Below, one piece after another: positions 1 through 64,000 of a stretch of 64,000 bases of DNA. The stretch is from IMG/VR virus record IMGVR_UViG_3300049979_000188; one strand, 5' to 3'. The notes under the pieces were generated by a model. That model had not been told where the DNA came from and made no database searches. It worked only from the letters and a program-made list of their open reading frames with translations. Made by a program: the position numbers and the translations under genes. The DNA comes from a virus. Numbering within the stretch: position 1 is the stretch's first letter; each line of letters begins with the position of its first letter.

Positions 1-940
1 AGAGCCCGCGGGTTATGTTACGCGAGCCCTGCGTTTTTTTTTCTACTCGCTTCACAGCCCAATCCCACTTGTAACCATAATCACGCACAATAGCTTGGGG
101 ACACTCCCCTATAAAAGCAAAGAACTTGGCTGTATTTTCTGCGGGGCGAGGTAAATGAAGCTGTGGATTGTAGGAAGCGACCCCCTTGAACGTTTGCCGG
201 TGCTTCTGCACACGAAATGGTAGACCTAGTGTATTGAGCTTCGCAGCGAGCGCCTCACATTCATTCCACGTGAATCCATTTGTGCATAGTACAACTCGAC
301 TGTACTGATACTCCCCTTTTCCTCGGGAACGACTACTGGTAATCTTAAGCAATGTCCCATCACCAATAAACCAGTGTAGCAAAACAGTTGCTGTAATAAG
401 TAAATCAGTGGGTGGATGCTTTACCCCGTTCACGTACCATCGTTGTCGATAGTCGAGTAACTCACGGTAGAACCTAGTCTTAGCTCGAAAGGAGTATGTA
501 TCACGCAAGTTATACAATCCATTTGCATGGGTGGTAGGTGGTGTTACACGCGAGGTGATATTACCGGCACGAGCAAGTCCAAGCTCACCCAGGCGCGAGA
601 AGAGCCATTGCAAATAGCCCTCTTTCGCAGTGCAGTAAGAAAACACACCAGAGCGACTTGCTTCTTTACGCAGACTATCCCCCCACGTAATAGAACCATC
701 CCCCAGTAGTTCACCTGTCAGAATTTCATCCAACTCTGGTGTGATGGTGACATAATTAGCTGGGGCATAAGTTAGGTTCACCCCAGATGGATTAGCGAGT
801 ATCCCGTAGTGGTTAAGCCACTTCTTTACCAAGGGTACACTACCTTGGTAATATGCAGCTACGCCTCGCAAACTCAAACCTTGCGTCTGGTAGAGGTCAA
901 CTAATTCTTCTTTTAGGGGTACTTCACGTAGTTTTGGCAT
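1..940 (-). CDS. Double-motif LAGLIDADG homing endonuclease, 3' end runs off the window
   Basis: Hand-translated from ATG at 940 with no stop down to base 1 (so absent from the ORF track). Motifs EILTGELLGDGSI and LLHWFIGDGTL; N-terminal HTH-like segment; lower GC than neighbours. Confidence 0.85.
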   Translation of the reverse strand, partial: MPKLREVPLKEELVDLYQTQGLSLRGVAAYYQGSVPLVKKWLNHYGILANPSGVNLTYAPANYVTITPELDEILTGELLGDGSITWGDSLRKEASRSGVFSYCTAKEGYLQWLFSRLGELGLARAGNITSRVTPPTTHANGLYNLRDTYSFRAKTRFYRELLDYRQRWYVNGVKHPPTDLLITATVLLHWFIGDGTLLKITSSRSRGKGEYQYSRVVLCTNGFTWNECEALAAKLNTLGLPFRVQKHRQTFKGVASYNPQLHLPRPAENTAKFFAFIGECPQAIVRDYGYKWDWAVKRVEKKTQGSRNITRGL

Positions 941-944
941 AACA

Positions 945-952
945 CAAAGTTA
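945..952 (-). promoter_or_regulatory. Bacteroidota sigma70-type -7 box (TAACTTTG) 4 nt upstream of the LAGLIDADG ATG
   Basis: Matches TAnnTTTG; no clear -33 TTG partner. Confidence 0.45.
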
Positions 953-987
953 TGTATTAGTTGTCACTCTCACTAATAGGTGTTAAT

Positions 988-1019
988 AAAAAAAGTCTTC
1001 CTGGTAACCAGGAAGACTT
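988..1019 (-). terminator. Intrinsic terminator
   Basis: 12-bp stem AAGTCTTCCTGG/CCAGGAAGACTT followed by a T-run on the minus strand. Confidence 0.85.
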
Positions 1020-1038
1020 CCACTATAATAAGAAAGTA

Positions 1039-1188
1039 CTATTGAACACTGTCAGTATATTGAATACCGTCAGTATCGAGACGCAGGTAACAGGGGGGAC
1101 TATTCTTTGTCAGCTTACGCAGAATAGCTTTAGCACGAGTAGTTATACGGCGTGCCGTCTTTGGGTCATAAAGAATTACCTTTGACAT
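1039..1188 (-). CDS. 49-aa basic hypothetical protein (MSKVILYDPKTARRITTRAKAILRKL...)
   Basis: Hand-translated; lies between the promoter at 1236-1261 and the terminator at 988-1019; leader hairpin variant with loop AACGCA 24 nt upstream of ATG. Confidence 0.75.
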   Translation of the reverse strand: MSKVILYDPKTARRITTRAKAILRKLTKNSPPCYLRLDTDGIQYTDSVQ

Positions 1189-1292
1189 AATAAAACGGTT
1201 TATCATAAACGCTGCGTTGCGCTGACAAAGAAGTTTACGCAGAGCCCGGCGATAGTGTTACGCGAGCTCGGTCTTTTTTCGGGTCAGCACAT

Positions 1293-1328
1293 AAAAAAAA
1301 CCATCCACCTTACTTGGATGGTTTTTTT
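1293..1328. terminator. Bidirectional intrinsic terminator ending the leftward operon
   Basis: A8-CCATCCA-loop-TGGATGG-T7. Confidence 0.85.
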
Positions 1329-1338
1329 GACTCGTAAA

Positions 1339-1680
1339 TTACCGGTATTTGGTAACCAGGTGAAATTCTGGCTCGACGTGTAGGCCGTAGTGCTTGGCTA
1401 TCCCACGCTTGACGGCTAGCATTTGCTCGTAGCTGGGTTGCTTCAAGCAAAGGGGGCCGCTATCGGCCAGGTACTGGTCAGCCGCACTTTTAGCGATAAC
1501 CATGCCCACTACATGAAATTCACCCGACATGTAATCCACTACGGGGAAGATACCATCCAAGTGCTCGGGTAAGAGGGCCTGGTAGGGATTATCGCGCAGC
1601 TCCTCCAACGCTTCCGGGGTGGACGTATCAGCCGGCAGACTCACCCCGTAGACGAGGTATTGATTGACACTCGTGCTCAT
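1339..1680 (-). CDS. Hypothetical protein
   Basis: Packed co-directional ORF in the leftward block. Confidence 0.75.
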   Translation of the reverse strand: MSTSVNQYLVYGVSLPADTSTPEALEELRDNPYQALLPEHLDGIFPVVDYMSGEFHVVGMVIAKSAADQYLADSGPLCLKQPSYEQMLAVKRGIAKHYGLHVEPEFHLVTKYR

Positions 1681-1686
1681 GAGAAG

Positions 1687-2277
1687 TTAAGCTAAAACGG
1701 CTAATTCATTGCGAAGCGTAGCAGCCAGTTCGTAATCTTCACTGGCTACGGCCTGCAGCAAGCGCTCGTGGGTACGCGCGCGGCTCTGGGCCCGGTAAGC
1801 TGGGGTATCGTTAGGTTCCGCTTCCAGGATTTTAATCCAACCCGTCAGGTAACGGTAAACGTCCAAGGGACTTTTATAATTGGGTTGTTGAGACACCGTA
1901 ATCGTACGCCCGTACCAGGTTTTCTTTTCGTAAGTGAAGCCCGCAGTGCGTAGAATAGCCGGGTTTTCCAGAAATTCCAAGTGCACCATGTCCATGGGGG
2001 TAAGACCCGCTTCCTGAAGCTCCCGCAGGATGGCAGCCTCACTGAGTCCGGTGAGCGGGCAGTAAGTTTGTACAACAGTTTTCCAGGTATGCTTTTTGGT
2101 GGGCACCTCCTGGTTGATACGTTTCTGGAGTTCATGCTCGTTAATCCCGAGCAGGGCCTGGGCTATCAAGCCGCAGTTGCAAGCGTTTGCTTTCGTCCAA
2201 TCGTAATGAGCCGTATCATTTTTGAGCGCGTTGGCCACAACCTTGATGGCCTCCAGCAAGCGGTGTTTCTTCGACAT
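1687..2277 (-). CDS. Hypothetical protein with C-terminal UVR (UvrB/C) coiled-coil motif
   Basis: C-terminus LLQAVASEDYELAATLRNEL matches the UVR pattern. Confidence 0.7.
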   Translation of the reverse strand: MSKKHRLLEAIKVVANALKNDTAHYDWTKANACNCGLIAQALLGINEHELQKRINQEVPTKKHTWKTVVQTYCPLTGLSEAAILRELQEAGLTPMDMVHLEFLENPAILRTAGFTYEKKTWYGRTITVSQQPNYKSPLDVYRYLTGWIKILEAEPNDTPAYRAQSRARTHERLLQAVASEDYELAATLRNELAVLA

Positions 2278-2358
2278 GTGTTTAAGCTAGTTAGGTAGAA
2301 CCAGTATACGCCGAACTCACCTGGTACGTTACCAGTGAGCTCGACGTATGAGCTTGGA

Positions 2359-2874
2359 TTAAGCGGCAGCCCGGCGCATCTGCTCGATGTAGGCATCGAG
2401 GCGGTCATCCACTTCAATGGCCTCGACCAACTGGCGCTCGGGGCACACCAGGTAAGCGGGTAGGTTAAGCAACTTGACTTCCGACTTGATGTGGGCCGAG
2501 TCCCGGTAAGGCATGGGAATGACCCCGGCATCGAGCTGCTGCTCGTACCCTCCACCACTGACTTTGGTACGGCTGAAAGGAATAAACAAGACCTTATCGC
2601 CCTCAAGCTCACTGAAATGGCGGTAAACCAGTCCGTAAACCCAGGTAGCTTGGTACCAGAAGCCGCCGGGCTCGGGTTGGGTGAAGCGCATTTCCAGCCG
2701 CGGCAGGGGTAAGTGGCGTAACCAAACCGGCTCGGTGGTCAGCTCATGGGCCATCCACCTTAGCTCACTCACATCGGCTTCGTCTTCGTACTTGGCAAGC
2801 TTGGCGGAGAGCTCCTGCAGCTCTTGCTCTCGCAAATCCAAAAGCTCGGTTAATCGTTGTTCCGTATTGGCCAT
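2359..2874 (-). CDS. Hypothetical protein
   Basis: Packed ORF in the leftward block. Confidence 0.75.
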   Translation of the reverse strand: MANTEQRLTELLDLREQELQELSAKLAKYEDEADVSELRWMAHELTTEPVWLRHLPLPRLEMRFTQPEPGGFWYQATWVYGLVYRHFSELEGDKVLFIPFSRTKVSGGGYEQQLDAGVIPMPYRDSAHIKSEVKLLNLPAYLVCPERQLVEAIEVDDRLDAYIEQMRRAAA

Positions 2875-2892
2875 GGGGCTAAAAATAAAGGA

Positions 2893-3579
2893 TTAGGCGC
2901 CAAGCGCGTCGCTTTGGGTGTCAGTAGCGGGGAAACCACCAGCTTCCTGCGCCCTAAGGTGAGCCCGTAAATTGGTAATGAGTTGATTGACATCTTCGGC
3001 GCTACCTTCTTCGAGTAGCAGCTGAGCCCGCACGCGCGCACCCCTGCTTAGCAAGGGATGCGCCAGCAGCTCCTCCACGAGTACCCGCTGCTCGGGCAAA
3101 CAGCCCTCGGCAATTGCCGGAATAAGTGGCAGGCGGCTGAAATCAGGCTCCGGGCCACGCGGGATGTCAATACGCCGGTACACCTGCTGAGGAGTACGCC
3201 CTTCGAGCCACTTAGCTAGGTAATTGGAGACGAATATGCCCGGGAACCCCTCCTGCTCCTCGTCGTAACCGGCGGCGGCCAGGGCTTTAGCCAAGTACTC
3301 CATGTCTTTGAGGCGCCCAACGAGTTGGTCGTCAAAGAGACGGTAAATAACCAAATCAGCCTCCAACTGCTTGCTGTATTCTTTGTAGGCCGCCGGACTC
3401 AGGTTGTTTAGCTGCTCATCCGTAAGGTCCGAGCTACTGTCGAGGTGCGGCGGCTGTTTGAAGAGCAGAAACGGGTCGTTGGCGATAGTAAGCCCAAAGC
3501 ACCCGTCGGTCAGACTCACCCCGTTAGGAGTCGTAAAGGGTTCGCTGTGGTGGCCGGTAATCACTTCCCGGTACTGCAT
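2893..3579 (-). CDS. Hypothetical protein
   Basis: Start moved to MQYREV (3579) to avoid overlap with 3647-4120. Confidence 0.7.
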   Translation of the reverse strand: MQYREVITGHHSEPFTTPNGVSLTDGCFGLTIANDPFLLFKQPPHLDSSSDLTDEQLNNLSPAAYKEYSKQLEADLVIYRLFDDQLVGRLKDMEYLAKALAAAGYDEEQEGFPGIFVSNYLAKWLEGRTPQQVYRRIDIPRGPEPDFSRLPLIPAIAEGCLPEQRVLVEELLAHPLLSRGARVRAQLLLEEGSAEDVNQLITNLRAHLRAQEAGGFPATDTQSDALGA

Positions 3580-3646
3580 GAGGTGAATACCCGGAAAAGG
3601 GCTCCCCCAGCAAATTTCGGTGGCGAAGCAGTTAATAACGGACATG

Positions 3647-4120
3647 CTAGAAACGTGAATAAGTGGGTCGGTAAAAAGTAGCGACCAGTTTGAAAACGAA
3701 AATACCGTAGGGAATACAACCCATCCAGCCAATACCCGTCCAGGCACCAACAGGGTACCAGAGCGCGTAGACACTGCACACAATAAAGAGCAGCACGAGC
3801 GGGACCAGGCAAAAAGCTTGGCCGTAACCAAGCAAACTACTTAACACAATGAAGGGCAGCAGGACTACTACCAACCCTTGGCCAACTTCACCACTATACC
3901 AGGCTAGCAGAGAGCCCACTAACACCAGTAAGGGAAAGAGTCCGGGTATGCGCAGGGCCACGCGGCCGACGCGGTCTACGACGGGCGCTAGCAGGCGGTA
4001 GAAACCCAGCAGGACCCACCCACTAAGCAAGGCATAAACCAGCGTAATGAGCAGGATAGTAACGTAGTTGGCAACCGTAAAATCGGTAGCCGTACCGTGA
4101 AACAGTGGCTGGGTAAGCAT
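3647..4120 (-). CDS. Multi-pass membrane protein
   Basis: Several long hydrophobic stretches. Confidence 0.75.
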   Translation of the reverse strand: MLTQPLFHGTATDFTVANYVTILLITLVYALLSGWVLLGFYRLLAPVVDRVGRVALRIPGLFPLLVLVGSLLAWYSGEVGQGLVVVLLPFIVLSSLLGYGQAFCLVPLVLLFIVCSVYALWYPVGAWTGIGWMGCIPYGIFVFKLVATFYRPTYSRF

Positions 4121-4150
4121 ACCTGGTCTACGGGACGACTACCGACTCCG

Positions 4151-4387
4151 TTACTTAGCGGGGGTCACATCTTTGAGCAAGGCCTGCAGCCAGGTACGCG
4201 CGTCCCGAACACGGGTACGCGTAGGCTCAGCTGCTTTCTCAAAGGCCTCTACCGCAACGCTGATAGTGTTTTCGTCGACGCCAGCATTGCGCAGCAGCTC
4301 ACGCATGGTGATGTTTATCTGGTAGAACTCAATCTTACCCAGTTCATCGTCGACGTGGCTAAGGGCTTTTTGCTGAATGGCCATCAT
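4151..4387 (-). CDS. Hypothetical protein
   Basis: Start overlaps the stop of the HD gene by 4 nt. Confidence 0.7.
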   Translation of the reverse strand: MMAIQQKALSHVDDELGKIEFYQINITMRELLRNAGVDENTISVAVEAFEKAAEPTRTRVRDARTWLQALLKDVTPAK

Positions 4388-5181
4388 ACTTCGTGGAGGG
4401 GAAGGTTAAGTTCTGTACGGATAGCCGCAACCAGGGGCAGGAGCTGGGGGTAGCGATTGGCCACGTCGAGCTTGTACTCGAAGTCGTCTTCTTCCTGCCG
4501 GTATTGGGCCCGCATGGACTTGCTCTTGGCGCTGCCATCGTTGTTACTGACATTGGCCAGGCGGTCGCAGAGCTTGTCGTAAGTCGTAACGAGCTCCGAG
4601 GCTACCCGGTCGTAGTAGGCCTGGTCGTGACGCTCTTTGCGCGTGGCTCCCGTAGAGGAAACCATGAGCTGCGTGAAGCGGGCAATGAGCATTCCGGCGA
4701 ACTTAGCCACGTCGTTCATCGTACCGTAGCCATCCTCGATGTAGTCGTGCAGCCACTCCACCGCCACGGCAATATCACGCAACTCCTCGGGCAAGAGGTA
4801 ATCATACTGGCGGGCAACGGTAGCAGCCGCAAGCAAGTGCGTGGAATAAGGCTGATTGCCGTAAACCTGGCCGGCTCCGTCGTGGGCTCTTACGGCAATT
4901 TGCATCACGCGGCCCAAGAGACCCTCGGGGCCATCGCCATAGTCTACTTGCATGAGCAGGTCCAGCTCGGTTGGGTTATAAGCCCGCTCGATAACTGAGG
5001 CCCACTCGGCTGAGGCCCCATCGGCCGCTTTAGCGGCAATGGCCGTAGTAGTGGCAAGCGGCAGCAGATGCCAGTAGCGCAGCAGCCAACTAACGAAGCT
5101 CTTGGCGCCGGCGGGTTTAGCCAGGTAGGCATCTGCCAGCTCCGCGGCAAAGGCAATGGGTAAGGGCAGGTTATGGGACAT
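4384..5181 (-). CDS. RelA/SpoT-type HD-domain hydrolase (small alarmone hydrolase/Mesh1-like)
   Basis: Motifs AHDGAGQVYGNQPYSTHL, WLHDYIED, KLCDRLANV. Confidence 0.8.
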   Translation of the reverse strand: MSHNLPLPIAFAAELADAYLAKPAGAKSFVSWLLRYWHLLPLATTTAIAAKAADGASAEWASVIERAYNPTELDLLMQVDYGDGPEGLLGRVMQIAVRAHDGAGQVYGNQPYSTHLLAAATVARQYDYLLPEELRDIAVAVEWLHDYIEDGYGTMNDVAKFAGMLIARFTQLMVSSTGATRKERHDQAYYDRVASELVTTYDKLCDRLANVSNNDGSAKSKSMRAQYRQEEDDFEYKLDVANRYPQLLPLVAAIRTELNLPLHEV

Positions 5182-5186
5182 AGTAG

Positions 5187-5591
5187 TTAGATGACGGGCA
5201 AGCCCAGGGTGATAAGAATGCTGCGCAGCTGTGCGGCCGCCTCGCCGCGGCCCTGGGCCAGGCCACGGGCTCGGGTACTTTCCAGCCGCGAGAGACTACC
5301 CGGCTCAACGGGGCTCTCCTTCTGCTCGCTCTGCAGCAAGGCGCGCCGTAGAAGCTGCTCAACCAGTTGCTGGTAAGCGAGCTGATGGCTGAGTAAGGCG
5401 CCCACGTCACGCAGGTAATACTCGTAGTTGGTTCGCGGGGGCTGCTGCGTCCAGTCGCGGTCAGCCGGGATTTTCATTTGCGTGCGAATAGCATCCACCT
5501 TGTAGTGGATGGCCAGTAGCTCCGGGGCCGAGAGGAGCGGGCTTTGTTCAATAAGGGCTTGCATCGGCTGGAGTATGGCGTAGAACGGCAT
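5187..5591 (-). CDS. Hypothetical protein
   Basis: Packed ORF in the leftward block. Confidence 0.65.
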   Translation of the reverse strand: MPFYAILQPMQALIEQSPLLSAPELLAIHYKVDAIRTQMKIPADRDWTQQPPRTNYEYYLRDVGALLSHQLAYQQLVEQLLRRALLQSEQKESPVEPGSLSRLESTRARGLAQGRGEAAAQLRSILITLGLPVI

Positions 5592-6039
5592 CGGTGAATC
5601 GAATCAGCCAGTCGCCAGGGGTAAGGCGCGAGAAAGGCTCGTCTCGGGTGATGGCGTAGGCCTTAGCCGGCAACTCCTCCACCTGGATAATACCCGCCTG
5701 AAGCAGAAAAATGAGCATACCAGCCCGGGCCTGGGCCTCACTAGCTCCATACTCTTTAAGCTGACCGGGAAATTCACAGTACCAAGCCATCGGCCCCAGG
5801 TGGCCAACTGACTTGCCGCTTACCCAGTAAGGTGGCAGCATTTCTCCGAGCTCAGCCGCCGTAAAACCCACGCAATCGTTGCCGTGGGCATCAACTGGGG
5901 CATTGAAGCTGCTGCGGGTGTAAGCACCGGACGAACCTTCTTCAACCCAGAGGTTAACCCCATGCTGGGGGACACCGAGTGACTTTAACTGCAGTGCCTG
6001 CTCGCTGGTGCAGCACTGCTCAACGTGGTAGAGTACCAT
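5548..6039 (-). CDS. Hypothetical protein
   Basis: Packed ORF in the leftward block. Confidence 0.7.
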   Translation of the reverse strand: MVLYHVEQCCTSEQALQLKSLGVPQHGVNLWVEEGSSGAYTRSSFNAPVDAHGNDCVGFTAAELGEMLPPYWVSGKSVGHLGPMAWYCEFPGQLKEYGASEAQARAGMLIFLLQAGIIQVEELPAKAYAITRDEPFSRLTPGDWLIRFTDAVLRHTPADASPY

Positions 6040-6053
6040 GAGAGAAAAAGTAA

Positions 6054-6341
6054 TTAAGCGGTGGCAGCTGACGTCAAATACGTGGCCTGAAAGTCCTCCC
6101 AGTCCATTTCTTCGTCGTCGTTGTAGTAGTCAACCCAGCCCTCGCCTTCGACCCACATAGTCACGAAAATAGCGTTGCAGTAATCAGGGATAATGTGGTT
6201 TTCGTAGAGAAACAAGTGCTGCATGGCCAGCACGTTCATAATGCGCAGCGCATCGTGCTCGTCAGTTACCTCCACCACGAACGTCGGACAGGGCACTTGC
6301 GGCATGTGCTCCACACGGAGCTTATGGGGGACTTTTTTCAT
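6054..6341 (-). CDS. P22 gp17-like protein
   Basis: KLRVEHMPQVPCPTFVVEV...YENHIIPDYCNA...MW...WVDYY follows the P22 gp17 pattern as I recall it; unverified. Confidence 0.6.
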   Translation of the reverse strand: MKKVPHKLRVEHMPQVPCPTFVVEVTDEHDALRIMNVLAMQHLFLYENHIIPDYCNAIFVTMWVEGEGWVDYYNDDEEMDWEDFQATYLTSAATA

Positions 6342-6348
6342 GACAAGT

Positions 6349-6795
6349 TTACGTAGTGAATGAGATGCCCGTTACGAAGGGCCAGAAGTAGCGATGTCCC
6401 GTCGAGGGCAGCCCCTGGGTAAAACGTAAGTTATTGAGCAGGTGAAGAATATTCTCACCGCCGCCGGGATTAGCCGAGTGGACCGTAAAGTCAGGGGCCA
6501 GCACGTCGTGGTCGAGGCAATAGTTGACCAGCCACTTGGCGCTGTCCATGCCCGTTGGCAAGGGCAAGTAAGCCGGGTCCTGACTTAGGGGTGGATTACC
6601 TTGATGAATGCGAATGGCTCCCAAGTCGTGGTCAAACGAGAGGAAGCGCGGCAAACCGTGCTGCTCGATGTACTCGACAAAGGCATGATGAGAGCGCACC
6701 ACGACCCACGTGAAGTACGGCGTGGGCTCGGGCGTGCGCTCGTCATCAAGGTAGAGCGCCGGCTCGCTCGGGTCAAAGTGGGCGAAATCTAACAT
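6349..6795 (-). CDS. Cyclic-phosphate processing receiver domain protein
   Basis: Motifs LYLDDERTP, SFDHDLG, TGMDSAKWL, VHSANPGG. Confidence 0.8.
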   Translation of the reverse strand: MLDFAHFDPSEPALYLDDERTPEPTPYFTWVVVRSHHAFVEYIEQHGLPRFLSFDHDLGAIRIHQGNPPLSQDPAYLPLPTGMDSAKWLVNYCLDHDVLAPDFTVHSANPGGGENILHLLNNLRFTQGLPSTGHRYFWPFVTGISFTT

Positions 6796-7241
6796 ACCAA
6801 CGTGCGTTTAGGTGGGACGCCGCGGCGTCGGGCCCGGCGCTTGGGGCTATTTTTACGAAATAAACCAGTCTCTACCGCGTGGCGCACATTAGCAAGGGGA
6901 GTAACCCATTCCAGGTTAGTACGCCGGTTGTCCTGCTTGTAGCCGTTCTTGTGGTTAACCTGGGTGCGAGTTACCGGGTCAGGGTTCGGGACGAAAACCA
7001 GGGCCACCAAGCGGTGAATCAAATGCGTCACACTCACGCCATCCTCCGATAAAGCGACGGTCAGGTAACCCTCCCGGTCAGTTTGGTGGTGACGGGCACT
7101 AAGCAAACGCTGGCGGTGCGTGGTGTAGACCTGGCCCTGCGCATTGAGAAAGTAATGTGCATAGCCCGGAATGGGCCGAAAGTGAGAGTGCGCGTAGTAA
7201 AACCCCTTCTGAGAGCCGGCGTAAGGCACCTTGAGTTTCAT
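6789..7241 (-). CDS. HNH homing endonuclease (NUMOD4-like plus HNH)
   Basis: FRPIPGY; GYLTVAL; IHRLVALVF; VNHKNGYKQDNRRTNLEWVT. Confidence 0.9.
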   Translation of the reverse strand: MKLKVPYAGSQKGFYYAHSHFRPIPGYAHYFLNAQGQVYTTHRQRLLSARHHQTDREGYLTVALSEDGVSVTHLIHRLVALVFVPNPDPVTRTQVNHKNGYKQDNRRTNLEWVTPLANVRHAVETGLFRKNSPKRRARRRGVPPKRTLVC

Positions 7242-7807
7242 GTTTTCTTGTTTTTATGCGCCTTAACTAAGGCGCGATGCTTCTTGCCCAGCTCCTGCAG
7301 GTAAGCCTTTACCTGCACGGGTTCACCCAGCTCGGGTACCCACCACTTGAACATAGCTGCCGGGTAAGTATGGCCGCCACCGGCTACCCAATGAGGACCT
7401 CTACCCAGGTAATTCTGCTCGTATCCCGCATTAAACCAGCCGGCGCTCTGAAAGGGCGTGTAGACAAAGCAGCGCTGCCCATCCATGGGTGGCTCCGTGG
7501 CTGTCTCACGAGGCCGTATCAATTCCCAAGCCGGCTCCACGGCCTGCACGCGTAGCCAAAGGGCAAGCTCTGCGCTACGAATGGGGGAGATGTGGCTCAA
7601 ATAACCGGCCAGGGTCTTGCTTGTCACGCAGAAAGGCTCGTGCAAGCCTTTGCAGTGCTGGGTGTAGGTGTGCGCTTCCTTGCGAGTGTAGAAAGCAGCT
7701 TCGGTAATCGAGTCGGTATAGGTCTTACCACCGGGTAGCCAGTAGGGGGCCACCGTGGTCTCCCGATACCCCACGGCCAGGATGACATAATCTTTGCGCG
7801 CGCCCAT
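7238..7807 (-). CDS. Hypothetical protein
   Basis: Start set to MGARKDY, just after the stop at 7812. Confidence 0.65.
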   Translation of the reverse strand: MGARKDYVILAVGYRETTVAPYWLPGGKTYTDSITEAAFYTRKEAHTYTQHCKGLHEPFCVTSKTLAGYLSHISPIRSAELALWLRVQAVEPAWELIRPRETATEPPMDGQRCFVYTPFQSAGWFNAGYEQNYLGRGPHWVAGGGHTYPAAMFKWWVPELGEPVQVKAYLQELGKKHRALVKAHKNKKT

Positions 7808-7811
7808 CTGT

Positions 7812-8483
7812 TTACGCAATGGGATTGGCCAGCAACCAGGCATCCGCCTCGTGGCGCTTGCAACGGTGCGCAATCGTCACGCCGTGGGCAAAACCATTAT
7901 CGGCCTCGATGCGGTCAGCGTCCTGCTTAGGCAGAATGTAGTAGGTAAAGGTTTGGTTACGCCCAAACGGACCCTTGAGAATAACCACCGGGGCCTGGGT
8001 ATCCTGATACGCTTCAGAAAGGTAATTCAGAACTTCCTGGGACGTTGGCTGCTGGCCGGGCCCGTACTCTGTGTCAACAAGGATGAGTTTACCCAGGAGC
8101 TTAAAGTAGTCCAGCTCACCCTCGCGCACCATACCGCCGAAGGCTTCATCCAGGAAAGAGGCGGCATAGCCTGCCGTCCCATCGAGGTCAACCACCAGTA
8201 CTTGGGCGGGGGTAGCCGGGTCCAGGCAGTCACGCAGCAACGGTACTAGTCGGGCCCGCAGTTCTTCGCCACTGAAGCCGGGCTCAGCATGCATCTGCCG
8301 GGTACGCCCACCAGGCGTATCCGTGAAATCCCGAGCCACGGAGAAGTAGTGCACGCGGGGCTCGTCTACCACGAGCTCAGCTAAACTCAGGCCAGCTACG
8401 GTATGCTGGGGCTCAGGGGAGTTATCGGCTAGCACGGACAGGTGCTCCAGCAGAGTAACCGTATCAAAACGAGAAGTGGACAT
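7812..8483 (-). CDS. STAS-like (DUF4325-type) domain protein
   Basis: FSVARDFTDTPGGR...FSGEELR...VDLDGTAGYAASFLDEAFGGMV. Confidence 0.7.
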   Translation of the reverse strand: MSTSRFDTVTLLEHLSVLADNSPEPQHTVAGLSLAELVVDEPRVHYFSVARDFTDTPGGRTRQMHAEPGFSGEELRARLVPLLRDCLDPATPAQVLVVDLDGTAGYAASFLDEAFGGMVREGELDYFKLLGKLILVDTEYGPGQQPTSQEVLNYLSEAYQDTQAPVVILKGPFGRNQTFTYYILPKQDADRIEADNGFAHGVTIAHRCKRHEADAWLLANPIA

Positions 8484-8531
8484 TAACGTAAACAGGTTGG
8501 TTTCCCCTTAGTTTACGTTAATGTCCACTTC
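8473..8531. repeat. Perfect 21-bp inverted repeat covering a promoter -10 box and the downstream start codon
   Basis: GAAGTGGACATTAACGTAAAC (8473-8493) and its reverse complement (8511-8531). Confidence 0.95.
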
Positions 8532-8535
8532 CGCG

Positions 8536-9042
8536 TTACCAGGGTAAGAACCTAGCGGTGAAGTAGCGGGCCAGCTCATGCACGTAGTGCAGCTCGTGGC
8601 GGATACCAGCTTGGTCGAGCTCGTCGATGACCCAGCGCTCGTTATTGGTTTGCCAGATGTCCACCCCTTGACGAGACCAGGTATAGGGCTCATCACCACC
8701 AGGGTCCCGGTAATCAAATCCCAAGCGAGCCAGGACTTGCTCGGTGAGCAGCTCGGGGGCGGGCGCAAACCCGGTGGCATAAAGTAACTCGTCAAAAAAA
8801 GCCTCGCCGGGTAGTACAAACTCAAAGGCGGATTCATCGACATCCACCAAGGTAACGTTCCCATCCGTTGGCGTTACGTAGATGTGACGCCGACCCTTGG
8901 TGAGCAGCGTGAGGAAGGGCTCGTGGGCTACCGACTCGTGGCTTTGAAAGTAGATGTTGTTCTGCCCCGGCTCGTGGGACCAAACTGGCCAAAAGCCACA
9001 CGCCCGCATTTTAGCCTCATCAGGAAGATAGGTTACGCGCAT
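8536..9042 (-). CDS. Hypothetical protein
   Basis: Packed ORF; its TAA is part of the next promoter -35 box. Confidence 0.75.
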   Translation of the reverse strand: MRVTYLPDEAKMRACGFWPVWSHEPGQNNIYFQSHESVAHEPFLTLLTKGRRHIYVTPTDGNVTLVDVDESAFEFVLPGEAFFDELLYATGFAPAPELLTEQVLARLGFDYRDPGGDEPYTWSRQGVDIWQTNNERWVIDELDQAGIRHELHYVHELARYFTARFLPW

Positions 9043-9296
9043 TCACCCAGCTCCTTTAACTTGGCGTTGACTTCTGCCACAATAGCCTTGAGCTTGGGGG
9101 TCTCATCTTCGGCGTAGTACGTTACCTGGTTCCGCTCGACCCAGTACTTGCCCCCAAAGCCCAGGGCCCCGCCAAAGCGAAACTCGTGGCAATCGTTACG
9201 CACGTGGTGGTAGATAAAGCTTTCCCGGCAGGACTCGGGGGCGCTGACCAGTACGGCCAGTACGTCGTAGATTTTATTGGCTTGCTCCGGACTCAT
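9033..9296 (-). CDS. Hypothetical protein
   Basis: Start set to MSPEQAN. Confidence 0.7.
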   Translation of the reverse strand: MSPEQANKIYDVLAVLVSAPESCRESFIYHHVRNDCHEFRFGGALGFGGKYWVERNQVTYYAEDETPKLKAIVAEVNAKLKELGECA

Positions 9297-9525
9297 GGGC
9301 TTCTTTACTAAGGGTGATGCTAACACTGTAACCCAGTACCCCGAATACCTTGTAGAGGGTACTCAGGGTCACATTCAAGCTATTACACTCAATCTTGGAT
9401 ATTTGATTTTTCTGGACCCCAAGCCGTTCACCGAGCTGGGTTTGGGTGAGGCGCTGGGCCTTGCGGTATTCCCGTACTTTGGCACCAATAAGCTCGCGCT
9501 GGAGGGTAACTTGCTGGTCTTCCAT
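9274..9525 (-). CDS. XRE-family HTH transcriptional regulator
   Basis: IGAKVREYRKAQRLTQTQLGERLGVQKNQISKIE...TLSTLYKVF. Confidence 0.9.
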   Translation of the reverse strand: MEDQQVTLQRELIGAKVREYRKAQRLTQTQLGERLGVQKNQISKIECNSLNVTLSTLYKVFGVLGYSVSITLSKEAHESGASQ

Positions 9526-9530
9526 TGGTT

Positions 9531-9911
9531 TTAGCGCCGCTTGATGTCACCCGAGACCGTCTTAACACTACCAGCCACGGTTCCGCAGTGCACATCACCC
9601 GAGGTAGTCGTAACAGAGCCGGTTACGTTGCCTTTCACCCGCACGTCACCCGACGTATTCTCCACCGAGCCGCTGACCAGACCGCCCACCTCGACGTTGC
9701 CCGACGTAGTGCGCAGGGTGCCCACGTCACCCGTGACAATACACTGCACGCAGGTATCGACGCTGAGCGTAGCTACCGGACCGGTGATGTAGAGGTTAAC
9801 CTGCTTTTTATCCGCACCGGGCGGGAAAATTTCCCGCCCGTCGATAAAATACTGACCGTCTTTGATGCTGAGGTTATTGCCCTCAAAACTCATGTTATTG
9901 ATGGTCACCAT
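9531..9911 (-). CDS. Beta-helix repeat protein (DUF4097/bactofilin-like)
   Basis: Repeated TTSGNV / NTSGDV / TTSGDV / TVSGDI units. Confidence 0.65.
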   Translation of the reverse strand: MVTINNMSFEGNNLSIKDGQYFIDGREIFPPGADKKQVNLYITGPVATLSVDTCVQCIVTGDVGTLRTTSGNVEVGGLVSGSVENTSGDVRVKGNVTGSVTTTSGDVHCGTVAGSVKTVSGDIKRR

Positions 9912-9914
9912 ACC

Positions 9915-10373
9915 TTAGTGAAGCGAGAGGTGGGGAATGAGCTGGACAAATTCGCTGCCCTCGACTTGGTTAGGCCCGAAGCGGTCGATGGCGTACGAAT
10001 TAAAGTAGGGCGCATTAGCTGAGAAGCCCATGATGCGAATACCGGGAATCCCATCAGCGCGCGAGTTAACGGGACGCGTGGCATACCACTGGCCCTGCTC
10101 GGGCCAATCCCCGACGTGATTGAAGGGACGGTTGTCGTCGCGCTCGCAGCGTACGTACGTCAGGTGCGCGTCGTAGACGCCAATGTCGCGGCACACGAAA
10201 GGCTGGCCACAGGCCAGGAGCCGGCGCGCGTAGGCGGAGAGAAAGTATTCGTCGCGCACTACCTCGCGCGGTACGTGCATGGCGTCGGCCATGGTAAAGT
10301 CACCGGAAATTTCCCGACCTGAAGAATGCATGGGGTTCATGTGGTTAGTCATTGCTCTATACGTAATAGCCAC
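9915..10373 (-). CDS. Hypothetical protein
   Basis: Packed ORF. Confidence 0.7.
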   Translation of the reverse strand: MAITYRAMTNHMNPMHSSGREISGDFTMADAMHVPREVVRDEYFLSAYARRLLACGQPFVCRDIGVYDAHLTYVRCERDDNRPFNHVGDWPEQGQWYATRPVNSRADGIPGIRIMGFSANAPYFNSYAIDRFGPNQVEGSEFVQLIPHLSLH

Positions 10374-10684
10374 TAGGCGGCCACCCGGGCTGGGTCAATC
10401 TGCAGGGCCTGGGCCTCGCGCACGGTTTCCACAAACACCCACTCCACGCCGGCCAAGCCATTGGTGCCGTTGAGTCGCGGATGAATCTCGCCGACCCACC
10501 AGGCCGTAAAGTCGGCCACGGCCGCGGCGATAATGGCGGGCTGAAACCCGAGGTAGCGCTCTGAGCGCGGGGTGACAAGCAATGGCTTGCTCAAATCCAG
10601 GTGGGGGCTGGTGAACTCGTAGCTACTGGCTTGGTAACGCAGGGGCTTGAGGCGTTCGGCGTCGGTGAAGAAGGGAAGTTGCAT
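10373..10684 (-). CDS. Hypothetical protein
   Basis: Packed ORF, stop overlaps the next start. Confidence 0.7.
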   Translation of the reverse strand: MQLPFFTDAERLKPLRYQASSYEFTSPHLDLSKPLLVTPRSERYLGFQPAIIAAAVADFTAWWVGEIHPRLNGTNGLAGVEWVFVETVREAQALQIDPARVAA

Positions 10685-10688
10685 CGCA

Positions 10689-11219
10689 TCAGGCGGCTTG
10701 ACGTAGCAGCAAACGTAAGGGTTCGAAAAGGGGTACTAAACTAGCCAGGCCCTGGGTCACGACTTGCTCCATCACCCGGGCCTGGGAAAAGGGGAAGCTG
10801 CCTTCAAAAATATCCTCGTATCCGTCGTAGCCTTGGGCGTGGGTAATGAGCTCGGGGTGAGCCCCTAAAAAGCGGTACCAAAGGGAAATATAATACTGGA
10901 TAACCAAGTCATCCATGCTTCGGTTGCTCGTCCCCAGGGTAACCCCGTTCGGGAGCTCAAAGTAGAGCAGCTCCAGCCCAGCCCGCTGACGTTCTTTGGC
11001 CTGGCGCCAGTCCTGGGCTTTGAGTAACTGCTGGTCCGCGCTCAGAAAGACCTTGGTCGATTGGTAATGGTCTTCGATGGAACGCAGCTGCCCAAAGGAG
11101 ACGACAGGGCAAAAGAAAGGGGAGTATTCCTTGGCGCCCCTGGAATGACACTGCAACAAGCGGCGCCCCTCGGAGTCGATACGCACCCGGCCGTTATCGA
11201 CGTACTGGCTGTAGCGCAC
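10689..11219 (-). CDS. Possible NADAR-like protein
   Basis: CHSRG...YSPF...SIEDHYQSTKVF...YISLWYRFL resembles DarT1-associated/phage NADAR-like motifs from memory; ORF solid, family tentative. Confidence 0.45.
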   Translation of the reverse strand: MRYSQYVDNGRVRIDSEGRRLLQCHSRGAKEYSPFFCPVVSFGQLRSIEDHYQSTKVFLSADQQLLKAQDWRQAKERQRAGLELLYFELPNGVTLGTSNRSMDDLVIQYYISLWYRFLGAHPELITHAQGYDGYEDIFEGSFPFSQARVMEQVVTQGLASLVPLFEPLRLLLRQAA

Positions 11220-11616
11220 GGTGACGAGGCGTTAGGGGAAAAAAGAACTGGGTGAACACTTCCCAAAAGGCCTTCGCCTGGGGTAACTCCAGCAGGGTAT
11301 GCAGCAGGCTGTCGGCCAGGCCTTCCCCCAGGGAAAAGGCATCTACTTGGCGCAGGGCTTTGTGAAACTCGTGGGTACTGGTCTCACCCGTTTTGTAGTA
11401 GAGGCCTACGCGCAGCATTTTGCCAAAGTCAGCGTGCCCCACTAGCTTGATGAAAATGCTGACGCTGACCAGAAACGTGGTCTCGTCCTCCGTGTAGGGG
11501 CTATAGCGGACGGGCTCCTCGGCCCGCAGGCGTAGCTCCTGGTAAAATTGCTTGCTCAAGTCCTTATCAGAGAGCAAGCGCAATTGTTCGCGTACCTGGG
11601 TGGTATAGTCGTTCAT
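11194..11616 (-). CDS. Hypothetical protein
   Basis: First gene after the promoter at 11647-11672. Confidence 0.75.
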   Translation of the reverse strand: MNDYTTQVREQLRLLSDKDLSKQFYQELRLRAEEPVRYSPYTEDETTFLVSVSIFIKLVGHADFGKMLRVGLYYKTGETSTHEFHKALRQVDAFSLGEGLADSLLHTLLELPQAKAFWEVFTQFFFPLTPRHRALQPVRR

Positions 11617-11620
11617 ACAC

Positions 11621-11664
11621 TAAAAAAGAAATCGGCCACTTCTTTTTACGGAAAATGGCCGATT
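11621..11664 (-). terminator. Terminator-like hairpin with the promoter -10 box in its loop
   Basis: AATCGGCCA/TGGCCGATT stem followed by TCTTTTTT on the minus strand. Confidence 0.65.
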
Positions 11665-11707
11665 CACGTTACCTCTACTTGATGAGCGGTGCGGGTAGAA
11701 ACCCTTG

Positions 11708-11983
11708 CTACATTTCAATAACTTTACCGGTTTGCTTATCCCGGTAGTAATTCGTGCCATCGAGGGCGTTGTAGCCGAGGTAATCGTAGTTTTGCTTGAT
11801 ACGCACTTCCTCGCGCAAGTCACCAAAGGTGAGCGGGTTGTACTTGGCTTCAAACAGAACAACCCCGGTGATAAAAAAGGGGATAAGCACAATTAACCAC
11901 CAGCTATACTCGTGGGCCAGAAACACGAGGCCGATGAAGCCAACGGGTATAGCCAGCGGGGACCACTTAGCGAGCGTCTTCAT
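11708..11983 (-). CDS. Small membrane protein
   Basis: Two hydrophobic helices at the N-terminus. Confidence 0.75.
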   Translation of the reverse strand: MKTLAKWSPLAIPVGFIGLVFLAHEYSWWLIVLIPFFITGVVLFEAKYNPLTFGDLREEVRIKQNYDYLGYNALDGTNYYRDKQTGKVIEM

Positions 11984-11987
11984 CGGC

Positions 11988-12326
11988 TTAGAGTGTTTTT
12001 ACCCGTACGCTGGCTCCGAGCTGTACTTCCTCAAAACGCGAAGCCGGAATTTGGATGGGGTAGCGGGCAATAAGACTGGCCACCGTGGGCGACACCTTCG
12101 GGTAGGACTTGAGGCTAGTTTGCTTGATGCGCAAGGCATCGCGCTTGGTGCTGATTTCTGCAACCATTACTTTCTCCAAGCGGTCAGGCAAGTGGGTGTA
12201 CATGACTGGGACCAGACTTACCACGGCTCCGGTCTTGGGCTCCTGGCCGTAATAAGGGAGTTCGAATTCGTGGGTCGTAACCTCGGTTACTTCACGGACA
12301 GCTTCTACGTTTACCGTAACTTTCAT
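11988..12326 (-). CDS. Hypothetical protein
   Basis: First gene after the promoter at 12356-12381. Confidence 0.75.
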   Translation of the reverse strand: MKVTVNVEAVREVTEVTTHEFELPYYGQEPKTGAVVSLVPVMYTHLPDRLEKVMVAEISTKRDALRIKQTSLKSYPKVSPTVASLIARYPIQIPASRFEEVQLGASVRVKTL

Positions 12327-12377
12327 ACTGGTTGGGGATTGGTTTCAGCTTAGTTTACGCTTTCCCCGAGCCCGGCG

Positions 12378-12995
12378 TTACCGTCGGTCTAGCAAAAGTC
12401 CCAGGCTTTGCGTGTCTGCCTTGGCCAGACGCAGGTTACTGTAGGCTTTATTACCGGTGACTTCCACGCTGCCTACCCCGTGAAACAGGGCCGGGAATAC
12501 AAGCTGCTCGTCCTGCGTGGCCAGTTCACGCTCAGCCACCACCAAGCCCTCGTGACGTCCGTGGTAGACGTCGATGGCCCAGTCCTCGATAACAAAGCGG
12601 CTTTTGAGTAGCTTGTGCGGGCTATTTTGGTAGAGGAGCACCCCAGCGGCAATGGTGGTGACTTCCTCCTGCTCTTCGCGCACGAGGCCACTGCCTTTTT
12701 TGTGCGTTACCACGGCTCCCGAGTAGTTAACCCCATTGATATTGACGTAGCTACTGGGCTCGGCTCCCTGGTAGCGATAGAGGCGCACGCGCAGCTCGCT
12801 GTCCCCGTCGTCAAGCAAGTAACCCTGCCAGATGCGAATGGGCTCCACGTAAGGCTCCAGCAGCAGCAGGCGGCTCAGGATAGTTTCGTCGAGCACGTAC
12901 TTACGCTCAATCTCCAGCTTGGGGGCGATAGTTACCGGGTGCACGAGCGTGCCCAGCGTCTCAAGGGTCTGGTGGGGGTGTCGTTTGGCTACCAT
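12378..12995 (-). CDS. CYTH domain protein (triphosphate tunnel metalloenzyme)
   Basis: EIERKYV, IWQGYL, LRVR, KSRF, IDVY...GLVVAERE, EVTGNKAYSN. Confidence 0.9.
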   Translation of the reverse strand: MVAKRHPHQTLETLGTLVHPVTIAPKLEIERKYVLDETILSRLLLLEPYVEPIRIWQGYLLDDGDSELRVRLYRYQGAEPSSYVNINGVNYSGAVVTHKKGSGLVREEQEEVTTIAAGVLLYQNSPHKLLKSRFVIEDWAIDVYHGRHEGLVVAERELATQDEQLVFPALFHGVGSVEVTGNKAYSNLRLAKADTQSLGLLLDRR

Positions 12996-13007
12996 AGTAC
13001 TAGCTGC

Positions 13008-13448
13008 TTAATAAGGGCGGTGACGCTTAAGAGTAAGTGCCAGCTTAAACGTGCGCAACAGCCGCAGTAGCCGCGAGGGTTGGTAAGCTGGTACGCTGAC
13101 GGGGTCCGTGAACTGAATGACGGGCATACCGGTACCACGGTAATAGAGCCCATCCCAGAAAAGCGCCAGGTGACGCCCACTCACCCAGTGCACTTCGGCC
13201 TGGGGGTCAAAGCGGATACCCTGGCGGAGCAAAAAAGTAAGCAACTCCTTCTGCAGGCAGATGGGCACTTCACTCAGGGCCGTATAGCGCTGCAAGCCTC
13301 GGACCACCAGGTCTTGCATATAGCGGACCAAGTCCGTGAGGCTTCCCTCGTAGGTTTTATACCCCCCCACTAGCTCGACAGGCGGGGTAGCGGCGCCCCA
13401 GATGTGGACCAGGTCTTGCTGGAAGCTATGGACAACTGTATCAGTCAT
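13008..13448 (-). CDS. Hypothetical protein
   Basis: Packed ORF. Confidence 0.7.
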   Translation of the reverse strand: MTDTVVHSFQQDLVHIWGAATPPVELVGGYKTYEGSLTDLVRYMQDLVVRGLQRYTALSEVPICLQKELLTFLLRQGIRFDPQAEVHWVSGRHLALFWDGLYYRGTGMPVIQFTDPVSVPAYQPSRLLRLLRTFKLALTLKRHRPY

Positions 13449-13460
13449 ACTAGGTAGTAG

Positions 13461-14099
13461 TTAATCGAGTTGAGGTGTTTTGGGTGGGGCTTCTCCCCGC
13501 TTGATGGCCTGGTGGGCATCGCCAAGCGCAGCCTGGTACGTCTGCTGGCTACTGAAGTAAGCCGTTGGGAAATTGAGCGGTGCGGGGTGGCTTTGACGCC
13601 GGCGTAGCAACCGGTCGATTGCCGCGGCAAGTAGCGAGCCGGCCTTCATCAGCGCGCGTACCGGGTCGGCGGTGGGCTTAAAGCCTTCCACCTCCCAGGG
13701 CCAGTAACGTAGTCCTTTACGACGACTACGCTCGTAGTCAACGGGAACCTCACACTCCTCTCCGAAGACGTGGTAATCGGCAACTTCCAGGTAAGCCTGG
13801 GAAGCAACCATTAAGTCAACGTGGTTATGCTGGTCGTCGTGGGCCGCATCGTACTGGATTTGGTCACGCAAGCGCTGCGCCAGGATGAGACCGGCACCTG
13901 AGTTCTGCGCGTTAAGCAGCAGTTGCAGCTGCTTGGCCAAGGTCCGGGTGGCTTGCTGGGTCTCCCCGAAACAGCTGACATCTACGAGGAATCCCTTTAC
14001 ATATTGCCCATCGTCGGTATTGCTGAGCACATCCTGGGGCACCAAGGTGTAGAGGCGGGTACCATCAAGGTACCAGTGGTTTTGGGTCGGGTCTACCAT
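13461..14099 (-). CDS. Conserved phage hypothetical protein
   Basis: QRLRDQIQYDAAHDD...WPWEVEGFKP...LMKAGSLLAAAIDRL, a recurrent phage motif set from memory. Confidence 0.7.
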   Translation of the reverse strand: MVDPTQNHWYLDGTRLYTLVPQDVLSNTDDGQYVKGFLVDVSCFGETQQATRTLAKQLQLLLNAQNSGAGLILAQRLRDQIQYDAAHDDQHNHVDLMVASQAYLEVADYHVFGEECEVPVDYERSRRKGLRYWPWEVEGFKPTADPVRALMKAGSLLAAAIDRLLRRRQSHPAPLNFPTAYFSSQQTYQAALGDAHQAIKRGEAPPKTPQLD

Positions 14100-14659
14100 T
14101 TGACGACAATGCTGTGACGGCCAACCTTGACTTTGTAGCCGTGGTAATTGAAATAAGCCAGGTCGGCGAAAAGGTCACCCTCGCAGCGTTCGATGAGAAT
14201 ACGCAGGCGAAATTGCTTTTCAGCCAGTGCCCGTTGAAACAGTTTCTCCGTACTCGGGGAGAGTGCCTCGGGAATAGGCTTGCCATAACTGGCCTCGATG
14301 ACGTGCTTACGGGCTTCTTGGGCATTCATAGTAAAAAAGGTATGTTGATGACGTATACGTTGCCAGACATCGTTGTACTGCTCGGGCGTAAAGTGCAGCA
14401 CCGGGCGTAAGAGTTCAATGGGCACCGCCTCCGGTTCGGCCCGCAAACTGGCGTAGTCTTCCTGCATGCGACGGATAATGCCTTCCACTTGCTCGTGAAT
14501 GGTCCAGAGCTGGTTGTTGTCGCGCCGGCTGATAAACGAAGCCCGGGGCACATTACGGCCCCGGGCAATGCGTACCACGAGCTGAAGCAGGGCAATCTCC
14601 CACTGCTTGCGCGAATGACGTAGCCAGTGCCTGGGCTTAAGCCACAGAGGGCACTTCAT
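14093..14659 (-). CDS. Hypothetical protein
   Basis: Start set to MKCPLW. Confidence 0.65.
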   Translation of the reverse strand: MKCPLWLKPRHWLRHSRKQWEIALLQLVVRIARGRNVPRASFISRRDNNQLWTIHEQVEGIIRRMQEDYASLRAEPEAVPIELLRPVLHFTPEQYNDVWQRIRHQHTFFTMNAQEARKHVIEASYGKPIPEALSPSTEKLFQRALAEKQFRLRILIERCEGDLFADLAYFNYHGYKVKVGRHSIVVKW

Positions 14660-15062
14660 GGAGCGGTGGCTGAGGTGAAGTAGCCCAGCCCACAAGTGGG
14701 GCCAGGCGGGTAAGGCCGTCGGCTTCGAAGCCATTGAGCAGGTGCTGGATGGCCTGCAGCGTGGGCATGGGTTCTTGCCCCAGGCTTAAGCTTCCCGATT
14801 GGAAGTGCTGCTCGTTACCAGACCCAAAGATAATGTCGCGACGGACCTGGTTGAGGTACTGCTGAATGCCTTGAAAGCGGGTAGTCATCACCCGCAGCGT
14901 ATCGAGCGTGGAGGTATGGGCTGCTTGTACCAGCGCCAGTTGCTTGGCTGCCTCAATGACGAGTCCTACCTGGGGATTGGCGGCAATGAAATCGGGTGAG
15001 CTGAAGTTGAGAATACCCAGTTCCAGCTCCACGATGGCTTGCTCAAGAGGTGTTCTATCCAT
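14637..15062 (-). CDS. Hypothetical protein
   Basis: Packed ORF. Confidence 0.7.
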   Translation of the reverse strand: MDRTPLEQAIVELELGILNFSSPDFIAANPQVGLVIEAAKQLALVQAAHTSTLDTLRVMTTRFQGIQQYLNQVRRDIIFGSGNEQHFQSGSLSLGQEPMPTLQAIQHLLNGFEADGLTRLAPLVGWATSPQPPLHEVPSVA

Positions 15063-15669
15063 GGGTAGCGGTGGCTTCGGCCAGGACCGTAGGTTGAAGA
15101 ATATAGTTTTCGGGGCTCAGGCCAGCTGGAAACCGGCGCCGGCGCAAAAAGTCGAGGTAGAAGGGACTCATATCCCAGTCACTGCGACTCGTGTTAGTCA
15201 CCCACCCACGATTCAACCAGAACATGGACCGACGCTCGCCCATTCGCGGGTTATAACCCGTGACGTAGATTGCCGTTTGCTCGCCATCGAAAGGACGAAA
15301 TTCCCCTTCCAACTCCGTCCAAGTCTCGGGGTTGTTGCCCTGAGTAATGCGCAGTTGCAAGTAGGATGCCAACCCAGTGAGTACGCTGGGGGTGGCTACT
15401 TCTTCAAAGGGCCGCAGGACCAGGATAACCGATTCGGGGGCTGCCCATTCCACCCCTACTTCCTCGCCCGTTTCCTTGTCGTAAAAGGTGATACGCACCG
15501 GGAAAGGTGCTTCGTCCTTGCTAATGCCCGTCAGGCGGCAGCTAAGCTTCCGGCTAGAATATTTTTGCGGGTTCGTCTTGAGGCGAACTTCGGGTCGAGC
15601 CGTGACAAAGTGGGCGAGCTGGTCGAGGCTGGCGCCGAGTTTACCGTCGAGTTGTTTTTTTGTTGCCAT
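15055..15669 (-). CDS. Hypothetical protein
   Basis: Packed ORF. Confidence 0.75.
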   Translation of the reverse strand: MATKKQLDGKLGASLDQLAHFVTARPEVRLKTNPQKYSSRKLSCRLTGISKDEAPFPVRITFYDKETGEEVGVEWAAPESVILVLRPFEEVATPSVLTGLASYLQLRITQGNNPETWTELEGEFRPFDGEQTAIYVTGYNPRMGERRSMFWLNRGWVTNTSRSDWDMSPFYLDFLRRRRFPAGLSPENYILQPTVLAEATATHG

Positions 15670-15675
15670 TACTTC

Positions 15676-15900
15676 TTACTGAATGGGGTGGTCTTCCTTG
15701 AGGCGCTGCATATTCACCCCGTTGTACTTACGCCGAATATCGGCTACATTCTCACCAGGCTTCACAAAGACCGGGTACTGCTCGTAGCTAAACGTGTCGC
15801 TTACGTAGCTAAACGTGTCGCTTACCACGAACAAGTGAATAGCGCCTTCGGCCTTGCCGCGCGCCAACCACTGCTTGACTTCCTCCCGAGTAATGCACAT
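15676..15900 (-). CDS. Small conserved phage protein with in-frame VSDTFSY duplication
   Basis: Packed ORF; 21-bp tandem repeat inside. Confidence 0.7.
   Translation of the reverse strand: MCITREEVKQWLARGKAEGAIHLFVVSDTFSYVSDTFSYEQYPVFVKPGENVADIRRKYNGVNMQRLKEDHPIQ
15783..15824. repeat. Perfect 21-bp tandem duplication
   Basis: CGTAGCTAAACGTGTCGCTTA twice. Confidence 0.95.
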
Positions 15901-15909
15901 AGTAAAAAA

Positions 15910-16251
15910 TTAATAATCCCAAAAATAAGCAGCGTAGAGCTGCCCGTAGTAGGCGTGTTTACGGTCAAGTTCAACTTGGCGGCCACTACTTTTGGTCCCT
16001 TCCTCTCGACGCCGCGCCTCCCGCTGAAAGGCAATACCAGCCGCCTCGGCCATGGGCTCGGTGGAGTAAAAATACGTATTGCCCATGTAGCCGTAGTGGT
16101 AGCAAACCGCCAACTCCTTGGCCTGGTTGAAGGTGAGCTCCGCAGTACCAATAGGGCCTAGCTTCTTAGGCGTCGTGGTGAGTTTGGGCGCCATGTCCCG
16201 GTACGTGATGAGCGGCGGGGGCGTAGTAGCCGGTAGGTTTGAGTGGGGCAT
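15910..16251 (-). CDS. Hypothetical protein
   Basis: Packed ORF; may start at MAPKLTT. Confidence 0.65.
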   Translation of the reverse strand: MPHSNLPATTPPPLITYRDMAPKLTTTPKKLGPIGTAELTFNQAKELAVCYHYGYMGNTYFYSTEPMAEAAGIAFQREARRREEGTKSSGRQVELDRKHAYYGQLYAAYFWDY

Positions 16252-16256
16252 AGCAC

Positions 16257-16574
16257 TTACTGTAAATGAGCCGGGAAGGGTAAGCCGGCGAGCTCAGGCT
16301 CCAGGCGGCGTAGCTCCCGCTCGGCCTCCCCAATCTTGCGCCAGGCAATTGCCTGCAGGGCCTGCCAGATTTCGGGCTCCTCGCCCAGGGGCATGAGGGT
16401 TTTATCGGGCAAGTGCAGCTGCAGGTGGTGAATATGTGAGTAGGGCGGGTACTGGCTCGACCCAGCGGCGAGCATGGCCAGCAGCGTCTCGTTGGTACGG
16501 ATAACGAGGTACTGCCCCCACTCTTCCGTCGAGCGCATCTGGTTAAACGGTTTACGCAGGGGCAGCAGCTCCAT
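16257..16574 (-). CDS. Hypothetical protein
   Basis: Start overlaps the stop of the MazG-like gene. Confidence 0.7.
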   Translation of the reverse strand: MELLPLRKPFNQMRSTEEWGQYLVIRTNETLLAMLAAGSSQYPPYSHIHHLQLHLPDKTLMPLGEEPEIWQALQAIAWRKIGEAERELRRLEPELAGLPFPAHLQ

Positions 16575-17182
16575 TAGGCCTGAGTGGGGAAAAGGGTGGT
16601 CAAATCAGCCGCGATGTAATGGGCATTTTTAAGCACTTTCTTATCGAGCTTACGCAAAATAGCGGCCGGATACATCTCGGGAAAGAAAGGGGTACTCACC
16701 CACACTTCCACCCCTTCAGCGGCGTACTTGGCCAGCGTGTCACGCACTTCCTGCTCAGTGTGGCAAAATTTGCTCATATTGCTGGCCTGCACAATGGCAA
16801 AGCCGGGGTAAAAGGCGTCCTGCAGACCGCAAGCGAGTACCGTTCCGTCCTGGACGTAGCGCTGGTCAATACAGGCATCGAGCAACGCAATGGGGTCGTA
16901 GGCGTCCGTGTCTTTACTGGTAATAATACCACCTTCGTAGAACTTACCGTACTTGTAGTCGGCGACGTGCTTCAAGCCGGCTTTCTCGGCCAGCATACCG
17001 GAAAAGGTCCCCTCCAGGCCCATTGCCTGGGCTTTTTCAAAAAGCTCTTCGAGCTCCAGCGAAAGACGCAGCAGTAAGGTTTCCCGCGCGGGCTGCGTGG
17101 GTTCGGTCGGGACGTGCTGACCAGCAGTGGTCATAAACAGGCGCACCTGCTCAAGGGTATCGGGGACAGTTTGTATCGTCAT
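16574..17182 (-). CDS. MazG-like/PRA-PH NTP pyrophosphohydrolase
   Basis: LRLSLELEELFE, LLDACIDQRYV, IVQASNMSKFC, KVLK. Confidence 0.85.
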   Translation of the reverse strand: MTIQTVPDTLEQVRLFMTTAGQHVPTEPTQPARETLLLRLSLELEELFEKAQAMGLEGTFSGMLAEKAGLKHVADYKYGKFYEGGIITSKDTDAYDPIALLDACIDQRYVQDGTVLACGLQDAFYPGFAIVQASNMSKFCHTEQEVRDTLAKYAAEGVEVWVSTPFFPEMYPAAILRKLDKKVLKNAHYIAADLTTLFPTQA

Positions 17183-17209
17183 AGGTAGGTTTACGAAGTA
17201 AAAAATACG

Positions 17210-17254
17210 CGCGTTACCTGGGCCTGGTAAAACTTACCAGGCCCAGGTAACGCG
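17210..17254. repeat. Perfect 21-bp inverted repeat with 3-nt loop overlapping a promoter -35 box
   Basis: CGCGTTACCTGGGCCTGGTAA-AAC-TTACCAGGCCCAGGTAACGCG; T-run follows on the minus strand. Confidence 0.95.
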
Positions 17255-17255
17255 G

Positions 17256-17774
17256 CTACTGCGTGTCAGCCGCAATCAGGCAAAGGGCAACGGTGCCGGC
17301 CGCGGCCGAAAGCGCCAGCTGCAGGTCCAGGCCAGCCTGGCGGAGCTTAGCCTGCTGAAAGTGCTCAGGTTTGAGGGCATTGGCTTGGTCGAGGACCTGA
17401 CTAACCAAGGTATGGAGCTCCCGTAGATGAGCGCCCGCCGCCAGGGGTTGCTGAGCTTGAGTTTCTCGTTGAGGTAACAAGCCAAGTTGTTGTTCCAACC
17501 GGGCGTTGTCCTGGGGTAGGTGATAAACGTTCTCAGGTGCCCAGCCGCCAAAACCGCTTTCACCGCGAACAAGGATTTCATATATTTTCGTGCCTGGTAT
17601 CACAACCAGGGCCATATCTGTCCAGGACGTGAGTTGCATCATACGACCGGGGGTACCGCGGGTATAGCCATTAGCGTGAAGGCGGTTCTGTAAAGTTGCC
17701 GTCTGAGCCACCTGTTTTGACTGTACTATTAAGAGCATGGGGGCTACATGCTTGAGTAGGGTTGCAGTGTCCAT
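17256..17774 (-). CDS. Hypothetical protein
   Basis: Packed ORF. Confidence 0.75.
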   Translation of the reverse strand: MDTATLLKHVAPMLLIVQSKQVAQTATLQNRLHANGYTRGTPGRMMQLTSWTDMALVVIPGTKIYEILVRGESGFGGWAPENVYHLPQDNARLEQQLGLLPQRETQAQQPLAAGAHLRELHTLVSQVLDQANALKPEHFQQAKLRQAGLDLQLALSAAAGTVALCLIAADTQ

Positions 17775-17800
17775 TGATAAAAGGTTAAGTTGATACGTAC

Positions 17801-18985
17801 CTAAACAAGCGGCTCATCAACGGAGCCGGGTAGGGGGGTAGCCAGCATGAGGGCGCGCTTAGCGGCCTGCTTGGCCTGAATGCGGGCGCGCACCTCGGGT
17901 TGCTCGCAGCGGCGCTGCTCCGTATCACCGGCCTGGGCCATGTCAAGGCCACGCGCGTGGCAGAGCGCAGCCAGGGTAACGAGCGTGCCGCCCACCTCCT
18001 GGTGAAACTCCCCGATGGGCCGGCCAAAGACGTAGTCGACGAGCTTGAGTACGTCTTGCTTGCTCGTGCCGTTGGCCTGCAGCAACTCAATAGCTTCTTC
18101 CCCAAAGCGGAAGCCTCGCTCCTGGTAGTCCTCTGACACATCGGGCCCAAACGTTTCCTGCATCCAGGCCCCAACTCGGGCTTGGAAACCTGGCTCAGAT
18201 GCTGTCTGCTCGCTGACTAGCTCCGGTATAGTGGCTGCCCTGGCCAGGGTGGCGTGCAGCGAGAGGGCCTTGTCACGAACGTAGTCGCAGCAGTGGGCTT
18301 CGAGCAAATCCTGGTCAGTCCAGGTCTTAATTTCTTCTTCCATCAAAGCGTCCATCACCGGCCAGAGCCAGCGCATGGTAGCCGCAAGCGTGTGGGCCGT
18401 GATGGTACCCAGCGGCAGTTGCGCAGGAGATACTTGGTCTGAAGGCGAGCGCTCGCGCTTGGTATAAATGGGCTGCCAGTTCTCGGCCGGTGTATTGTCC
18501 ATTCCACCCGGCACGATGCCGTAAGGCCCCAGCCAGCCAATCTGCACCAACTCACTCGGGCGGGCCGTGGTCTGGCGACTTTCCTTACGCAGCCTGACCG
18601 CGGTGAGCGCTTGCTGCAGCAGCGAAATCTCGGTAAGGGCCGTGGTGAGCGCTTGCCGCAGCAGCGAAATCTCGGTAAGGGCCGTGGAAGCTTTCTCACG
18701 GGAGATACTACCGGGCTCGGCGTTATGCAAGTAACGCTGATTAGTTGCCCAGCGCGAGTCAAGCCGGTGCTGCATGGCCATGAAAAGGGTGTCCTCGACG
18801 AGCGGGCCGCTCAGGCTGGCCGAGAGTTCGTAGCCCGCCTTAAAGCAAGCCCAGGCCAGCGAGCCCTCGCTGGTGTACTGCAAGTCGTCGGTGGCCCAGC
18901 GTTCGGCTGTACAGGCGGCACTATATGCCGCGCGCATTTCCTCGTCCGTATGACGCAGACGGGCAGGGGGAGTCAGGTGTTCCAT
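17801..18985 (-). CDS. Multidomain phage protein with C-terminal MazG-like domain
   Basis: FQARVGAWMQETFG...RFGEEAIEL...QEVGGTLVTLAALC; internal 14-aa tandem repeat. Confidence 0.7.
   Translation of the reverse strand: MEHLTPPARLRHTDEEMRAAYSAACTAERWATDDLQYTSEGSLAWACFKAGYELSASLSGPLVEDTLFMAMQHRLDSRWATNQRYLHNAEPGSISREKASTALTEISLLRQALTTALTEISLLQQALTAVRLRKESRQTTARPSELVQIGWLGPYGIVPGGMDNTPAENWQPIYTKRERSPSDQVSPAQLPLGTITAHTLAATMRWLWPVMDALMEEEIKTWTDQDLLEAHCCDYVRDKALSLHATLARAATIPELVSEQTASEPGFQARVGAWMQETFGPDVSEDYQERGFRFGEEAIELLQANGTSKQDVLKLVDYVFGRPIGEFHQEVGGTLVTLAALCHARGLDMAQAGDTEQRRCEQPEVRARIQAKQAAKRALMLATPLPGSVDEPLV
18602..18685. repeat. 42-bp tandem repeat, 2 copies, 1 mismatch
   Basis: Encodes TALTEISLL(R/Q)QALT twice. 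Confidence 0.95.
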
Positions 18986-18996
18986 AAGGAGGGTAG

Positions 18997-19476
18997 TTAG
19001 TGATTGCTTTCCGGGTCGGATTCTTCTTCGGGTCGGAACCAGTAACCGGGGCGCTCGGTAAGACCCAGGCGGGAGGCAATGGCGTAATACCCGTCCTGGA
19101 AGAAGTGGTTGTTCTCGCGCTTGGCATGAAGGTCGAGCGTTTCAAGCGGGGCGGTCGCAAACTCAATCTGCGACCAGCTCAGCACCGGCTTATCAGGGCT
19201 CGTGGTCAACTCCACGACGGGTTTTCCGCCCTCCGGACTCAGGGTAGAGTTGACCACCGAGGCGTGGTCGTCAATCCAGACCATGGACTTTACCAGCAGG
19301 GGCGGCGTGTCGATGCCCCGGTTCGAGGCGGCTTGCTGAAGCAAAGCTTTTTGCATGACCAGGTGGCCCAGGAAGAGTTTGAGGTCACGGGCCAGGCGTA
19401 CGAAGTTTTCTTCAGTGGCCAGATTAGCCAGGTCCTGCATGGTGGCCACTTCGTGGCGAGGGGCAGCTGTTGCCAT
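18997..19476 (-). CDS. Hypothetical protein
   Basis: Packed ORF. Confidence 0.7.
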   Translation of the reverse strand: MATAAPRHEVATMQDLANLATEENFVRLARDLKLFLGHLVMQKALLQQAASNRGIDTPPLLVKSMVWIDDHASVVNSTLSPEGGKPVVELTTSPDKPVLSWSQIEFATAPLETLDLHAKRENNHFFQDGYYAIASRLGLTERPGYWFRPEEESDPESNH

Positions 19477-19482
19477 CGTAAG

Positions 19483-19692
19483 CTAAGGGGTTAAGTCCGT
19501 GCCGGGTGCACAGGGGGAGGGGGGAGTAGTAAAGCGGTAGCTTCGGCAGAAGCGAAGCACTTCCAGGCATTCCGGGCAAGTGACCTTGGCGCTGGTCAAG
19601 GGCCCCGTCATATCATCGAGGAAGCCGCAGAGCGTGGCCAGGCCGCGGGCTGGGGTAACGATGTGTACTTGGCGAGCGATACGCATATTCAT
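19483..19692 (-). CDS. Small Cys-containing (possible Zn-binding) protein
   Basis: H...LCG...VTCPEC. Confidence 0.6.
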   Translation of the reverse strand: MNMRIARQVHIVTPARGLATLCGFLDDMTGPLTSAKVTCPECLEVLRFCRSYRFTTPPSPCAPGTDLTP

Positions 19693-19697
19693 CGGCC

Positions 19698-20246
19698 TTA
19701 CTCCTTACGCTCGTAGTCGATTCCTTCTAGCAGCGTTCGCCCGTGGGAGGGCAGGGCAAATTCATTGGCTCGCAAGTAATCGAAGATGGCCACCTGGTTG
19801 CGAATGGGCGCGGGTTGCATGCGGCGCTCACCTTCCGTGGCCGTTAAGTCGAACGTGTGGGGGTTCACACTCAGGCGCAGGCGAAATCCGCGGCTACGCA
19901 TCGAGCAGCTATAGCCATCAGCTTCCACTTCGAAGCCTTTGGTCATGAACGTGAGCTCGGCGATGTGGCAAAGCGGAATGACGCCGTTCTCCAAGGGCTG
20001 GGCCAGCTGGTCGGCGGAACGCAGACGGGGTAAGAGCGCCATCAAGGCCAGCGAGCCATTGAAGACGGACTGCGCGCTGTAGTAAACGTAGTCGCGGCTC
20101 ACATCCAGGTGCAGGGCCGTCAGGGGGAAACGTTTTCCTTCCTCATTTTGCAGCTCCACGCCAGTCAGCAGGTACGGGGCCAGGACACTGGCCAGAATGG
20201 AGCCCGTATTGTTTGAACCGGTCAGACGTTTTCCGTTTACTAGCAT
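19698..20246 (-). CDS. Hypothetical protein
   Basis: Packed ORF; weak similarity to 21302-21931. Confidence 0.7.
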   Translation of the reverse strand: MLVNGKRLTGSNNTGSILASVLAPYLLTGVELQNEEGKRFPLTALHLDVSRDYVYYSAQSVFNGSLALMALLPRLRSADQLAQPLENGVIPLCHIAELTFMTKGFEVEADGYSCSMRSRGFRLRLSVNPHTFDLTATEGERRMQPAPIRNQVAIFDYLRANEFALPSHGRTLLEGIDYERKE

Positions 20247-20261
20247 AAGGGGGAGGGCGTA

Positions 20262-20753
20262 CTAAAAAGGTAAATCGTTGGCGCCGCTGCGGGCATTGTA
20301 GTCGGCTTCCAGGCTGCGGATACCCTGCATGAGCTGGTTCCACCAGTAGGTGAGGTCCGCATGACCCAGGTAAGCCGCCGGAATACCGCTTACCTGCTGG
20401 GCCAGCTGCTTGAAGTGCTTGTTGACTTCCATGAGCTGGTCCAGGCTCTGCTCCAGCTGCAAGTCGATAGTGGGCGCGTTTACCCACGGGTCGTCGCCAA
20501 ACTCAAAATCTGTCAACAGCGCCGGGTATTGCTCGGGTAGGTTAAAAACGCGCAAATCCACAGAGGGGCGCAGCTCATAGCGACCAGCCGGCAGCACGGC
20601 GTAGGTGCCCTCGTCGTAGTTGAGGAGCAGTACATTGTGCTCAGTCCACGGCTCACGCAGGGGAATGGAAGGCAGGCAGCCGGCTCGACGCAGGTTGTAG
20701 AGTACCGCCTGGCGGTCGATTTCCGAGGGTGCCTTGAGAATGATAATGGCCAT
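20262..20753 (-). CDS. Hypothetical protein
   Basis: Packed ORF. Confidence 0.7.
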   Translation of the reverse strand: MAIIILKAPSEIDRQAVLYNLRRAGCLPSIPLREPWTEHNVLLLNYDEGTYAVLPAGRYELRPSVDLRVFNLPEQYPALLTDFEFGDDPWVNAPTIDLQLEQSLDQLMEVNKHFKQLAQQVSGIPAAYLGHADLTYWWNQLMQGIRSLEADYNARSGANDLPF

Positions 20754-20826
20754 ACTGTTCTTTATTCAGCTAAGGTGAAAGCTTCGTGGAAGTCAAAGAT
20801 GTCGGTTGCCATACGAGGACAGTAGG

Positions 20827-21291
20827 CTACGCCGCGGGCCAGATAAGAGCCCCAATCTTTTGCGCTTTCTCGGTATGGCCGAGCTCTTTGGCAGAAGTGG
20901 CCTCGTAGACCAACACCGCCGTTAGCTCGTAGAGGGCCGCGTGAACCTCTACGTTAAAGGGATGCGTACCCTGAAAAAGAAAGAGGGCGTTATGCGCCAG
21001 CAGTAACGGCTCCCAGAGCGGATACTCGGGATGGAAACCTTGGCGGAACACTAACTCCAACTCCTGGAGTACTGCCGCCAGCTCACTTTCCAACGCCGTC
21101 CCACAATTAGTATAGGCTACACCCAATGCCTTTACGACAAGCGGCAGACACTCCTTCAGGCCGGGGGCCGCGTAGAGCATAGCCCGCGCATCCTGGATGA
21201 GTAGATTGGCCACGTAATAGTCACCGAGCCGATTAGCCCGCGTAGCCTCTTCGAGCTTTTCGAGGAGGGCTTGTTTTTTATCTTCCGTCAT
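20827..21291 (-). CDS. Hypothetical protein
   Basis: Start set to MTEDKKQ. Confidence 0.7.
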   Translation of the reverse strand: MTEDKKQALLEKLEEATRANRLGDYYVANLLIQDARAMLYAAPGLKECLPLVVKALGVAYTNCGTALESELAAVLQELELVFRQGFHPEYPLWEPLLLAHNALFLFQGTHPFNVEVHAALYELTAVLVYEATSAKELGHTEKAQKIGALIWPAA

Positions 21292-21301
21292 GGTAAGAAG
21301 G

Positions 21302-21931
21302 TTAGTAAGGTACGTATTGCGTTTCTTGCAGGCCCAGGGCCACATGCGCAGCCAGCAGCTGCTTACCCACATAAGCAAGCACGCCTGGCCGGTTACCCGG
21401 TCCCATGTGCAAAATCCCCGTCTCGGTCAAGTTAAACCAATAGGCTTGCTGCTGGTAGGCGTAAACCCCATCAATACCTTCTTCCTGCTCGGAGGTGGTG
21501 AGATACTCCGTATCAGCGGCCGGCGCATACGCACTACCCTTGGCCATTGTACCCAGAATAGCCCGCAGCGTAGACTCGCCTTCCATAGTACACAACCACC
21601 CAAACGGATGCAGCACCGGGGTGCACTGATGAAAAGCGTAGGAGAGATGTACCCCCGAGTCAAACAAAAATTCCCCGTCCTGCCAGCCAATCACCGCCAC
21701 CTGCAAGTTATCAGGCGTCTGAACCAGTAAGCCATACGGCAGGTAGGGGGCAGCTACTTCAAAGACGGAAGTAGCTGAAACGTTAGCAGGAGGACTCATA
21801 AGGGGAGTAGGCGTGGGAGTAACGTAGAGCCAGCGAATGTAGACAATGACGTACGCCACCACTAAGGGAATGCCCAGTGCTAGTATAGTAGCTGGGTAGT
21901 GGTGATGCAGAAAAGACCAGAGTGAATCCAC
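21302..21931 (-). CDS. Hypothetical protein with N-terminal TM helix
   Basis: Hydrophobic N-terminus, then APYLPYGL motif. Confidence 0.7.
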   Translation of the reverse strand: MDSLWSFLHHHYPATILALGIPLVVAYVIVYIRWLYVTPTPTPLMSPPANVSATSVFEVAAPYLPYGLLVQTPDNLQVAVIGWQDGEFLFDSGVHLSYAFHQCTPVLHPFGWLCTMEGESTLRAILGTMAKGSAYAPAADTEYLTTSEQEEGIDGVYAYQQQAYWFNLTETGILHMGPGNRPGVLAYVGKQLLAAHVALGLQETQYVPY

Positions 21932-22427
21932 GGAGAAGAAGTACCCCTAAAAGTCCAAAAAATAACAGTACTATTTTCCCTAAGGAAACAGGGTTGTACC
22001 CAAGGGCTTCCTAACGGGGAACCGCATGTACCTTTATACCCTTTTAGACAGTAGCTAAAATGCGCCCTGCCGCTAGCAAGAGACGGTAAATGAGTGCGGG
22101 GGCGTAAAAAGCAAGTACACCCTACCCCCCTATGTTGGGAAACATTGTTAGCCACCTGGTAGGGAATGGCTGCGTAGGGTAAACCGGGAGAGGAGAGAGT
22201 AGTACAGGGGGTGTGTAGTCCCCACATCCCCCCAATTTGTACGCAAATTTTTTTCTGGCGAATTACGCGGCCAGTATACTGGCTTACGGCGGGACAGGAC
22301 CAAGCATGAGAAAAAGAGAAAAGTATGCACTACCTAAAAAAAAGCCTGCGTCTTCCACGCGGGAAATAAAAGGACACCGGGTCACAGGATGCCAGAAGAC
22401 GCAAGAGCAGGGTAGGGCTGGAGAGAA

Positions 22428-22610
22428 TCAACGAAGGCTACGAAGGCCCGTATAAGCCATGACGATATTGAGCAGCATCGAGCCGAGCACGACTAAAAAG
22501 ACGCTCTTCTCTTCGGGCTTCTGATAAAGCATTACCAGGGCCCAAACAGCCACTAGAGGGGAGGCCACCAGGTAGAAACGAAAGAAGAGACGGAAGTTGA
22601 AAGTCGGCAT
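22428..22610 (-). CDS. Small two-TM membrane protein
   Basis: Downstream of the promoter at 22641-22666. Confidence 0.7.
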   Translation of the reverse strand: MPTFNFRLFFRFYLVASPLVAVWALVMLYQKPEEKSVFLVVLGSMLLNIVMAYTGLRSLR

Positions 22611-22878
22611 GGGGAAGGCCTGGTAAGGATACCCCTAGTTTACGGAGAACCCAGGCCCGGTGTTACCTGGACAGGGACATTCTTTTGGCAGGGCGTACTA
22701 CCGGGATAGTAGGTTCTCTTTTTTGCAACATTCTCACTAACAATGTTTTCGACATTGTTGACTACTTTCTTCTATCGGGCTTTTTCCCGACATTGTTGGG
22801 GCTGGGTGGTAACGCCGGGCTGGGCGTACGCGTATACTGGGTGTGCCTGCCACGGGGGCGGCCGCTTGTTTACCTGTA

Positions 22879-23268
22879 ATGAAGAAACTACTGCTACTGG
22901 CGGCGCTGGCCGCTCTGGCCCTGGGCTCGTGTGACCAGCACGAGGGGCAGCGGCTCTACCAATTGGTCACACGTGAGGAGGTACTGAGTACTGATACGCT
23001 GACGCAGGCCAAGATTGCCCGCTTTATTACGGAGACGACGCGGGCGGCCTCGCAGCAGATGACGGGCGGCGACTACGAGGACCCGGAGGACGTCATTGCC
23101 CAGGCGCAGGCCACGGCCTATAAGCTCTACGCCCGGCCGGTCGTTATGCTGCAGGTGGGTGAGGGTAACTTCCAGCAGGACCTGGAGCCGGCAGGCCTCA
23201 ACGCCTTTGACCGGGCGGCGTATGATTCGCTGCAGCACCGGCCCTTCGGCACGAGCATTTACCGGTAG
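22879..23268 (+). CDS. Putative lipoprotein
   Basis: MKKLLLLAALAALALGSC lipobox; start reset to 22879. Confidence 0.8.
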   Translation: MKKLLLLAALAALALGSCDQHEGQRLYQLVTREEVLSTDTLTQAKIARFITETTRAASQQMTGGDYEDPEDVIAQAQATAYKLYARPVVMLQVGEGNFQQDLEPAGLNAFDRAAYDSLQHRPFGTSIYR

Positions 23269-23282
23269 GGCCGGGTCTGGTT

Positions 23283-23540
23283 ATGAAGCGAACATTCTTT
23301 CACCCCACCCAGGCCCAGCTGGAGGTATTGGGCTTTAAGCGACAACCCAAGGCGGATACGGCTGACTGGGAGCAGGACTGGGTCTGGCCTCACGAGTACC
23401 GGCGCAACTACGACCAACGCATCTACCTCTACGAGGACGGGCGCGTTAACATCGAAGACGACGAGGTATGCGTGTTCTCGGGTACGCTGCCCGATGAGAC
23501 ATTCTTTACCCAGCTACTGGAGGCCGTTGATTTCGCGTAA
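23283..23540 (+). CDS. Hypothetical protein
   Basis: Second cistron; its stop is in the next -35 box. Confidence 0.75.
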   Translation: MKRTFFHPTQAQLEVLGFKRQPKADTADWEQDWVWPHEYRRNYDQRIYLYEDGRVNIEDDEVCVFSGTLPDETFFTQLLEAVDFA

Positions 23541-23663
23541 CGGCCGACATTGTTTTCACGTAGACTACATTGTCTGCTAGAATGTTAGCTTACAACATTC
23601 TTTTACTGCTTCAACATTGTTGCGCCCCGACAATGTTTTCCCCACATTCTTTACCCCCTGACA

Positions 23664-24173
23664 ATGTCTCCGACGTCCCATTTCAGCGTGCTGGGTGCGC
23701 TGCTTACGCCCCAAACTAATGCGACTATCGAGCAAACCCTGGCCGAGACGCGCGCGGCCTTGAGTGAACCGGCCGGACTCTACTTCGAGGGCCTGAGTCC
23801 CACGGGGCAGTACTACCTGGGTGTGCGCATCCAGGGGCGTACCATCAGTCAGCTCCTGGCCAGTCGCGGGGCACTGACGCATTTTCTACCGGTGCTCAGG
23901 CGCCAGTACCACGGTAACTACAGCCTGCTGGTTGACGTAGACTTGCTGGAGCAAGGCAGCCTTTCGGTGGAGTTTTTCCCCGACAGCGTGGCCAGTATCG
24001 TGTTGCACCAAGGGGAGAGCCATTTCCCGCAGGACACGTATGCCACGCTCGACGAGGCGCTCTATGCCTTACATCTTCAGTATGGGCAAGTAGGGGTTGT
24101 GCCAACCCCTATCGCGGTTCCGCAGCCTTCTTATCAAGGAAGCGGGCAAGCAGTGACCTCTCACACTCGTTAG
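23664..24173 (+). CDS. Hypothetical protein
   Basis: Follows the promoter at 23537 and the heptamer cluster. Confidence 0.7.
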   Translation: MSPTSHFSVLGALLTPQTNATIEQTLAETRAALSEPAGLYFEGLSPTGQYYLGVRIQGRTISQLLASRGALTHFLPVLRRQYHGNYSLLVDVDLLEQGSLSVEFFPDSVASIVLHQGESHFPQDTYATLDEALYALHLQYGQVGVVPTPIAVPQPSYQGSGQAVTSHTR

Positions 24174-24280
24174 CCTTTTACGTCAAGCACCCACGATAGG
24201 TTGCATTGCATTGGCTGCCATCGTCCTTTTTTATTTAGTAGGACCAAATACCTACCGGACGTAACGCCGGGCTCGGGGGA

Positions 24281-24320
24281 AACGTATACTGGGGGTCTTC
24301 ACCATCCAGTATACGTTTTT
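24281..24320 (+). terminator. Terminator-like hairpin whose 5' arm is the promoter -10 box
   Basis: AACGTATACTGG/CCAGTATACGTT 12-bp stem then TTT, directly before ATG 24321. Confidence 0.6.
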
Positions 24321-24986
24321 ATGCGTACCAACACGTTGCTTGCCGGTGCCCTGGGCTTTATCTTAGGGCGGGCCACGGCCCCAGAAGTACCCGCCCCTTT
24401 GGGCTACTGGGACTATGACCCAGCCCTGGGCACCTCTCGCGGGGCGCTGGAAGGTCGCCAGGCGCACGCAAAGCCGGTGGTTTCGGAGCTTAGCTACAGT
24501 GCGCAGCGTTGCCACGACTGGGCACCCTTTGCCCCGAGCAGCGTGCATAACTGGGCGCGGCGGGCGGATGGCACACCGTGGTTTCCGCGACTGGGTCGTC
24601 GCTGGCCCGATGGCCACCGGGCGGACTATCTCTACTACATTCCGGCCGGGGAGCTTATCTACTTCCGGCAGCCGGGTGAAGACCCGGTATGCCGGGAGGG
24701 CACTGGCTGGGTACTCGTGCAGGACATTCCCGGCTGGGGCTGGGAGGTAAGCGAGCCGCTGCTGGGAGACGACTTGCTGAGCGCCGTTAAGACCGTGCCC
24801 GAACCTTGGGGCCTGGACAAGGCCACGCGGGAACTGTGGGTGTGGGGTAGTAAGCATCCCATTGCCGTAACGGGCGAGGAGCTGGCCCCAGCGGGCTGGT
24901 GGGAGTCGATGCCGGAAGATGACCCGATTTACCTCTTGCAAACGCCCTGGGTGAATAGTCTGGGTTTTACACCTAGTGCCGCTTAA
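24321..24986 (+). CDS. Hypothetical protein with hydrophobic N-terminus
   Basis: Start reset to MRTNTLLAG after the promoter at 24261. Confidence 0.7.
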   Translation: MRTNTLLAGALGFILGRATAPEVPAPLGYWDYDPALGTSRGALEGRQAHAKPVVSELSYSAQRCHDWAPFAPSSVHNWARRADGTPWFPRLGRRWPDGHRADYLYYIPAGELIYFRQPGEDPVCREGTGWVLVQDIPGWGWEVSEPLLGDDLLSAVKTVPEPWGLDKATRELWVWGSKHPIAVTGEELAPAGWWESMPEDDPIYLLQTPWVNSLGFTPSAA

Positions 24987-24989
24987 TCC

Positions 24990-25187
24990 ATGAAAGACTA
25001 CCAAAACCGACTACGCCTGTTCGTCACGTATGCGCTGCTACTGGCCATTGTACTCCTGTGCGGGCTACTGTGCTGGATGATTTATTGGCAGATGGCGGGT
25101 GAACCGATTAGCTATTTTGAGCTGGCTTTTATCAGCATCCTACTTGCTTTTGCTATGTGGCAGCAAACAGACCAAGTCTACAAGTAA
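24990..25187 (+). CDS. Small two-TM membrane protein
   Basis: Two hydrophobic helices. Confidence 0.75.
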   Translation: MKDYQNRLRLFVTYALLLAIVLLCGLLCWMIYWQMAGEPISYFELAFISILLAFAMWQQTDQVYK

Positions 25188-25360
25188 CGCGGAGCCCTCG
25201 GTTTACGTATACTTCCTTCCTGATACCCCTTTCCCTTGGCCCACATTGTTCGGCCACCCAGAACAAGAATTTAACCCCCACATTGTATGTAAACGTCCCC
25301 GCTCGTAGGCGAAAGACTCTTTTCGAAGACACTCTTTGGCTGCACGTTTCTATATCCGCT

Positions 25361-25414
25361 AAAAGCCTGGTCCACACTATTCCGTAAAGAGGGGAATGTG
25401 GGCCAGGCTTTTTT
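25361..25414. terminator. Bidirectional terminator
   Basis: AAAAGCCTGGTCCACA...TGTGGGCCAGGCTTTTTT. Confidence 0.8.
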
Positions 25415-25469
25415 GCGTATGAACCCCTACGATGAGTAACGCCGGGCTCGGAGAACGCGTAGACTAGGT

Positions 25470-25823
25470 ATGGATACTAACCTCTTCGATAACACGCACG
25501 TAGCCTTGGCTGAAGTCGGCACGAGGCGTGATGCGTTGCGCCGTAAAGCGCTTTTTCAGGTAACCATGCTCGTGAGTGAGCTGGCCCCTGCTACGCTTCA
25601 GTGCCAGCTCACGACCCCCGTAAAGGAGCTTGACCACGCGTTTACGGGTCTCTCCGTAACAGTTGGCCGTGATGGCCTCTACCTAACGGCCAATCTGGAA
25701 TACGACGACCGCCCAAACTTTGCGTATCAGATTCCGGGCACTGAAATAGAAGATGCTGACCTGGCTCAGCTAACATTAGCCGTAAAACGGCAGCGGGCGG
25801 CTGAACTCGGTTTCTCTTTTTAA
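25470..25823 (+). CDS. Hypothetical protein, near-leaderless
   Basis: ATG 8 nt after the CGTA box. Confidence 0.75.
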   Translation: MDTNLFDNTHVALAEVGTRRDALRRKALFQVTMLVSELAPATLQCQLTTPVKELDHAFTGLSVTVGRDGLYLTANLEYDDRPNFAYQIPGTEIEDADLAQLTLAVKRQRAAELGFSF

Positions 25824-25846
25824 GGTAACTTTTTTTACGCTGGCTC

Positions 25847-25877
25847 TTGGTATTGTCGGGAAGGTTGCCTAGCTTTG
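25847..25877 (+). promoter_or_regulatory. Bacteroidota housekeeping sigma70 promoter upstream of the sigma gene
   Basis: TTG (25847-49), 20 nt, TAGCTTTG (25870-77), matching TTG-N19-21-TAnnTTTG. Confidence 0.6.
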
Positions 25878-26006
25878 TGTTCAGGTAACAGCGCTACTGT
25901 CAAGGAGGTACTAAGGAAAAGTAAATTTATTTTCGCTTTTTCCGTAACCTTTGTAACGCTGGGCCGTTAAAGACCTCAGAAACCAACCAACCCCCCACTA
26001 CCACGT

Positions 26007-27092
26007 ATGAACCAGTCTCCCCTGCACCAGGTAAAGGCCAGCATTTTTACGCCCAAGGGCGTACTTGCCACCGACAACTTCCCCTACGACGAGGCTACCT
26101 ACGGGGCCGTTGGCACGGACTCGGCCGAGTTGATTCAACTCTTCCACGCCCCGGCCGCTAACCCCATGCGCCAGTACCTGCACGTGGCCGTGCTCGACGG
26201 GGCCACGAAGGAAATACTGTCCGAGATTGGCGAGCTGCCGGCCGTAAAGCGTGACCGTGCCGGTAACATTAAGCCCGGCTACGGGCGTATTTCCCCCCAC
26301 TTGGTGGGCATGACCGATACGCCCGGCTTTAAGCGGAACCTCAGTGCCGAGGTACGCCGTCACACCCGTGACTTGACGGGCAAGGAGCTCAAGTACTTCC
26401 TGCAAGGGGTACTGATTAAGGGTACCTTCGACCGCGACCTTATGCAGCAGGTGATTGTGGACGCTATTCTCTACTATGCCCAGCCCGGCAAGGAAGTACT
26501 GGCCATTGAGGAAGGGGGCAAGCAAATGAGCTACTACCTGGGCATCAAGGCCAATAACATCTACGTGGACTACAAGCGTCACCAGAACGCCTACAAGCGC
26601 GGCAGTGGCAACGTGGTGAGCATCGACGCGCTGGCCGAGCGCGTAGAGGGGGCCACCGACGTGCTCGGTTTTCTGGCCGGGTCGGATTCAGCCGACATGC
26701 TCGACCTGGATGCACAGGTACTACGCCAGGCTATCTTCGGCGTGCTGGCTGATAAGCCCGACAAGCTGCGGCTTTTTGAGCTGCACCTGGAAGGGCTGAG
26801 CCCGGCGCAGATTACCGTGGCCCTGGGCTGGGGTGAGGCGGACGAGAACGGCAAGGTAGACAGCGGCCGCGCCCGCAAGTCGCTGCTGGATACACTCACC
26901 CTGCTTAAAAAGCGTCTACCGGCCCTGGCTGGGCAGCGTCCCCGGGCCAGCGCGCAGTGGGGCGAAGGTAGCGGCGAGAGTCGGGCCACGCGTCACCTGA
27001 GCAGCGCCGACTGCGAGATGGCCGCCCTGGCCCTGGAAGGGCCGGTGAGCTTCCGCGAGCGCAAACGCCTCAAAGTAGGGGCCGCCGTTTAA
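26007..27092 (+). CDS. ECF-like RNA polymerase sigma factor with N-terminal extension
   Basis: Region 2-like DRDLMQQVIV and YYLGIKANNIYVDYKRH; region 4-like LADKPDKLRLFELHLEGLSPAQITVALG...GRARKSLLDTLTLLKKRL. Confidence 0.8.
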   Translation: MNQSPLHQVKASIFTPKGVLATDNFPYDEATYGAVGTDSAELIQLFHAPAANPMRQYLHVAVLDGATKEILSEIGELPAVKRDRAGNIKPGYGRISPHLVGMTDTPGFKRNLSAEVRRHTRDLTGKELKYFLQGVLIKGTFDRDLMQQVIVDAILYYAQPGKEVLAIEEGGKQMSYYLGIKANNIYVDYKRHQNAYKRGSGNVVSIDALAERVEGATDVLGFLAGSDSADMLDLDAQVLRQAIFGVLADKPDKLRLFELHLEGLSPAQITVALGWGEADENGKVDSGRARKSLLDTLTLLKKRLPALAGQRPRASAQWGEGSGESRATRHLSSADCEMAALALEGPVSFRERKRLKVGAAV

Positions 27093-27216
27093 CTTACGAA
27101 AAACCCTGGCTCAAAAAAAGTCAGGGTTTTTTACGCCTCAGCGTAACCTTTCCTCCGGGCTGGGCGTAAAAGGACATGTAAGCGGCAACGGAGCGGCTTA
27201 CCTTACTCCTGCTGCA

Positions 27217-27555
27217 ATGGCTAAAGCTGCACAACCTAAATTTTTCACGCGTAGGGCGGCTGTCAACCCGGGCTTGCCTACTGCTAAACGCCACGTAGAC
27301 TACCTGGTTAAAGCCGCCACTCAGGCACGGGCACTGGCCTTACTGGAGCTGGTTAAAGTCCCTGGGCGCGGGCATAGTCTATATTATACCAACGCCCGTG
27401 AGTTTCGACTCTACTGGGTTACGCGCTCGACTGCGGAGGCCGATGCATCCATGCTTGAGTTGAGCTGTGATGCGCTCGAAGGTATCTGGTGGAAGCCGGA
27501 TATGGACCCGGACAGTGAGTATGTGTGCCTGTGGTATACTCCCATTACGGAATAA
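27217..27555 (+). CDS. Hypothetical cassette protein
   Basis: Own promoter and AACGGA leader. Confidence 0.8.
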   Translation: MAKAAQPKFFTRRAAVNPGLPTAKRHVDYLVKAATQARALALLELVKVPGRGHSLYYTNAREFRLYWVTRSTAEADASMLELSCDALEGIWWKPDMDPDSEYVCLWYTPITE

Positions 27556-27574
27556 ACATCCTTCGCTTACTCTT

Positions 27575-28093
27575 ATGCAAGACCCGAATTTTCAAACCCA
27601 CACACTGGCTGATAATAATCAAACCCTGGGCGCGCTGCGTAAGCTGCTCAATGAGCTAGCTGAGAAAGACCCATCCCTGGATGAGCTTAAGCTATGGCAA
27701 GGGACGGACTCGGGTGAGGGCTACCTGCGCCTGTGTACGGTTACGGTGGCCAACGCCCGCCACGTAGACTACGACGGCGACGATGCCGATGATGAAATGT
27801 TCTGCGTAGAGCCCGACGAGGAAGGACACCGGGAGGCTGATATGGGGCCTGGCTACGTACACCGAGAGCTTGACCGCCAGGGGAACCTTAACGGTTATAA
27901 GAACGTGCTGGTGCTCGGCGACCACCGCACCCCGCTTGACATTGCGCAGGCAATCACCAGCGAGCAGGAACGCCTGGCGAAACAAGCAGCTGAAAAAGAA
28001 GCGAAGGCCAAACGTGAGGCGCTTAAAAACGACCCCGAGTACCAACGCCTGCAAAAAGAGGCCAAGGAAGCACGTAAAAAATATGGTCTGTAA
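27575..28093 (+). CDS. Hypothetical protein, acidic centre and basic C-terminal helix
   Basis: Second cistron; start reset to MQDPNF. Confidence 0.75.
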   Translation: MQDPNFQTHTLADNNQTLGALRKLLNELAEKDPSLDELKLWQGTDSGEGYLRLCTVTVANARHVDYDGDDADDEMFCVEPDEEGHREADMGPGYVHRELDRQGNLNGYKNVLVLGDHRTPLDIAQAITSEQERLAKQAAEKEAKAKREALKNDPEYQRLQKEAKEARKKYGL

Positions 28094-28152
28094 GTGTAAC
28101 CTTTTCCCAGGGACCTGCGTAAAAGAACTCAGAAACCAACCTCCCCTTTCTC

Positions 28153-28545
28153 ATGGCCAAGCACCTGGAACCCGTCCCCTACGAATCGTTAATCGGCAAA
28201 CGCGTGCGCGTCTACCGCAACCTGCACAACTACGGCGGGGAGCACAAGGTCTTGTACTCGGTGCAGCACAAAGGGCTCGTGATTGCCCACGTACCGCAAA
28301 TTACCCTGGATGAGGTGAGCTTCTCAGTGCAGCCCGCTGGCCAGGCCAAGGTACGCCAAACCAAACGCAAGCAGGTCCACGCCTTTGTCAACGGAGTCGT
28401 GGCGGCACCCGGTCACGCCCTGGTGCGCAAGGTGAGCTACAACCCGTATCAGACCGATACCTTCGTGCTGGCCGGGCCGCTGGGCCAGGTGCCCGTGCTC
28501 GCGGCCGGGCGCATCAACATTACCCAGGTCGGGCTTTTTATTTAA
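28153..28545 (+). CDS. Conserved phage hypothetical protein
   Basis: Own promoter, AGAAACCAAC leader; RVRVYRNLH...KQVHAFVNG...SYNPY motif. Confidence 0.85.
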   Translation: MAKHLEPVPYESLIGKRVRVYRNLHNYGGEHKVLYSVQHKGLVIAHVPQITLDEVSFSVQPAGQAKVRQTKRKQVHAFVNGVVAAPGHALVRKVSYNPYQTDTFVLAGPLGQVPVLAAGRINITQVGLFI

Positions 28546-28636
28546 AAAAAGATTGCCCCGGCGTGTAACCTTACCGCCGGGGCCTGCGTAAAAGAACCAT
28601 CAACGGCAACGGAGCCGGGTCTCAGCTACTTTCTTC

Positions 28637-29536
28637 ATGTCTACTACCACGCAGCTTAAGCAGCTACAAGCTGAAATTGCGCTCTTACAAAATGTGCGTA
28701 ACTCGACTGAATACGTAGCATTAGAAGCAGAAATCCAGCAGCTACAAGGCCGCCTAAGGCAGGCAAAGCAGAATTACCAGGCAAGCGTAGCCGATGAAAT
28801 TGCGGCCAAGGAATCGGACATTAAGGCCCTTAAGATGCAGCAGCTTCGGGAAACCAATCCGGCTTTCCAATACTCCATACCGCTATTAAGTTGGTTTAAC
28901 CGGTGGGGACGTGGCATAGATTGGGGTCAGGGTGGGGTTCGCCTGCGCTGGGTATCCCCGAATCAAAACTGGGTGATTATCACCGCAGGTGGCGGTACGG
29001 CTGGACAAGGCACCCCAATGGGTACGGGTGCCTACTACTATGCGGCGGCGACGCACTATCTTTACCGGGTAGTAGATGGAGCTACGCACATGAACTCCAC
29101 GTCCAAATATCAGTTTTCCTTTGAGGGGCGGTTACTCAAGGCTACGAAAGAGGAATGGATAGCCTTTGCCCTCATCCAGGACGAGGGTTGCCCCTTCACG
29201 GAGAACCTGGACCGTTCAACACATGGCGGCTACCGGGTTGGAGACTACGTCTTTAACGAGATGCGTAGAACCTACGGTTTCATTTGGGAGCTGAATAACT
29301 ACCAACATAAGCCCACGGTTAGCTTCCGCGATGACCCATATTATAACCGTCCTATCGGCTACCCACTGGAACGAGTTGAAACGGTCCTACGCCTGGCTAA
29401 GCGCGTAGAGGAAATGGACTATCAAGGGATGTTTGACCTCGTCTCACCCGATGACAACCCGGCTAACCAGGCGCTGCGAGAAGTCCCCCCGACCTCTCCC
29501 CTACCCGACAAGAGCCTGGAAGGGTTTTTACTATAA
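28637..29536 (+). CDS. Hypothetical cassette protein with N-terminal coiled coil
   Basis: Own promoter and AACGGA leader; AT-richer codons. Confidence 0.85.
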   Translation: MSTTTQLKQLQAEIALLQNVRNSTEYVALEAEIQQLQGRLRQAKQNYQASVADEIAAKESDIKALKMQQLRETNPAFQYSIPLLSWFNRWGRGIDWGQGGVRLRWVSPNQNWVIITAGGGTAGQGTPMGTGAYYYAAATHYLYRVVDGATHMNSTSKYQFSFEGRLLKATKEEWIAFALIQDEGCPFTENLDRSTHGGYRVGDYVFNEMRRTYGFIWELNNYQHKPTVSFRDDPYYNRPIGYPLERVETVLRLAKRVEEMDYQGMFDLVSPDDNPANQALREVPPTSPLPDKSLEGFLL

Positions 29537-29634
29537 GGAGCAAAAGAATTTTTATTTTTACGTAACCTTTCCCGCCAGCCCGGCGTAAAAGGACCAGCAA
29601 CGGCAACGGAGCCGGGGCTTAACCAACCAGTATC

Positions 29635-30423
29635 ATGCGTACGATTGAAGAGGCAATTGCCAACCTGCTAAAAGAGAATACGGGTAGCCCAATGGGTGAC
29701 CATGCTGGCTACGCGGGCGGGCGACACTGGGAGAAAAACCAGGGTCGTAACTTTGCCTCGCAGCCCAGCTTTGTGGTGGAGGGCTACACCCGTGGGGAAA
29801 CGGACGAGGCAGGCTGGGCACCCATTCAAAACAGTGACCTGGGCTTTACCATCAATGTCTATCACTACTTGGTTAGCCGGCTGCGGGTGACTTCGGAAAG
29901 TGAAAACGAAAATGCCCTGCTGCAAACCCTGCTGCAAGCGGACCCCGACGACTTGTACGAAATCGGCTACATGCAGCAGTTTGCCACCAGCCGCAACACG
30001 GATACGGATAACTACTGCATCTGGCTGAGCCCGCTCAACACCTACAACGGCGAGTGCCTGCTGAGCCAGACGCTGCAATTCAGCATCTACGACCACGAGG
30101 GCACCAGCTTTATCGTGCTACAAATCCACGGCGGGGCCGACGTGCGCGGTGGCTATACCACGCCCCAGGTATTCGAGATTGCCAATGACGAGCGCGATGG
30201 GTTCGTGACGGGCTATATCGGCGTAGACGCTACGGCTCAGGTAGACGGCGAAACCGTACGCTGGAACTCGGAGAGCGGCTACGGCGGCTCGTTTAGGGCC
30301 GTAGACGACTCGGACGACGTGGAGGTACCCGAACTGGAACTTGAATGGCACGCCGAAACCAACACCTTCCGCCTGGCCCAAACCCACGAGGCCGTAAGCT
30401 TCTACCCCGAGTATAGCCTCTAA
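29635..30423 (+). CDS. Hypothetical acidic cassette protein
   Basis: Own promoter and AACGGA leader; LQIHGGADVRGGYT motif. Confidence 0.85.
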   Translation: MRTIEEAIANLLKENTGSPMGDHAGYAGGRHWEKNQGRNFASQPSFVVEGYTRGETDEAGWAPIQNSDLGFTINVYHYLVSRLRVTSESENENALLQTLLQADPDDLYEIGYMQQFATSRNTDTDNYCIWLSPLNTYNGECLLSQTLQFSIYDHEGTSFIVLQIHGGADVRGGYTTPQVFEIANDERDGFVTGYIGVDATAQVDGETVRWNSESGYGGSFRAVDDSDDVEVPELELEWHAETNTFRLAQTHEAVSFYPEYSL

Positions 30424-30549
30424 GCTACTAAAAAACCCTGACCCTAAAAAAGTCAGGGTTTTTTTCTATGAAGATGTAACCTTTCCCAGGGCTCTGCGTA
30501 AAAGGACATGTAAGCAGCAACGGAGCTGCTCACGCTAAAGACCCTTACC

Positions 30550-31077
30550 ATGTCTCACATCATTCGCTACCGCATTAGCCCGGCCCACTTGCTAGCTGAA
30601 CAAGCTTATAGCGCCACCTACCAAGGCAGACAACATGAACTGGCTACTGAAGTAAACCCGGCTTACCCACTGCTGGCTATTGGCTCGGGGGATACACCCG
30701 AGGATGCATACCAGTCGGCAGTTGGCCAAATCGACGGCATGGAGGATGCCCAAGGCGAGCATTTTGCTTATTCAAAACTACCCAAAGCTGGGCCTAAACG
30801 TATCGTAGGTAAAAACGAACTGCTGTCTCCCGAAGAAGCCGTAGCAACGCAATATTTTGTCTTGATTCGTTTCGCCTTGAGTGGGGGTGACGAAACGGAA
30901 AAGTCATATACGGTTAAGGTGCGCTTGACTGGGGGTCGTTGGAGCCGGTTTGCCTGGCGCATTGCTAAAGAAAAGGTAGAGGATGCGCTGGCGCATTTAC
31001 GTAAGACGCTCGGACCCCACGAGACGAAGGTGCTCGAAATAAAAGGCCCCGTGCTTGAACGTCCTACGTGGTACTAA
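30550..31077 (+). CDS. Hypothetical cassette protein
   Basis: Own promoter and AACGGA leader. Confidence 0.85.
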   Translation: MSHIIRYRISPAHLLAEQAYSATYQGRQHELATEVNPAYPLLAIGSGDTPEDAYQSAVGQIDGMEDAQGEHFAYSKLPKAGPKRIVGKNELLSPEEAVATQYFVLIRFALSGGDETEKSYTVKVRLTGGRWSRFAWRIAKEKVEDALAHLRKTLGPHETKVLEIKGPVLERPTWY

Positions 31078-31168
31078 TTTTTTTCACTTGAAACGTAACC
31101 TTTCTCCCAGCTCCGCGTAAAAGGACATGTAAAGCGCAACGGAGCACTTTACGCTAACGACCCCTACC

Positions 31169-31933
31169 ATGAAAAGCATTGAGAAGTACAAGTTCAGTGG
31201 CCTGACCATCAAAATCAAACAGGACACGGACCCCAGCAACCCGCGCAAAGAGTTTGACAACGTGGGCACACTGGTATGCTGGCACCGCAATTATGAGCTG
31301 GGCGACGAGCCCGAGTTTGGTGGGGGCCGCCGGGGTTTGCCGAGCCTGGACGCGGGTGAGTACCGCCTGGCGATGGCCGAAGTATACGACCCCGGCATTA
31401 GCGACTGGACGGATACGGCCATGAGCCGGTTGTGGGATAAAGCCCAGGCCGCTTCGAGCAGCAGCATTGGCGTGCTCACCGATGCCGAAATGCGGGCATA
31501 CGAGCTAGCGGAGTTGGAACTGCGCCAGCGGGTAGGGGAGCGGGTGCAGCGCGTACTGGATACGCACTACATCGTGCTGCCGGTCTACCTCTACGACCAT
31601 TCCGGCCTGGCCATGCGGGTAGCTGACTTTGGGGACCGTTGGGACTCGGGCCAGGTGGGCTTTATCTACTGCACCCGTGAGAAGGCCCTGCGCGAATGGG
31701 GCAACGGCGGGCTGGTGCTGAGTAAGAAACGCCGCCAGCAAGCCGTTACCTACCTGACGGGGGAAATCGAGACGTACCACGAGTACCTCAGCGGGCAGGT
31801 ATACGGCTACGAAATCAAGCGCAAGGGCGAAGGCGTGATTGACTCGTGCTGGGGCTTCTACGGCGGGGTAGACTACGTGAAAACCGAAGCCGAAGCAGCG
31901 GCTGCCTGCCTGGTAGAAACCGTTGAAGCATAA
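31169..31933 (+). CDS. Conserved phage hypothetical protein
   Basis: Own promoter and leader; LPVYLYDHSG, WDSGQVGFIY, YLSGQVYGY, DSCWGFYG. Confidence 0.85.
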   Translation: MKSIEKYKFSGLTIKIKQDTDPSNPRKEFDNVGTLVCWHRNYELGDEPEFGGGRRGLPSLDAGEYRLAMAEVYDPGISDWTDTAMSRLWDKAQAASSSSIGVLTDAEMRAYELAELELRQRVGERVQRVLDTHYIVLPVYLYDHSGLAMRVADFGDRWDSGQVGFIYCTREKALREWGNGGLVLSKKRRQQAVTYLTGEIETYHEYLSGQVYGYEIKRKGEGVIDSCWGFYGGVDYVKTEAEAAAACLVETVEA

Positions 31934-32039
31934 GGGCAATGGACCCCGCCCTAACCAGCGGGGTCTTTTTTTTGTTATTTTGTAACCTTTTCCCAGGGCT
32001 CGCCGTAAAAGGACTATCAACCAACTACTCACCCCTACC

Positions 32040-32498
32040 ATGCAAGTAACTACCACCGCCACACTGTGTGTCTTTCGTGATGCCCGAGGTAACGTGCAGA
32101 CCCGTGTACTAGCTGACTTCTACGACAACATCTGCCTAGATGGCTACGATGCCCAAGGTGTCCGCCAGTCGTATGACGACGAGGCCCGCCACATTGGGGA
32201 ATGGCTTGAAAAGCACCCCAGCCTGAACTACAAGAGCCAGGAGATAGCCGTTGTGGCCGACGTGAAGCTGCCCCGTCGGTTTGCCGATGGGGCCCTGGTG
32301 CAGCACCACGGGCTGGACGTGACGGTGATAAACTACCAAGAGGAAGCGGAGCAGTACGTGGTGGAAGTACCCGCTTATGAGGTATTCGATTTTACGGTAA
32401 AACTCAAGAACGGTCAGCCGCGCCCGGTACTGCGCGTGGAGCCAGCCAGTCAATACAAAGCACCCGAGGCCGAGCTTAACTACCCTGAAAAATACTAG
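32040..32498 (+). CDS. Hypothetical cassette protein
   Basis: Own promoter, ATCAACCAAC leader. Confidence 0.85.
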   Translation: MQVTTTATLCVFRDARGNVQTRVLADFYDNICLDGYDAQGVRQSYDDEARHIGEWLEKHPSLNYKSQEIAVVADVKLPRRFADGALVQHHGLDVTVINYQEEAEQYVVEVPAYEVFDFTVKLKNGQPRPVLRVEPASQYKAPEAELNYPEKY

Positions 32499-32590
32499 TA
32501 AAATTACGGCGAGCCTTGTAACCTTTCCCCAGGGCTCGCCGTAAAAGGACTATCAACGGCAACGGAGCCGCTTAACTAACCCCCGCTAGT

Positions 32591-33415
32591 ATGTACACCA
32601 TCCAGCAACTCACCCTCGACCAGCAAAGCCAGGCCGGTGGGCGTCAAGTACGCGTCACCTTTGCCAACGGCCAGACCTATACCGTAGCCGATGCGGGCGG
32701 GGACTACTGCTTCCAGAACCTAGCGTACTCGCTCACGGCCGAGACGCTCAACGAGAACACGGCCTTGCGCGAGGCCCTTACGGCCGTGGGTGAGTTTTAC
32801 CGCTTCTGGCTCAGCGGCAACGAGGACCCGATGGTGCTCATGCTGCGCAAGGATACCCCGGTGCTGCACGAGCTCTACGAAAGCGAGGAAACGAATAACA
32901 CGCCGGAGCAAGCGGCGGACCCTGCGCCTGGCAAAGACTATCCGTACGCCCTGGCTTGTTCTATCTTCACCACGCATAAAGACCCTGATTTGGTGGAGCG
33001 GGCACTCATTTACGAAGATGATGCGGTAGCCTTATTACGCGCAATCCGCCAGGCCGGGCTCTCGGATGCGCTTCCCGTCATCCTTGGCACGGGGGCTGAG
33101 TCGATTGAGCTAAGCATGAATGAGAAAGGGTTCTACTTCCTGACCCAAGTAGATACTACGCCTGATTCGGAGGACAAGCTTTACGCCGATGTACGGCGCT
33201 TTTGGCTGCGCCGCAAGACCGAGCCCGTGCAAGACGTGATAACGCTGGAAATTGGCGAATTTGCCGCCCTGGTGAACCGCATTAGCAAACTACGTGGCAC
33301 ACGCTCGTATCACCCCGGTGAAGATATTGAGCTTCCCATTGCGGGCGTCTTCCTAGTCAAGCGCGAGCACGCGGTAAACACCAAGCCCAAGCTCTACCGC
33401 ACCGGCTTGATTTAA
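32591..33415 (+). CDS. Hypothetical cassette protein
   Basis: Own promoter and AACGGA leader. Confidence 0.85.
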   Translation: MYTIQQLTLDQQSQAGGRQVRVTFANGQTYTVADAGGDYCFQNLAYSLTAETLNENTALREALTAVGEFYRFWLSGNEDPMVLMLRKDTPVLHELYESEETNNTPEQAADPAPGKDYPYALACSIFTTHKDPDLVERALIYEDDAVALLRAIRQAGLSDALPVILGTGAESIELSMNEKGFYFLTQVDTTPDSEDKLYADVRRFWLRRKTEPVQDVITLEIGEFAALVNRISKLRGTRSYHPGEDIELPIAGVFLVKREHAVNTKPKLYRTGLI

Positions 33416-33539
33416 GTAGTGAAACCCTGACTCCTAAAAAAAGTCAGGGTTTTTTTCTGTAAAGTTGTAACCTTCTCCCCGAGCCTGTCGTAAAAGGACA
33501 TGTAAAGCGCAACGGAGCACTTTACTAACCCTAAGCGGT

Positions 33540-34049
33540 ATGTTTAACGTTAGAACCACCACCCTGGCCAAGCGCACCCGTAATGTACTGGCCCACCTGC
33601 CGGGCTACCAGCGCCGCCAGCGCTTCGACATTACGCTGGACCTGCACCAAATCGGTGAGCAGTCCCCCTACTTCTCGGCCACGGTGAGCGGCCGCTCCTT
33701 CGGGGGCTGCAACCACGAGCTCATCCTCCGGCACTGGCCCCAGGCTAAATGCATCGTGGACCTGCACTTGTGCGACATGGACGGGGCACCCATGCACACG
33801 GAGGCCAACGCCCTCTACCACGCCCAGGCCTACCTCCACCAGCAAAAGGCCCATTACCCAGCCGCCAAGGGGCTCGACTACCTGGCTTCGCACCTACGCA
33901 TCAGCCAGGACCAGGCCCTGGACCTACTGGCTGACCTGGTAGACAAAACCCCCGACGTGCAGGCCCTGCTCATGAAGGCCTTTTGCGACCAGCAGCGCCC
34001 CCGCTGGCAGCAGGAGGCTGACCAGGCCCTGGCCTTCCTCAACGCCTAA
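33540..34049 (+). CDS. Conserved phage hypothetical protein
   Basis: Own promoter and leader; GGCNHE...LHLCDMDGAPMH...NALYH motif. Confidence 0.85.
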   Translation: MFNVRTTTLAKRTRNVLAHLPGYQRRQRFDITLDLHQIGEQSPYFSATVSGRSFGGCNHELILRHWPQAKCIVDLHLCDMDGAPMHTEANALYHAQAYLHQQKAHYPAAKGLDYLASHLRISQDQALDLLADLVDKTPDVQALLMKAFCDQQRPRWQQEADQALAFLNA

Positions 34050-34150
34050 ATCAAGTGCCCAGGCGTAAAAAACCTGGGCTTTTTTTCCCAAAAACCCTAA
34101 CCTTTTCGCCGAGACGGGCGTAAAAGGACTCAGAAACCAACCACACCCCC

Positions 34151-34564
34151 ATGTCAACGCTCACTTCCCTGGCCCCGGCGGCGGCCCTGCCGCAACCGCC
34201 GCTTACCGACCACGCCTTTGCCACGCCCCACGGGCAGCTGCTGCGCGCGCTGCGTCCCTTTCTGCGCCGCACGAGTCTGCCCTTGCTCGGGGCGGCCCAG
34301 CACCTGGCCCGGCCCTTAACTGCCCAGGTGCTCATGCCCGGCCAGGTGGGCATTTCGCTCGACGGTCGGCGCGTAAGCTTGCCCATTGGCACCCAGCTGC
34401 TGGCCACCAGCATCGCCCCCACGACGGGCTACACCCGCGTCGTAGCCACGGAGCCAGCTAGCACCCGGCCCCTGTTTGTGAGCGCCGACGTGTTGCAAGC
34501 CTCGTACGACGAGGAAGGGGCCAGCCTGCTGGAACAAGTACTCACCCGTTTACCCATCTGCTAG
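34151..34564 (+). CDS. Hypothetical cassette protein
   Basis: Own promoter (CTAAC variant), AGAAACCAAC leader. Confidence 0.8.
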   Translation: MSTLTSLAPAAALPQPPLTDHAFATPHGQLLRALRPFLRRTSLPLLGAAQHLARPLTAQVLMPGQVGISLDGRRVSLPIGTQLLATSIAPTTGYTRVVATEPASTRPLFVSADVLQASYDEEGASLLEQVLTRLPIC

Positions 34565-34567
34565 GTT

Positions 34568-34945
34568 ATGGCTACTACTGCAAGCACGCTCGTCCGCCTG
34601 CGTACGCTGGCTGAGCTCGTCGAGGACCAGCTCGCCTTCACCCCCAACACCCGGCTCGACTACTACCACCAGGCCCCGCAGCTACGGGTCTACTACGGGG
34701 TTACCCCCGTGGTCACGCTGCGCGCCGATGGCCAGCTAACCGTGACCAACGGCGGCGACTTTAGTACTGACTGCCGCGACTTCATCAACGAGCTGCTCAC
34801 CCTGCTGGGGCGGCCCGAGCGTTTCCAGGACGGACGCGAACGCGGCTGGCCTATCCTCCACGGCCCGCACCAGGGTCCGTGCGCGCTGAGCATCAGCCGC
34901 CAGGGGCAGCTGCAAATCAAGCACACCTGGCCGGCCTTAAGTTAA
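34568..34945 (+). CDS. Hypothetical protein
   Basis: Second cistron, 3 nt after the previous stop. Confidence 0.75.
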   Translation: MATTASTLVRLRTLAELVEDQLAFTPNTRLDYYHQAPQLRVYYGVTPVVTLRADGQLTVTNGGDFSTDCRDFINELLTLLGRPERFQDGRERGWPILHGPHQGPCALSISRQGQLQIKHTWPALS

Positions 34946-35040
34946 CCCAAAAAAGTTTGCCTACTACCGTAACCCTTTCTAAGGGCTCGGCGTAAAAGGA
35001 CCAGTAACGGCAACGGAGCCGCTACTAAAAACCAACCAGT

Positions 35041-35631
35041 ATGAACCACGAAGTAAATGAAGCCGCCAAGCGTATCATCGGCAACGAGGTATTTTTGAAC
35101 CTGACCGGCATGGTCTCGGCCCTGCTCGGGGATGGCCAGGAGCAAATCGACGTCTATGAGTTCGCCAACTACCGCCTGGACCCCGACAAGCTCACGCTGA
35201 GCAAAATGAAGGAACTGCTCGACGAGCAGGCGGAGAGCGGCTACGCCCGGGGCTTCGACTTCAACCCCTGGGTCATGAACCAGGACGAGCTGCGCGCCTG
35301 GGTCGAGGCGGAGGTGGGTGAAGTAGCGCTTGACGAAACCAAGGAGGCCCTGCTGGCAGCGGTAGTGGCCGAAATGGACCAGTTTGGTGATAACTACGAA
35401 AACGAGCTCCAAGGCTGGAAAAACGCCGTGAGTGAGTTGCCCGATGCCGAGGTCTATGAGTGGTGGGCCGTCTCGTCGTTCCTGGCCCGTGAGCTCGAAG
35501 AGGCAGGCGAAGTAGTCGGCGAGGCCTTCGGGGTCTTCCTCTTCGGCCGCCAGGGCACAGGCCAGGCCCTGTACCTGGATTCGACCTTCCAGGAGCTCGG
35601 CAAGGCCCGCGTAGGTGCCCAAAACGCATAA
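35041..35631 (+). CDS. Conserved acidic phage hypothetical protein
   Basis: Own promoter and leader; EVYEWWAVS...FGRQGTGQA motif. Confidence 0.85.
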   Translation: MNHEVNEAAKRIIGNEVFLNLTGMVSALLGDGQEQIDVYEFANYRLDPDKLTLSKMKELLDEQAESGYARGFDFNPWVMNQDELRAWVEAEVGEVALDETKEALLAAVVAEMDQFGDNYENELQGWKNAVSELPDAEVYEWWAVSSFLARELEEAGEVVGEAFGVFLFGRQGTGQALYLDSTFQELGKARVGAQNA

Positions 35632-35655
35632 TTCACCCGCTTTTCCCTTTACTAC

Positions 35656-35706
35656 ATGAAGTTCGCCCGAATCCGCGCTACCCGCACTACCAAGATTAAA
35701 CGCTAA
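35656..35706 (+). CDS. 16-aa basic micropeptide MKFARIRATRTTKIKR
   Basis: Hand-translated; pyrimidine-rich leader, followed by a family terminator; paralog at 37850. Confidence 0.65.
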   Translation: MKFARIRATRTTKIKR

Positions 35707-35830
35707 GCATTCCAGACCCTGACTCGTAAAAAAGTCAGGGTTTTTTTTGTGTTTGAACGTAACCTTTTTACGATACCTGCGTAAAAGGACGTGTGCTGCG
35801 CAACGGAGCCCAGCCAGTAACTTACGCGCC

Positions 35831-36307
35831 GTGGATATTTTTCAGACCATTACCCCCGAGCGGGGCATCGTCAACCACACCCGGTTTGGTGGGCAGTTGC
35901 AAGCCTACTGCCAACTCGATAAAATGGTAGAAGTTTTACCTGAGTACGGCTTTATGGACGGGGGCTGCCTTTCCTTGGCCCTGGCCTTACAAGCGCTCAT
36001 CCCCGGGAGCCAGATTTGCTTTGTCTGCACCCTGGCCATGCCGCAGCACGCAGTTTTGCGTTTACCGGCTCCCTTGCATCGGGAGGCCCTTTACCTGGAT
36101 GCTGACGGCCTGGCCAACGGTCCGGAGCTCTGCGAGAAAATGCGCACCGTGGAAAACCTGCGCGGCCGCGTATTCGTGGCCGAGCTCGACTGGCGCGAGG
36201 TTATTCCCAGCGGCATCTGCGACGGGGATAACGCCTCGGTAAAGCTACGGGAGGTGCTGCGCCCGCTGCTTACCCGCAACCCCTGTTCCCCGGCCTGGCT
36301 CGCCTAA
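35831..36307 (+). CDS. Hypothetical cassette protein
   Basis: GTG start 23 nt after the AACGGA loop. Confidence 0.75.
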   Translation: MDIFQTITPERGIVNHTRFGGQLQAYCQLDKMVEVLPEYGFMDGGCLSLALALQALIPGSQICFVCTLAMPQHAVLRLPAPLHREALYLDADGLANGPELCEKMRTVENLRGRVFVAELDWREVIPSGICDGDNASVKLREVLRPLLTRNPCSPAWLA

Positions 36308-36398
36308 TTTTTTTTCGTAAGAACGTAACCTTTTCCCCAAGTCCGGCGTAAAAAGACGCATACCAGGCAACGGAGCCTGATTACTAACTTCACCTAAC

Positions 36399-36797
36399 AT
36401 GGGAACTACCTATCTGAACCAAGTAAAGGGGCTGCGCGCCGGGGCGCTGCTCAGTATTGAGCTTGAAGAGAGTCGCCTGGGTTGCGGACACCTGAGTCTG
36501 TTTGGGCAGCCCTCGCGCCTCATTATTGACTTGCCCACGGGGGAAAAAGGCGTGGTACGCTTTATTAGCACGGGCGGTGATACGGGTGAAGACGGAGAGC
36601 TCGACGTTATCGTGGACGTGGAGCGGCGCTCTTACTTCTACCGTGAGCTTAGCACCGAGGCCCTGGCGGCTTGCGCCGATTACGCTTCGCGGATGGAAGA
36701 CATCTACCACGACGACGAGACCATCCCCGACCAGTACTACCGCCGTGATGCCCTCTTTACCGCCGCTGATAGGTACCCGGTAAAAAAGGCAGAATAA
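36399..36797 (+). CDS. Hypothetical cassette protein
   Basis: Own promoter and AACGGA leader. Confidence 0.85.
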   Translation: MGTTYLNQVKGLRAGALLSIELEESRLGCGHLSLFGQPSRLIIDLPTGEKGVVRFISTGGDTGEDGELDVIVDVERRSYFYRELSTEALAACADYASRMEDIYHDDETIPDQYYRRDALFTAADRYPVKKAE

Positions 36798-36879
36798 GTT
36801 AGTCAAAACGTAACCTTTCCTCCGAGCCCTGCGTAAAAGGACTCAGAAACCAACCCCTCACCCCTTTTTCTTCTTCTCC

Positions 36880-37323
36880 ATGTCTACTGCCGTTTCAACC
36901 CGCACCATCGCTGAACTCAACCTGGGTGACTACCCGCTGAGCCTTTCGCCCGAGCAACTGCTTTTTCTCTTTGGCGAGCAGGTGGCTATCAACGAAACCG
37001 ACCACTTCTGCCGGGTAAGCCCCACCCAGCCCCAGCTGCTGGAAGTATGGGTGAAGACGCGCGGCGATAAGAACTACGAGTTGCTCCCAGCCCACCTACC
37101 CACTGACTGGCTGCCCTTCACGGTAGACGCACGCTACGAAGACAACGACCAGCCCTACACGCAAACGGTACTGGCCACCGACGAGGCCCAGGCCAAGCGC
37201 ATCGTGCAAACGCTGGTCTACTACAGCAACCACGGTTCGGACGCAGACCCGGAGGAATTTTACGAGATGCTCGACGAGGACAGCCTGGAAGTAGCCGCTG
37301 GCTATCACAGCTACACGAACTAA
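36880..37323 (+). CDS. Hypothetical acidic cassette protein
   Basis: Own promoter, AGAAACCAAC leader. Confidence 0.85.
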   Translation: MSTAVSTRTIAELNLGDYPLSLSPEQLLFLFGEQVAINETDHFCRVSPTQPQLLEVWVKTRGDKNYELLPAHLPTDWLPFTVDARYEDNDQPYTQTVLATDEAQAKRIVQTLVYYSNHGSDADPEEFYEMLDEDSLEVAAGYHSYTN

Positions 37324-37420
37324 GTTTTTTTAGTATAAAGCGTAACCTTTCTCCCATCCCTGCGTAAAAGGACATGTACCCGGCAACGGAGCCGGGTACA
37401 CAACCCCCCTTCTCTTCCCA

Positions 37421-37783
37421 ATGGACATTACGGCCACCCCCGCCCTCACCCTGAACGTACCTGAGTTCTTTGCCCGCCTTGATTTTCAAGTGTGGCTCAA
37501 CTCCACCATCAGCTCGCTCAACGGCAGCCAGCGTGCTACCTGGCACAACCTGGGCACGGCCCCGAGCGAGTTCTCGGACACGTTCATCTACTACGAAGCC
37601 TCGGCTACCAAGGGACAGCCCGTAGCCCAGGTAGTAGCTGACATCCTGGCTGGGGAAACCCAGGTGGACGGCTCGGACTTCGATGAGCTCTTTCCCCGTG
37701 AGCTCAAGGTGGAAGTCTACAAGGCCTGCGAGTCGGTTGGCTTTTACGAGGGCATCATCCGCTTCACGAACCTCCCCGAATAA
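37421..37783 (+). CDS. Hypothetical cassette protein
   Basis: Own promoter and AACGGA leader. Confidence 0.85.
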   Translation: MDITATPALTLNVPEFFARLDFQVWLNSTISSLNGSQRATWHNLGTAPSEFSDTFIYYEASATKGQPVAQVVADILAGETQVDGSDFDELFPRELKVEVYKACESVGFYEGIIRFTNLPE

Positions 37784-37849
37784 ATTATTCGGGTAAAGGT
37801 AACCCCAGCTTTTTTTTCTTCGTATACTACCTCACCAACCTTCTTTCAC

Positions 37850-37897
37850 ATGGCTAAGATTAAAGCAACCAAAACCACCAAGACGCGCAAGCGCTAA
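37850..37897 (+). CDS. 15-aa basic micropeptide MAKIKATKTTKTRKR
   Basis: Hand-translated; only ORF between the class-B promoter at 37799 and the terminator at 37910. Confidence 0.7.
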   Translation: MAKIKATKTTKTRKR

Positions 37898-38024
37898 CTG
37901 GCCACCTGAAAAAACCTGACCCTAAAAAAGTCAGGTTTTTTTATTGCTGGGATGTAACCTTTCTCCTGGCCCTGCGTAAAAGGACATATACCAGGCAACG
38001 GAGCCTGGGTTAACCCCTACCACC

Positions 38025-38651
38025 ATGAAACTGACCCCCCACACCGTCCCGAATCTATTGGCCCTGGGTGACGAAACTGCTGCCCTGTACGCGCGCCTGC
38101 GCACAATGGTGGGTGATTTGGCCGCCTTCGGCTTCCCCGACGAAGTAATCATGCCCCTCTACACGGCAGCCGACCAGCTAAAGCACGCCACGGCAAACCT
38201 GGCGAAGAGCGGCAAAAAGCTCGTGGTTATCGAGAAAACCTTCCAGCACCGCCTGCACCTCTCAGCCCCCAATATTAAGCTGCCCACCCACTCGTTTCGT
38301 CTCGACATAGATGGCGAGGTTGAGCTCGAAGATGTACTCGAAGAAAAGGCCCGCGAGGCGTACGTGCGCTTCGATATGGCCGGACGTCGGGTGCGCCTGT
38401 ATCAGCGTCCGGTCACCACTACGGACCCCCAAGCTTGGGAAACTATCGACTACAATTACAACCTGGATACGGATGATTTCAGCGACCAGGACGACGAGCC
38501 CACGCTGATTCCCTTTGACGAGAGCCCCGTGCAAGATGAATGGATTGCCAACATTCGGTCGCAATATGGCGAAGAGATGGGGCCGAAGGAATGCTGGCGC
38601 TTAGCCGCTGACTACTACTACCAACTCAACGGCGTGCTACCAACCGAGTAA
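38025..38651 (+). CDS. Hypothetical cassette protein
   Basis: Own promoter and AACGGA leader. Confidence 0.85.
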   Translation: MKLTPHTVPNLLALGDETAALYARLRTMVGDLAAFGFPDEVIMPLYTAADQLKHATANLAKSGKKLVVIEKTFQHRLHLSAPNIKLPTHSFRLDIDGEVELEDVLEEKAREAYVRFDMAGRRVRLYQRPVTTTDPQAWETIDYNYNLDTDDFSDQDDEPTLIPFDESPVQDEWIANIRSQYGEEMGPKECWRLAADYYYQLNGVLPTE

Positions 38652-38772
38652 GTAAAAACCCTGACCCTAAAAAAGTCAGGGTTTTTTTCTGTGAACCTGT
38701 AACCTTTCCTCAGGGCTCTACGTAAAAGGAGGTGTAAAGCGCAACGGAGCACTTTACTCAAATTCCAACCAG

Positions 38773-39048
38773 ATGCAATCCATCACCAACATCAACCTGG
38801 ACGACCAACTGCGTCAAGCCGGCACGGGCCACGTCGCCGTGGTAGAGACCAAGCCGGACCCTGAGGACCGCCACGATAAGCCCAACTACGAAGTGATGGG
38901 TGCCATCCAGGCCCTACTGCAACGAGCGAACCTCGAAAGCGAGAACGGCTTCACGGTCGTCATTGATGTGCAGGGCAGCACGGAAGCAGGGCGTATCCTT
39001 CAGTGCGTCGTACTTGACAATTGCCTCGGGCCACTAGCCATTCACTAA
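38773..39048 (+). CDS. Hypothetical cassette protein
   Basis: Own promoter and AACGGA leader. Confidence 0.8.
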   Translation: MQSITNINLDDQLRQAGTGHVAVVETKPDPEDRHDKPNYEVMGAIQALLQRANLESENGFTVVIDVQGSTEAGRILQCVVLDNCLGPLAIH

Positions 39049-39090
39049 CAACTTGCCCGGGGCAACGGAGCCCCGGGCTACTATTTTTCC

Positions 39091-39426
39091 ATGAAAGATA
39101 CCCCCCGCATCCTGGCCACCTACGTGGCCCAGCGCATCGCCGAAAACGGTGACGTAGAAAACACGGGCAAGACCCAGGACTTCAACGTTACCAAAACCAT
39201 CCTCAATATGCCCGTGGCCGAGATTAAGGCCCTGGAAGACGACCAGTACGAAACCGATGCCTTGGTAGCCGAAGCCTCGCGCTGGGCGCGGGCACGCTCG
39301 CTTAAGCACCCCTTTGCCATCCGCGTGGAAGACGACCTGGCCCTGTTCTTCGAAGGGTTCGGCTGTAACCTGCTCACCCTCACCCAGGAGCAAGTGGACC
39401 GCATCCGCACGGAGCTCGGCTACTAA
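39091..39426 (+). CDS. Hypothetical protein
   Basis: Second cistron with its own AACGGA hairpin but no promoter. Confidence 0.85.
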   Translation: MKDTPRILATYVAQRIAENGDVENTGKTQDFNVTKTILNMPVAEIKALEDDQYETDALVAEASRWARARSLKHPFAIRVEDDLALFFEGFGCNLLTLTQEQVDRIRTELGY

Positions 39427-39518
39427 ACTTTTTTTCTTTTCTGCGTAACCTTTGCGCCGAGCCCTGCGTAAAAGGACCATGAAGCGCAACGGAGCGCTTC
39501 ACTACAACCCTCTTTTTT

Positions 39519-39974
39519 ATGAAAGTATCAACCACCACCCTGCGGCTCTTTACGCTAATCCATAACCTTGGCGGGAGTACTGCTTATCGCATGGAGCATA
39601 GTTTCACGGTAACTGATGTTGCTGGCAATGAGTTCACTGTGAGTGACATTGCCTGCATTGACGGTAAACTCTATGTTAACGGCCACAGCTTGCACAGGCT
39701 TGGTGAAGACGAGCTTAAGCGCCTGGCTACTTTCTTGGAAAAGAAATACGGTAAATTCCAGCGGGTAAGCCCCTACACTGTGGTAGGCGTAGACCCTGAA
39801 ACGGGCAAAGGCTACCAGCAGGTTATGTATGATTATGATGTAAACAGTGCGGCTTCTAAGCTGCTCGACATGCAGGACCTGCTTATTGCGGCCGTATACG
39901 AAGGGTATCTACCAGTGCCGTTTTTGGGTAACGATAACATGCAGCCTTACTTGACTGGCATAAATAAAGTATAG
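39519..39974 (+). CDS. Hypothetical cassette protein
   Basis: Own promoter and leader; AT-richer codons. Confidence 0.85.
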   Translation: MKVSTTTLRLFTLIHNLGGSTAYRMEHSFTVTDVAGNEFTVSDIACIDGKLYVNGHSLHRLGEDELKRLATFLEKKYGKFQRVSPYTVVGVDPETGKGYQQVMYDYDVNSAASKLLDMQDLLIAAVYEGYLPVPFLGNDNMQPYLTGINKV

Positions 39975-40069
39975 TTAAAAAAAAGTCCCTGGGGATGTAA
40001 CCTTTCCCCAGGGACCTGCGTAAAAGAACACATACCAGGCAACGGAGCCTGGACTAACTCCATCCCCAC

Positions 40070-40312
40070 ATGGCTTCTATCAAAAAACGCGCCCAGCTTG
40101 CCAAAGCTGCACTCAAGGCCTACACCGACCTCAAAGGAAAGGACGAAGGAACGGAGCCGCTACAAGACCGTACAGTTGACTTGATTGCGGACTTGCTACA
40201 CCTGGCCGCCAGCCAAGGGCTTGAGGCGGCGAGCATCTTACGCATTGCCCAGAGCCACTTTACGCATGAGCAGGAGGTTGCACTCAAGCAAGCAACAGCC
40301 AAAAATATTTAA
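40070..40312 (+). CDS. Small helical cassette protein
   Basis: Own promoter and leader; TVDLIADLLHLA motif. Confidence 0.85.
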   Translation: MASIKKRAQLAKAALKAYTDLKGKDEGTEPLQDRTVDLIADLLHLAASQGLEAASILRIAQSHFTHEQEVALKQATAKNI

Positions 40313-40404
40313 TATTTTTTCAGTTGAAAACGTAACCTTATCTCAGGGCTCTGCGTAAAAGGACATGTAAGCAGCAACGGAGCTGCTTATTAATTGCCGC
40401 CAAG

Positions 40405-40707
40405 ATGGCCGAAAAGAAAGAGTACCTCAACACCCCTACGGACCTGGGTTATACCAGCCGCACGATTGCCGCTGACGCGGTAATCCGCCACCAGGAAGAC
40501 ATTATCGAGAGCTTAAGCAAACAGTTAAGCGACGATGAACACGGGCATTATTACACCTACCGGGGACTCTTTGGCTTTAAGCTTAAAAAGCCGCAACTCA
40601 CCCTGGTTGGCCAGCATGTGAAGCTGATTATCACCCAATTTGAGCGCGGGCTCGTTTCCTTGCGTAAAGAGCTGGCGGAGTACGTGCGCGAAGATATTGG
40701 CACGTAA
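40405..40707 (+). CDS. Hypothetical cassette protein
   Basis: Own promoter and AACGGA leader. Confidence 0.8.
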   Translation: MAEKKEYLNTPTDLGYTSRTIAADAVIRHQEDIIESLSKQLSDDEHGHYYTYRGLFGFKLKKPQLTLVGQHVKLIITQFERGLVSLRKELAEYVREDIGT

Positions 40708-40749
40708 AAGCCCGGCAGGCGGGCGCAAGCGCCAAGTGGTTTACGTATA

Positions 40750-41010
40750 AAGGCCTGGCGGGGTAACTCGCTGGGCTTCTTTGCTGGGTTCTGAGCTGGT
40801 CAGCAACCCCGAACAACTGGCAGCGACGTGATTCCACGGCTCGTTCGGGTCGAGTGCTCTTAAATGCTGGGACATGGGTTTCCCCGGACTTTTTCCCGCC
40901 AGCAGCCTACTCCATACGGATTCCCCCGCTTACACGCACCCAGGTGAGAAGTCCCCCCTTACCTACCAGGCTACGCCTGTGGGGGTAAGGGGGGACTTTT
41001 TTCGCTCACC
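40750..41010 (+). ncRNA. Candidate structured non-coding RNA
   Basis: No convincing ORF; CGTATAAAGG -10-like box at 40744; several hairpins; ends in a 15-bp stem plus T-run (40949-41002). Confidence 0.35.
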
Positions 41011-41155
41011 TTCCAGCCGTTTGCCCTGCTTGCCGCATCCAGCTTGTGGTAATGGGTACAAAAGTTTTTCTGTAAAATTGGTAACCTTTTCACTGGCTAC
41101 CCCGTAAAAGGACTATCCTGGGCAACGGAGCCCGCGACCAACCAACCCCCCTACC

Positions 41156-41686
41156 ATGAAAACGTTGCTCACCCACCTGGTGCTGAATGTTAGCGCCCTC
41201 AACTCGAATACTCCCGCCCTGGTCCTTACGGCCACCAACGAGCCGGGTAGCTTCCAAGCCCTCGAAACCCTGCTCTACGGCGCAGATGGCCTCGACGAGC
41301 CCGACTACGAGACCTATCAAATCGACGTGCCCGCGCACGTTGCCAAGCTGCTCACCAGCCACCAGGCAGTGGTGGGCTACCTGGCCGCCAAGCTGGGCGA
41401 AGTAATCGGCGAGGACATTGCCTACGGCGTAGAAATCGTGCTCAAGCCCGGCGAGCAGACCAGCTACTGCTACGGCATCACCCCACCCAACGTGGCCACC
41501 TACTCCATCGACCAGGAGCAGGCCGAGGGCGAAGAGCGTCGCCCCTACTTCACCTTTCAGCAGGCACTGCACGGGGCGGAGATGCTCAAACGCCGCGAAA
41601 CCCACAACCTCATCACCATCACGCCCTACAACGCCCAGGGCGAGGTAATCGGCGATGATTACGTTTACTACGACGAAGTAAAGTAG
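41156..41686 (+). CDS. Hypothetical acidic cassette protein
   Basis: Own promoter and AACGGA leader. Confidence 0.85.
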   Translation: MKTLLTHLVLNVSALNSNTPALVLTATNEPGSFQALETLLYGADGLDEPDYETYQIDVPAHVAKLLTSHQAVVGYLAAKLGEVIGEDIAYGVEIVLKPGEQTSYCYGITPPNVATYSIDQEQAEGEERRPYFTFQQALHGAEMLKRRETHNLITITPYNAQGEVIGDDYVYYDEVK

Positions 41687-41742
41687 GCCGCACGGCAAGG
41701 AGCCAGGGGCCTATTTAGGGTCTCTGGCTAACCTGCTGTACT

Positions 41743-42309
41743 ATGACCCCTGAAACCCCCGACTTCGCCACCCAGGCGCGTGCCCTGGCCCAGGCTCTTA
41801 AGGACGTTTACCCCGACCTTTCCTTCGAGAAGGACCCCGACGCCAATACCGTCACCATCCACGCAGGTGGCCTCACGCTCGTCGTAGCCCCCATCCCGAC
41901 CGCAACCCCGCTGCAAGAGGGCACGGGCTCGTTTAAAGGCCGCGCCGGAGCCTACAAAGGAGAGGCCGCCTACGTCAATTCCGTGGGTGCCCAGCACCGC
42001 CAGGCTTACCGCGACGATAAAGCCTTCGATGCTACGGTGGACAGCCTCAAAGGGATGGATTTTGATGCGGTAGCCCCGGGCGAGATGAGCGGGGCGCAGT
42101 ACAAGGCCCTTTGTAATGCCCGCATTCAGGCCCAGAACCGCATCCGCTACGGCCAGCCCACCGACGAGCAGCGTGCCCTCTACGACCACCTGCACGAGCG
42201 CTGGGTAGCCGAGTACAAGGCCCAGCAAGCCAAGCAGGCCCAGCAGCCTGGACCCACCCTGGGCGGCAGCCAAGCCCCGGTTAACCCCAAAGGCTACGAA
42301 GGCGACTAA
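41743..42309 (+). CDS. Hypothetical protein
   Basis: Second cistron, ends at a terminator. Confidence 0.8.
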   Translation: MTPETPDFATQARALAQALKDVYPDLSFEKDPDANTVTIHAGGLTLVVAPIPTATPLQEGTGSFKGRAGAYKGEAAYVNSVGAQHRQAYRDDKAFDATVDSLKGMDFDAVAPGEMSGAQYKALCNARIQAQNRIRYGQPTDEQRALYDHLHERWVAEYKAQQAKQAQQPGPTLGGSQAPVNPKGYEGD

Positions 42310-42427
42310 GGAAGAGAACCCCGAAGAAATTCGGGGTTTTTTTACGGTTTAGTGTAACCTTCTCCCAGGGCTCGTCGTAAAAGGATACATAACCGGCAAC
42401 GGAGCTGGTTACCCAACCCCTACTACC

Positions 42428-42802
42428 ATGAAAATCCAAACCATCCTTGGCGGTCAGCTCGTTACCATAGCCGCCAAAGAGAGCCTAAACGGTTACTATC
42501 TTTACACAATAACCTCCGTAGCTACCGGGGGAACGTACACGTTTGAAGGGTCAGCCCCTAGCAACAACCATGATAACCTACGGCTAATAGGGTGGGCTGT
42601 TGCCAGTGATGCCGAACTCGGCATGGCCTCTACTTTAGAAGTATATGCGGATAGCACGGGGCGCAGCCTGGATACTACCGAGAATCAGCAAGAGGCCCAA
42701 GAGTCGTGGGAATCTTGCCAAGATTCCCTAGCGGCTTTTAAGCGCCTCGGTATGGACCCGGTTAAGGGTGAGTGCGCTAATCAGTTCACTATTCTAGCGT
42801 AA
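42428..42802 (+). CDS. Hypothetical cassette protein
   Basis: Own promoter and leader; AT-richer codons. Confidence 0.8.
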   Translation: MKIQTILGGQLVTIAAKESLNGYYLYTITSVATGGTYTFEGSAPSNNHDNLRLIGWAVASDAELGMASTLEVYADSTGRSLDTTENQQEAQESWESCQDSLAAFKRLGMDPVKGECANQFTILA

Positions 42803-42925
42803 AGGAAAAAACCTGGCCCTAAAAAAGTCAGGTTTTTTTCTTCCGTAAAAGTGTAACCTTTGACCCCAGCTGGGCGTAAAAGGACCATCAACGGCAACGG
42901 AGCCTGCGACTTCTCCCCTACCACC

Positions 42926-43345
42926 ATGTCAGCCTCTACCCATATCGACCCGCTAACGATTCCCTACGCTGAGCGCACGCCCACTACGGTTATGTTTCGC
43001 CGCTTCCCCAAAAAGGAGGGCGGCGAGGTAATCGCCCTGTTCCCTTACGAGCTCGACGATTACCAGGGCTACAAGTGCAGCTCGTACATGCACGTTGGCC
43101 AGCACGCCAGCGCCGGCTATTCAGCCATAGTTAGCTGCACGAAGCCCGCCAAGCTCACGGATGTGGATGTGGTGGCCCTGACCGCTGAATTGGAGCACCA
43201 AATCGGCTATCGGCTCGTGCCAGCCCAGATGGTAAACGCACGCCTGCTCGACAAGGCCCGCCTGGACTACCGTACGCACCTCAAACGCAGCGGGGCCGTG
43301 CCCAGCACCTGGTGGCCCGAAATTGCCCTTACGGCGGCTGAATAA
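42926..43345 (+). CDS. Conserved phage hypothetical protein
   Basis: Start reset to MSASTH; VMFRRF...VIALFP...SYMHVGQH motif. Confidence 0.85.
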   Translation: MSASTHIDPLTIPYAERTPTTVMFRRFPKKEGGEVIALFPYELDDYQGYKCSSYMHVGQHASAGYSAIVSCTKPAKLTDVDVVALTAELEHQIGYRLVPAQMVNARLLDKARLDYRTHLKRSGAVPSTWWPEIALTAAE

Positions 43346-43463
43346 GCAAATCCCCGGCCCTAAAAAAGCCGGGGATTTTTTCATGACTACCGTAACCTTT
43401 GCCCCGGGCTCTGCGTAAAAGGAGTATTCCTGGTAACGGAGCCAGGGGTTTACCGTAGCTGAG

Positions 43464-44018
43464 ATGTCCTGGACTAAGAAAAATACCACCAACCTGGGCG
43501 ACCTGCGCCGGATGCTGCATGAGCTCACCAGCGTGCGCGTACGCAACTGGGACGGGGTGATGGAGCTCCACGAGGCCCTGGCCCGTAAAAAAGCCCGCGT
43601 AGTCCATAAAGCCTGGGATGACGAAGTATACAACAACAACCCCAGGGTGTGGCCCCTGGACCTTACCGAGCTAGCTACCTGGTCCACCTACGACGCGCGG
43701 GAGTGCATCGACCTCGAATACAAGCTTCACCGCACTGGCATCCAAGTGCAGGTACAAATCTACGAGGGGCGCAACGATAGATACTTTGACCGTCCGCGCC
43801 GCAAATTTAACGCCGTGATTAACCTGCCGCTGGCTTTCCTGCGCACGGAGGCCCTGGCCAACCGCATCGACTGGGATTTTGATGCCTTGGTGGAGCACCG
43901 CCGCCACGACCAGCGCAAGGATAAGAAAGAAGCCTGGCTGGCCAAGGAGCGCAAGAAACTGCTCGAAGATAAGAGAATTTTTCGTAAATCTGTAACCTTT
44001 GCCCCGAGTTGGGCGTAA
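43464..44018 (+). CDS. Hypothetical cassette protein
   Basis: Own promoter and AACGGA leader. Confidence 0.85.
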   Translation: MSWTKKNTTNLGDLRRMLHELTSVRVRNWDGVMELHEALARKKARVVHKAWDDEVYNNNPRVWPLDLTELATWSTYDARECIDLEYKLHRTGIQVQVQIYEGRNDRYFDRPRRKFNAVINLPLAFLRTEALANRIDWDFDALVEHRRHDQRKDKKEAWLAKERKKLLEDKRIFRKSVTFAPSWA

Positions 44019-44066
44019 AAGGACCTGTAAGCCGCAACGGAGCCGCTTACCTTACTAATTCTTACC

Positions 44067-44636
44067 ATGAAAAAATTCACCGTGATGGGCCTCATGCTCA
44101 ATGAGAACGGTCCCTGGACGGGGCACATTGAAGCCCCCGATGAGGAAGCAGCCATCAACCAGGCCCAGCGTACCGTGTACGCCAATCACTACCTGCTGGA
44201 GCAGCCCGAGCTCTATCCGGTCCTGCCCGCGCACATCGTTCCCAAAGTGCTCGAAGTACTGATGGTATTCGACGGGTTCGTATACGGCATAATGGCTGAT
44301 GAGCTGGGTATCGAACGGGTCGAGCCTACCGAGCCGGCTGACTACCTGCTAACCTATCCCCATGCCACGGCCGGGGAGCTCGCCGAGTTTATCAAGCAGT
44401 GGTTCAACCAGCTGAAGAGCCCTGAGCAAGTGGTATTGGCGGAACCCATCGAGCTAAACCTGGGCGTATTCGGTGGGAGCCAGCCCGTGCGCATTATTGC
44501 CCTCACGCCCACCGGGGCCGAGGTGAGCGGGGCCGTGGAGCAGCTGGATTTGCAGCGCCTGGCCAATGTGCCGACCACCTACTATTTTAACCTCAATACG
44601 GCTGCGCTGCGTCGTATTGTACAGGCCCTGGCCTAA
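44067..44636 (+). CDS. Hypothetical cassette protein
   Basis: Own promoter and AACGGA leader. Confidence 0.85.
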   Translation: MKKFTVMGLMLNENGPWTGHIEAPDEEAAINQAQRTVYANHYLLEQPELYPVLPAHIVPKVLEVLMVFDGFVYGIMADELGIERVEPTEPADYLLTYPHATAGELAEFIKQWFNQLKSPEQVVLAEPIELNLGVFGGSQPVRIIALTPTGAEVSGAVEQLDLQRLANVPTTYYFNLNTAALRRIVQALA

Positions 44637-44757
44637 ACCCAAAAAACCCCAGCTAAAAAAGTTGGGGTTTTTTTGCGTCTCAGCGTAACCTTTGCTCAGG
44701 GCTCCCCGTATAAACCTCAGAACGCAGGCAACGGAGCCTGGGTTAACCCCTACTACC

Positions 44758-45087
44758 ATGAACCTCACTTCGTCACCTGCGCCGCACGAGACTTTTCCTT
44801 ACCTGCGTGCCTTCATGGAAGGTCGCCAGCTTGACTCCTACTCGCTGCCCTTCTTTCTGCAAGTAGTAACTGACACGGGCCGCGTGGTACCCGTCTGCGC
44901 TATTAGCTACAAGGCGTTGCCGGGTACCAGCACCAAGTACTTGCGCCTGGTCGTACCGGGGGAGGATGGGAGCCAGGTGGAGCTTAGTGCGGCTGAAATC
45001 AGCACCAAACAGTTCAAGATAGTAGCCGATGCCTTGGCCACGATGCTGGCTACTTCGCCCAGGATAACCAGTACCTCGGCAAAGTAA
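44758..45087 (+). CDS. Hypothetical cassette protein
   Basis: Start reset to MNLTSS, 22 nt after the loop. Confidence 0.8.
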   Translation: MNLTSSPAPHETFPYLRAFMEGRQLDSYSLPFFLQVVTDTGRVVPVCAISYKALPGTSTKYLRLVVPGEDGSQVELSAAEISTKQFKIVADALATMLATSPRITSTSAK

Positions 45088-45206
45088 CCAGCCTAATCTA
45101 CTAAAAACCCCAACTTTTTTAGTTGGGGTTTTTTTCACCCTTAACGTAACCTTTTCCCAGGGACCTGCGTAAAAGGACTCAGAAACCAACCCCCCCCTTT
45201 CTTTTT

Positions 45207-45956
45207 ATGAGCTACATTGCTTGCACCCCCCAGCTACTGCCAGCCCTGGCCCCCACCTCGATTGGCCTGCTCGTCGGCGACAGCGCCGTACATAGCATTG
45301 AGGCCGAGGCCCTCGGTACGACGGGCTGCATTTACCAGCACGTATACCTGCTGAGTGAGCGCCCCATCAACTCGGGCAATGTGTACTTCGACAAGGCCAA
45401 GCAGCAGGTGCTCGTGGCCCCTGAGATGGGCGCGGGCTACTTCAACCGCTACCCCGGTGACTACATCCGCGTGGAGGCCAGCACCGACCCCTCCCTGGGC
45501 CTGCCCGTGGTAAATGATACGGTCCTGGCCGCCTACGTAAAGGGCGCAAAATCAAGTCAAACGCAATTTCGCGTTTACCCTGGCACCCTGCCGGGTAGCG
45601 TGCCCGTGGTGGGCGTACGGATGCGCGAGTACACGGGCACGCTCTACAACACGGACCAGGAGCCCCGCGCCCTTACCCTGGCCGAGCTCATCGAGGTAGG
45701 CGTGGGCCAGGTTGGGTCCACTATGGCGGCTTCTGCGTTCGGCTCGGGCTACCTGCTCAACGACGGCAAGAAAAGCGCGCACCACTTCTACTCCGCGCCC
45801 GACTGGGCCATCTACGGCACCAATGAATGGGTACCCAATGAGGCGGGCCGCCTGGCGGTAAACGCTGTAATGGGTAAAGAGCACTACAAAGGGGGCGAAG
45901 ATTACCTGCCCGGCTCGATTATTATTTACAAACGAGAAGATTTTGTGGTCTTCTAA
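45207..45956 (+). CDS. Hypothetical cassette protein
   Basis: Own promoter, AGAAACCAAC leader. Confidence 0.85.
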   Translation: MSYIACTPQLLPALAPTSIGLLVGDSAVHSIEAEALGTTGCIYQHVYLLSERPINSGNVYFDKAKQQVLVAPEMGAGYFNRYPGDYIRVEASTDPSLGLPVVNDTVLAAYVKGAKSSQTQFRVYPGTLPGSVPVVGVRMREYTGTLYNTDQEPRALTLAELIEVGVGQVGSTMAASAFGSGYLLNDGKKSAHHFYSAPDWAIYGTNEWVPNEAGRLAVNAVMGKEHYKGGEDYLPGSIIIYKREDFVVF

Positions 45957-46027
45957 CGTAACCTTTCTCCCTGCCCTGCGTAAAAGGATTTACAAACGGT
46001 AACGGAGCCGTTTGTAAATCCTTTTTT

Positions 46028-46360
46028 ATGAAGACCTACCCTATCGAAGAAGAAGCACGAGTTGATTTTGAAGTGGCTAATGCACTTGAGTCAGTGGGCT
46101 ACCCCTACCGCTATGCCAGTGAAGTTCCACTTAATATCCCAACCCTGAATGCGGCACAGCGTTGGCTACGTATTGCGCGTGACCAGCACATGGAAGTAGA
46201 ATACACTGGGGATGGTTTTACCGTATCGGTACTTGGCAGCCAGTTTGGCCGCCTCTATGAGAATACGCAAAAGCCTAACAATCCAACCCGGTTTGCTACG
46301 TACGAGGACGGCCAGCGGGCTGGGGTATTGGAAATGATTAAATTAATTTCCCCCAAATAA
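46028..46360 (+). CDS. Hypothetical cassette protein
   Basis: Own promoter and 11-bp AACGGA hairpin; AT-richer codons. Confidence 0.85.
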   Translation: MKTYPIEEEARVDFEVANALESVGYPYRYASEVPLNIPTLNAAQRWLRIARDQHMEVEYTGDGFTVSVLGSQFGRLYENTQKPNNPTRFATYEDGQRAGVLEMIKLISPK

Positions 46361-46436
46361 CGCAACCTTTCTCCCAGGCCCGCGTAAAAGGACATGTAGC
46401 CGGTAACGGAGCCGGCTACACAACTTCTCCCCTACC

Positions 46437-46769
46437 ATGCATACGCAAGACCAAAAGACGCAAGCCTTAAACGCGGCGGTCAATTCTTTCTCGGCCAAAC
46501 CGGAGAGCACTGCAACCGAAGCAATGGGCGAGCTTGCCCAGCATACGTTCGAGGCTGGCTACGCCCTGGGTCGCACGCCCGAGCGCGAGTTCACCGCCGA
46601 CGAGCTCTATAAGATTCAACAGGTTCTTTTCGACCTGCGGTGGAACTGGGGCAGCTTCGCCCAAACAATGGGGCAACTGCTGCGAGCCGGTGACAGCAGC
46701 ACTCGCCAGAAGCTGGCCAAGGGGTTCCCCCACGAGTTCAGCGCCTGGCTCGAAATGGCCAGACGGTAA
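46437..46769 (+). CDS. Hypothetical cassette protein
   Basis: Own promoter (GCAAC variant) and leader. Confidence 0.85.
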   Translation: MHTQDQKTQALNAAVNSFSAKPESTATEAMGELAQHTFEAGYALGRTPEREFTADELYKIQQVLFDLRWNWGSFAQTMGQLLRAGDSSTRQKLAKGFPHEFSAWLEMARR

Positions 46770-46875
46770 GCAAAAGACCCCGTCGCCTAACGGGGTCTTT
46801 TTTTTTTAGCTACTAGTGTAACCTTTCTCCGGGCTCTGCGTAAAAGGACTCAGAAACCACCTAACCACTTTCGCC

Positions 46876-47163
46876 ATGAACGAGCACGCAACCCCCGACC
46901 TGACTAGTACGCGCATTGGCCAGGAACTACCCCTGCGGCACTTGCAAGGGGACGAGTACACCTACATCCAGAACGAGCAGGAGCTCGCCGCTACCGTAGC
47001 TGACGTGAGCGAAGACGTGCTGGCTAAGCACATCAAGGCCTACGAGAATGATACCATCACTGGGGCAATGGTGAAGGTGGGTGAGGGCTGGTACGACCAA
47101 ATCTGGCTCACCACGGATAGCGCGCCCTATCATTTAGCCTCACTTTATACCCGCGCCCTGTAA
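46876..47163 (+). CDS. Hypothetical cassette protein
   Basis: Own promoter, AGAAACCAC leader. Confidence 0.85.
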   Translation: MNEHATPDLTSTRIGQELPLRHLQGDEYTYIQNEQELAATVADVSEDVLAKHIKAYENDTITGAMVKVGEGWYDQIWLTTDSAPYHLASLYTRAL

Positions 47164-47267
47164 CCCACCCGGTTCTTTTTACGTATACAGACCATAACCA
47201 ACCCGCCCGTGTTTCTTTCGAGAGGCACGGGCCGGCTTGTCAGTACCCACTTCATTTTCTTACTGAC

Positions 47268-47564
47268 ATGACCGACCAACTCCAACTCCTGACCCTTGTA
47301 CCGCGCCAGTTTTACCTGCGCGAAGACACCCGCTACGCCTACGGCAAAGACGGGAGCGACCGCGAGCCCCTCACGCCCCAGCAGGCCCAGGAGCGCGTGC
47401 AAGAGGCCCTGCTGGCCCAGGACGTGAGCCTGCAAGACGTGGCCCCGTTCCTGGGTGCGCTGCTGGTGGGCACGCCCGCCGAGCTCCTGCTGGAAGAGTC
47501 CTACCCCCGCGCCAGCTGCGACTGCTGCAACGACCATGTAAAAGTTTTTTTGGTTGTGGTGTAA
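47268..47564 (+). CDS. Hypothetical protein with C-terminal SCDCC motif
   Basis: Class-B promoter at 47160, long leader with UUCG hairpin. Confidence 0.8.
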   Translation: MTDQLQLLTLVPRQFYLREDTRYAYGKDGSDREPLTPQQAQERVQEALLAQDVSLQDVAPFLGALLVGTPAELLLEESYPRASCDCCNDHVKVFLVVV

Positions 47565-47634
47565 CCTTCTGCTAAGGTTAACCGTAAAAGACCGTATACC
47601 GAGCAACGGAGCTCGGTATACGAGCCTTACTACT

Positions 47635-47925
47635 ATGCAAGCTGAGACTATTTTAGTAACCCCCGCACACTGGACGCTGAGTAATCTAAATGGGGTGACA
47701 ACAATGGCGGATTTTAACCGTCGCCAGAAAAACGATAAATCCCCCCGTATTCTTCGGCAAGGGACTAAGCAAGCCCGCACTAGCGGTTACGTTAGCTGGT
47801 TACGCAAAGCAACTGAGTCTGGTAAGATTGAGCTCTTACTATGGGTGGGTGCCACTAAAATGCAAGCAGTCCATAACGCGCGTCTCAGCGGCGAACCCGC
47901 CAAACAGGGTTATTCTGTAAAATAA
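47635..47925 (+). CDS. Basic hypothetical cassette protein
   Basis: Start reset to MQAET, 24 nt after the loop; AT-richer codons. Confidence 0.8.
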   Translation: MQAETILVTPAHWTLSNLNGVTTMADFNRRQKNDKSPRILRQGTKQARTSGYVSWLRKATESGKIELLLWVGATKMQAVHNARLSGEPAKQGYSVK

Positions 47926-48016
47926 AAAGTTTTTTCACTAAACGCAACTTTCTCCGAGGGCTCTGCGTAAAAGGACACATAAAGGGCAACGGAGCCCCTC
48001 GCAAACCTTCCCTACC

Positions 48017-48592
48017 ATGCAAGCTGTTATCACGAACGCGCTGCTTCAGAACGCCCGTCAACTCAACGGGATGCAGGACGAGCGCACAACTAGCGCCATC
48101 ATCCCCACCCTCGACGGCACCTACCTCATCGAGGTAGTAGGCTGGGTGATGCTGCAAAAAGTTACGGCCGGCCGCTACCGCCTCGTTATTCAGCGCGGCA
48201 CGGCTTACTTCTACAAGCCGAAAGGAAGCAAGCTCATCGTGGCCCACCACGAGAGCGTCGTGCGGATGGCCAACGGCCGGGCTGGCGACCTTAACGGCAT
48301 CAATTACCTGGGCGTAGGTAACGAGACTACCCAGGCCGCCCTGGATGCCAGCCAGCCCGAGCTGAGCCTGGGTGCGTGCTACGATATTGCGGTAACTTTT
48401 GAGCCCGGTAGCCAGCACCAAAACTACGTTATTCGCCAGCAGATAAGCAACGTAGATAACGAGGCGAAGGAATATGAGGTTACGGTTCTTTCGCCCGTTC
48501 CTGAACCAGGCAAGGTAGTGACCGTGCGCCGCAGCTTTTACAAGCTCCACCGCCAGGTGCGCGAAGATACCCGCCTGACCCTGGTCGGCTAA
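48017..48592 (+). CDS. Hypothetical cassette protein
   Basis: Own promoter and AACGGA leader. Confidence 0.85.
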   Translation: MQAVITNALLQNARQLNGMQDERTTSAIIPTLDGTYLIEVVGWVMLQKVTAGRYRLVIQRGTAYFYKPKGSKLIVAHHESVVRMANGRAGDLNGINYLGVGNETTQAALDASQPELSLGACYDIAVTFEPGSQHQNYVIRQQISNVDNEAKEYEVTVLSPVPEPGKVVTVRRSFYKLHRQVREDTRLTLVG

Positions 48593-48708
48593 TTAGATGG
48601 ACCCTGACAGGAGATTGTCAGGGTCCATTTATTTTTTCGTAAACTTGTAACCTTTGACTCCTCACCCTCGTAAAAGGAGGCAGAAACCAACTAACCCCTT
48701 TTCTTCTC

Positions 48709-49164
48709 ATGGATACCTTACTCGCTGCTGCCCCCACCGCCACTAGTTCTAACGCCGAGGCTACCTTGCAAGAGGGCCTACGCTGGCTGCGTCACCACAA
48801 TATTCCTTACTACAACGCCCAGCCAGGGAAGGTAGCGCTGCTGGGGGATAACGAGGTAAATGCGCAGCCGCTGGTGGGGCGGTTCGGTCCGTTGCGCTGC
48901 CACCAACTCACGGTAGTCGAGGCGGCTACCGGCCTGCCCCTGACTGTTACCAGCGGCACCCAGCTGTTGGCGCTGGCCGTGGACCTGACCCGGCCCCAGC
49001 CGCGTATCCTGGTGGATGCCTTGACCCCGCAGGGCCGTAAACGCGAGCTGCTGCTCACGGCTCGCCAGGCCGACCTGGCCCGGGGCGAGGACACCAACCA
49101 TTCGCTGCTGGCCGACGTGCTGGCCCGGCTGCGTGCCCTGCAAAAAGTTCGCGTTAGTCGCTAA
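48709..49164 (+). CDS. Hypothetical cassette protein
   Basis: Own promoter, AGAAACCAAC leader. Confidence 0.85.
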   Translation: MDTLLAAAPTATSSNAEATLQEGLRWLRHHNIPYYNAQPGKVALLGDNEVNAQPLVGRFGPLRCHQLTVVEAATGLPLTVTSGTQLLALAVDLTRPQPRILVDALTPQGRKRELLLTARQADLARGEDTNHSLLADVLARLRALQKVRVSR

Positions 49165-49273
49165 CCACGAAAAACCCTAACTAAAAAAAGTTAGGGTTTT
49201 TTTGGCTACCTTTGTAACCTTTCTGCGAGCCCTGCGTAAAAGGAGGCAGAAACCAACCAACCCCGCTAACTTT

Positions 49274-49561
49274 ATGTGCACCGAAACCCTGAACACCCCC
49301 AAGTGGATTACCACCGATAGTGACACCCGGCAAAAAGGCCGCCAGCTCGGGCCTGGGGTGTATGAGTTTAAGGAGCGGCGCAACGGCCAGAAGTTTCGCC
49401 GCACGGTGGTGCTGGCCGACTACTCTACCGAGCGCCAGGAATACTATATCAGCGCCTACTACGGCTCCCTGGCGAAGTTGCGCGCTGAGTTCCCCGAGCC
49501 GGAAGATGCCGACTGGTTGCTGGCTGAATGTATTTTTGAGCAATTGAGCTATTATTCGTAA
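49274..49561 (+). CDS. Hypothetical cassette protein
   Basis: Start reset to MCTET; AGAAACCAAC leader. Confidence 0.8.
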   Translation: MCTETLNTPKWITTDSDTRQKGRQLGPGVYEFKERRNGQKFRRTVVLADYSTERQEYYISAYYGSLAKLRAEFPEPEDADWLLAECIFEQLSYYS

Positions 49562-49614
49562 CCTTTTCCCAGGGCTCGGCGTAAAAGGAGGCAGAAACCA
49601 ACCCCTTACTTCCA

Positions 49615-49923
49615 ATGGAAAAGAAACTTGTATCCTGGGCCACATTCAGTAAGCAGGATGGGAAACACCTCCCGCGCAAACGGCGTGGCGACTGTGCGGG
49701 CTTTGGCGGAGTAGACGTGGTAGACCCTACTTTACGGGCGGCTGGTTATAGTCGTCGTTCGGAAGATGGTATACTGGGCTTTGATAAACCTAAAACACTC
49801 GCAAATCAACTCTTTAAAGAGTTTAGTGATGAGATAAATGGTATAGCTGTTTATCACGTAGCTCGCCACCGGGCCGATATGGATGGTTTTACGCTCAATC
49901 TTTATTTTCTTAAAAATGCTTGA
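49615..49923 (+). CDS. Hypothetical cassette protein, low GC
   Basis: Own promoter, AGAAACCAAC leader. Confidence 0.8.
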   Translation: MEKKLVSWATFSKQDGKHLPRKRRGDCAGFGGVDVVDPTLRAAGYSRRSEDGILGFDKPKTLANQLFKEFSDEINGIAVYHVARHRADMDGFTLNLYFLKNA

Positions 49924-50218
49924 CTTCACCCCCAGCACCCTGGCCCGCTTGCACAAGCAGCGCCCCAGCACCGGCAACACCCTTACTCACTCGGTGCCCC
50001 TGGGCCTGGGTAAGGCGCTCGTAAAAGGCGAGAAAAACGGCCTCTGTAATCGCAGCGCCTGCTTGAAGCCGGGCGCTACCTTTCGCCACATCGGCAATGG
50101 CCTCTACTACTGCCCCGAGTGTGCGGGGCTCATCAATTACCCCGGTGGCCAGGCCGACGCGCAGCGCCTCTTCGGCCGGCCCCTACTGTGCATGGTAGAC
50201 CCTGAAGACGCAAAATAA
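49916..50218 (+). CDS. Putative Zn-finger protein
   Basis: CNRSAC...YYCPEC; start reset to MLDFTP, overlapping the previous stop. Confidence 0.75.
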   Translation: MLDFTPSTLARLHKQRPSTGNTLTHSVPLGLGKALVKGEKNGLCNRSACLKPGATFRHIGNGLYYCPECAGLINYPGGQADAQRLFGRPLLCMVDPEDAK

Positions 50219-50306
50219 TTTTACGTAAAGCTGTAACCTTATCTGAGCGAGCTGCGTAAAAGGACACATACCGGGCAACGGAGCCCAGTACTACTACTCT
50301 CCCCAC

Positions 50307-50732
50307 ATGGTTAAGTTAACTGACACTGTACTTAAAAACCAGGCGGCTTTCCTGCTCAATACCAGCAGCAAAAACATCTACCTGGCCGCCGTACCCGCCG
50401 ATGGTGACCCGGGTGCTCTGCACTACCAGGGGCAGGTCTACGAGTTCCAACTCGACTACAAGGGCATCGTGCCCGACAGCTTGGTAAACACCGGCCGGGC
50501 CACGGTTACGATTGTGGTGAAGCGTGACTGGCTCGACGGTCGGGCCACGGCACAGGAGCTGTGCATCTTTTACGGCACGGGCACCCCGGCTGACAGCACG
50601 CTCTGGCCCGAGCAGTGGAAGCAGGTACGCACCAGCCTCAATTATTGGGAGTGGGTAGCCAAGGAGTTGCGCCTGCGCCGCGAGTACCGCGAGCGCGTCC
50701 TGCTCGACTACCCCGACATGTTTACCAAATAA
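50307..50732 (+). CDS. Hypothetical cassette protein
   Basis: Own promoter and AACGGA leader. Confidence 0.85.
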   Translation: MVKLTDTVLKNQAAFLLNTSSKNIYLAAVPADGDPGALHYQGQVYEFQLDYKGIVPDSLVNTGRATVTIVVKRDWLDGRATAQELCIFYGTGTPADSTLWPEQWKQVRTSLNYWEWVAKELRLRREYRERVLLDYPDMFTK

Positions 50733-50831
50733 ACGTAAAATAATCGGCAGCAAGTGTAACCTTGCTGCCGAGTCCTGCGTAAAAGGACCATGAAGCGCAA
50801 CGGAGCGCTTCACTTTACCCCTCCTACTCTT

Positions 50832-51218
50832 ATGGAATACAATGGCACCCACTACGGCGCAATGTTCAGCGTCTTTCAGGGCTACGTCGCGCAGCAAGCT
50901 GACCAACGCAAAAACATGGAGGATGCCTTGGTCTCCTACTTGAAAAGTGCTGAGGTGACCCGGTTCCTGGTCAGCGATGGCAACGAGCCCTGCCTGGTGG
51001 AAGTTATCCAGAATGCCCACCTCAACCCGCCCGTACTGGAAAAAGACGGCCAGCTGCACTTTATCAGCACCCAGGGGCTGCACACGGCTCAGGGCCTCAA
51101 GCCGTTGCGTTGTTTCACGGATGCCGAACTACTAGCCGTCGGTGCGTACGTGCAGCAGTGGTATCGTTACCACTACTTTGGCTACCACCAGCCCAACCCC
51201 TTTCCCAGCGCCGAATAA
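50832..51218 (+). CDS. Hypothetical cassette protein
   Basis: Start reset to MEYNG; an in-frame upstream ATG exists at 50790. Confidence 0.8.
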   Translation: MEYNGTHYGAMFSVFQGYVAQQADQRKNMEDALVSYLKSAEVTRFLVSDGNEPCLVEVIQNAHLNPPVLEKDGQLHFISTQGLHTAQGLKPLRCFTDAELLAVGAYVQQWYRYHYFGYHQPNPFPSAE

Positions 51219-51315
51219 AAAAACCTCGGGGGAACGTAACACTTCCCCCGAGCCCTGCGTATACTACCTTACCAACCGGGCACCAATGCCCACTTAACCC
51301 CCCACACCCCCTTTT

Positions 51316-51735
51316 ATGGCTGTATCAGATGTAGCCTCCGTTCTCGCCACCCTGCAAAGCTTCGGCTTTAGCGGTAAATTCCAGGCCGATGGCACCCTGG
51401 GGTTCAACCTGGCCAGCCTGGCCACCGATGAGCTCAGCAAACTGCTGGCCTTTCGCCGTAGCTACGGCCACCCCATCGCCCTCAAGCGTAGCGGCACCGG
51501 CCTGCGGGTGAGCTTCACGCCCGGCGTGGAGCCGGTAAATCAACAGGCGGTAAACTTGGAGTTCACCAAGATTATCGAGCAGGAAAAACGCCTCAGCCCT
51601 ACTGGCCAGGGCTACAATGTACACACTCTCAACGACCCCGAGTTTGTGGCCCTGGTAGACTACCAGAACTACAAGGATAAGCCCGTTACGCTCAAGCGTA
51701 GCGGCACCGGCCTGCGGGTTACGGTGGGCAACTAA
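51316..51735 (+). CDS. Internally duplicated protein (LKRSGTGLRV twice)
   Basis: Class-B promoter at 51236; 29-bp perfect direct repeat at 51481 and 51691. Confidence 0.85.
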   Translation: MAVSDVASVLATLQSFGFSGKFQADGTLGFNLASLATDELSKLLAFRRSYGHPIALKRSGTGLRVSFTPGVEPVNQQAVNLEFTKIIEQEKRLSPTGQGYNVHTLNDPEFVALVDYQNYKDKPVTLKRSGTGLRVTVGN

Positions 51736-51857
51736 GCAAGAAAACCCTGACCCTAAAAAGTCAGGGTTTTTTTATAACTCTACGTAACCTTTCCCCCGGG
51801 CTCTGCGTAAAAGGACTATAATCGGCAACGGAGCCGACTACTATTTCCCTCCGCCTC

Positions 51858-52250
51858 ATGGATTTTTCGTATCAGCACCTGGCCAACGCTTACGCCCTGT
51901 TCAACAACTACACCCAGCAAGAATACGAGCAGCGCCGCAGCATTGTTGATGCCATTGCCGGGGGCGTGCGCACCGAGCGGCTGGCCCCCTACCTGGAAAA
52001 CGGGTTGCTCTCGGTGAGCCTGCTGCACGAAAAGGCCCGGTTCTTTTTGACGGATAAGAAGCTGCTCGATTTTGGCAAGCCAGCCGAGGTGCTGGCCATT
52101 GGCGAGGACCGGGTGTATACGCCCATTGGCTACCTGAGTATGGAAAACCTCAGCAACCAAGATTTGGTGGCCGTGGCCGGGTGGGTACAGAAGATTTACG
52201 TGGATATTGAAATTGGCGAACAGGTTGGCCAGCGCACTCGTCCCAGCTAA
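51858..52250 (+). CDS. Hypothetical cassette protein
   Basis: Own promoter and AACGGA leader. Confidence 0.85.
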   Translation: MDFSYQHLANAYALFNNYTQQEYEQRRSIVDAIAGGVRTERLAPYLENGLLSVSLLHEKARFFLTDKKLLDFGKPAEVLAIGEDRVYTPIGYLSMENLSNQDLVAVAGWVQKIYVDIEIGEQVGQRTRPS

Positions 52251-52340
52251 TTTATTTTTCGTAAACTTGTAACCTTTACCCGACACCCACGTAAAAGGAT
52301 ACATAACCGGCAACGGAGTCGGTTAGTCAACTTCCCTCCC

Positions 52341-52664
52341 ATGTTAGAGTTAACCAAGCAAGCCCTGCTGAGTCGCATTTTGGGCAGTCCCCTGCGTCTT
52401 CGTAAAGCCACCCGCTTTCGCCGTAACCAGCTCAAGAACCTGGCCCGCCGCAAGGGCTACCGCCTGCTGCGCGTCTACACCCGGCACATCGGCTGGATTT
52501 ACCGCATCGAAATCCTGCCCTATCCCGGTAACGGGGAAAAGTTAATCCGCACCTACGACTACTGCAAAACCCAGGCCGCTACGGCCGCTGAGCGCCTGGC
52601 CCTGCACCTGCTGGGAAAACCCGACATTAGCTGGAAACGTAAAAAAAAGCTAGTTTCGTTGTAA
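52341..52664 (+). CDS. Basic hypothetical cassette protein
   Basis: Own promoter and leader; R/K-rich. Confidence 0.8.
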   Translation: MLELTKQALLSRILGSPLRLRKATRFRRNQLKNLARRKGYRLLRVYTRHIGWIYRIEILPYPGNGEKLIRTYDYCKTQAATAAERLALHLLGKPDISWKRKKKLVSL

Positions 52665-52736
52665 CCTTTCACAAACTACTCCCGTATAAAGTATCAGAAA
52701 GCCAGGCAACGGAGCCTGGCTTAACTTTCTAGTCCC

Positions 52737-52877
52737 ATGCTAACTGTAAGCAAAAAAACACGTAAGCGCCTTAACGCACAAGATAAACGCACCCTGGCTA
52801 TGCTCGAAGCGGTGATAAACCCCAGCCAGGAAGTACTAGAGCACATTGCGACGCTCAAAAAAGAACAGAAAGACTAA
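52737..52877 (+). CDS. 46-aa cassette protein MLTVSKKTRKRLNAQDKRTLAM...
   Basis: Hand-translated; own promoter, ATG 23 nt after the AACGGA loop. Confidence 0.8.
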   Translation: MLTVSKKTRKRLNAQDKRTLAMLEAVINPSQEVLEHIATLKKEQKD

Positions 52878-52962
52878 AAGTTGCGTAACCTTTTCCCTAC
52901 CCCTCACGTACAATAGACATCTCCCCGGCAACGGAGCCGGGGAGCTTTCCTCCCCATTGGTT

Positions 52963-53355
52963 ATGCAAGATACTACCCGCGCCGATGCTTACCTGGCGAA
53001 ACTTAATGCCCTGACTCCGGCTGAGCAAGAGGCGTACTACGCCGCGTGTGACCGGGCCAGGCAGCCCAATAACACGCTCGAAGAGTACGCCACGGCCACC
53101 AACGGTACGCGGATGAACCTGGGCTGCGCCGTGCGCATCCTGGAGCGCCGGCTGGAGGCCGCCGGGATGATGAGCCAGGTGCTGCACCCCAACCATCCCG
53201 AGCCGGGCAGCGAAGGTGCTTTGCGTACCATTGGGGACGTTATCGCCTCCATGCACAACGACCTGGATAAGCTCAGCGACGACCAGCAGCGTATCTTTAC
53301 GGAGGTGGAAGCCGGTAAGCAGTACCCCGAACGGGTACCCTACCCTACGCTCTAA
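52963..53355 (+). CDS. Hypothetical cassette protein
   Basis: Start reset to MQDTT. Confidence 0.8.
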   Translation: MQDTTRADAYLAKLNALTPAEQEAYYAACDRARQPNNTLEEYATATNGTRMNLGCAVRILERRLEAAGMMSQVLHPNHPEPGSEGALRTIGDVIASMHNDLDKLSDDQQRIFTEVEAGKQYPERVPYPTL

Positions 53356-53474
53356 CAAAAAACCCCAGCCCTAAAAAAGTTGGGTTTTTTTGTTGCCTAA
53401 ATGTAACCTTTCTCCCGGGCTCTGCGTAAAAGGACACATGCAGCGCAACGGAGCGCCGTAACAACTTCTCCCCC

Positions 53475-53912
53475 ATGCCCTCCTTTCTCGACGAACTTCG
53501 CCACATTACGGCTACGGCCCAGGAAGACACCCTGCTGGCCCAGGCCCTACTCGACCCGGCTATTCAAGCCCGTATTGAAAAGGAGCGTGCCAAGGCTCAG
53601 CCCATTGTGGAAGGGCTAATTGCAAAGGCCAAGCTGGCGGCCAGCAAAAAGGAAACCAGCTTCAAAGTGATGGACCTAGTACATGGGTACAACAGCGAAG
53701 GTTGGGTGGACATTTGCTACGACACCAGCAGCAAAAGCAAGCCTACCCGCGCCAACCTCGGCGTAAAGGCCAAGGCCGTCTACGACTACTGCACCCAGGA
53801 GCTTAAACTACCCACTCATATCAACTACCGCTACGACGGGGGCGACGGGCGTGGCGACCGCTATGACCTAACCATAAGCTGGGAACGCCAGCCCGAGCAG
53901 CCCCGCTACTAA
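53475..53912 (+). CDS. Hypothetical cassette protein
   Basis: Own promoter and AACGGA leader. Confidence 0.85.
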   Translation: MPSFLDELRHITATAQEDTLLAQALLDPAIQARIEKERAKAQPIVEGLIAKAKLAASKKETSFKVMDLVHGYNSEGWVDICYDTSSKSKPTRANLGVKAKAVYDYCTQELKLPTHINYRYDGGDGRGDRYDLTISWERQPEQPRY

Positions 53913-54003
53913 ACTTTTTTCGGGGAAAGGGTAACCTTTCCCCGAGCTCTGCGTAAAAGGACACATACCCGGCAACGGAGCCCGGTCCTACCTACTCCCT
54001 ACT

Positions 54004-54570
54004 ATGACAATCCTTTCCCAACTTGAGCATGAGCCCACCACGGCTGCTACGACCAACCTGGGGGCCTTTGTCCGCGCCTTTATCGAGTGCGGCCTGTGGT
54101 CTGAGAGCGACGAGCTCGACGGCACGAGCGAAGCCGAGGAAAACGGGGACGAAGATTTTGTGGCCCAGGACGTAGACATCGACCAGCTCAGCCAGCCCAG
54201 CCTGGCCGCGTGCATTAAGCAGTGTACCGACTTTATCGGCCTGGCCGTAGCTAACGGCCTGCTGCCCGCAGCAGTTAATACGGAGATTTACAGCCAGGCC
54301 GGGCATGATTTTTGGCTCACCCGCAACGGGCACGGCGTTAGCTTTACTGATAGAGAGCTCTACGGTGAAACCCAGCACGGGCAGGACATTAGCAAGCTGC
54401 TGGCCAGTCTTTGCGACACGTTCAGCGTATTTCCTGAGGTGGATTTTGAGCGCGGGGATGACGGGCTTATCCACCTCTACCCGCTCACCATCACCCTACA
54501 CAGCGGCTACAAGGCCCCAGCAGGTATTACGGGGATAGATGCCCTGGGTTATGCCCAAACGCACTACTAG
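54004..54570 (+). CDS. Conserved phage hypothetical protein
   Basis: Own promoter and leader; AGHDFWLTRNGHG motif. Confidence 0.85.
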   Translation: MTILSQLEHEPTTAATTNLGAFVRAFIECGLWSESDELDGTSEAEENGDEDFVAQDVDIDQLSQPSLAACIKQCTDFIGLAVANGLLPAAVNTEIYSQAGHDFWLTRNGHGVSFTDRELYGETQHGQDISKLLASLCDTFSVFPEVDFERGDDGLIHLYPLTITLHSGYKAPAGITGIDALGYAQTHY

Positions 54571-54697
54571 CAAGCAAAACCCTGACTCCTAAAAAAGTCA
54601 GGGTTTTTTTCTGGAATCTTGTAACCTTTCTCCCGGCCCTGCGTAAAAGGACATGTAAAGCGCAACGGAGCACTTTACGCTAACCCAAACCAACCCC

Positions 54698-54907
54698 ATG
54701 AAAAACGTTCTCCTGCTGCTCGCCCTCTGCTCGTTCACCAGCGTAGCTGCCCAAACCAAGCCCACACCGGCCCCGGCCCCCACCATGAGCGCGCCGAACG
54801 CTACGCGCCTCAACGAGGGTGAGTACGTGCGCGCCAAGCAAGCCCTGGCCAAACGCATGCGCGAGCTTTTCCTGCTCAACCAGCAGGCCGTGAAGGCAAT
54901 GAAATAA
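54698..54907 (+). CDS. Small secreted protein
   Basis: Signal peptide MKNVLLLLALCSFTSVAA-Q. Confidence 0.8.
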   Translation: MKNVLLLLALCSFTSVAAQTKPTPAPAPTMSAPNATRLNEGEYVRAKQALAKRMRELFLLNQQAVKAMK

Positions 54908-55005
54908 AATTTGATTTATTTTCGGGCTCGGTGTAACCTTTATGCCGAGCCCTGCGTAAAAGGACCATGAAGCGCAACGGAGCACTTCATAAAACCTCCC
55001 CCACC

Positions 55006-55596
55006 ATGCAGCGTATCCTCACCGGCCTCGAATTGGCCACCATTTTCGCCGCCATCACCTCGCCCCGTTTCGTTACCCTACGCGGCTACGAAAGCACGAC
55101 CAGCGGCGAAGTGGCCCACCACCGGGTGAACGTGGGCGTAAGCAGCGCCAGCGCCAAAAAAGCCGACGTGCTCGACTACGAAGCTGCCCTGGCTAACGGC
55201 ACGTTTGCCGACCGCCCTGAGCTGCTGGCCGCCTGCCAGCGTCTCTACGAGCGGGCACTAGCTAACCTGAGCAACGAAACCCGCAGCAACCAGTCAGCGG
55301 CTGCCAGCGAGTCGCGGGTGCACGTCGGGCAGGGCCGGGCCGTGTTCTACAACGAAACCAGTGGCGAGCTGTTCGTAGAAGGGTACAGCCTGGGTAAAGA
55401 AGTAGTGGTGCCCGGCACCTACAAGGTAGTAAAAAGCAAGCCCGAAACCCTGGCCCAAAACGCCGTTAAGAAGGAGCTTAAAATCCGCATGGACTCCTGG
55501 CGTACCTGGAAGCTCAGCGGCATCACCAGCGCCCGCGTAAACGGCGAAGAACTGGAAATTGAGCTCGCCCCGACGGGGGAAAAAATACTCGCCTAA
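55006..55596 (+). CDS. Hypothetical cassette protein
   Basis: Start reset to MQRIL, 24 nt after the loop. Confidence 0.85.
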   Translation: MQRILTGLELATIFAAITSPRFVTLRGYESTTSGEVAHHRVNVGVSSASAKKADVLDYEAALANGTFADRPELLAACQRLYERALANLSNETRSNQSAAASESRVHVGQGRAVFYNETSGELFVEGYSLGKEVVVPGTYKVVKSKPETLAQNAVKKELKIRMDSWRTWKLSGITSARVNGEELEIELAPTGEKILA

Positions 55597-55716
55597 CCAA
55601 AGGAGTCCCGGTAAAAAATACCGGGACTTTTTTTAGGTATAAACGTAACCTTTCCCCCGAGCCCTGCGTAAAAGGACCATCAACGGCAACGGAGCCGCTG
55701 TAAAAATTACATTTTT

Positions 55717-56010
55717 ATGATTACTGCCCGCGTTCAAAAAGACTTCCTCGTGGTTGCTCAGTCAACTAACACCAACAGTTTCGGCTTGCGCCAGCACGTA
55801 CTCGTGGCCCGTGACGGGGCGACCTACAAGCTGCACCTTAACTACCTGGATAAGCAGGACGAAGGTACTATCATTACGGCCAGCGTGGTTACCTTCGACA
55901 CCGGTCAAACCCGCACGGATTTCCCCAAAGGAGAAGTACCTCAGTACGTGGGTGTCGGGCCGGCTGAGGTAGTAGCTGGCTTTTGGGAGAAAGTAGTCCA
56001 AGTAGCCTAA
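55717..56010 (+). CDS. Hypothetical cassette protein
   Basis: Own promoter and AACGGA leader. Confidence 0.85.
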   Translation: MITARVQKDFLVVAQSTNTNSFGLRQHVLVARDGATYKLHLNYLDKQDEGTIITASVVTFDTGQTRTDFPKGEVPQYVGVGPAEVVAGFWEKVVQVA

Positions 56011-56076
56011 AGAAAAAAAGCCGCCTAACCAGCGGCTTTTTTGTAACTTTCTCCCCTAGCCCTGCGTAAAAGGACC

Positions 56077-56658
56077 ATGAACCGCACCACTCCCCACCGC
56101 GTCACGCCCACGAGCCGCCTGCCCAAGCAGGGCGTGCTCCCGGCCCGAATCTACAACCAGGAAAAGCTGGCCGAATGGTACCGAGCTTGCGGGGCTATGC
56201 GCGGGGACGACCGTGAGCCCGTGCTGAGTACGTACGTATTTTGCAGCTTTCGCACGGGCAAGCCCTACGCCAGCGGCTACATTGCCTTTTTCAACGGCAC
56301 GGCCAGCCGCCACCGCCGCCTGAGCGACGCGCTGGCTATGCTCGTGCAACTGGAAGAGAACTACCATCTCTACTTTGCCACCAAGCAGCGGCGGCTGCAA
56401 GACCTGAGCTTTGACCCCAAAACCCGCGAGCAAACCGACCGGGAATTGCAAGCTGCCATTGACGGGGAAGAAAACGGGTGGAGCGACCTACTACGCTACC
56501 AGCGCGAGCAACACCCCGAGGGCAAGCTCGGGGGCTGGCGTGGCGACAAGGAACGGGCGGCCCGGGCCCGTGCCAACCGCAAGGAGGAACCCGTCCGTAT
56601 CGGCCGCCACAAGCCCGGTACCTGGATAGACCAGGATGGACACTTTCGCCAACTATAA
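56077..56658 (+). CDS. Hypothetical basic protein, leaderless
   Basis: ATG directly after CGTAAAAGGACC. Confidence 0.8.
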   Translation: MNRTTPHRVTPTSRLPKQGVLPARIYNQEKLAEWYRACGAMRGDDREPVLSTYVFCSFRTGKPYASGYIAFFNGTASRHRRLSDALAMLVQLEENYHLYFATKQRRLQDLSFDPKTREQTDRELQAAIDGEENGWSDLLRYQREQHPEGKLGGWRGDKERAARARANRKEEPVRIGRHKPGTWIDQDGHFRQL

Positions 56659-56739
56659 AAGAGAACCCCGACCCTAAAAAAGTCGGGGTTTTTCTTACGT
56701 AAATGTAACCTTTTCCCAGGGTTCGGCGTAAAAGGACGC

Positions 56740-57363
56740 ATGAAGCACGAGCTGACAACCCCCGAGAGTCTCAACGCCCACATTGATACGCTAGTCGAAC
56801 TGGTGCAGGTGCTGCCCCTGACGGGCGTGAGCATCCTGACCGGCGGCAACGGCCGGGGCAAGAGCCTGGTGCGCCAGCAACTGGTGCACCCCACCAAAAA
56901 GGCCGGCCTACGCCTGGCCTCCACGTCGCTGGAAAAGCGCACCAGCAGCAACCCCGACCTGGGTTGCCTGAGCGGCATGAACCGCGACCTGGCCTGGCTG
57001 CCGAGCTCGGTGGCCACCCTCGACCAGGTAGAGGGCGTGCTTAAGGCCCGCTACGGCGTGCCCACCTACGTGGTAATTGACGAGCCCGAGCTGGGCATGG
57101 GCGAGGAAACGGTGCTGGCCCTGGGCACCTACCTCACGCAGCTGCTGGCCGAGCGGCCCGAGGCCATCGTGGGCGTGCTCATTATCACGCATAGCCGCCA
57201 GCTCGTGGCCTCACTGGCCTACGACAACTTCTACAACCTGGACGGGTACGAAACCGCCCAGCAGTGGCTCACGCGCCCCGTAGTGGCCGCCGACCTGGCC
57301 GCCCTGCGCCTGAACGCGCTGAGCGATGCGATTCAGGCCCGCAGCCGCCAGGTAGAAATGTAA
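56740..57363 (+). CDS. Small P-loop ATPase (ABC/AAA_21-like), leaderless
   Basis: Walker A GGNGRGKS, Walker B VVIDEPELG, IITHS. Confidence 0.85.
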   Translation: MKHELTTPESLNAHIDTLVELVQVLPLTGVSILTGGNGRGKSLVRQQLVHPTKKAGLRLASTSLEKRTSSNPDLGCLSGMNRDLAWLPSSVATLDQVEGVLKARYGVPTYVVIDEPELGMGEETVLALGTYLTQLLAERPEAIVGVLIITHSRQLVASLAYDNFYNLDGYETAQQWLTRPVVAADLAALRLNALSDAIQARSRQVEM

Positions 57364-57457
57364 AAAAAAAGCCCTGGGAGCGTAACCTTCTCCCAGGGCT
57401 CGCGTAAAAGGACATGTAAGCCACAACGGAGTGGCTTATACTAGCAGTTTTCACATC

Positions 57458-57733
57458 ATGGGACCATACGCCATCACCATCAACCGCAAGAAAGAGGTGG
57501 TAAACATTCCCTTCACTAAAACCATCGAAGATGGCCCGCTCACGGTGAAGCAACTGGCGAAAATAGCCGGGGAGCACCCCTTCGACGTAGAGCAGGATAA
57601 CTATGACCGCTACGTGGTCAAGGTCCACGCTACACGCCTGGAAACCGACCTGGAGCAAGCCGCACGCGTGGCTAAGGAAGAGGCGTATATGGTAGAGTAC
57701 AAGCGTCGGAAAAATAATCAGACGAAAGCGTAA
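57458..57733 (+). CDS. Hypothetical cassette protein
   Basis: Start reset to MGPYAI. Confidence 0.8.
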   Translation: MGPYAITINRKKEVVNIPFTKTIEDGPLTVKQLAKIAGEHPFDVEQDNYDRYVVKVHATRLETDLEQAARVAKEEAYMVEYKRRKNNQTKA

Positions 57734-57804
57734 CCTTTCCCCCGAGCCCTGCGTAAAAGGACAACCAGCGGGCTCAGTTGCCCGCTGGCTAACTCCCTCC
57801 CCCG

Positions 57805-57873
57805 ATGACTCAGCAACAAGCTGCCGACCTGGCCACCGCCAAGCTCGCGAAAAATAAATTGGTTTACATGTAA
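57805..57873 (+). CDS. 22-aa micropeptide MTQQQAADLATAKLAKNKLVYM
   Basis: Hand-translated; own promoter at 57730, 9-bp leader hairpin with loop TCAGTT; stop is in the next -35 box. Confidence 0.55.
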   Translation: MTQQQAADLATAKLAKNKLVYM

Positions 57874-57942
57874 CCTTGCCTAAGGCTAGCACGTAAAAGG
57901 AGTATTACCGGCAACGGAGCCCGTAATACTCCTTTCTAGCCC

Positions 57943-58209
57943 ATGAACCTCTCCCCCGCCCTGCCTGCTACCGGCTGCCTGACTACCCGCGCTTTTCACA
58001 AGCTGCAACAGGCCCACTACGACCAGGCCTGCGTCACGGCCCGCCAGAACCAGCAGCCAGCCCCCTACCAGTGGGACTACTTTTTCGGGAACCGCTTCAC
58101 CAATAAGCCCAAGCAAAACGGGTACGTGGCCTGGAGCCCGCGCAGCATCGTCCGCGCCCCGCAAAAGGAGCGGGCGCTCAACGCGATAAAGCCGCTGGGT
58201 ACCCGGTAA
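57943..58209 (+). CDS. Hypothetical cassette protein
   Basis: Own promoter and AACGGA leader. Confidence 0.8.
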   Translation: MNLSPALPATGCLTTRAFHKLQQAHYDQACVTARQNQQPAPYQWDYFFGNRFTNKPKQNGYVAWSPRSIVRAPQKERALNAIKPLGTR

Positions 58210-58296
58210 AAAAAGGAAAAAAAGTTGGTTGGTTTCTGTAACCTTTCCGCCAGCCCGGCGTAAAAGGATGTAGAAACCAACCAAACCCCTTTTCTC

Positions 58297-58872
58297 ATGT
58301 ACGAAACCCTTGCCGCCACCGCCCTCGCCGCCAACGCTAAAGAAGCCCTGGCCCACACCCTGACTAACGAGGCCCTGGTGGCCTTCCTTTTCGGGGGTAA
58401 GGCCATCTTCACCCTCTTTAACGAGCAGACGCTCACGCGCTACACCTACCTGGTCGAAAAAAAGGGGTTTGTCTTTCAGGATGCCACTACCGGGCGCGAC
58501 GTAAAGGGCACCCGCTACTGGGTTAACCTGCTCACCGGTCCCCATAATACGAAGGACTACACCTACCTGGGTTGCCTTAAAAACGAGACGGAACGCACCT
58601 TTACCCTCTCGCCTAAGTCCCGGGTAGGGGACGCGGATTTACCCAGCGTACAGGCCATTTCCTGGCTGCTCAAGCGCATCGAAGATTACGAAAAAGGCCA
58701 GCGGGAGGACGTAACGGGCGGCCCGCTCAAGTTCTACCACGCAGGCCGCTGCGGACGCTGTGGGGCGGCGCTAACGGTGCCCGAATCCATCGAAAACGGC
58801 CTCGGCCCTGAATGCACCAAGTACGTGGGCAAGGGCATCGAAAAAAAGGTGCGCCACAAACAGCTTAGCTAA
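58297..58872 (+). CDS. DUF6011-like Zn-finger protein
   Basis: GRCGRCGAALTVPESIENGLGPEC; AGAAACCAAC leader. Confidence 0.8.
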   Translation: MYETLAATALAANAKEALAHTLTNEALVAFLFGGKAIFTLFNEQTLTRYTYLVEKKGFVFQDATTGRDVKGTRYWVNLLTGPHNTKDYTYLGCLKNETERTFTLSPKSRVGDADLPSVQAISWLLKRIEDYEKGQREDVTGGPLKFYHAGRCGRCGAALTVPESIENGLGPECTKYVGKGIEKKVRHKQLS

Positions 58873-58993
58873 GTAAAAAAAGCCCCGACTACTCGGGGCT
58901 TTTTTTTTGTCTATCATGTAACCTTTCCCCAGGGCTCGACGTAAAAGGACATGTAAGCAGCAACGGAGCTGCTCACCCAACCCCTCCCCAACC

Positions 58994-59296
58994 ATGCGTA
59001 CCTTGTTCACCGCCGCCCTGCTGTTTGCCGCCACCTTCACCGCCTCGGCCGCTACGCCCCTCTCAACGCCCGAGCGCGAGGCCCTCACGCAAATTACGGT
59101 GCAGTACAAGCTCAGCGCCTGCCAGGCCCAGGACGTGCTCCCGCTCGTGCAAGCCTACGTGGCCCAGCGGGCCGAGCTCGTGGCCGCCATCTGTGGCCAG
59201 GGCAGCGAGGCCAGCCACCAGGCCCAGCTTAACGCCCTGCACGCCCGCTTTCAGCAGCGCCTGCACCAACTGCTCAAAGCTTGCCCCGAGCGCTAG
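58994..59296 (+). CDS. Small secreted helical protein
   Basis: Signal peptide MRTLFTAALLFAATFTASA-A. Confidence 0.8.
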   Translation: MRTLFTAALLFAATFTASAATPLSTPEREALTQITVQYKLSACQAQDVLPLVQAYVAQRAELVAAICGQGSEASHQAQLNALHARFQQRLHQLLKACPER

Positions 59297-59406
59297 GCAG
59301 CCGCCAGAAATACCCGCCTCATCAGCGGGTATTTTTTTAGGGTAAACGTAACCTTTGGGCCGGGCTCCGCGTAAAAGGAGGCAGAAACCAACTAACCCCT
59401 TTTTGT

Positions 59407-59763
59407 ATGTCAATCACTTCTGAGATGAGCCGCCTGGGCATACCCGGTAAAGAAAAGAGCACCACCAACGCCTGGGGCTTCGCCGGTTGGTCCGGCAAGG
59501 AATACCGGCTACCCAACGGGGCGCTGCTTTGCCAGGGACGCTACTTCTACCGCCACGCCAACCCCACCGCCTACCTGCGTCTCTACCTGCCCACGCCGGA
59601 GGGCGAGCAGCAGCCGAGCCCGCTAAGCAGCAAAACCAAAATACTGGCCTACCTGCAAGCCCTACCCGTGCCGGAGGCCGTCGTAGAGGCCCGCCTGCTG
59701 GCTGAGGCCATCGCCCTCACCAAGCCCGCCCGTCAGACGTTTACCCAGGGCCGGCTGTTCTAA
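59407..59763 (+). CDS. Hypothetical cassette protein
   Basis: Own promoter, AGAAACCAAC leader. Confidence 0.85.
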   Translation: MSITSEMSRLGIPGKEKSTTNAWGFAGWSGKEYRLPNGALLCQGRYFYRHANPTAYLRLYLPTPEGEQQPSPLSSKTKILAYLQALPVPEAVVEARLLAEAIALTKPARQTFTQGRLF

Positions 59764-59886
59764 CCACTAGCCCCGGCTTAAAAAATAAGTCGGGGTTTTT
59801 TTCTCCCCTAACGTAACCTTTCCCGCGAGTCCTGCGTAAAAGGACATGTAACCGCAACGGAGCGGTTGCCCTTACCTCTACCTGTT

Positions 59887-60270
59887 ATGCCTACTACCAT
59901 CGCTCAAATCCGCGCCCACAACACCCGCGTGGGCCACTGCTTCTTTAGCCGCCAAACCATGCGCATGTGGGGCAGCAAGGTGCTGGCCACCGTCAACCAG
60001 GGGCCGGGCGGCATCTACTTCGTCACCAGCGAAGACAACTACAACAAGACGCGTCGCGAGTTCAGCGTGCGCCGCTATGACCCCGAGACGGGCGACGTGC
60101 GCACCGCTTTCTACGGCAAGCCCTACGAGTCCAAACGTTACTCCACCCCGCAGCAGGCGCGCAGCGTGGCCACCATCCTGGCCCAGTTCGGGGAGCCCAC
60201 CACGGCCCCGGTGGAGCCGGAAGGGGAAAGCTACCCGCTGGGTCACATGCAAGGACGCGGGGCCGCCTAG
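59887..60270 (+). CDS. Conserved phage hypothetical protein
   Basis: Start reset to MPTTIAQ; HCFFSRQTMRMWGS...YFVTSE motif. Confidence 0.85.
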   Translation: MPTTIAQIRAHNTRVGHCFFSRQTMRMWGSKVLATVNQGPGGIYFVTSEDNYNKTRREFSVRRYDPETGDVRTAFYGKPYESKRYSTPQQARSVATILAQFGEPTTAPVEPEGESYPLGHMQGRGAA

Positions 60271-60394
60271 CCGCCTAAAAAACCCCATCAAAAAAAGATG
60301 GGGTTTTTTCTTCCTCGCTTGTAACCTTTCCCTACTCACCCCGTAAAAGGACTCACCAGCGGCAACGGAGCCGCTCGTAAATTTCCCTCTTCCT

Positions 60395-60736
60395 ATGGCA
60401 ACCACCACTGCCCCCGCCCCCACTACTACGGTCGATTTGCGCGACCTCGATGCCACGCTGGCCGTGCTCACCAAAGGGCTCAAGAAAAGCCGTAACTGCT
60501 TGGTGACGCGCTACGGCAACGAGCTGCTCGTCTACTTCTACAACACGGCCATTGCCAAGGTCGTAGGCGGGCAGCTTTTCCTCTTTAACGGCGGCTTTGA
60601 AACCGTCGTTACCAAGGACCGCCTTAACAAGGTGCTGGAGGTGCTGGGCTCCCCCATCCGCGTCTATAGCCAGAACTACGACTGGCACCTCTCGCCCCAG
60701 GGTACCCGGTTCCAAGAAGGGGTGCAGGTAGCGTAA
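60395..60736 (+). CDS. Conserved phage hypothetical protein
   Basis: Own promoter and leader; GGFETVVTKDRLN motif. Confidence 0.85.
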   Translation: MATTTAPAPTTTVDLRDLDATLAVLTKGLKKSRNCLVTRYGNELLVYFYNTAIAKVVGGQLFLFNGGFETVVTKDRLNKVLEVLGSPIRVYSQNYDWHLSPQGTRFQEGVQVA

Positions 60737-60785
60737 AAAAAGTCCCGGCCAGTAACGAACCGGGGCTTTTTTACGTAGCCTGGGC

Positions 60786-61202
60786 ATGTTTACTACTTCC
60801 ATCCCTTTCCCGGCCCTTACCCTGCTACGGCAGGCAGCCACGGCCGAGGGCGTGCCCGTTACGGCCTACACGCTCACCAGCCAGTTAATGGTTCTTAACA
60901 GCCTCGTAGACGCTGGCCTGGCCCAGGCTACCAGCAGCGACGGCAAGGCCGGCTACAAGGCAACAACTACTGGCCTGGCTGAGCTGGCCCGCCTCGACGT
61001 GCTACAGGATGGGGCAACGCTCATCAGCGCCACCGGCCCGGTAATGCCCGTAACAGCCCCGCCAGCCGCTCCCACGCCGCCGCCTACCCCTACGCCAGCC
61101 GCCGTAGTTACGGAAGGCGTAAACGAAGCGGACGAGGCACCCGGCGAAGAAGCCCCGGCCGCCGAGCAGGAATCGGATGAGCCCGAAGAGCCCACCAAGT
61201 AA
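60786..61202 (+). CDS. Hypothetical protein with Pro/acidic low-complexity tail, near-leaderless
   Basis: Class-B promoter at 60752. Confidence 0.8.
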   Translation: MFTTSIPFPALTLLRQAATAEGVPVTAYTLTSQLMVLNSLVDAGLAQATSSDGKAGYKATTTGLAELARLDVLQDGATLISATGPVMPVTAPPAAPTPPPTPTPAAVVTEGVNEADEAPGEEAPAAEQESDEPEEPTK

Positions 61203-61328
61203 CCCCCCTAAAAGCCCTGACGCAAAAAAAGTCAGGGCTTTTTTACGTCTAACTGTAACCTTTCCCCAGGGGTCCGCGTAAAAGGACTCATGCAGCGCAA
61301 CGGAGCGCTGCCCCTTTTACTACCCCCC

Positions 61329-61649
61329 ATGAAAAGTCTGGCCACCAAGACCCGCAACGCTATCACCAAGGAAATTAAAGAACTTGGTACTTACCACACG
61401 AGCGTACCAGTGACGGCTTTGCTTATGTCCTTGAAGCTGCACGGAGTGGTGGCCTTGGACGAAGACAATACCGAGTGGCGTGGCTTTGTAATGGGTGAGA
61501 ACAGCAGCACCATTCTGCGCCTAGCCGAGTTGTCCACCGCCTACCAGCACGCCAGCGGTGTAACGATGTACCAGCCCCTGCGTACGGCCCTGGCTTTGCA
61601 GTGGTACAAAATCAGCACCAAGTTTGAAATCAACGCGTACCTCAGCTAA
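61329..61649 (+). CDS. Hypothetical cassette protein
   Basis: Start reset to MKSLAT. Confidence 0.8.
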   Translation: MKSLATKTRNAITKEIKELGTYHTSVPVTALLMSLKLHGVVALDEDNTEWRGFVMGENSSTILRLAELSTAYQHASGVTMYQPLRTALALQWYKISTKFEINAYLS

Positions 61650-61768
61650 CCAGATTGGCCCCACGAAAATGGGGCCATCTTTTTTTCAGTTATTTCGTAA
61701 CCTTTTCCCAGGGCTCGCCGTAAAAGGAGTATGCAGCGCAACGGAGCACTGCTAAAAATTCCCCCAAT

Positions 61769-62242
61769 ATGTCAGCTACCACCACCGCCGCCCAAGACCA
61801 GCTCGCCGCTCAGCACCGCCAGGCCGCCCGCAACAACCAGACCTATACCGACCTGGCGGCCAAGCGTCTCAAGGGCCACGGCCTGACCCTGACGGACGGA
61901 GCCTATCAACAATCGGCTGAGGGCGTACTCAACAACCTACTCTACCGGGCCGTACGGGATGCAAACGCCGCCCACATGGCCGGTACCGACTGGATTGAAT
62001 CGTACGATGCCCCGCGCCCGGGCCTGCTGGCCGGAGTTGTAATCGCCCGCCTCTACAACGGGGTAGACGAAGTACTGCGCCAGCAAAAGCAATACAACGG
62101 CCAGCCCATGAAAATCGCCGAGCTCCAAAAGCTGCTCGACCTGCTGGCCCCACTGGCCGCCAGCCTGGACCCGCGCCAGGAAAGCATCGAGTCCACCCTG
62201 CGCGAAACCGAGTACCAAGCCAAGCTACGCAGCGAAGACTAA
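61769..62242 (+). CDS. Hypothetical helical cassette protein
   Basis: Own promoter and AACGGA leader. Confidence 0.85.
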   Translation: MSATTTAAQDQLAAQHRQAARNNQTYTDLAAKRLKGHGLTLTDGAYQQSAEGVLNNLLYRAVRDANAAHMAGTDWIESYDAPRPGLLAGVVIARLYNGVDEVLRQQKQYNGQPMKIAELQKLLDLLAPLAASLDPRQESIESTLRETEYQAKLRSED

Positions 62243-62368
62243 GTACCTACCAGCCCCGACCACTAAGTCGGGGCTTTTTTTTTATCTTTATACGTAACCT
62301 TTCCCAAAGGCTCCACGTATAAGGACCATGCCGCGCAACGGAGCCCGGCCCTCTTACTTTCCCCTACC

Positions 62369-63070
62369 ATGTTGTCTGCCGAAATCGCTACCGTTCGCCT
62401 CGCCCTGCTCGCTGCTGGCATTACCTCTACTACGGTACTAGCCAGCTATACCCACCTCACGCAGACCGAACAGCTACAAACTTACGAAGTAGCGGCCTGG
62501 TACACGCGTTACGAGTTGCCGGCCGGGCAAACCGTGCCCGTGTACGCGCAGCTAGAAGAGACCTACCGTAAGGGTATGCCCGCGCTCTTCTACTCGGCTA
62601 CGCTAGCCGCCGTGCAGGTCGAAGACCATTGCCCCAGCCTCTTTGGTGGCTGCCCTGTCCCTGGTAGTGCACCTAAAGTACCTACTGGTCCCGTCGCTAC
62701 TACGCGTACTATCGGCGGACACGGTACCCACTTCCCCCATTTTGCCGCTCAGCCAGGCGTGGTACTTACGCCCGAGGGCGAGCTGTTCCTGGCCCTGGTG
62801 CAACCCCTCTACGACGCGTATCTGGCCGACGTGGCGGCTCGCCAGGCGCGTATCGAGGCCCAGGCTGCCCTGGAGGCCCAACAGCTCCTGGAGGCGCGTA
62901 AACCGGCTTCTGGTGACCGTGTGCGGGTATACCATTGCGGCAAGGGTAGTAACGCCACGGTAGAGCGCTACGATGCGGGGTCTAAGTACTGCCACGTACG
63001 CACCGACCACGGCACTACTAGTATGCCCGATGTGATAAGCCTGGTTTACCTGGATGAGGTGCCCGCTTAA
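62369..63070 (+). CDS. Hypothetical cassette protein, possible C-terminal SH3/KOW-like fold
   Basis: Own promoter and leader; GDRVRVYH...ATVERYD...CHVRTD. Confidence 0.8.
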   Translation: MLSAEIATVRLALLAAGITSTTVLASYTHLTQTEQLQTYEVAAWYTRYELPAGQTVPVYAQLEETYRKGMPALFYSATLAAVQVEDHCPSLFGGCPVPGSAPKVPTGPVATTRTIGGHGTHFPHFAAQPGVVLTPEGELFLALVQPLYDAYLADVAARQARIEAQAALEAQQLLEARKPASGDRVRVYHCGKGSNATVERYDAGSKYCHVRTDHGTTSMPDVISLVYLDEVPA

Positions 63071-63163
63071 TTTTTTTTTACGTGGAGCCCGTAACCTTTT
63101 CTCAGGGCTCCACGTAAAAGGAGTATGCAGCGCAACGGAGCGCTCCTAAAAACCTCCTTTACC

Positions 63164-63445
63164 ATGTCAGTTACCACCACCACCAAAACCTGGGACCAAG
63201 CTTACAACGATTACGAGAACCTGCACCCCAACGGCCACGTAGGCTACGCCTACGAGCAACCCGGCGACAAGTGGCCCCTGGCCACCGTAGCCCTGCACAA
63301 TGCCACGCCCGAGGAAGCCGCCATCTGCGCCGAGGCCCTGGCCCACGGCGTGAACTGGGAGGCCTGGCCCGTCCACTTCACGCAGCTCAGCCACTGGGGC
63401 GGCGGCCCGCGCAAGAGCCCAACCAGCAACTACACCGGCAACTAA
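63164..63445 (+). CDS. Hypothetical cassette protein
   Basis: Start reset to MSVTT. Confidence 0.8.
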   Translation: MSVTTTTKTWDQAYNDYENLHPNGHVGYAYEQPGDKWPLATVALHNATPEEAAICAEALAHGVNWEAWPVHFTQLSHWGGGPRKSPTSNYTGN

Positions 63446-63563
63446 GAGAAGTCCCGACCCTAAAAAGTCGGGACTTTTTTATCTTTTTTTGTAACCTTAC
63501 GAGTGGACCCTGCGTATAAAGACCATGCAGCGCAACGGAGCGCCGCCCAAAACTACCACCACC

Positions 63564-63926
63564 ATGTCAGCTACTACCGCCGCCACTGCCGCCACCCCGC
63601 TCACCAACCAGTACGGTGAGGTACTTACCCTGAACCCGGCCCTGCTCGCTACCGTGCAGCAGATACCCGGTATCACCGTGCGCTTGCTCGGTGACTTGCT
63701 GCTGACCGACCTTATCAAGGCTACCCACCACGGCGCGCTGACCAATGCCAGTTCCTACCTAGAAGCCGACGTGCGCAGCCAGCAGTGGAAGACCATCCGC
63801 ACCTGGCTGGCTGCTGGCTCGATGGTGAGCTACTACTACGGCGAGCAGCTCGACGTGCTACTCGTTGACCACCGCCACGGCAAGGGCGGCCAGGCCTACA
63901 AAGGGTACAGCATGCTGAGCGCCTAA
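63564..63926 (+). CDS. Hypothetical cassette protein
   Basis: Start reset to MSATT. Confidence 0.8.
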   Translation: MSATTAATAATPLTNQYGEVLTLNPALLATVQQIPGITVRLLGDLLLTDLIKATHHGALTNASSYLEADVRSQQWKTIRTWLAAGSMVSYYYGEQLDVLLVDHRHGKGGQAYKGYSMLSA

Positions 63927-63936
63927 GCTGCCACAC

Positions 63937-63972
63937 TACGGGAACCTGCGCGAAAGGTTACGCGCAGGTTCC
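63937..63972 (-). promoter_or_regulatory. Leftward GTAACCTTT-CGTA promoter match inside a 12-bp inverted repeat
   Basis: Minus strand GTAAC-CTTTCGCGCAGGTTCC-CGTA; IR arms 63941-63952 and 63961-63972. Confidence 0.5.
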
Positions 63973-64000
63973 ACGTGGAACATAGCCATACCCCTATACC

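What the first reader, a model, noticed from the sequence alone, without database searches (positions are those of the whole stretch)
25847..27092. ECF-like sigma gene wired as the switch: host promoter in, own promoter as feedback
Seen: a sigma region 2 plus region 4 protein with about 120 extra N-terminal residues and an insert in the region 4 HTH, placed immediately before the array. Upstream are a TTG-N20-TAGCTTTG box and a near-consensus array promoter (GTAAC-N16-CGTT, 25944-25968). Known: ECF promoters have AAC at -35 and CGT at -10 (B. subtilis SigW TGAAAC-N16-CGTA, SigX TGTAAC), ECFs often autoregulate, and TAnnTTTG is the Bacteroidota housekeeping -7 box. Inference: host RNAP makes the sigma, which amplifies itself and fires about 80 promoters.
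Basis: partly seen in the sequence, partly recalled or inferred. Interest (0 to 1): 0.8.

Follow-up and report, generated by a model that had tools for sequence, protein, structure and literature searches.

The report
Divergent phage ECF-type sigma factor gene
A large uncultured phage of Bacteroidota-type bacteria carries a very divergent sigma factor gene at the head of a long row of small genes whose promoters have the matching ECF layout. This is a new example of a known phage strategy, and it is not shown that this sigma is the one that fires them.

Summary
The ORF 26007-27092 (361 aa) is real and is a two-domain, ECF-type sigma factor. Pfam finds nothing in it. An AlphaFold model built on 8 metagenomic homologues matches sigma factors almost exclusively. 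A profile-profile comparison with genuine Bacteroidota ECF sigmas gives 97% probability.

It has about 105 extra N-terminal residues, an enlarged loop in the sigma-4 helix-turn-helix, and a conserved 50-residue C-terminal tail.

The weak cassette-type promoter at 25944 is real: 23 bits, against at most 10.9 in shuffles. The TTG-N20-TAGCTTTG box is present, but such boxes are no commoner in the window than chance predicts.

The core GTAAC-N16/17-CGTA occurs 80 times in the window, always in the gene's orientation, and falls into two classes.

The proposed wiring (host promoter in, own promoter as feedback) is plausible. It is already described for phages 7-11 and phiEco32. It is untested here.

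Two things weaken the link between this sigma and the array. The same extended motif sits upstream of the host primary sigma gene rpoD in Flavobacteriia-type genomes, so a host sigma probably reads it too. Unchecked notes also report further sigma-like genes elsewhere in this 203-kb phage. The scan noted this same reading before, on this genome.

Verdict: new member of a known kind, moderate interest.

The parts
25361..25412 (.). Hairpin with 16-nt arms and flanking A/T runs. Terminator-like boundary upstream of the two-gene unit that ends with the sigma gene.
   Evidence: Inverted repeat I5, 94% complementary; sequence read.
25436..25465 (+). Class B ECF-type promoter (GTAACGCCGGGCT..N..CGTAGACT) with a perfect GTAAC-N17-CGTA core, 12 nt before the ATG of ORF 25470-25823. 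No convincing terminator separates that ORF from the sigma gene, so read-through is possible.
   Evidence: Fold of 25815-25880 is not significant: z -1.87, no U-run.
25470..25823 (+). Upstream ORF, 117 aa, no family match.
25847..25877 (+). TTG-N20-TAGCTTTG, a candidate Bacteroidota primary-sigma (-33/-7) promoter.
   Evidence: Present. It is the only such composite in gene orientation in the window, but the window-wide count equals chance.
25944..25974 (+). Weak cassette-type (class A) promoter: GTAACCTTT-N12-CGTTAAAGAC.
   Evidence: 23.0 bits on the class A matrix against at most 10.9 in shuffles. It departs from the consensus at the otherwise constant A of CGTA.
25975..26006 (+). Unstructured CA-rich leader (CAGAAACCAACC type), shared with about 11 array cassettes.
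   Evidence: Fold -3.6 kcal/mol, z +1.05.
26007..27092 (+). Sigma factor gene, 361 aa (P0001).
26007..26321 (+). N-terminal extension, residues 1-105. Shared only with homologue P0009. Low model confidence, no known fold assigned.
26322..26606 (+). Sigma-2 domain, residues 106-200. It includes a family-specific conserved N-terminal segment (invariant E115, R117, T120, E127, Y130) and a region 2.3/2.4-like motif (Y177..K181 A182..N184..D188..R191).
   Evidence: pLDDT 85-92. SigC sigma-2 Z 5.8 and sigmaE region 2 Z 5.3. hhalign from residue 138. Invariant columns.
26607..26684 (+). Variable low-confidence linker, residues 201-226. No sigma-3 domain.
26685..26939 (+). Sigma-4 domain, residues 227-311, with an enlarged loop (residues 273-286, bases 26823-26864) before the recognition helix.
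   Evidence: Z 7.0-8.7 to ECF sigma-4 domains. The only PDB profile hit is sigmaE region 4, E 0.25. hhalign.
26940..27089 (+). C-terminal extension, residues 312-361, conserved in most homologues (W318, R326, S332, C336, P346).
27098..27132 (+). Intrinsic terminator closing the sigma gene unit.
   Evidence: -18.5 kcal/mol, z -5.2, followed by a U-run.
27143..63521 (+). Array of cassettes: terminator, GTAACCTTT-N12/13-CGTAAAAGGAC promoter, leader, small ORF. 59 class A core sites, with a few class B sites among them.
1236..22666 (-). Nine leftward class B promoters (GTAAC[GA]-N16-CGTA[AT]AC[TC]) at gene junctions of the left arm.

Best explanation
ORF 26007-27092 encodes a phage-borne, very divergent ECF-type sigma factor. 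Its layout is: N-terminal extension, sigma-2, linker, sigma-4, C-terminal tail.

Most likely it binds the host core RNA polymerase. Sigma-2 would bind the beta-prime clamp helices and sigma-4 the beta flap. It would then direct the enzyme to the phage's GTAAC(-35)-N16/17-CGTA(-10) promoters, which head nearly every transcription unit on both arms of the window, including the 59 cassette promoters of the array that begins 51 nt after its stop codon.

The first sigma molecules would come from one of two sources. One is host holoenzyme at the TTG-N20-TAGCTTTG box. The other is read-through from the class B promoter at 25436. The weak cassette-type promoter at 25944 then adds positive feedback.

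Shown: the gene, its sigma fold and ECF homology, the promoters and their layout.
Inferred: core binding, which promoter class it reads, the host-type entry promoter, and the feedback.
For: Sigma identity:
- Model confident in both domains.
- Sigma factors fill ranks 1-21 of an unbiased search of 48,161 chains and almost all of Foldseek's top 50.
- hhalign gives 97.1% probability, E 5.6e-11, against six Pfam-verified ECF sigmas.
- In a six-frame search of 301 Bacteroidota genomes the profile had only weak matches; the six I checked by Pfam are all ECF sigmas.
- Three of 9 family members touch Sigma70_ECF, best E 0.0026.
- Language-model neighbours at 0.96 include sigma-70-family clusters.

Core binding: a predicted complex of residues 105-205 with Bacteroides beta-prime 200-400 got 'weak support', score 0.39 against a best control of 0.01. 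That mark was reached by 58 of 80 solved complexes and 2 of 110 mismatched pairs, but such low passes are more often wrong than right. The runs agree in at least 70% of contacts and the partner pLDDT is at least 73. Sigma/beta-prime complexes are solved, so the pass may reflect memory.

Promoters:
- 80 GTAAC-N16/17-CGTA sites. The N17 form gives 63 against 0.45 expected. All lie on the - strand left of 22.7 kb and the + strand right of 22.8 kb, in gene orientation.
- AAC/CGT with a 16-17 nt spacer is the ECF hallmark (established knowledge).

Other points:
- It is the only sigma-like ORF in the window.
- Hairpin plus U-run terminators fit a bacterial-type polymerase.
- The own-gene site scores 23 bits against at most 10.9 in shuffles, and it shares the cassette leader.
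- The only TTG-N18-22-TAnnTTTG in gene orientation in 64 kb lies in the 183 nt before this gene.
- The same dual wiring is described for phages 7-11 and phiEco32 (PMC4331800).
Against: - Nothing links this protein to any particular promoter class.
- The extended cassette motif lies 33-35 nt before rpoD in three Flavobacteriales genomes. GTAACyTTT-N-CGTATAA, or a related ECF-type site, lies 62-75 nt before rpoD in seven more Bacteroidota genomes, with varying spacers. A host sigma therefore probably reads the same sequence.
- Unchecked notes from other windows report a sigma70-like gene and two more sigma-like genes in the same phage.
- The own-gene promoter breaks the otherwise constant A of CGTA.
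- The host-type box is statistically unremarkable window-wide.
- No related contig could be fetched, so co-occurrence of this sigma with the motif was not tested.
Confidence: 0.55

Rival explanations
1. The protein is a sigma factor, but the cassette (class A) promoters, including the weak copy before its own gene, are read by a host ECF-type sigma holoenzyme as early promoters. The phage sigma would then be an early product that switches the polymerase to the class B promoters (GTAACG..CGTA[AT]ACT) of both arms. That is a classical early-to-middle/late cascade.
For: - The exact extended class A motif occurs in host-type genomes. Nine or ten of 14 GTDB hits are Bacteroidota.
- It is conserved before rpoD with variable spacers, and it is almost the only such site in each genome.
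- Rows of many small genes, each behind the same promoter, resemble phage early host-takeover regions. For T4-type PeSL cassettes and SPO1 this rests on general knowledge and on earlier notes; I did not check the papers.
- Classes A and B are cleanly separable: class B sites score negative on the class A matrix.
Against: - ECF sigmas are normally held inactive by anti-sigmas, which makes them a risky basis for early transcription.
- The rpoD motif was not seen in the seven sampled rpoD loci whose product starts MRQLKISKQITN (lineage unnamed; one is Dyadobacter koreensis). The phage's host is unknown.
- Class B sites are interspersed within the array (37799, 47160, 51236, 60752). Both classes share the GTAAC and CGTA cores that ECF sigmas contact.
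- A host-type box before the sigma gene would not be needed under this model.
Confidence: 0.25
2. Another sigma-like protein encoded elsewhere in the 203-kb genome reads the array. This protein serves a smaller or different promoter set.
For: Unchecked first-reader notes report a 'phage sigma70 gene' 112 kb upstream of the window, and an ECF sigma plus a second sigma-like gene about 101 kb upstream.
Against: - Those genes lie outside the window and were not verified.
- A sigma70-type protein would not be expected to read AAC/CGT promoters.
- This gene's position at the head of the array and its cassette-type promoter and leader argue for a link.
Confidence: 0.1
3. The protein has a sigma-like fold but does not act as an initiation factor. 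It might be a decoy that sequesters core polymerase or a host anti-sigma, or a plain DNA-binding regulator.
For: - It is extremely diverged: no Pfam hit.
- It has unusual N- and C-terminal extensions and an enlarged HTH loop.
- The complex prediction gave only weak support.
Against: - Both sigma domains are conserved across nine family members.
- The region 2.3/2.4-like motif and the recognition-helix arginines are invariant.
- 80 ECF-layout promoters surround it.
Confidence: 0.07

Closest known systems
Phage phiEco32 / Salmonella phage 7-11 sigma factor (with their anti-sigma)
   Same: - A phage-encoded, highly diverged sigma redirects host core polymerase to phage-specific promoters.
- The sigma gene is preceded by both host-type and phage-sigma promoters, so that host holoenzyme makes the first molecules and the phage sigma sustains expression (PMC4331800).
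- The genome is split into two divergent gene clusters.
- An open-complex structure titled 'gp79-dependent' (9m7y_F) appears among the fold matches: Z 6.2, 161 residues aligned. I take its 208-residue chain F to be a phage sigma of this kind, but the entry title does not name the phage.
   Different: - No sequence match to any of 50,697 phage records.
- The phiEco32 promoter is a single element, TAATGTATA, not an AAC/CGT bipartite promoter.
- No anti-sigma or host-RNAP inhibitor was identified next to the gene here.
- The phiEco32 motif was found before only six genes (PMC4331800), against 80 core sites in 64 kb here.
- Bacteroidota-type host signals.
Cellular ECF (group 4) sigma factors such as B. 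subtilis SigW/SigX, E. coli sigmaE and M. tuberculosis SigL/SigD/SigK
   Same: - Two-domain sigma-2/sigma-4 architecture without sigma-3.
- Best structural matches.
- Promoters with AAC at -35 and CGT at -10, 16-17 nt apart.
- A copy of the cognate-type promoter before its own gene.
   Different: - Falls below every Pfam threshold.
- About 105-residue N-terminal and 50-residue C-terminal extensions.
- Enlarged loop in the sigma-4 HTH.
- No recognisable anti-sigma partner.
- No homologue in 301 Bacteroidota genomes or in the GTDB representatives scanned with peptide patterns.
B. subtilis phage SPO1 gp28 and gp33/34, and T4 gp55
   Same: Phage-encoded sigma-family proteins that reprogramme host polymerase in a temporal cascade. 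SPO1 also has a dense module of small early genes with many promoters and terminators (general knowledge, not checked here).
   Different: Those proteins are not ECF-like in promoter type. T4 gp55 has only a sigma-2-like part and needs the sliding clamp.
PeSL (promoter-early stem-loop) cassettes of T4-type phages
   Same: Repeated terminator/promoter modules flanking small genes.
   Different: PeSL promoters are read by the host primary sigma. Here the promoters have ECF layout and a phage sigma gene sits at the head of the row.

Membership tests
Sigma-70 superfamily, group 4 (ECF-type) sigma factors | Sigma-2 domain (regions 2.1-2.4) with the core-binding and -10 recognition motif | tested here: met
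   - pLDDT 85-92.
- SigC sigma-2: Z 5.8, rmsd 3.1 A, 78 of 89 residues. SigmaE region 2: Z 5.3, 91 residues.
- hhalign covers it from residue 138.
- Motif Y177-L-x-x-K181-A-x-N184-x-x-x-D188-x-x-R191 read against the canonical W-L-x-x-I-A-x-N-x-x-x-D-x-x-R. This is my own by-eye register, using the invariant columns.
- The Pfam Sigma70_r2 model itself gives no hit.
Sigma-70 superfamily, group 4 (ECF-type) sigma factors | Sigma-4 domain (regions 4.1-4.2) with a helix-turn-helix for the -35 element | tested here: met
   - Z 7.0-8.7, rmsd 1.8-3.9 A over 58-77 residues to SigL, SigD, CnrH, SigW, SigK, BldN and sigmaE region 4.
- The only PDB profile hit is sigmaE region 4, E 0.25.
- hhalign.
- About 11 residues in the HTH loop are left unaligned.
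Sigma-70 superfamily, group 4 (ECF-type) sigma factors | No sigma-3 domain and no region 1.1; a short linker between sigma-2 and sigma-4 | tested here: met
   Residues 201-226 are variable and low-confidence, too short for sigma-3. The 105-residue N-terminal extension is net-neutral, unlike acidic region 1.1 (counted from the translation). Its fold is unknown.
Sigma-70 superfamily, group 4 (ECF-type) sigma factors | Passes the curated sequence models (Pfam Sigma70_r2, Sigma70_r4_2, Sigma70_ECF) | tested here: not met
   No hit at E<=10 for this protein. Among 9 family members, Sigma70_ECF is touched by 3 (best E 0.0026) and r4_2 by 2 (best E 0.06), both far weaker than the hits of genuine ECF sigmas. 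Membership rests on fold and profile-profile evidence.
Sigma-70 superfamily, group 4 (ECF-type) sigma factors | Binds core RNA polymerase | tested here: inconclusive
   The predicted complex with Bacteroides beta-prime 200-400 got 'weak support': 0.39 against a best control of 0.01. A biochemical test is needed.
Sigma-70 superfamily, group 4 (ECF-type) sigma factors | Directs initiation at AAC(-35)/CGT(-10) promoters | not testable with these tools
   80 such sites surround the gene, but assigning them to this protein is inference.
Sigma-70 superfamily, group 4 (ECF-type) sigma factors | Co-encoded anti-sigma factor (common, not universal) | tested here: inconclusive
   Ten neighbouring ORFs have no relevant Pfam family. 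A DUF4325 STAS-like protein lies 17.5 kb away.
phiEco32/7-11-type phage sigma wiring | Sigma gene preceded by both a host-holoenzyme promoter and a promoter of the phage-sigma type | tested here: inconclusive
   The phage-type site is confirmed at 23 bits. The host-type box is present, but its count equals chance. Neither was tested for activity.

The most novel reading that the evidence does not exclude
The cassette promoter is the phage's copy of a conserved host ECF-type promoter, the one that drives the host's own primary sigma gene rpoD in Flavobacteriia-type bacteria. The phage sigma would be a mimic of the host ECF sigma that reads it, but free of the host anti-sigma. The roughly 60-cassette array would then be a dual-key regulon. 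It would be fired at once by any host stress sigma released on infection (perhaps helped by the site-2 proteases noted just outside the window), and then locked on by the phage's own sigma.
Probability: 0.2. Interest if true: 0.65.

Novelty: new member of a known kind. Interest (0 to 1): 0.45.

Why it matters
If the assignment holds, this would be one of the largest predicted phage-sigma regulons: 80 sites in 64 kb, with more reported elsewhere in the genome. It would also be a phage-sigma system in Bacteroidota, a phylum whose alternative-sigma promoters are poorly mapped; in 2020 no ECF motif was known for B. thetaiotaomicron (PMC7366714).

The sigma together with its very uniform promoter, leader and terminator module would be a compact orthogonal expression system for Bacteroidota.

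A side result is a testable lead on host biology in its own right. A conserved ECF-type promoter (GTAACyTTT-N12/13-CGTAwAA) sits before the primary sigma gene rpoD in Flavobacteriia-type genomes. It also bears directly on how the phage gets its first transcripts.

Tried and rejected
- Pfam and PHROGs on the protein: no sigma hit.
- Single-sequence AlphaFold model: useless, pLDDT 33.5.
- tblastn against 50,697 phage records and megablast of 20 kb of the window: no match.
- Word-indexed homologue searches found only the protein itself and P0009.
- Attempts to fetch related loci all failed. Peptide patterns found no confirmed relative in viral contigs, metagenome contigs or genome contigs. No whole genome is held for the window.
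- Co-occurrence or co-variation of this sigma with the promoter motif in relatives (contigs of 71.7 and 291.6 kb exist) therefore could not be tested.
- The cassette promoter pattern has no exact match in IMG/VR. A promoter-plus-leader pattern gave three chance hits with no promoter arrays.
- I tried to equate the motif with 'PM2', the near-palindromic second promoter motif of B. thetaiotaomicron. The papers and supplements I could read do not print its sequence, so this remains only a lead.
- I tried to find the host ECF sigma through an autoregulated copy of the motif. The extended motif is nearly unique to rpoD in each genome, so no host sigma was identified.
- No paralogue of the sigma in the window.
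- No look-alike in other scanned genomes.
- The sigma-70-type consensus scan found no TTGACA/TATAAT promoter near the gene, as expected for a Bacteroidota-type system. It also missed the terminator after the gene, which folding confirms.
- The predicted complex with the beta-prime clamp region returned only 'weak support'.
Full report
**The gene.** The window belongs to a contig of 202,851 bases. Its content is phage-like: MazG-type pyrophosphohydrolase, HD phosphohydrolase, a LAGLIDADG endonuclease and many PHROG families. It has no match among 50,697 deposited phages. Genes run leftward up to about 22.7 kb and rightward from about 22.8 kb. The ORF in question is 26007..27092 on the + strand, 361 aa. 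Its start codon lies 42 nt after the -10 element of the upstream cassette-type promoter, within the range seen in cassettes with the same leader. The N-terminal extension is therefore probably translated.

**Is it a sigma factor?**
Neither Pfam nor PHROGs gives a sigma hit, even at E<=10.
- A filter-free HMMER scan of 1.84 billion cluster representatives found eight homologues of 233-312 aa, 32-50% identical, all matching residues 113-356. All are single-member clusters at 90% identity, drawn from metagenome collections (JGI/IMG, ENA) and Logan assemblies of public sequencing runs. Two sit on contigs of 71.7 and 291.6 kb. JGI's pipeline calls two of them 'sigma24 family'.
- With their alignment AlphaFold2 becomes confident in two helical domains: pLDDT 85-92 for residues 110-200 and 77-85 for 240-310.
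- Foldseek's 50 best PDB matches are almost all sigma factors, led by ECF sigmas, though with weak E-values (0.017 and up) because the two domains are oriented freely.
- A search that does not depend on Foldseek (48,161 chains) puts sigma factors in ranks 1-21. Sigma-4 of SigL, SigD, CnrH, SigW, SigK, BldN and sigmaE gives Z 7.0-8.7 with rmsd 1.8-3.9 A over nearly whole domains. Sigma-2 of SigC and sigmaE gives Z 5.8 and 5.3. LuxR-type HTH domains appear only below these. By the tool's own note these Z values are middling. The weight lies in the uniformity of the list and the coverage of both domains.
- Independent sequence evidence agrees. The family profile's only PDB hit is sigmaE region 4, E 0.25. 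Three of nine members touch Sigma70_ECF.
- In a six-frame search of 301 Bacteroidota genomes, 20 genomes gave weak matches (E 7e-5 to 0.01). The six matched ORFs I extracted are 186-203 aa, and Pfam confirms all six as ECF sigmas.
- Profile against profile, the family aligns with those six over 143 columns, from region 2.1 to 4.2, at 97.1% probability, E 5.6e-11. The six were chosen as the profile's best weak hits, which inflates this number somewhat.
- I conclude that the protein is an ECF-type sigma-family protein (about 0.9).

**Anatomy beyond the core.**
- Residues 1-105 are an extension that only P0009 shares. The model is unconfident there.
- Residues 106-137 form a family-specific, highly conserved segment preceding region 2 (invariant E115, R117, T120, E127, Y130).
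- The sigma-2/sigma-4 linker (201-226) is variable, and there is no sigma-3.
- In sigma-4 the loop before the recognition helix is enlarged. It is only 2 residues longer in sequence alignments. About 11 residues (273-286) are unaligned in every structural superposition, and the loop varies in length among homologues.
- Residues 312-361 are a C-terminal tail conserved in most homologues.

**The promoters.**
- GTAAC-N17-CGTA occurs 63 times against 0.45 expected. With N16 included there are 80 sites: 10 on the - strand, all left of 22.7 kb, and 70 on the + strand, all right of 22.8 kb.
- Class A has 59 sites, all at or after 27143. The form is GTAACCTTT-N12/13-CGTAAAAGGAC. Each normally follows a hairpin/T-run terminator. 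Each is followed either by a covarying hairpin with a CAACGGAG loop or by a CAGAAACCAACC leader.
- Class B (GTAAC[GA]...CGTA[AT]AC[TC]) heads left-arm genes and the genes just upstream of the sigma gene (22809, 23537, 24261, 25184, 25436), with a few inside the array. Its start codons lie either 12 nt or 33-34 nt after CGTA. Class B sites score negative on a class A matrix.

**The sigma gene's own control region.** The gene is the second of a two-gene unit bounded by a hairpin at 25361-25412 and a strong terminator at 27098-27132 (-18.5 kcal/mol, z -5.2). There are three possible inputs:
1. The perfect class B promoter at 25436, with no significant terminator before 26007.
2. The TTG-N20-TAGCTTTG box at 25847-25877.
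3. The cassette-type site at 25944, GTAACCTTT-N12-CGTTAAAGAC, followed by the CAGAAACCAACC leader.

Site (3) scores 23.0 bits. That is far above the shuffles (at most 10.9) but in the low tail of the array (median 39.6). It breaks the A of CGTA that every array promoter keeps. It is a genuine, weakened copy of the module.

Box (2) cannot be validated statistically from the window: TAnnTTTG occurs 24 times against 28.7 expected, and the composite twice against 2.4. It is, however, the only composite in gene orientation in 64 kb. My own rough figure for the expected number in this particular 183-nt spacer is about 0.004. That makes it suggestive, though the calculation is post hoc.

In favour:
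- ECF architecture of both the protein and the promoters.
- Its position at the head of the array.
- It is the only sigma-like ORF in the window.
- Terminators of the kind that stop bacterial polymerase.
- Near absence of host-type promoters in the window.
- A published precedent for exactly this wiring in phages 7-11 and phiEco32 (PMC4331800).
- A predicted complex of sigma-2 with the Bacteroides beta-prime clamp region gave only 'weak support' (0.39 against 0.01 for controls). Because solved sigma/beta-prime complexes exist, it may reflect memory.

Against:
- I scanned one genome for each of 185,579 species for the exact extended class A motif. There were 14 hits, 9-10 of them in Bacteroidota. 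Three lie 33-35 nt before a 287-aa protein with sigma regions 1.2, 2, 3 and 4, the Bacteroidota primary sigma.
- Sampling rpoD loci across the phylum, all six genomes whose rpoD is 81-84% identical to that query carry GTAACyTTT-N-CGTATAA (one of the six reads GTAACATAA instead) 62-75 nt before the ATG, with unrelated spacers. A Prolixibacteraceae genome carries GTAACC-N15-CGTAAACT.
- In five such genomes this is virtually the only match genome-wide.
- Conservation of the two boxes over variable spacers is a phylogenetic footprint of a real promoter. Some host sigma therefore very probably reads the same sequence as the phage cassettes.
- The motif was not seen before rpoD in the sampled loci whose product begins MRQLKISKQITN. 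One of them is Dyadobacter koreensis; the lineage of the others is not named. The phage's host is unknown.
- Unchecked notes from other windows of this genome report a sigma70-like gene, two further sigma-like genes and two site-2 proteases. I could not read that DNA.
- I could not fetch any relative's contig, so the co-occurrence test that would settle the assignment computationally remains undone.

**Verdict.** The main rival (0.25) is that a host ECF sigma fires the cassette promoters while this protein drives the class B promoters.

The design is a known one: a phage brings its own sigma, and the sigma gene carries both a host and a self promoter. The novelty lies in the family, its extensions, the size and uniformity of the putative regulon, and the resemblance of the cassette promoter to the host's rpoD promoter. 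An earlier follow-up in this scan, on the array itself, reached a similar reading on this same genome.

Noticed in passing
L001:3280-3310 (-), L008:5668-5698 (+), L014:7924-7954 (-); also L030-L035 and L021 about 62-75 nt before the ATG at locus position 1501: A conserved ECF-type promoter (GTAACyTTT-N12/13-CGTAwAA) sits upstream of the primary sigma gene rpoD in Flavobacteriales and related Bacteroidota genomes. The spacers vary, and it is almost the only such site per genome. It is identical in its extended boxes to the phage cassette promoter.
   Followed up: partly
window 22676-23668 and 25238-25290: Cluster of ACATT(G/C)TT iteron-like repeats in the intergenic regions at the point where the two gene arms diverge. 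Four copies lie 48-49 nt apart (23498, 23546, 23594, 23643). GACATTGTT with up to 1 mismatch occurs 16 times against 7.9 expected. This may be an origin or a set of regulator binding sites.
   Followed up: partly
window, class B promoters (e.g. 4154, 6375, 17217 on the - strand; 22809, 23537, 25436, 60752 on the +): Class B promoters place the start codon at one of two fixed distances after CGTA: 12-13 nt, implying leaderless or near-leaderless mRNAs, or 33-34 nt, with a GAAACCAA-type leader.
   Followed up: partly
window 7812-8483 (-): A 223-aa protein with a DUF4325 STAS-like domain (E 1e-7, above Pfam's cut-off). STAS domains include anti-anti-sigma factors, so this may belong to the phage's sigma control.
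   Followed up: no
window 27180-63545 (+): Most cassette leaders carry a hairpin with a covarying stem and an invariant CAACGGAG loop. About 11 use an unstructured CAGAAACCAACC leader instead, and the sigma gene is among these. No Shine-Dalgarno-like sequence precedes the start codons, as is typical of Bacteroidota.
   Followed up: no
window 28153-28542 (+): This cassette gene encodes a Phage_L5_gp82 domain protein (PF25735, E 2.7e-26). It is the only named family among the ten ORFs flanking the sigma gene.
   Followed up: no
window 22879-23265 (+): The ORF begins with a lipoprotein-type signal (MKKLLLLAALAALALGSC). It is the first rightward gene and sits behind a class B promoter.
   Followed up: no
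L066, about 85 nt upstream of ORF 1468-2025 (-): A Bacteroidota ECF sigma gene carries GCAACCTTTTTT-N-CGTC just upstream. An AACCTTT-type -35 box is therefore native to some host ECF regulons.
   Followed up: no
window 2-940 (-): LAGLIDADG homing endonuclease gene at the window's left edge (PF03161, E 7.6e-19).
   Followed up: no

Follow-up and report, generated by a model that had tools for sequence, protein, structure and literature searches.

The locus analysed here raises the question of what drives the expression of a 37-kb run of small phage genes, and of whether the near-uniform DNA between them serves expression, gene shuffling or both. The window, i.e., the whole stretch of 64,000 nucleotides that was analysed, comes from IMG/VR virus record IMGVR_UViG_3300049979_000188. 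The explanation that accounts best for the results, to which we give a probability of roughly 0.6, is that the region is a sigma-dependent accessory-gene block of an uncultured large phage (202,851-bp contig) with a host from the Bacteroidota. To our knowledge, the Bacteroidota do without Shine-Dalgarno-led translation, and the transcription of their phages is almost unstudied. The array and its strict promoters are located as follows.

27098..63926, + strand: array of 71 co-oriented small ORFs, in 62 promoter-led units (64 with the variant promoters).
27143, 28096, 28565, 29562, 30476, 31095, 31982, 32518, 33467, 34097, 34969, 35759, 36325, 36810, 37342, 37954, + strand: starts of strict promoters 1–16.
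38699, 39445, 39997, 40332, 41081, 42354, 42853, 43392, 43992, 44685, 45146, 45958, 46362, 46818, 47561, 47944, + strand: starts of strict promoters 17–32.
48647, 49214, 49558, 50233, 50756, 51236, 51784, 52269, 52661, 52885, 53403, 53931, 54621, 54933, 55645, 56043, + strand: starts of strict promoters 33–48.
56705, 57382, 57730, 57870, 58238, 58918, 59348, 59813, 60321, 61255, 61697, 62294, 63091, 63491, + strand: starts of strict promoters 49–62.

These 62 matches to GTAACCTTT-N12/13-CGTAAAAGGA were obtained in a regular-expression scan of the window and lie between 27143 and 63491 with a mean spacing of 596 bp, as compared to 0.04 matches per window expected by chance in a shuffle control with a motif of the array-promoter kind. 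The - strand holds a single weak copy, at 1261. Adding the variants at 37799 and 47160 and the sigma gene's own copy at 25944, the total is 65, in good agreement with the first-pass annotation, which had counted about 65 copies, roughly one per 580 bp. The motif is of the ECF type (AAC ... CGTA), and sigma70-like sites are not enriched (8 found versus 7.2 expected, and 6 versus 4.7). The rest of the window is served by a second promoter class (GTAACG ... CGTA-A/T-ACT), which counts against a firm assignment of promoter class to sigma factor. Every array promoter is followed by an ATG at a set distance from the -10 block: 43–51 nt in units with a hairpin leader, 25–33 nt in units with a AGAAACCAAC leader, and 5–6 nt in two units that appear to be leaderless, a geometry found also in the related contigs L005, L006, L007 and L135. 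The variant promoters and the apparently leaderless units are the following.

37799..37827, + strand: variant promoter (GTAACCCC ... CGTATAC), followed by a basic mini-ORF of 15 codons (37850-37897).
47160..47188, + strand: variant promoter (GTAACCCA ... CGTATAC) before the ORF 47268-47564.
56043..56658, + strand: apparently leaderless unit without hairpin, with the ATG 5 nt after the -10 block.
56705..57363, + strand: second apparently leaderless unit, encoding a 207-aa P-loop ATPase-like protein.

Concerning the genes themselves, the 71 + strand ORFs encode proteins of 22–299 aa (median 130), 62 of them with their own promoter and the remaining nine as second genes. An all-against-all blastp yielded three pairs, all weak, so the ORFs are unrelated, and the earlier description of small, unrelated, co-oriented ORFs borne by ones or twos on each promoter can be maintained. 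Four of 70 array proteins matched Pfam, in every case a phage family of unknown function, and none of the 70 matched NCBIfam. These results speak neither for nor against the host-takeover or anti-defence arsenal that the first-pass annotation had suggested. GC3 varies in the array with a standard deviation of 0.103, against a binomial expectation of about 0.039 and a value of 0.042 in the neighbouring gene block, which supports a mixed origin of the array ORFs. PADLOC run on the array gave only weak matches from one or a few proteins, with no defence or anti-defence assignment; the best one was HEC-01A (E = 1.8e-06), and the P-loop protein may be the source. Neither tRNAs nor Rfam families (at gathering thresholds) were detected in any part of the window.

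A candidate for the factor that reads these promoters is encoded at the head of the array, behind two promoters of different type.

25847..25877, + strand: Bacteroidota housekeeping-type (sigmaA) promoter (TTG, about 19 nt, TAnnTTTG) upstream of the sigma gene, the sole composite match on the + strand of the window.
25944..25972, + strand: ECF-type promoter of the sigma gene (GTAACCTTT ... CGTTAAAG) followed by a AGAAACCAAC leader, an arrangement common to all relatives.
26007..27092, + strand: P0001, a divergent ECF-like sigma factor of 361 aa at the array head, identified by fold, weak sequence signal and promoter co-occurrence.

The sequence signal of P0001 is faint. It has no Pfam match even at E = 10 and passes no curated sigma model, and a word-indexed protein search retrieved only P0001 itself. 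An exhaustive HMMER search found eight homologues; in the nine-member family, three proteins have weak Sigma70_ECF matches (best E = 0.0026) and two match Sigma70_r4_2. The only match of a profile search of the PDB was region 4 of sigmaE, and the look-alikes proposed by a protein language model include viral Sigma70_ECF and Sigma70_r2 clusters. The AlphaFold model was built on a nine-row alignment, the single-sequence model being unusable (pLDDT 33.5), and reaches pLDDT values of 85–92 over residues 110–190 and of 77–85 over residues 240–300. Nearly all of the top 50 rows obtained with this model in Foldseek were sigma factors, and after VIA re-alignment of those matches all 50 were. The alignments of sigma domain 4 gave Z values of 7.5–8.7 with rmsd of 1.7–3.6 Å; since a Z near 8 is by itself middling for helical proteins, the weight lies on the uniformity of the list of structural matches. 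P0001 is thus modelled as a two-domain sigma2-sigma4 fold without region 3, with domain 2 at about residues 110–200 and domain 4 at about 235–310. The fold is preceded by an N-terminal extension (about 110 aa) and followed by a C-terminal tail that is conserved.

The homologues of P0001 occur on nine contigs from about six distinct uncultured phages, all with one layout. Every contig with a sigma homologue carries also the promoter (L003, L004, L005/L006, L007/L008, L133, L135, L137), and the promoter class switches at the sigma gene to GTAACCTT, which continues downstream wherever the contigs include downstream sequence; L135 has at least 17 promoters of this class in the 10 kb after the gene. 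As is the case for the cognate promoters of ECF factors, the motifs, including the copy before the sigma gene, carry AAC at -35 and CGT at -10, from which such pairing is predicted. The first-pass annotation had postulated a cognate ECF sigma, and the fold, the weak sequence signal and the co-occurrence with the promoter in all the relatives found sustain an ECF-like sigma at the array head.

The same promoter string is also present in bacteria. Of 34 matches to the exact string, 23 fall in Bacteroidota genomes, in which it is enriched and found in a single copy per genome in 23 species; there, it lies 33–35 nt before rpoD in five Flavobacteriales and before queA in six Bacteroidales. This, together with the lack of Shine-Dalgarno sites in the array, supports a Bacteroidota host. 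An ECF-type promoter class, SM6, whose -10 region contains a CGT box, has been described in Flavobacterium psychrophilum (PMC9723704). The likeness of the array to this bacterial class lies in the promoter class itself, with the exact phage string before rpoD and queA; the difference lies in density, once or a few times per bacterial genome as compared to 62 copies in 37 kb.

As Bacteroidota hosts use the identical string, the array might be read by one of their own ECF sigmas, with no phage protein involved. The cassettes would then fire once the host ECF response is on, and P0001 would have another role, e.g., as a decoy for an anti-sigma factor. The placement of the string directly before rpoD and queA, the existence of SM6 and the strong divergence of P0001 agree with this alternative, but all the relatives have both the sigma-like gene and the GTAACCTT class, which begins at that gene, the gene carries the same type of promoter, and the model of its product has both DNA-reading domains. 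Autoregulation through their own promoter is usual for ECF sigma factors. On these grounds a host factor acting in place of P0001 is considered unlikely, and reading of the array by the phage sigma is preferred.

It is worth noting that in L003, L004, L005/L006, L007/L008, L135 and L137 the housekeeping-type element is located 117–164 nt upstream of the start codon of the sigma gene, and that it was not found in L133. It is therefore present in the window and in eight of the nine contigs of relatives, with G+C contents of 54–70%. Judging by motifs, the host would drive the sigma gene through a housekeeping promoter: its RNA polymerase, with the housekeeping sigma, would start at the TTG/TAnnTTTG promoter at 25847 to give the ECF-like sigma, which would then read its own promoter and about 64 downstream GTAACCTTT-N12/13-CGTAAAAGGA promoters, each yielding a short transcript of one or two ORFs. 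The array had been supposed to be expressed early. This is doubtful because the sigma gene sits behind a conserved promoter of the host housekeeping type, so that a second, sigma-dependent wave (delayed-early or middle) seems more likely than immediate-early expression.

The transcripts so predicted would begin with one of two leaders, an AACGGA-loop hairpin or the unstructured AGAAACCAAC, which would stand in for the missing Shine-Dalgarno site. The 48-copy hairpin is the most unusual part of the array. Its covariation, claimed from the first reading, held when the copies were compared: 83% of cells are paired versus 57% in shuffles, and compensatory changes affect eight of the nine pairs. 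The hairpin starts 27–36 nt upstream of the ATG (29–31 nt in most copies) and is probably within a few nt of the 5′ end of the transcript. One copy, however, has no promoter.

39055..39078, + strand: promoterless AACGGA-loop hairpin, lying within an operon and 27 nt upstream of the start codon (39091).

It follows that the position of the hairpin is tied to the start codon, not to the promoter alone. The hairpin was not found in the rest of the window or in the relatives at the covariance-model threshold, and the model gave nothing convincing in 40 other loci (best E = 0.022). We tentatively entertain, as one possibility among others, that the invariant hairpin is a phage-private mRNA tag, read either by a phage factor (an RNA-binding protein or nuclease) or by the Shine-Dalgarno-independent ribosome of the Bacteroidota. 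If so, the whole accessory arsenal could be switched on, stabilised or shut off jointly after transcription, and the junction would be a standard part with three layers (termination, sigma-specific initiation and tagged translation). The hairpin is in any case a new RNA motif, for which a partner could be sought.

Conserved imperfect hairpins at each cassette boundary could also recall an integron-like system, in which they would be the sites of a site-specific recombinase. An integron array has an adjoining integrase and promoterless cassettes ending in attC. Here, no integrase or recombinase family was found among the 35 neighbouring and 70 array proteins, every cassette has its own promoter, and the hairpin belongs to the 5′ leader, at constant distance from the ATG, so that this interpretation is very improbable.

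Concerning the upstream half of the junctions, 29 of the 62 promoters have an intrinsic terminator, a stem-loop with a T run, before them; this is about half and not, as had been stated, most of them. The terminators would insulate those units from the next. The count was made with our own scan, since the built-in one allows loops of 3–8 nt and undercounts the many array terminators with 9-nt loops. The gap from stop codon to promoter is 44–58 nt in 28 of the 29 terminator junctions, the exception being 32 nt at 56043, and it is mostly 25 nt or less at the terminator-free ones. A representative full junction is the following.

30428..30549, + strand: terminator hairpin with T run, spacer, promoter, AACGGA-loop hairpin and C/A-rich linker, followed by the ATG at 30550.

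This anatomy corresponds well to the standard terminator-promoter-leader module that had been proposed to join self-contained cassettes. Pairs of modules are up to 89% identical over about 120 nt, even 21 kb apart (33467 versus 54621), the stems of their terminators and of their leaders can be grouped into a few families of near-identical members, and the array contains 78 distinct repeated 30-mers, with a longest exact repeat of 44 nt. From these sequence comparisons the modules appear to be homologous copies, by which every cassette would receive identical expression signals. Their similarity is independent of distance along the array (0.639 at lag 1 versus 0.640 overall, permutation p = 0.55), and the absence of a neighbour effect rules out local tandem duplication.

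Comparable modules are known as PeSL (promoter-early stem-loop) cassettes from the T4-type phages RB49, phi1, PST and nt-1. They are composite terminator and promoter motifs, about 50 per genome, located in hyperplastic regions and mostly directly upstream of ORFans; they have been proposed, and in part shown, to mediate the modular shuffling of the intervening genes, with mini-circles and junction-bounded indels as evidence (PMC2839356, PMC4122927). The array resembles them in its repeated composite promoter motif, with the upstream stem-loop and T run at fixed distance in the 29 terminator junctions, and in its ORFan-rich content. It differs in that PeSL promoters are host sigma70 early promoters, while those of the array are of the ECF type with a phage sigma gene at the head; in that 62 copies form one uninterrupted co-oriented block; in that a standard 5′ leader belongs to the module; and in that, here, whole-cassette gain, loss and reordering were observed between distant relatives.

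With respect to these relatives, the window contains homologues of eight of the 17 array genes of L135. Four of them keep the window order, but in the window they are separated by three and nine extra cassettes, three others are transposed, and one has its own promoter in L135 and none in the window. Gene order is thus not fixed between relatives, as the proposal of a shuffled platform had anticipated; the cassettes shared are scattered, with whole-cassette gain, loss and reordering, which fits with cassettes as units of turnover. Being co-oriented direct repeats, the modules could support homologous recombination that deletes, duplicates or swaps cassettes.

Modules that are expression signals only, with cassettes exchanged by illegitimate recombination or horizontal transfer anywhere and selection keeping whole genes, are a possible, though rather doubtful, alternative. 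The relatives are too distant (31–50% identity in the sigma protein) for nucleotide breakpoints to be placed, no cassette differs within the near-identical contig pairs L005/L006 and L135/L136, and when the ten largest array proteins were searched, each was a singleton at 90% identity. Function constrains promoter, terminator and leader, which explains much of the module similarity. Nevertheless, distant junctions are near-identical also where function would not obviously demand it, e.g., in the exact stem and loop of the terminator, in the spacer that follows the T run and in a mismatch that recurs within one hairpin family; and co-oriented exact repeats of 25–44 nt, one every 600 bp, make good substrates for the recombinases of phages, as shown for PeSLs (PMC2839356). 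We favour modules that may also be recombination handles. A search of a phage collection gave no match for a close relative, one in IMG/VR returned a single exact match to the promoter and no relative of the sigma, and a scan of JGI metagenomes gave 90 single-match stretches and no array.

As for the sigma factor, phiEco32 gp36 and its counterpart in Salmonella phage 7-11 provide a precedent, in which the host sigma transcribes an early phage sigma gene whose product reads a conserved phage-specific promoter on middle and late genes (PMC12276001, PMC8948821). The likeness, on motif evidence, lies in the conserved host-type promoter before the phage sigma gene. The phages of this type infect Enterobacteria and have far fewer promoters, while here the host would be from the Bacteroidota and the promoter equals a host ECF class; P0001 and gp36 have no detectable sequence homology, their sole link being the fold (9m7y_F, ranked 37th). 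The statement that no comparable system is known went too far, since the concept is already represented by PeSLs (PMC2839356, PMC4122927) and by the sigma regulons of phages (PMC8948821, PMC12276001). The array is a very large example of two known strategies, an own sigma factor and PeSL-type cassettes, and no new kind of system. With it, the idea that regulatory cassettes serve as recombination handles is carried over to another promoter class and another phage lineage. The array also offers a sequence-readable model for accessory-gene control in large Bacteroidota phages, from host promoter to private sigma to dozens of insulated units. It provides, in addition, a defined list of 71 candidate host-interaction proteins and, for use in Bacteroidota, a ready collection of natural promoters, terminators and leaders (of two types) that resemble one another.

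A last observation concerns the downstream edge of the array, which may be marked by one further element.

63941..63972, + strand: 12-bp stem-loop after the last ORF, without a T run and without a later promoter inside the window.

The stretch 61699-63986, which includes this stem-loop, is matched at 100% identity by L002, an independent assembly from another sequencing run, so at least that stretch is not an assembly artefact.

The window was scanned for the bipartite motif TGTAACCTTT-N12/13-CGTAAAAGGA, which returned 62 copies on the + strand, from 27143 to 63491, and one weak match on the opposite strand, the chance expectation for a motif of such type being about 0.04 per window. Two variants (37799 and 47160) and the copy at 25944, before the gene 26007-27092, bring the total to 65 promoters, in agreement with the first-pass annotation, which had counted about 65 co-oriented copies of one promoter. 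The positions invariant among the array promoters are AAC in the -35 box and CGTA in the -10 box, a combination characteristic of ECF sigma promoters. The array contains 71 + strand ORFs of 22–299 aa (median 130), 62 of them behind their own promoter and nine as second genes. An all-versus-all blastp of these ORFs gave just three weak pairs, which bears out the claim that they are mutually unrelated. The distance from promoter to ATG, measured from the -10 block in the 62 units, was fixed for each type of leader, as follows.

Leader types of the 62 promoter-led units of the array (+ strand)
AACGGA-loop hairpin leader: 47 units, ATG 43–51 nt past the -10 block
Leader with AGAAACCAAC or a close variant: 11 units, ATG 25–33 nt past the -10 block
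Apparently leaderless: 2 units (56043, 56705), ATG 5–6 nt past the -10 block
Units with other hairpins: 2 units (51236, 57730)

The hairpin leader was analyzed in 48 copies aligned at the loop. Pairing was found in 83% of the cells, versus 57% after shuffling, and it dropped to 25–39% when the partner strand was slid; eight of the nine pairs showed changes on both sides, and essentially no variation was seen in the loop or in the two pairs that close it. The leader hairpin is thus covarying, as had been proposed. The stems group into a few multi-copy families, one of which repeats the same mismatch. A promoterless copy lies inside an operon (39055-39078), with the next ATG 27 nt downstream, which indicates that the element tracks the start codon. 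No Rfam family matches this hairpin, and the matches of a covariance model built from it were confined to the array, with no convincing one in 40 other loci; in the relatives, a handful of leaders have comparable hairpins whose loops are of AACGA type. Within the array, the AACGGA-loop hairpin stands out as the most novel component.

Some leaders have further features. An upstream ATG is present 2–6 nt past the -10 block, about the expected transcription start, in 23 of the 62 leaders (e.g., 30507, 31126, 39479 and 50790). A stop codon follows it immediately in 12 leaders. In five it shares the reading frame of the main ORF, so that translation would extend the protein at its N-terminus by the hairpin-encoded residues; the gene at 63525-63926 is publicly annotated from such an ATG. 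Two mini-ORFs (35656-35706, 16 codons; 37850-37897, 15 codons), each directly 5′ of a terminator and one of them behind a variant promoter, specify strongly basic peptides that resemble each other. Between its promoter and the next one, the unit 57730-57873 has just a distinct 10-bp hairpin (57765-57788) and an ORF of 22 codons, and it may specify a small RNA.

Concerning the junctions, a homologous module of some 120 nt is made up of terminator, spacer, promoter and leader, so the cassettes are indeed joined by a standard unit. Of the 62 promoters, 29 have an intrinsic terminator (a stem-loop with a T run) in front of them; about half of the junctions are thus insulated, against the majority that had been stated. 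The terminator-bearing junctions measure 44–58 nt from stop codon to promoter, with a single exception of 32 nt at 56043; the others are mostly of 25 nt or less, without a hairpin. Some 15–17 terminators share a near-identical stem and an A-rich loop. The top module pairs reach 89% identity despite a separation of 21 kb, and module similarity is independent of distance along the array (0.639 at lag 1 versus 0.640 overall, p = 0.55). Exact direct repeats extend up to 44 nt, and 78 different 30-mers are present more than once. The same phage was assembled independently from short reads as L002 (window 61699-63986), which begins within the promoter repeat at 61697; short-read assembly of such arrays is therefore probably interrupted by the repeated modules.

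The product of the gene heading the array, P0001 (26007-27092, 361 aa), matched no Pfam model. An exhaustive HMMER search recovered eight homologues of 233–312 aa, aligning to its residues 113–356; three of the nine family members matched Sigma70_ECF weakly and two matched Sigma70_r4_2. The sole PDB match of the family profile was sigmaE region 4 (E = 0.25), and viral sigma clusters were among the look-alikes of P0001 found with a protein language model. Given the alignment, AlphaFold produced a model that was confident at residues 110–200 and 240–310. Sigma factors, mostly ECF, filled nearly all of its best 50 Foldseek rows, and re-alignment of the matches with VIA gave Z up to 8.8, with an rmsd of 1.7–3.6 Å for sigma domain 4. 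Each single line is weak; combined, they give a clear reading of P0001 as a divergent ECF-like sigma, so the cognate ECF sigma that had been postulated is supported by weak family matches, model fold and co-occurrence with the promoter in the relatives.

A less probable alternative is reading of the array by a host ECF sigma. The exact promoter string occurs at 34 places among 185,579 species genomes, 23 of them in Bacteroidota. In five Flavobacteriales species (L103, L106, L116, L122, L132) it lies 33–35 nt 5′ of rpoD, which encodes the primary sigma, and in six Bacteroidales species (L099, L100, L110, L115, L121, L123) it precedes queA; these sites suggest a conserved host ECF-type promoter. 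SM6 of Flavobacterium psychrophilum is an ECF-type promoter class whose -10 region contains a CGT box (PMC9723704). Together, these data point to the phage promoter copying a host ECF class, which lends the host-sigma reading some plausibility. The array leaders lack Shine-Dalgarno sites. Two exact promoter copies were also found in JBAZIW010000001.1 (362,763 bp; L113, L118), filed as a Candidatus Paceibacterota genome bin although perhaps derived from a jumbo phage; the metagenome contig Ga0265297_10000074 (L063, L067), of the same size, was likewise matched twice.

Reading of the array by the phage sigma, the more probable case, was considered in the light of the relatives. Homologues of P0001 are on nine contigs (L003, L004, L005/L006, L007/L008, L133, L135/L136, L137) representing about six distinct uncultured phages of 54–70% G+C, all nine with the array-type promoter and blocks of small co-oriented ORFs. 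The GTAACCTT promoter class is at the sigma gene and, in all available downstream sequence, at the genes after it, with at least 17 such promoters within 10 kb past the sigma gene in L135; the genes 5′ of the sigma gene have a different, phage-specific ECF-like class in each phage. In the window and in eight relative contigs out of nine, the sigma start codon is preceded, at 117–164 nt, by a promoter of the Bacteroidota housekeeping type (TTG, about 19 nt, TAnnTTTG), after which come an ECF-type promoter and then a AGAAACCAAC-type leader; the only match to this composite on the + strand of the window is the one before the sigma gene. Judging from these motifs, a cascade would run from host sigma to phage sigma to array, in which case the array genes would be expressed in a second wave and not as immediate-early ones; this speaks against the early expression that had been supposed.

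From one relative to the next, the promoters 5′ of the sigma gene vary in class, while the downstream GTAACCTT class is conserved. In the window, a second ECF-like class (GTAACG, about 17 nt, CGTA-A/T-ACT) serves 1-25500 on both strands, with the following examples.

Examples of GTAACG-class promoters
22809, 24261, 25184, 25436: + strand
12381, 8539, 6375, 2332: - strand

Gene order among relatives is not fixed, contrary to what would have counted against the first-pass annotation. Eight of the 17 array genes of L135 have homologues in the window array (40–56% identity). Four of them (34151, 34568, 36880, 41156) keep their order, with three and nine extra cassettes between order-kept genes in the window and one in L135 at a point with none in the window. 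A further three (28153, 32591, 33540) are found on the opposite side of this block, in changed order. For the 34568 gene, the homologues in L135, L005, L006 and L007 have a promoter of their own, of leaderless type, which is absent in the window; in L003, genes shared with the window sit 5′ of the sigma gene. These relatives are too diverged for breakpoint placement; turnover is seen at the level of whole cassettes. No relatives at 90% identity were found for ten array proteins examined, and two near-identical contig pairs showed no structural differences. The GC3 of the array ORFs is overdispersed (sd 0.103; expectation about 0.039; neighbouring block 0.042), a wide spread that fits mixed origins.

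As to the functions encoded, four of 70 array proteins matched Pfam (L5 gp82, DUF7447, DUF6011 and Kyanoviridae gp96), all phage families of unknown function, as are the 17 PHROG families matched. NCBIfam matched none of the 70, and PADLOC gave weak matches to five models. One array ORF encodes a small P-loop ATPase-like protein, and the products of two ORFs have signal peptides. By analogy with T4 and other phages, a role of the array in host takeover or anti-defence is plausible.

The concept of the array matches systems already known. The PeSL cassettes of T4-type phages, in which about 50 composite promoter-terminator motifs precede ORFans in variable regions and mediate modular shuffling (PMC2839356, PMC4122927), embody the same concept, and so do the sigma cascades of phages phiEco32 and 7-11 (PMC12276001, PMC8948821). 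The array differs from them in promoter type, host phylum, built-in leaders and density, with 62 promoters in one 37-kb block.

Other observations refer to the left part of the window. About ten intergenic copies of the 9-nt word GACATTGTT and its one-mismatch variants, in both orientations, cluster at 22676-25250, where leftward and rightward gene blocks diverge; over the whole window, this type of word gave 16 matches vs 7.9 expected. The cluster could be an operator or iteron array. Among the leftward genes, one encodes a LAGLIDADG homing endonuclease (2-940, - strand), and the left block also has genes for a cREC_REC domain protein, for MazG-like and HD phosphohydrolases, and for one or more HNH endonucleases. 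Within ORFs of this block, segments of 42 nt (at 18598-18681) and 21 nt (at 15783-15824) are exactly duplicated in tandem.

Follow-up and report, generated by a model that had tools for sequence, protein, structure and literature searches.

A repeated leader hairpin with an AACG loop heads most small-gene cassettes of a large uncultured phage

Introduction

Several described systems resemble, each in part, the locus reported here. The promoter-early-stem-loop (PeSL) cassettes of T4-type phages are repeated terminator, promoter and leader units set among small unknown genes of a hyperplastic region, and orthologous genes differ in their leader, as expected from shuffling (PMC2839356, PMC4122927). 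The regulons of phage sigma factors of the phiEco32 gp36 type (PMC12276001) and ECF promoters offer a second likeness, namely a sigma-like gene beside many near-identical two-box promoters. A third is provided by 5′-terminal stabilising stem-loops, such as those of ompA, papA and aprE, in which the stem starts within a few nt of the 5′ end and the ribosome landing zone is left free; paired 5′ ends impede RppH-type decay (PMC3997798). Lambda boxB/nut sites and the leaders of conjugative-plasmid establishment genes are repeated cis-elements of early or entry-phase genes on mobile DNA (PMC6294495, PMC8708921), and CsrA/RsmE sites are hairpins of the form A/U-CANGGANG-U/A (PMC5864733).

How Bacteroidia ribosomes, which disregard Shine-Dalgarno sequences (PMC13000457), are directed to particular mRNAs is little known. 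Here, we analyse a window of 64,000 nt from the 203-kb contig of a large uncultured phage (IMG/VR record IMGVR_UViG_3300049979_000188), in which 48 hairpins head the messages of small genes. A first-pass annotation of this DNA had proposed an undescribed, structured RNA leader at a fixed distance from the start codon. A leader that is strand-specific and structured, varies little in its spacing to the start and is absent from Rfam is supported, whereas the invariant loop, the argument from G-U pairs and the link to CsrA are not.

The Leader Hairpin

The plus strand carries exactly 48 copies of the core GC-AACGGA-GC between 27187 and 63534 (about 48 had been claimed), against 0.2 expected, and a maximum of 1, in 100 dinucleotide shuffles; the five stems quoted in the first-pass annotation are all present as written. 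The hairpins, with variable stems of 4–12 bp, span 27176–63550, and their first loop bases are at 27187, 28608, 29605, 30519, 31138, 32561, 33511, 35012, 35802, 36369, 37385, 37997, 38743, 39064, 39488, 40041, 40376, 41124, 42398, 42896, 43435, 44036, 44730, 46001, 46405, 47605, 47988, 50277, 50799, 51827, 52312, 52708, 52930, 53447, 53974, 54664, 54976, 55688, 57425, 57913, 58962, 59856, 60364, 61299, 61740, 62337, 63134 and 63534. The word AACGGA occurs 56 times on the plus strand of the window and 5 times on the minus strand, and hairpin orientation is 48:1. Two variant copies had been overlooked: a plus-strand hairpin with the loop ACCAAT (51278–51291), 28 nt before ATG 51316, and a loop-inverted copy (57763–57790) whose minus strand reads AACTGA, which precedes a 22-codon ORF (57805–57873) and is probably a decayed cassette.

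The earlier claim of covariation proved strong. The five top APC-corrected mutual information pairs are all helix pairs, and 82.9% of stem cells are paired, compared with 56.6% in shuffled and 26–40% in slid alignments; pairing survives the collapse of the copies to 11 stem families (0.83 versus 0.48) and is found in 10 copies from outside the window (0.62 versus 0.40, p = 0.0008). G-U tolerance, previously taken as proof of RNA, does not serve as such: internal non-Watson-Crick pairs comprise 13 A-C/C-A, 6 C-C, 5 G-U and 2 G-G, and the minus (template) strand folds better than the plus strand in 36 of the 48 hairpins. The AACGGA loop is invariant among the 48 copies of this genome, while other elements show AACG-NN; since copies within one genome are paralogues, part of the loop conservation may reflect shared descent.

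The distance from loop to start codon is 21–30 nt, and 22–26 nt in 41 of 48 cases (mean 24.2, SD 1.7), in agreement with the earlier description, and the two starts that this spacing had singled out, GTG 35831 and ATG 52737, open predicted ORFs of 158 and 46 codons. In hairpin-less leaders the distance from –10 box to start has an SD of 4.6 nt, versus 1.7 nt for loop to start (Levene p = 0.0009). The start codon is also held less variably from the loop than from the stem end (SD 1.7 versus 2.4), which lies about 16 nt before it.

No Rfam 15 covariance model matched at its gathering score, the 28 weak matches at E ≤ 10 falling mostly on terminators, so the element is uncatalogued, as had been supposed; in a literature search, with most subscription papers outside its reach, neither the motif nor a Hymenobacter phage was found described. 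The CsrA-like lead was not borne out. CsrA/RsmE sites share with the hairpin a hexaloop, a variable stem and a 5′ leader position, and this phage's version contains ANGGA, but the register is shifted by one so that CANGGANG is not matched (PMC5864733), the hairpin is far from the start codon, and CsrA was found in none of five genomes of the probable host family, where controls were detected, and in none of the 117 window ORFs. A Shine-Dalgarno sequence would be unpaired and about 5–13 nt before the start; the GGAG of the core ends 20–29 nt before it, with its last G paired, and is absent in homologues, and a Shine-Dalgarno-like word precedes 1 of 65 cassette starts. GGA is not conserved in homologous loops, and both readings fail. 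The resemblance between GCAACG and part of the 16S rRNA is at chance level and was dropped.

The Promoter Array

The first-pass annotation overlooked that the hairpin is the predicted 5′ end of transcripts from a repeated ECF-type promoter with two boxes, GTAACC-N15/16-CGTAAA. About 65 cassettes on the plus strand (25944–63926) are each composed of promoter, predicted +1, leader and one small ORF; a terminator lies upstream of 33 of the 65 promoters and an inverted repeat lies over 9. In all, 47 of the 48 hairpins stand 15–19 nt behind such a promoter, the distance from –10 box to loop being 15–16 nt in 43 of the 47, and a pyrimidine-purine step at –10/–9 relative to the loop (44 of 48) places the predicted +1 at the stem base; the hairpin is held more tightly to the promoter than to the start codon. 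In one plus-strand cassette (37342–37423), for example, the promoter occupies 37342–37368, the hairpin 37374–37401, the loop 37385–37390 and the start codon 37421. The sole promoter-less copy (39053–39093, plus strand; loop at 39064) is intercistronic, 7 nt after stop 39048 and 21 nt before ATG 39091, and has the strongest stem of the set. Eighteen plus-strand promoters are not followed by the exact core (25944, 28096, 31982, 34097, 36810, 37799, 45146, 46818, 47160, 48647, 49214, 49558, 51236, 56043, 56705, 57730, 58238 and 59348), and most of their leaders are unstructured and A/C-rich. Cassettes have long identical stretches in common, the stems group into families, and the loop together with the pair that closes it (GYAACG) is similar to the –35 box of this phage.

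The array promoters are probably read by a sigma-70/ECF-like factor of 361 aa, encoded at 26007–27092 (plus strand). In related phages, too, homologues of this factor are encoded beside arrays of this promoter, and although it has no Pfam match, its language-model neighbours include sigma70_r2/ECF clusters (0.94–0.95) and nearly all listed PDB fold matches are sigma factors, the best at only E = 0.016. Before this gene lies a Bacteroidota housekeeping-type promoter, TTG...TAGCTTTG (25847–25877, plus strand; consensus from PMC7366714), the TAGCTTTG box of which is conserved in L006, L007 and L011. The same array promoter occurs without the hairpin in the examined stretches of the AT-rich jumbo phages G002 and G003.

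As in PeSL regions, repeated promoter and terminator units are found among small unknown genes, and orthologous genes differ in leader; their order differs as well. Joints in assembled contigs, which might have pointed to recombination between units or to mini-circles, are explained by repeats. The promoter, however, is of ECF rather than sigma70 type, and there is no Shine-Dalgarno sequence. In PeSL units the stem-loop serves as terminator and is located within or upstream of the promoter, whereas the AACG hairpin lies after the predicted +1, would be transcribed and has a conserved loop and an A/C-rich spacer with no U tract. Sigma regulons of the phiEco32 type and ECF promoters account for the promoter and not for the hairpin; unlike the known 5′-terminal stabilisers, the hairpin conserves GC-AACG-NN-GC across unrelated elements.

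Occurrence in Other Phages and Plasmid-Like DNA

Two related phages and Hymenobacter-type plasmid-like contigs have the hairpin at similar spacing, with AACG-NN loops (AACGAC, AACGAT, AACGAA, AACGTC, AACGCT and AACGGT). Of the roughly 35 cassettes in the phage L046/L050, only 2 carry it. The gene at 33540, preceded by a plus-strand hairpin (33500–33527), has an orthologue in L046 with a hairpin of loop AACGAA, and in L050 the orthologue of gene 51316 shares that gene's leader, here with loop AACGAT. Homologues of six hairpin-bearing window genes have plain leaders in L046/L050. The hairpin is thus optional and swappable, a pattern more in keeping with an enhancer than with a switch acting on a whole regulon.

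Within 20 kb of the 207-kb plasmid-like contig L051 the core is matched 5 times, in each case on the coding strand and 23–33 nt upstream of a start, for which the chance probability is about 1e-10; the two matches in L053 are placed likewise. In both contigs the hairpin stands behind a promoter type unlike that of the phage. The topoisomerase of L052, of the same family (L051–L053), has its best matches in Hymenobacter plasmids, and the host of the 203-kb phage is probably Hymenobacter. Among the sequencing runs listed for this DNA none was of RNA; its probable source is a leaf metagenome, and a wastewater run with a share of 0.06, probably of DNA, was left out of the analysis. In L052, as in the leader of gene 51316, the loop is degenerate and the stem retained. 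An unrelated 157-kb phage that uses Shine-Dalgarno sequences carries two suggestive copies, which follow a related promoter and lie 29 nt upstream of ATG; the promoter of L113 is better read as a GTCAC-N17/18-CGTATA variant than as sigma70-type. Phage and plasmid-like DNA with the AACG loop spans 54–65% GC and apparently includes another host group. This distribution suggests a portable expression signal, for which a component of the host cell is a more probable reader than a phage protein.

Scans for the exact cassette pattern in viral, metagenome and genome collections returned either nothing or chance matches. Two singletons of the viral scan, L225 (loop AACGAA, ATG at 25) and L232 (loop AACGTC, ATG at 35), show 7/8 pairing with one copy per genome, about 0.4 such being expected among 13 matches by a hand estimate. 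Motif matches were near control level in the chromosomes of 401 genomes of the class of a Bacteroidales MAG and in 151 genomes of a family that GC and list order suggest to be Hymenobacteraceae; 20 chromosomal matches, on inspection, looked coding or chance. Three named Hymenobacter plasmids had no leader copies, the L051–L053 loci were not found in the host-side genomes searched with one protein as query, and gene 49274, the sole gene common to the window and L051–L053, had no usable atlas match.

Possible Readers of the Hairpin

The reading to which we incline, with somewhat less than even confidence, is that of a portable RNA hairpin at the 5′ terminus. A conserved component of the host would read it and so protect the message or aid ribosome loading; a sequence-specific reader is plausible. 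Host RNA polymerase would make the phage sigma factor from the host-type promoter, and this factor, judging from its fold and the promoter motif, would transcribe each cassette. The pyrimidine-purine step 9 nt before the loop suggests that transcripts start at the stem base, in which case their 5′ ends are paired. The stem is kept as structure and GC-AACG-NN-GC as sequence and orientation, with a spacing that leaves about 16 unpaired nt for the ribosome. The AACG loop would then be recognised by something conserved in the host, for instance the small ribosomal subunit or a general factor of RNA binding or decay, the net effect being longer-lived or better-translated mRNA from genes needed quickly after entry. 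On this reading the phage has propagated a single version of the loop through three quarters of its cassettes. In favour of this count the tight spacing to both promoter and start, the 48:1 orientation with the inverted copy only before the 22-codon ORF, and the independence from promoter type in L051 and L053. Against it count the want of enrichment in the 401 and 151 genomes and the three plasmids, odd for a host-read signal, the 39064 copy away from any promoter, and a mismatch spectrum that does not favour the RNA strand.

An unlikely reading, but the strongest of the rivals, is a shut-off operator, in which an RNA-binding repressor or endonuclease of the phage or plasmid binds the loop and later silences entry-phase genes, in the manner of T4 RegA/RegB or of the control of conjugative-plasmid establishment genes. 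It would explain why the motif is confined to mobile DNA, and the last two loop bases, identical in 48/48 copies over 11 stem families and different between elements, would suit readers specific to each element. GGAG, the target of RegB, is present in the core of this phage, but homologous loops are without it, the sister phage has the hairpin on few cassettes, the stem end lies outside the usual ribosome footprint, and no RNA-binding family was detected among the 117 window ORFs, a minority of the 203-kb contig.

We consider it rather improbable that the signal is addressed to RNA polymerase, the nascent hairpin (+1 to +24) aiding escape from a near-consensus promoter, setting a pause or loading an antitermination factor in a nut- or put-like way. 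The tightest positional constraint is indeed to the promoter, terminators separate about half of the cassettes and GYAACG recalls the –35 box; however, the plasmid-like contigs place the same loop behind a different promoter type, a promoter-less copy exists, the start-codon distance is constrained as well, and, with a separate promoter for every gene, there is no need of read-through. The boxB loop differs from the AACG loop in sequence and size, and the window holds no candidate for a lambda N-like protein.

A plain 5′ stabiliser without a specific reader, for which any stem would suffice and the loop would be kept because the cassettes share ancestry or undergo gene conversion, or because its fold is stable in itself, seems to us more doubtful still. 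Known stabilisers need pairing rather than loop sequence. Their geometry fits, the long identical stretches and stem families would be expected, and the stem persists despite a degenerate loop in L052 and before gene 51316, but AACG is retained while stems diverge, in phage and plasmid-like DNA of differing GC and apparently another host group, and the loop is less variable than the stem end in its distance to the start.

Very improbable, finally, are a site acting as DNA, whether repressor operator, cruciform or attC-like recombination site, and a CsrA or Shine-Dalgarno site. Although GGCAACGTTGCC is a palindrome of which the core forms one half, pairing is better in the template strand, and ANGGA and GGAG occur in this phage's version, covariation spans 6–8 sequence-free pairs, the palindromic loop is absent from all leaders, most sister-phage cassettes are without the hairpin, and the CsrA and Shine-Dalgarno forms fail as set out above, Bacteroidia ribosomes ignoring the latter signal (PMC13000457).

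Significance

The hairpin is an RNA motif new to the catalogues, and nature supplies unusually clean statistics for it, with 48 paralogues, homologues in phage and plasmid-like DNA, and natural controls in its loop-mutant, inverted, promoter-less and hairpin-less leaders. As a portable module of 25 nt, it makes the question of mRNA selection testable by reporter in Flavobacterium or Hymenobacter and could become an expression part for the phylum. A more specific and speculative proposal, which we hold to be unlikely as it stands, is that the AACG hairpin is the ligand of some conserved element of the ribosome or the decay machinery of the host and a Shine-Dalgarno-independent priority tag, by which fresh phage and plasmid mRNAs would be preferentially translated or protected. 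If this is true, a phylum believed to depend solely on A-rich leaders without structure would have a structured element that promotes initiation, and this element may act across phyla.

Structure of the Leader Hairpin

The word AACGGA occurs 56 times on the plus strand of the window and five times on the minus strand, and the paired core GC-AACGGA-GC, a transcribed leader stem-loop, is found in 48 copies between 27187 and 63534 (+), against 0.2 in shuffles, in line with the roughly 48 pairing copies claimed by the first-pass annotation, whose quoted stems and loop-to-start spacing of 21-30 nt are also correct. All 48 copies score 23.7-37.6 bits with a covariance model that they match by construction; its top independent site is an inverted copy (14.7 bits). 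The five top APC-MI pairs are all helix pairs, both-sided changes affect eight of the nine helix pairs, and 82.9% of cells are paired versus 56.6% after shuffling and at most 40% when slid. Since the copies are paralogues, they were collapsed into 11 families (0.83 versus 0.48) and 10 copies from outside the window were tested separately (0.62 versus 0.40, p=0.0008); the covariation announced earlier survives both analyses. The loop is open in 45 of 48 predicted leader folds. Comparison with Rfam, as the annotation had proposed, matched no family, and the hairpin was not found in the literature searched.

The annotation also took tolerated G-U pairs as a pointer to RNA. This argument fails, because the non-Watson-Crick pairs within the stems are A-C/C-A (13), C-C (6), G-U (5) and G-G (2), and the opposite strand folds more stably in 36 of 48 hairpins, possibly owing to an A/C-rich coding strand; what speaks for RNA is thus position and orientation.

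Predicted Promoters and Sigma-Like Gene

Two boxes precede the hairpin, GTAACC and CGTAAA, with a spacing of 15-16 nt, which is the layout of an ECF sigma promoter. Of the 65 such promoters from 25944 onward, 47 lead into a hairpin, and a terminator stands ahead of 33. The loop lies 15-16 nt from the -10 box for 43 of the 47, and a pyrimidine-purine step stands 9 nt ahead of it in 44 of 48 copies, where ECF geometry would put +1, so that the stem base would be the first nucleotide.

ORF 26007-27092 is sigma-like by its language-model neighbours, and nearly all the matches listed in a fold search are sigma factors, none significant by itself, which points to a putative phage sigma. A Bacteroidota-type TAnnTTTG promoter, kept in three relatives, precedes it. 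The N-terminus (26007-26330) makes the protein about 100 residues longer than most homologues (361 versus 233-273 aa, one 312).

A second promoter class, with GTAACG upstream and CGTATA, CGTAAA or CGTAGA downstream, stands ahead of genes on either strand within 2332-25470 (for example 22809, 24261, 25184 and 25436, +; 17217, 12381, 8539, 6375, 4154 and 2332, -), and the hairpin is absent from the leaders behind it. Hairpin-less leaders (e.g., 28096, 36810, 45146, 48647, 59348) open with a conserved AGAAACCAACC-like word, common to related phages (L005, L046, L050), which may act as a further initiation signal, one that lacks structure.

An array of cassettes with a phage sigma is of an already known kind, its design being similar to the promoter-early-stem-loop (PeSL) cassettes of T4-type phages (PMC2839356; PMC4122927); as in these, a strong inverted repeat places the -35 box in or beside a loop at nine promoters (27143, 28565, 32518, 39997, 50756, 53931, 54933, 57382, 63091). 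The closest likeness to the hairpin itself is found in 5'-terminal leader hairpins, to which it adds a conserved loop common to several mobile elements.

Spacing to the Start Codon

A second spacing rule links the loop to the start codon, with an SD of 1.7 versus 4.6 for the length of hairpin-less leaders (Levene p=0.0009). The distance from stem end to start (mean 16 nt) is more variable (SD 2.4). Initiation in Flavobacterium is favoured when the stretch from -20 to +20 is weakly structured and when adenines occupy -3 and -12/-13 (PMC6847099; PMC7366714), and the stem thus borders the ribosome landing zone. Copy 39064, promoter-less and behind a stop codon, still keeps a distance of 21 nt to its start; a link between the element and translation or processing is thus possible without an adjacent 5' end. 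The inverted copy (57763-57790), with one loop change, heads a 22-codon ORF, which suggests that orientation matters.

Related Phages and Probable Host

Eight sigma homologues gave entry to related phages. In L005 both cassettes behind the sigma gene carry the hairpin (loops AACGAC and AACGAT); at 382-9162 of this locus, GTAACA boxes lie upstream of the sigma gene and GTAACC boxes, with the hairpin, only downstream. The L046/L050 phage has it at two of about 35 cassettes (loops AACGAA and AACGAT), whose genes are orthologues of window genes 33540 and 51316; in the window, the leader of 51316 keeps the stem with an ACCAAT loop. Six hairpin-bearing window genes have L046/L050 homologues with plain leaders. 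In the stretches examined, the hairpin was not found in L007, L008, L009 and L011, where the promoter is present, or in two AT-rich jumbo phages with 55 (G002) and 59 (G003) such promoters, the latter with a weak sigma homologue directly ahead of the array. The hairpin is therefore an optional, swappable part, and the loop described as invariant AACGGA is conserved only as GC-AACG-NN-GC, relatives carrying other last two bases.

The phage contig of 202,851 bp probably derives from a leaf metagenome. The host of the phage is probably Hymenobacter, since a window HTH protein best matches Hymenobacter plasmids and an SD-like (Shine-Dalgarno) word precedes only one of 65 starts. Only 13 Pfam families matched among 117 window ORFs, including HNH_3, HTH_3, cREC_REC, superinfection exclusion GP17, DUF6011 and Phage_L5_gp82. 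Short dispersed CCGACATTGTT / ACAATGTT-type repeats upstream of the sigma region (window 22780-23660; L006 170-300; L007 2100-2750) possibly lie near an origin or genome end.

Plasmid-Like Elements and an Unrelated Phage

The hairpin is portable. Homologues of gene 49274 led to three syntenic contigs, L051-L053 (208, 102 and 47 kb; 63-65% GC), probably large plasmid or integrative elements of Hymenobacter, the one topoisomerase tested (L052) being closest to Hymenobacter plasmids. In 20 kb of L051 all five core matches are on the coding strand, 23, 23, 25, 25 and 33 nt ahead of starts (chance about 1e-10); L053 has two hairpins at 23 and 25 nt, and L052 degenerate loops at 22-32 nt. Their upstream motif differs from the phage promoter, being TTTGTG-type, and the hairpin is therefore independent of the phage sigma. 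The contigs have an array of their own, in which repeats of this promoter precede small unknown genes. Gene 49274, at 57-64% identity between plasmid-like contigs and phages, suggests cassette exchange.

The two copies in a 157-kb phage with AAGGAG-using genes (L113) both have the loop AACGAA and stand 29 nt ahead of ATG, each with a GTCAC...CGTATA promoter 16-18 nt upstream, and a third copy of this promoter has no core match downstream; being paralogues, the two hairpins count as one suggestive case. At 560-620 and 1672-1730 of L113, a further small hairpin has the Shine-Dalgarno sequence in its loop, and an inverted repeat overlaps the promoter. Among the samples searched the hairpin is restricted to mobile DNA, with no enrichment in host chromosomes (401 class genomes, 151 of probable Hymenobacteraceae) or three named Hymenobacter plasmids.

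Possible Function

The reading we place first, with somewhat less than even confidence, is that a host component would read the hairpin as a positive element, because promoters of more than one type precede it, its presence varies from gene to gene and it has been amplified in a phage needing high output. Reading by an element-encoded repressor or nuclease is unlikely, with some weight left to it by the lack of the hairpin on host chromosomes and by a final pair of loop bases that is specific to each genome. A signal to RNA polymerase, consistent with the tight coupling to +1, appears less probable again, and we give slightly less credence still to a plain stabiliser, which agrees with the geometry, though not with the loop. 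CsrA (named in the annotation), SD or DNA-site readings are jointly very improbable: the RsmE consensus (PMC5864733) is unmatched, CsrA was not found among the 117 window ORFs or five probable host-family genomes, and ribosomes of Bacteroidia disregard SD (PMC13000457). The hairpin would be of greater interest should it prove to be a ligand of the ribosome or of a decay machine.
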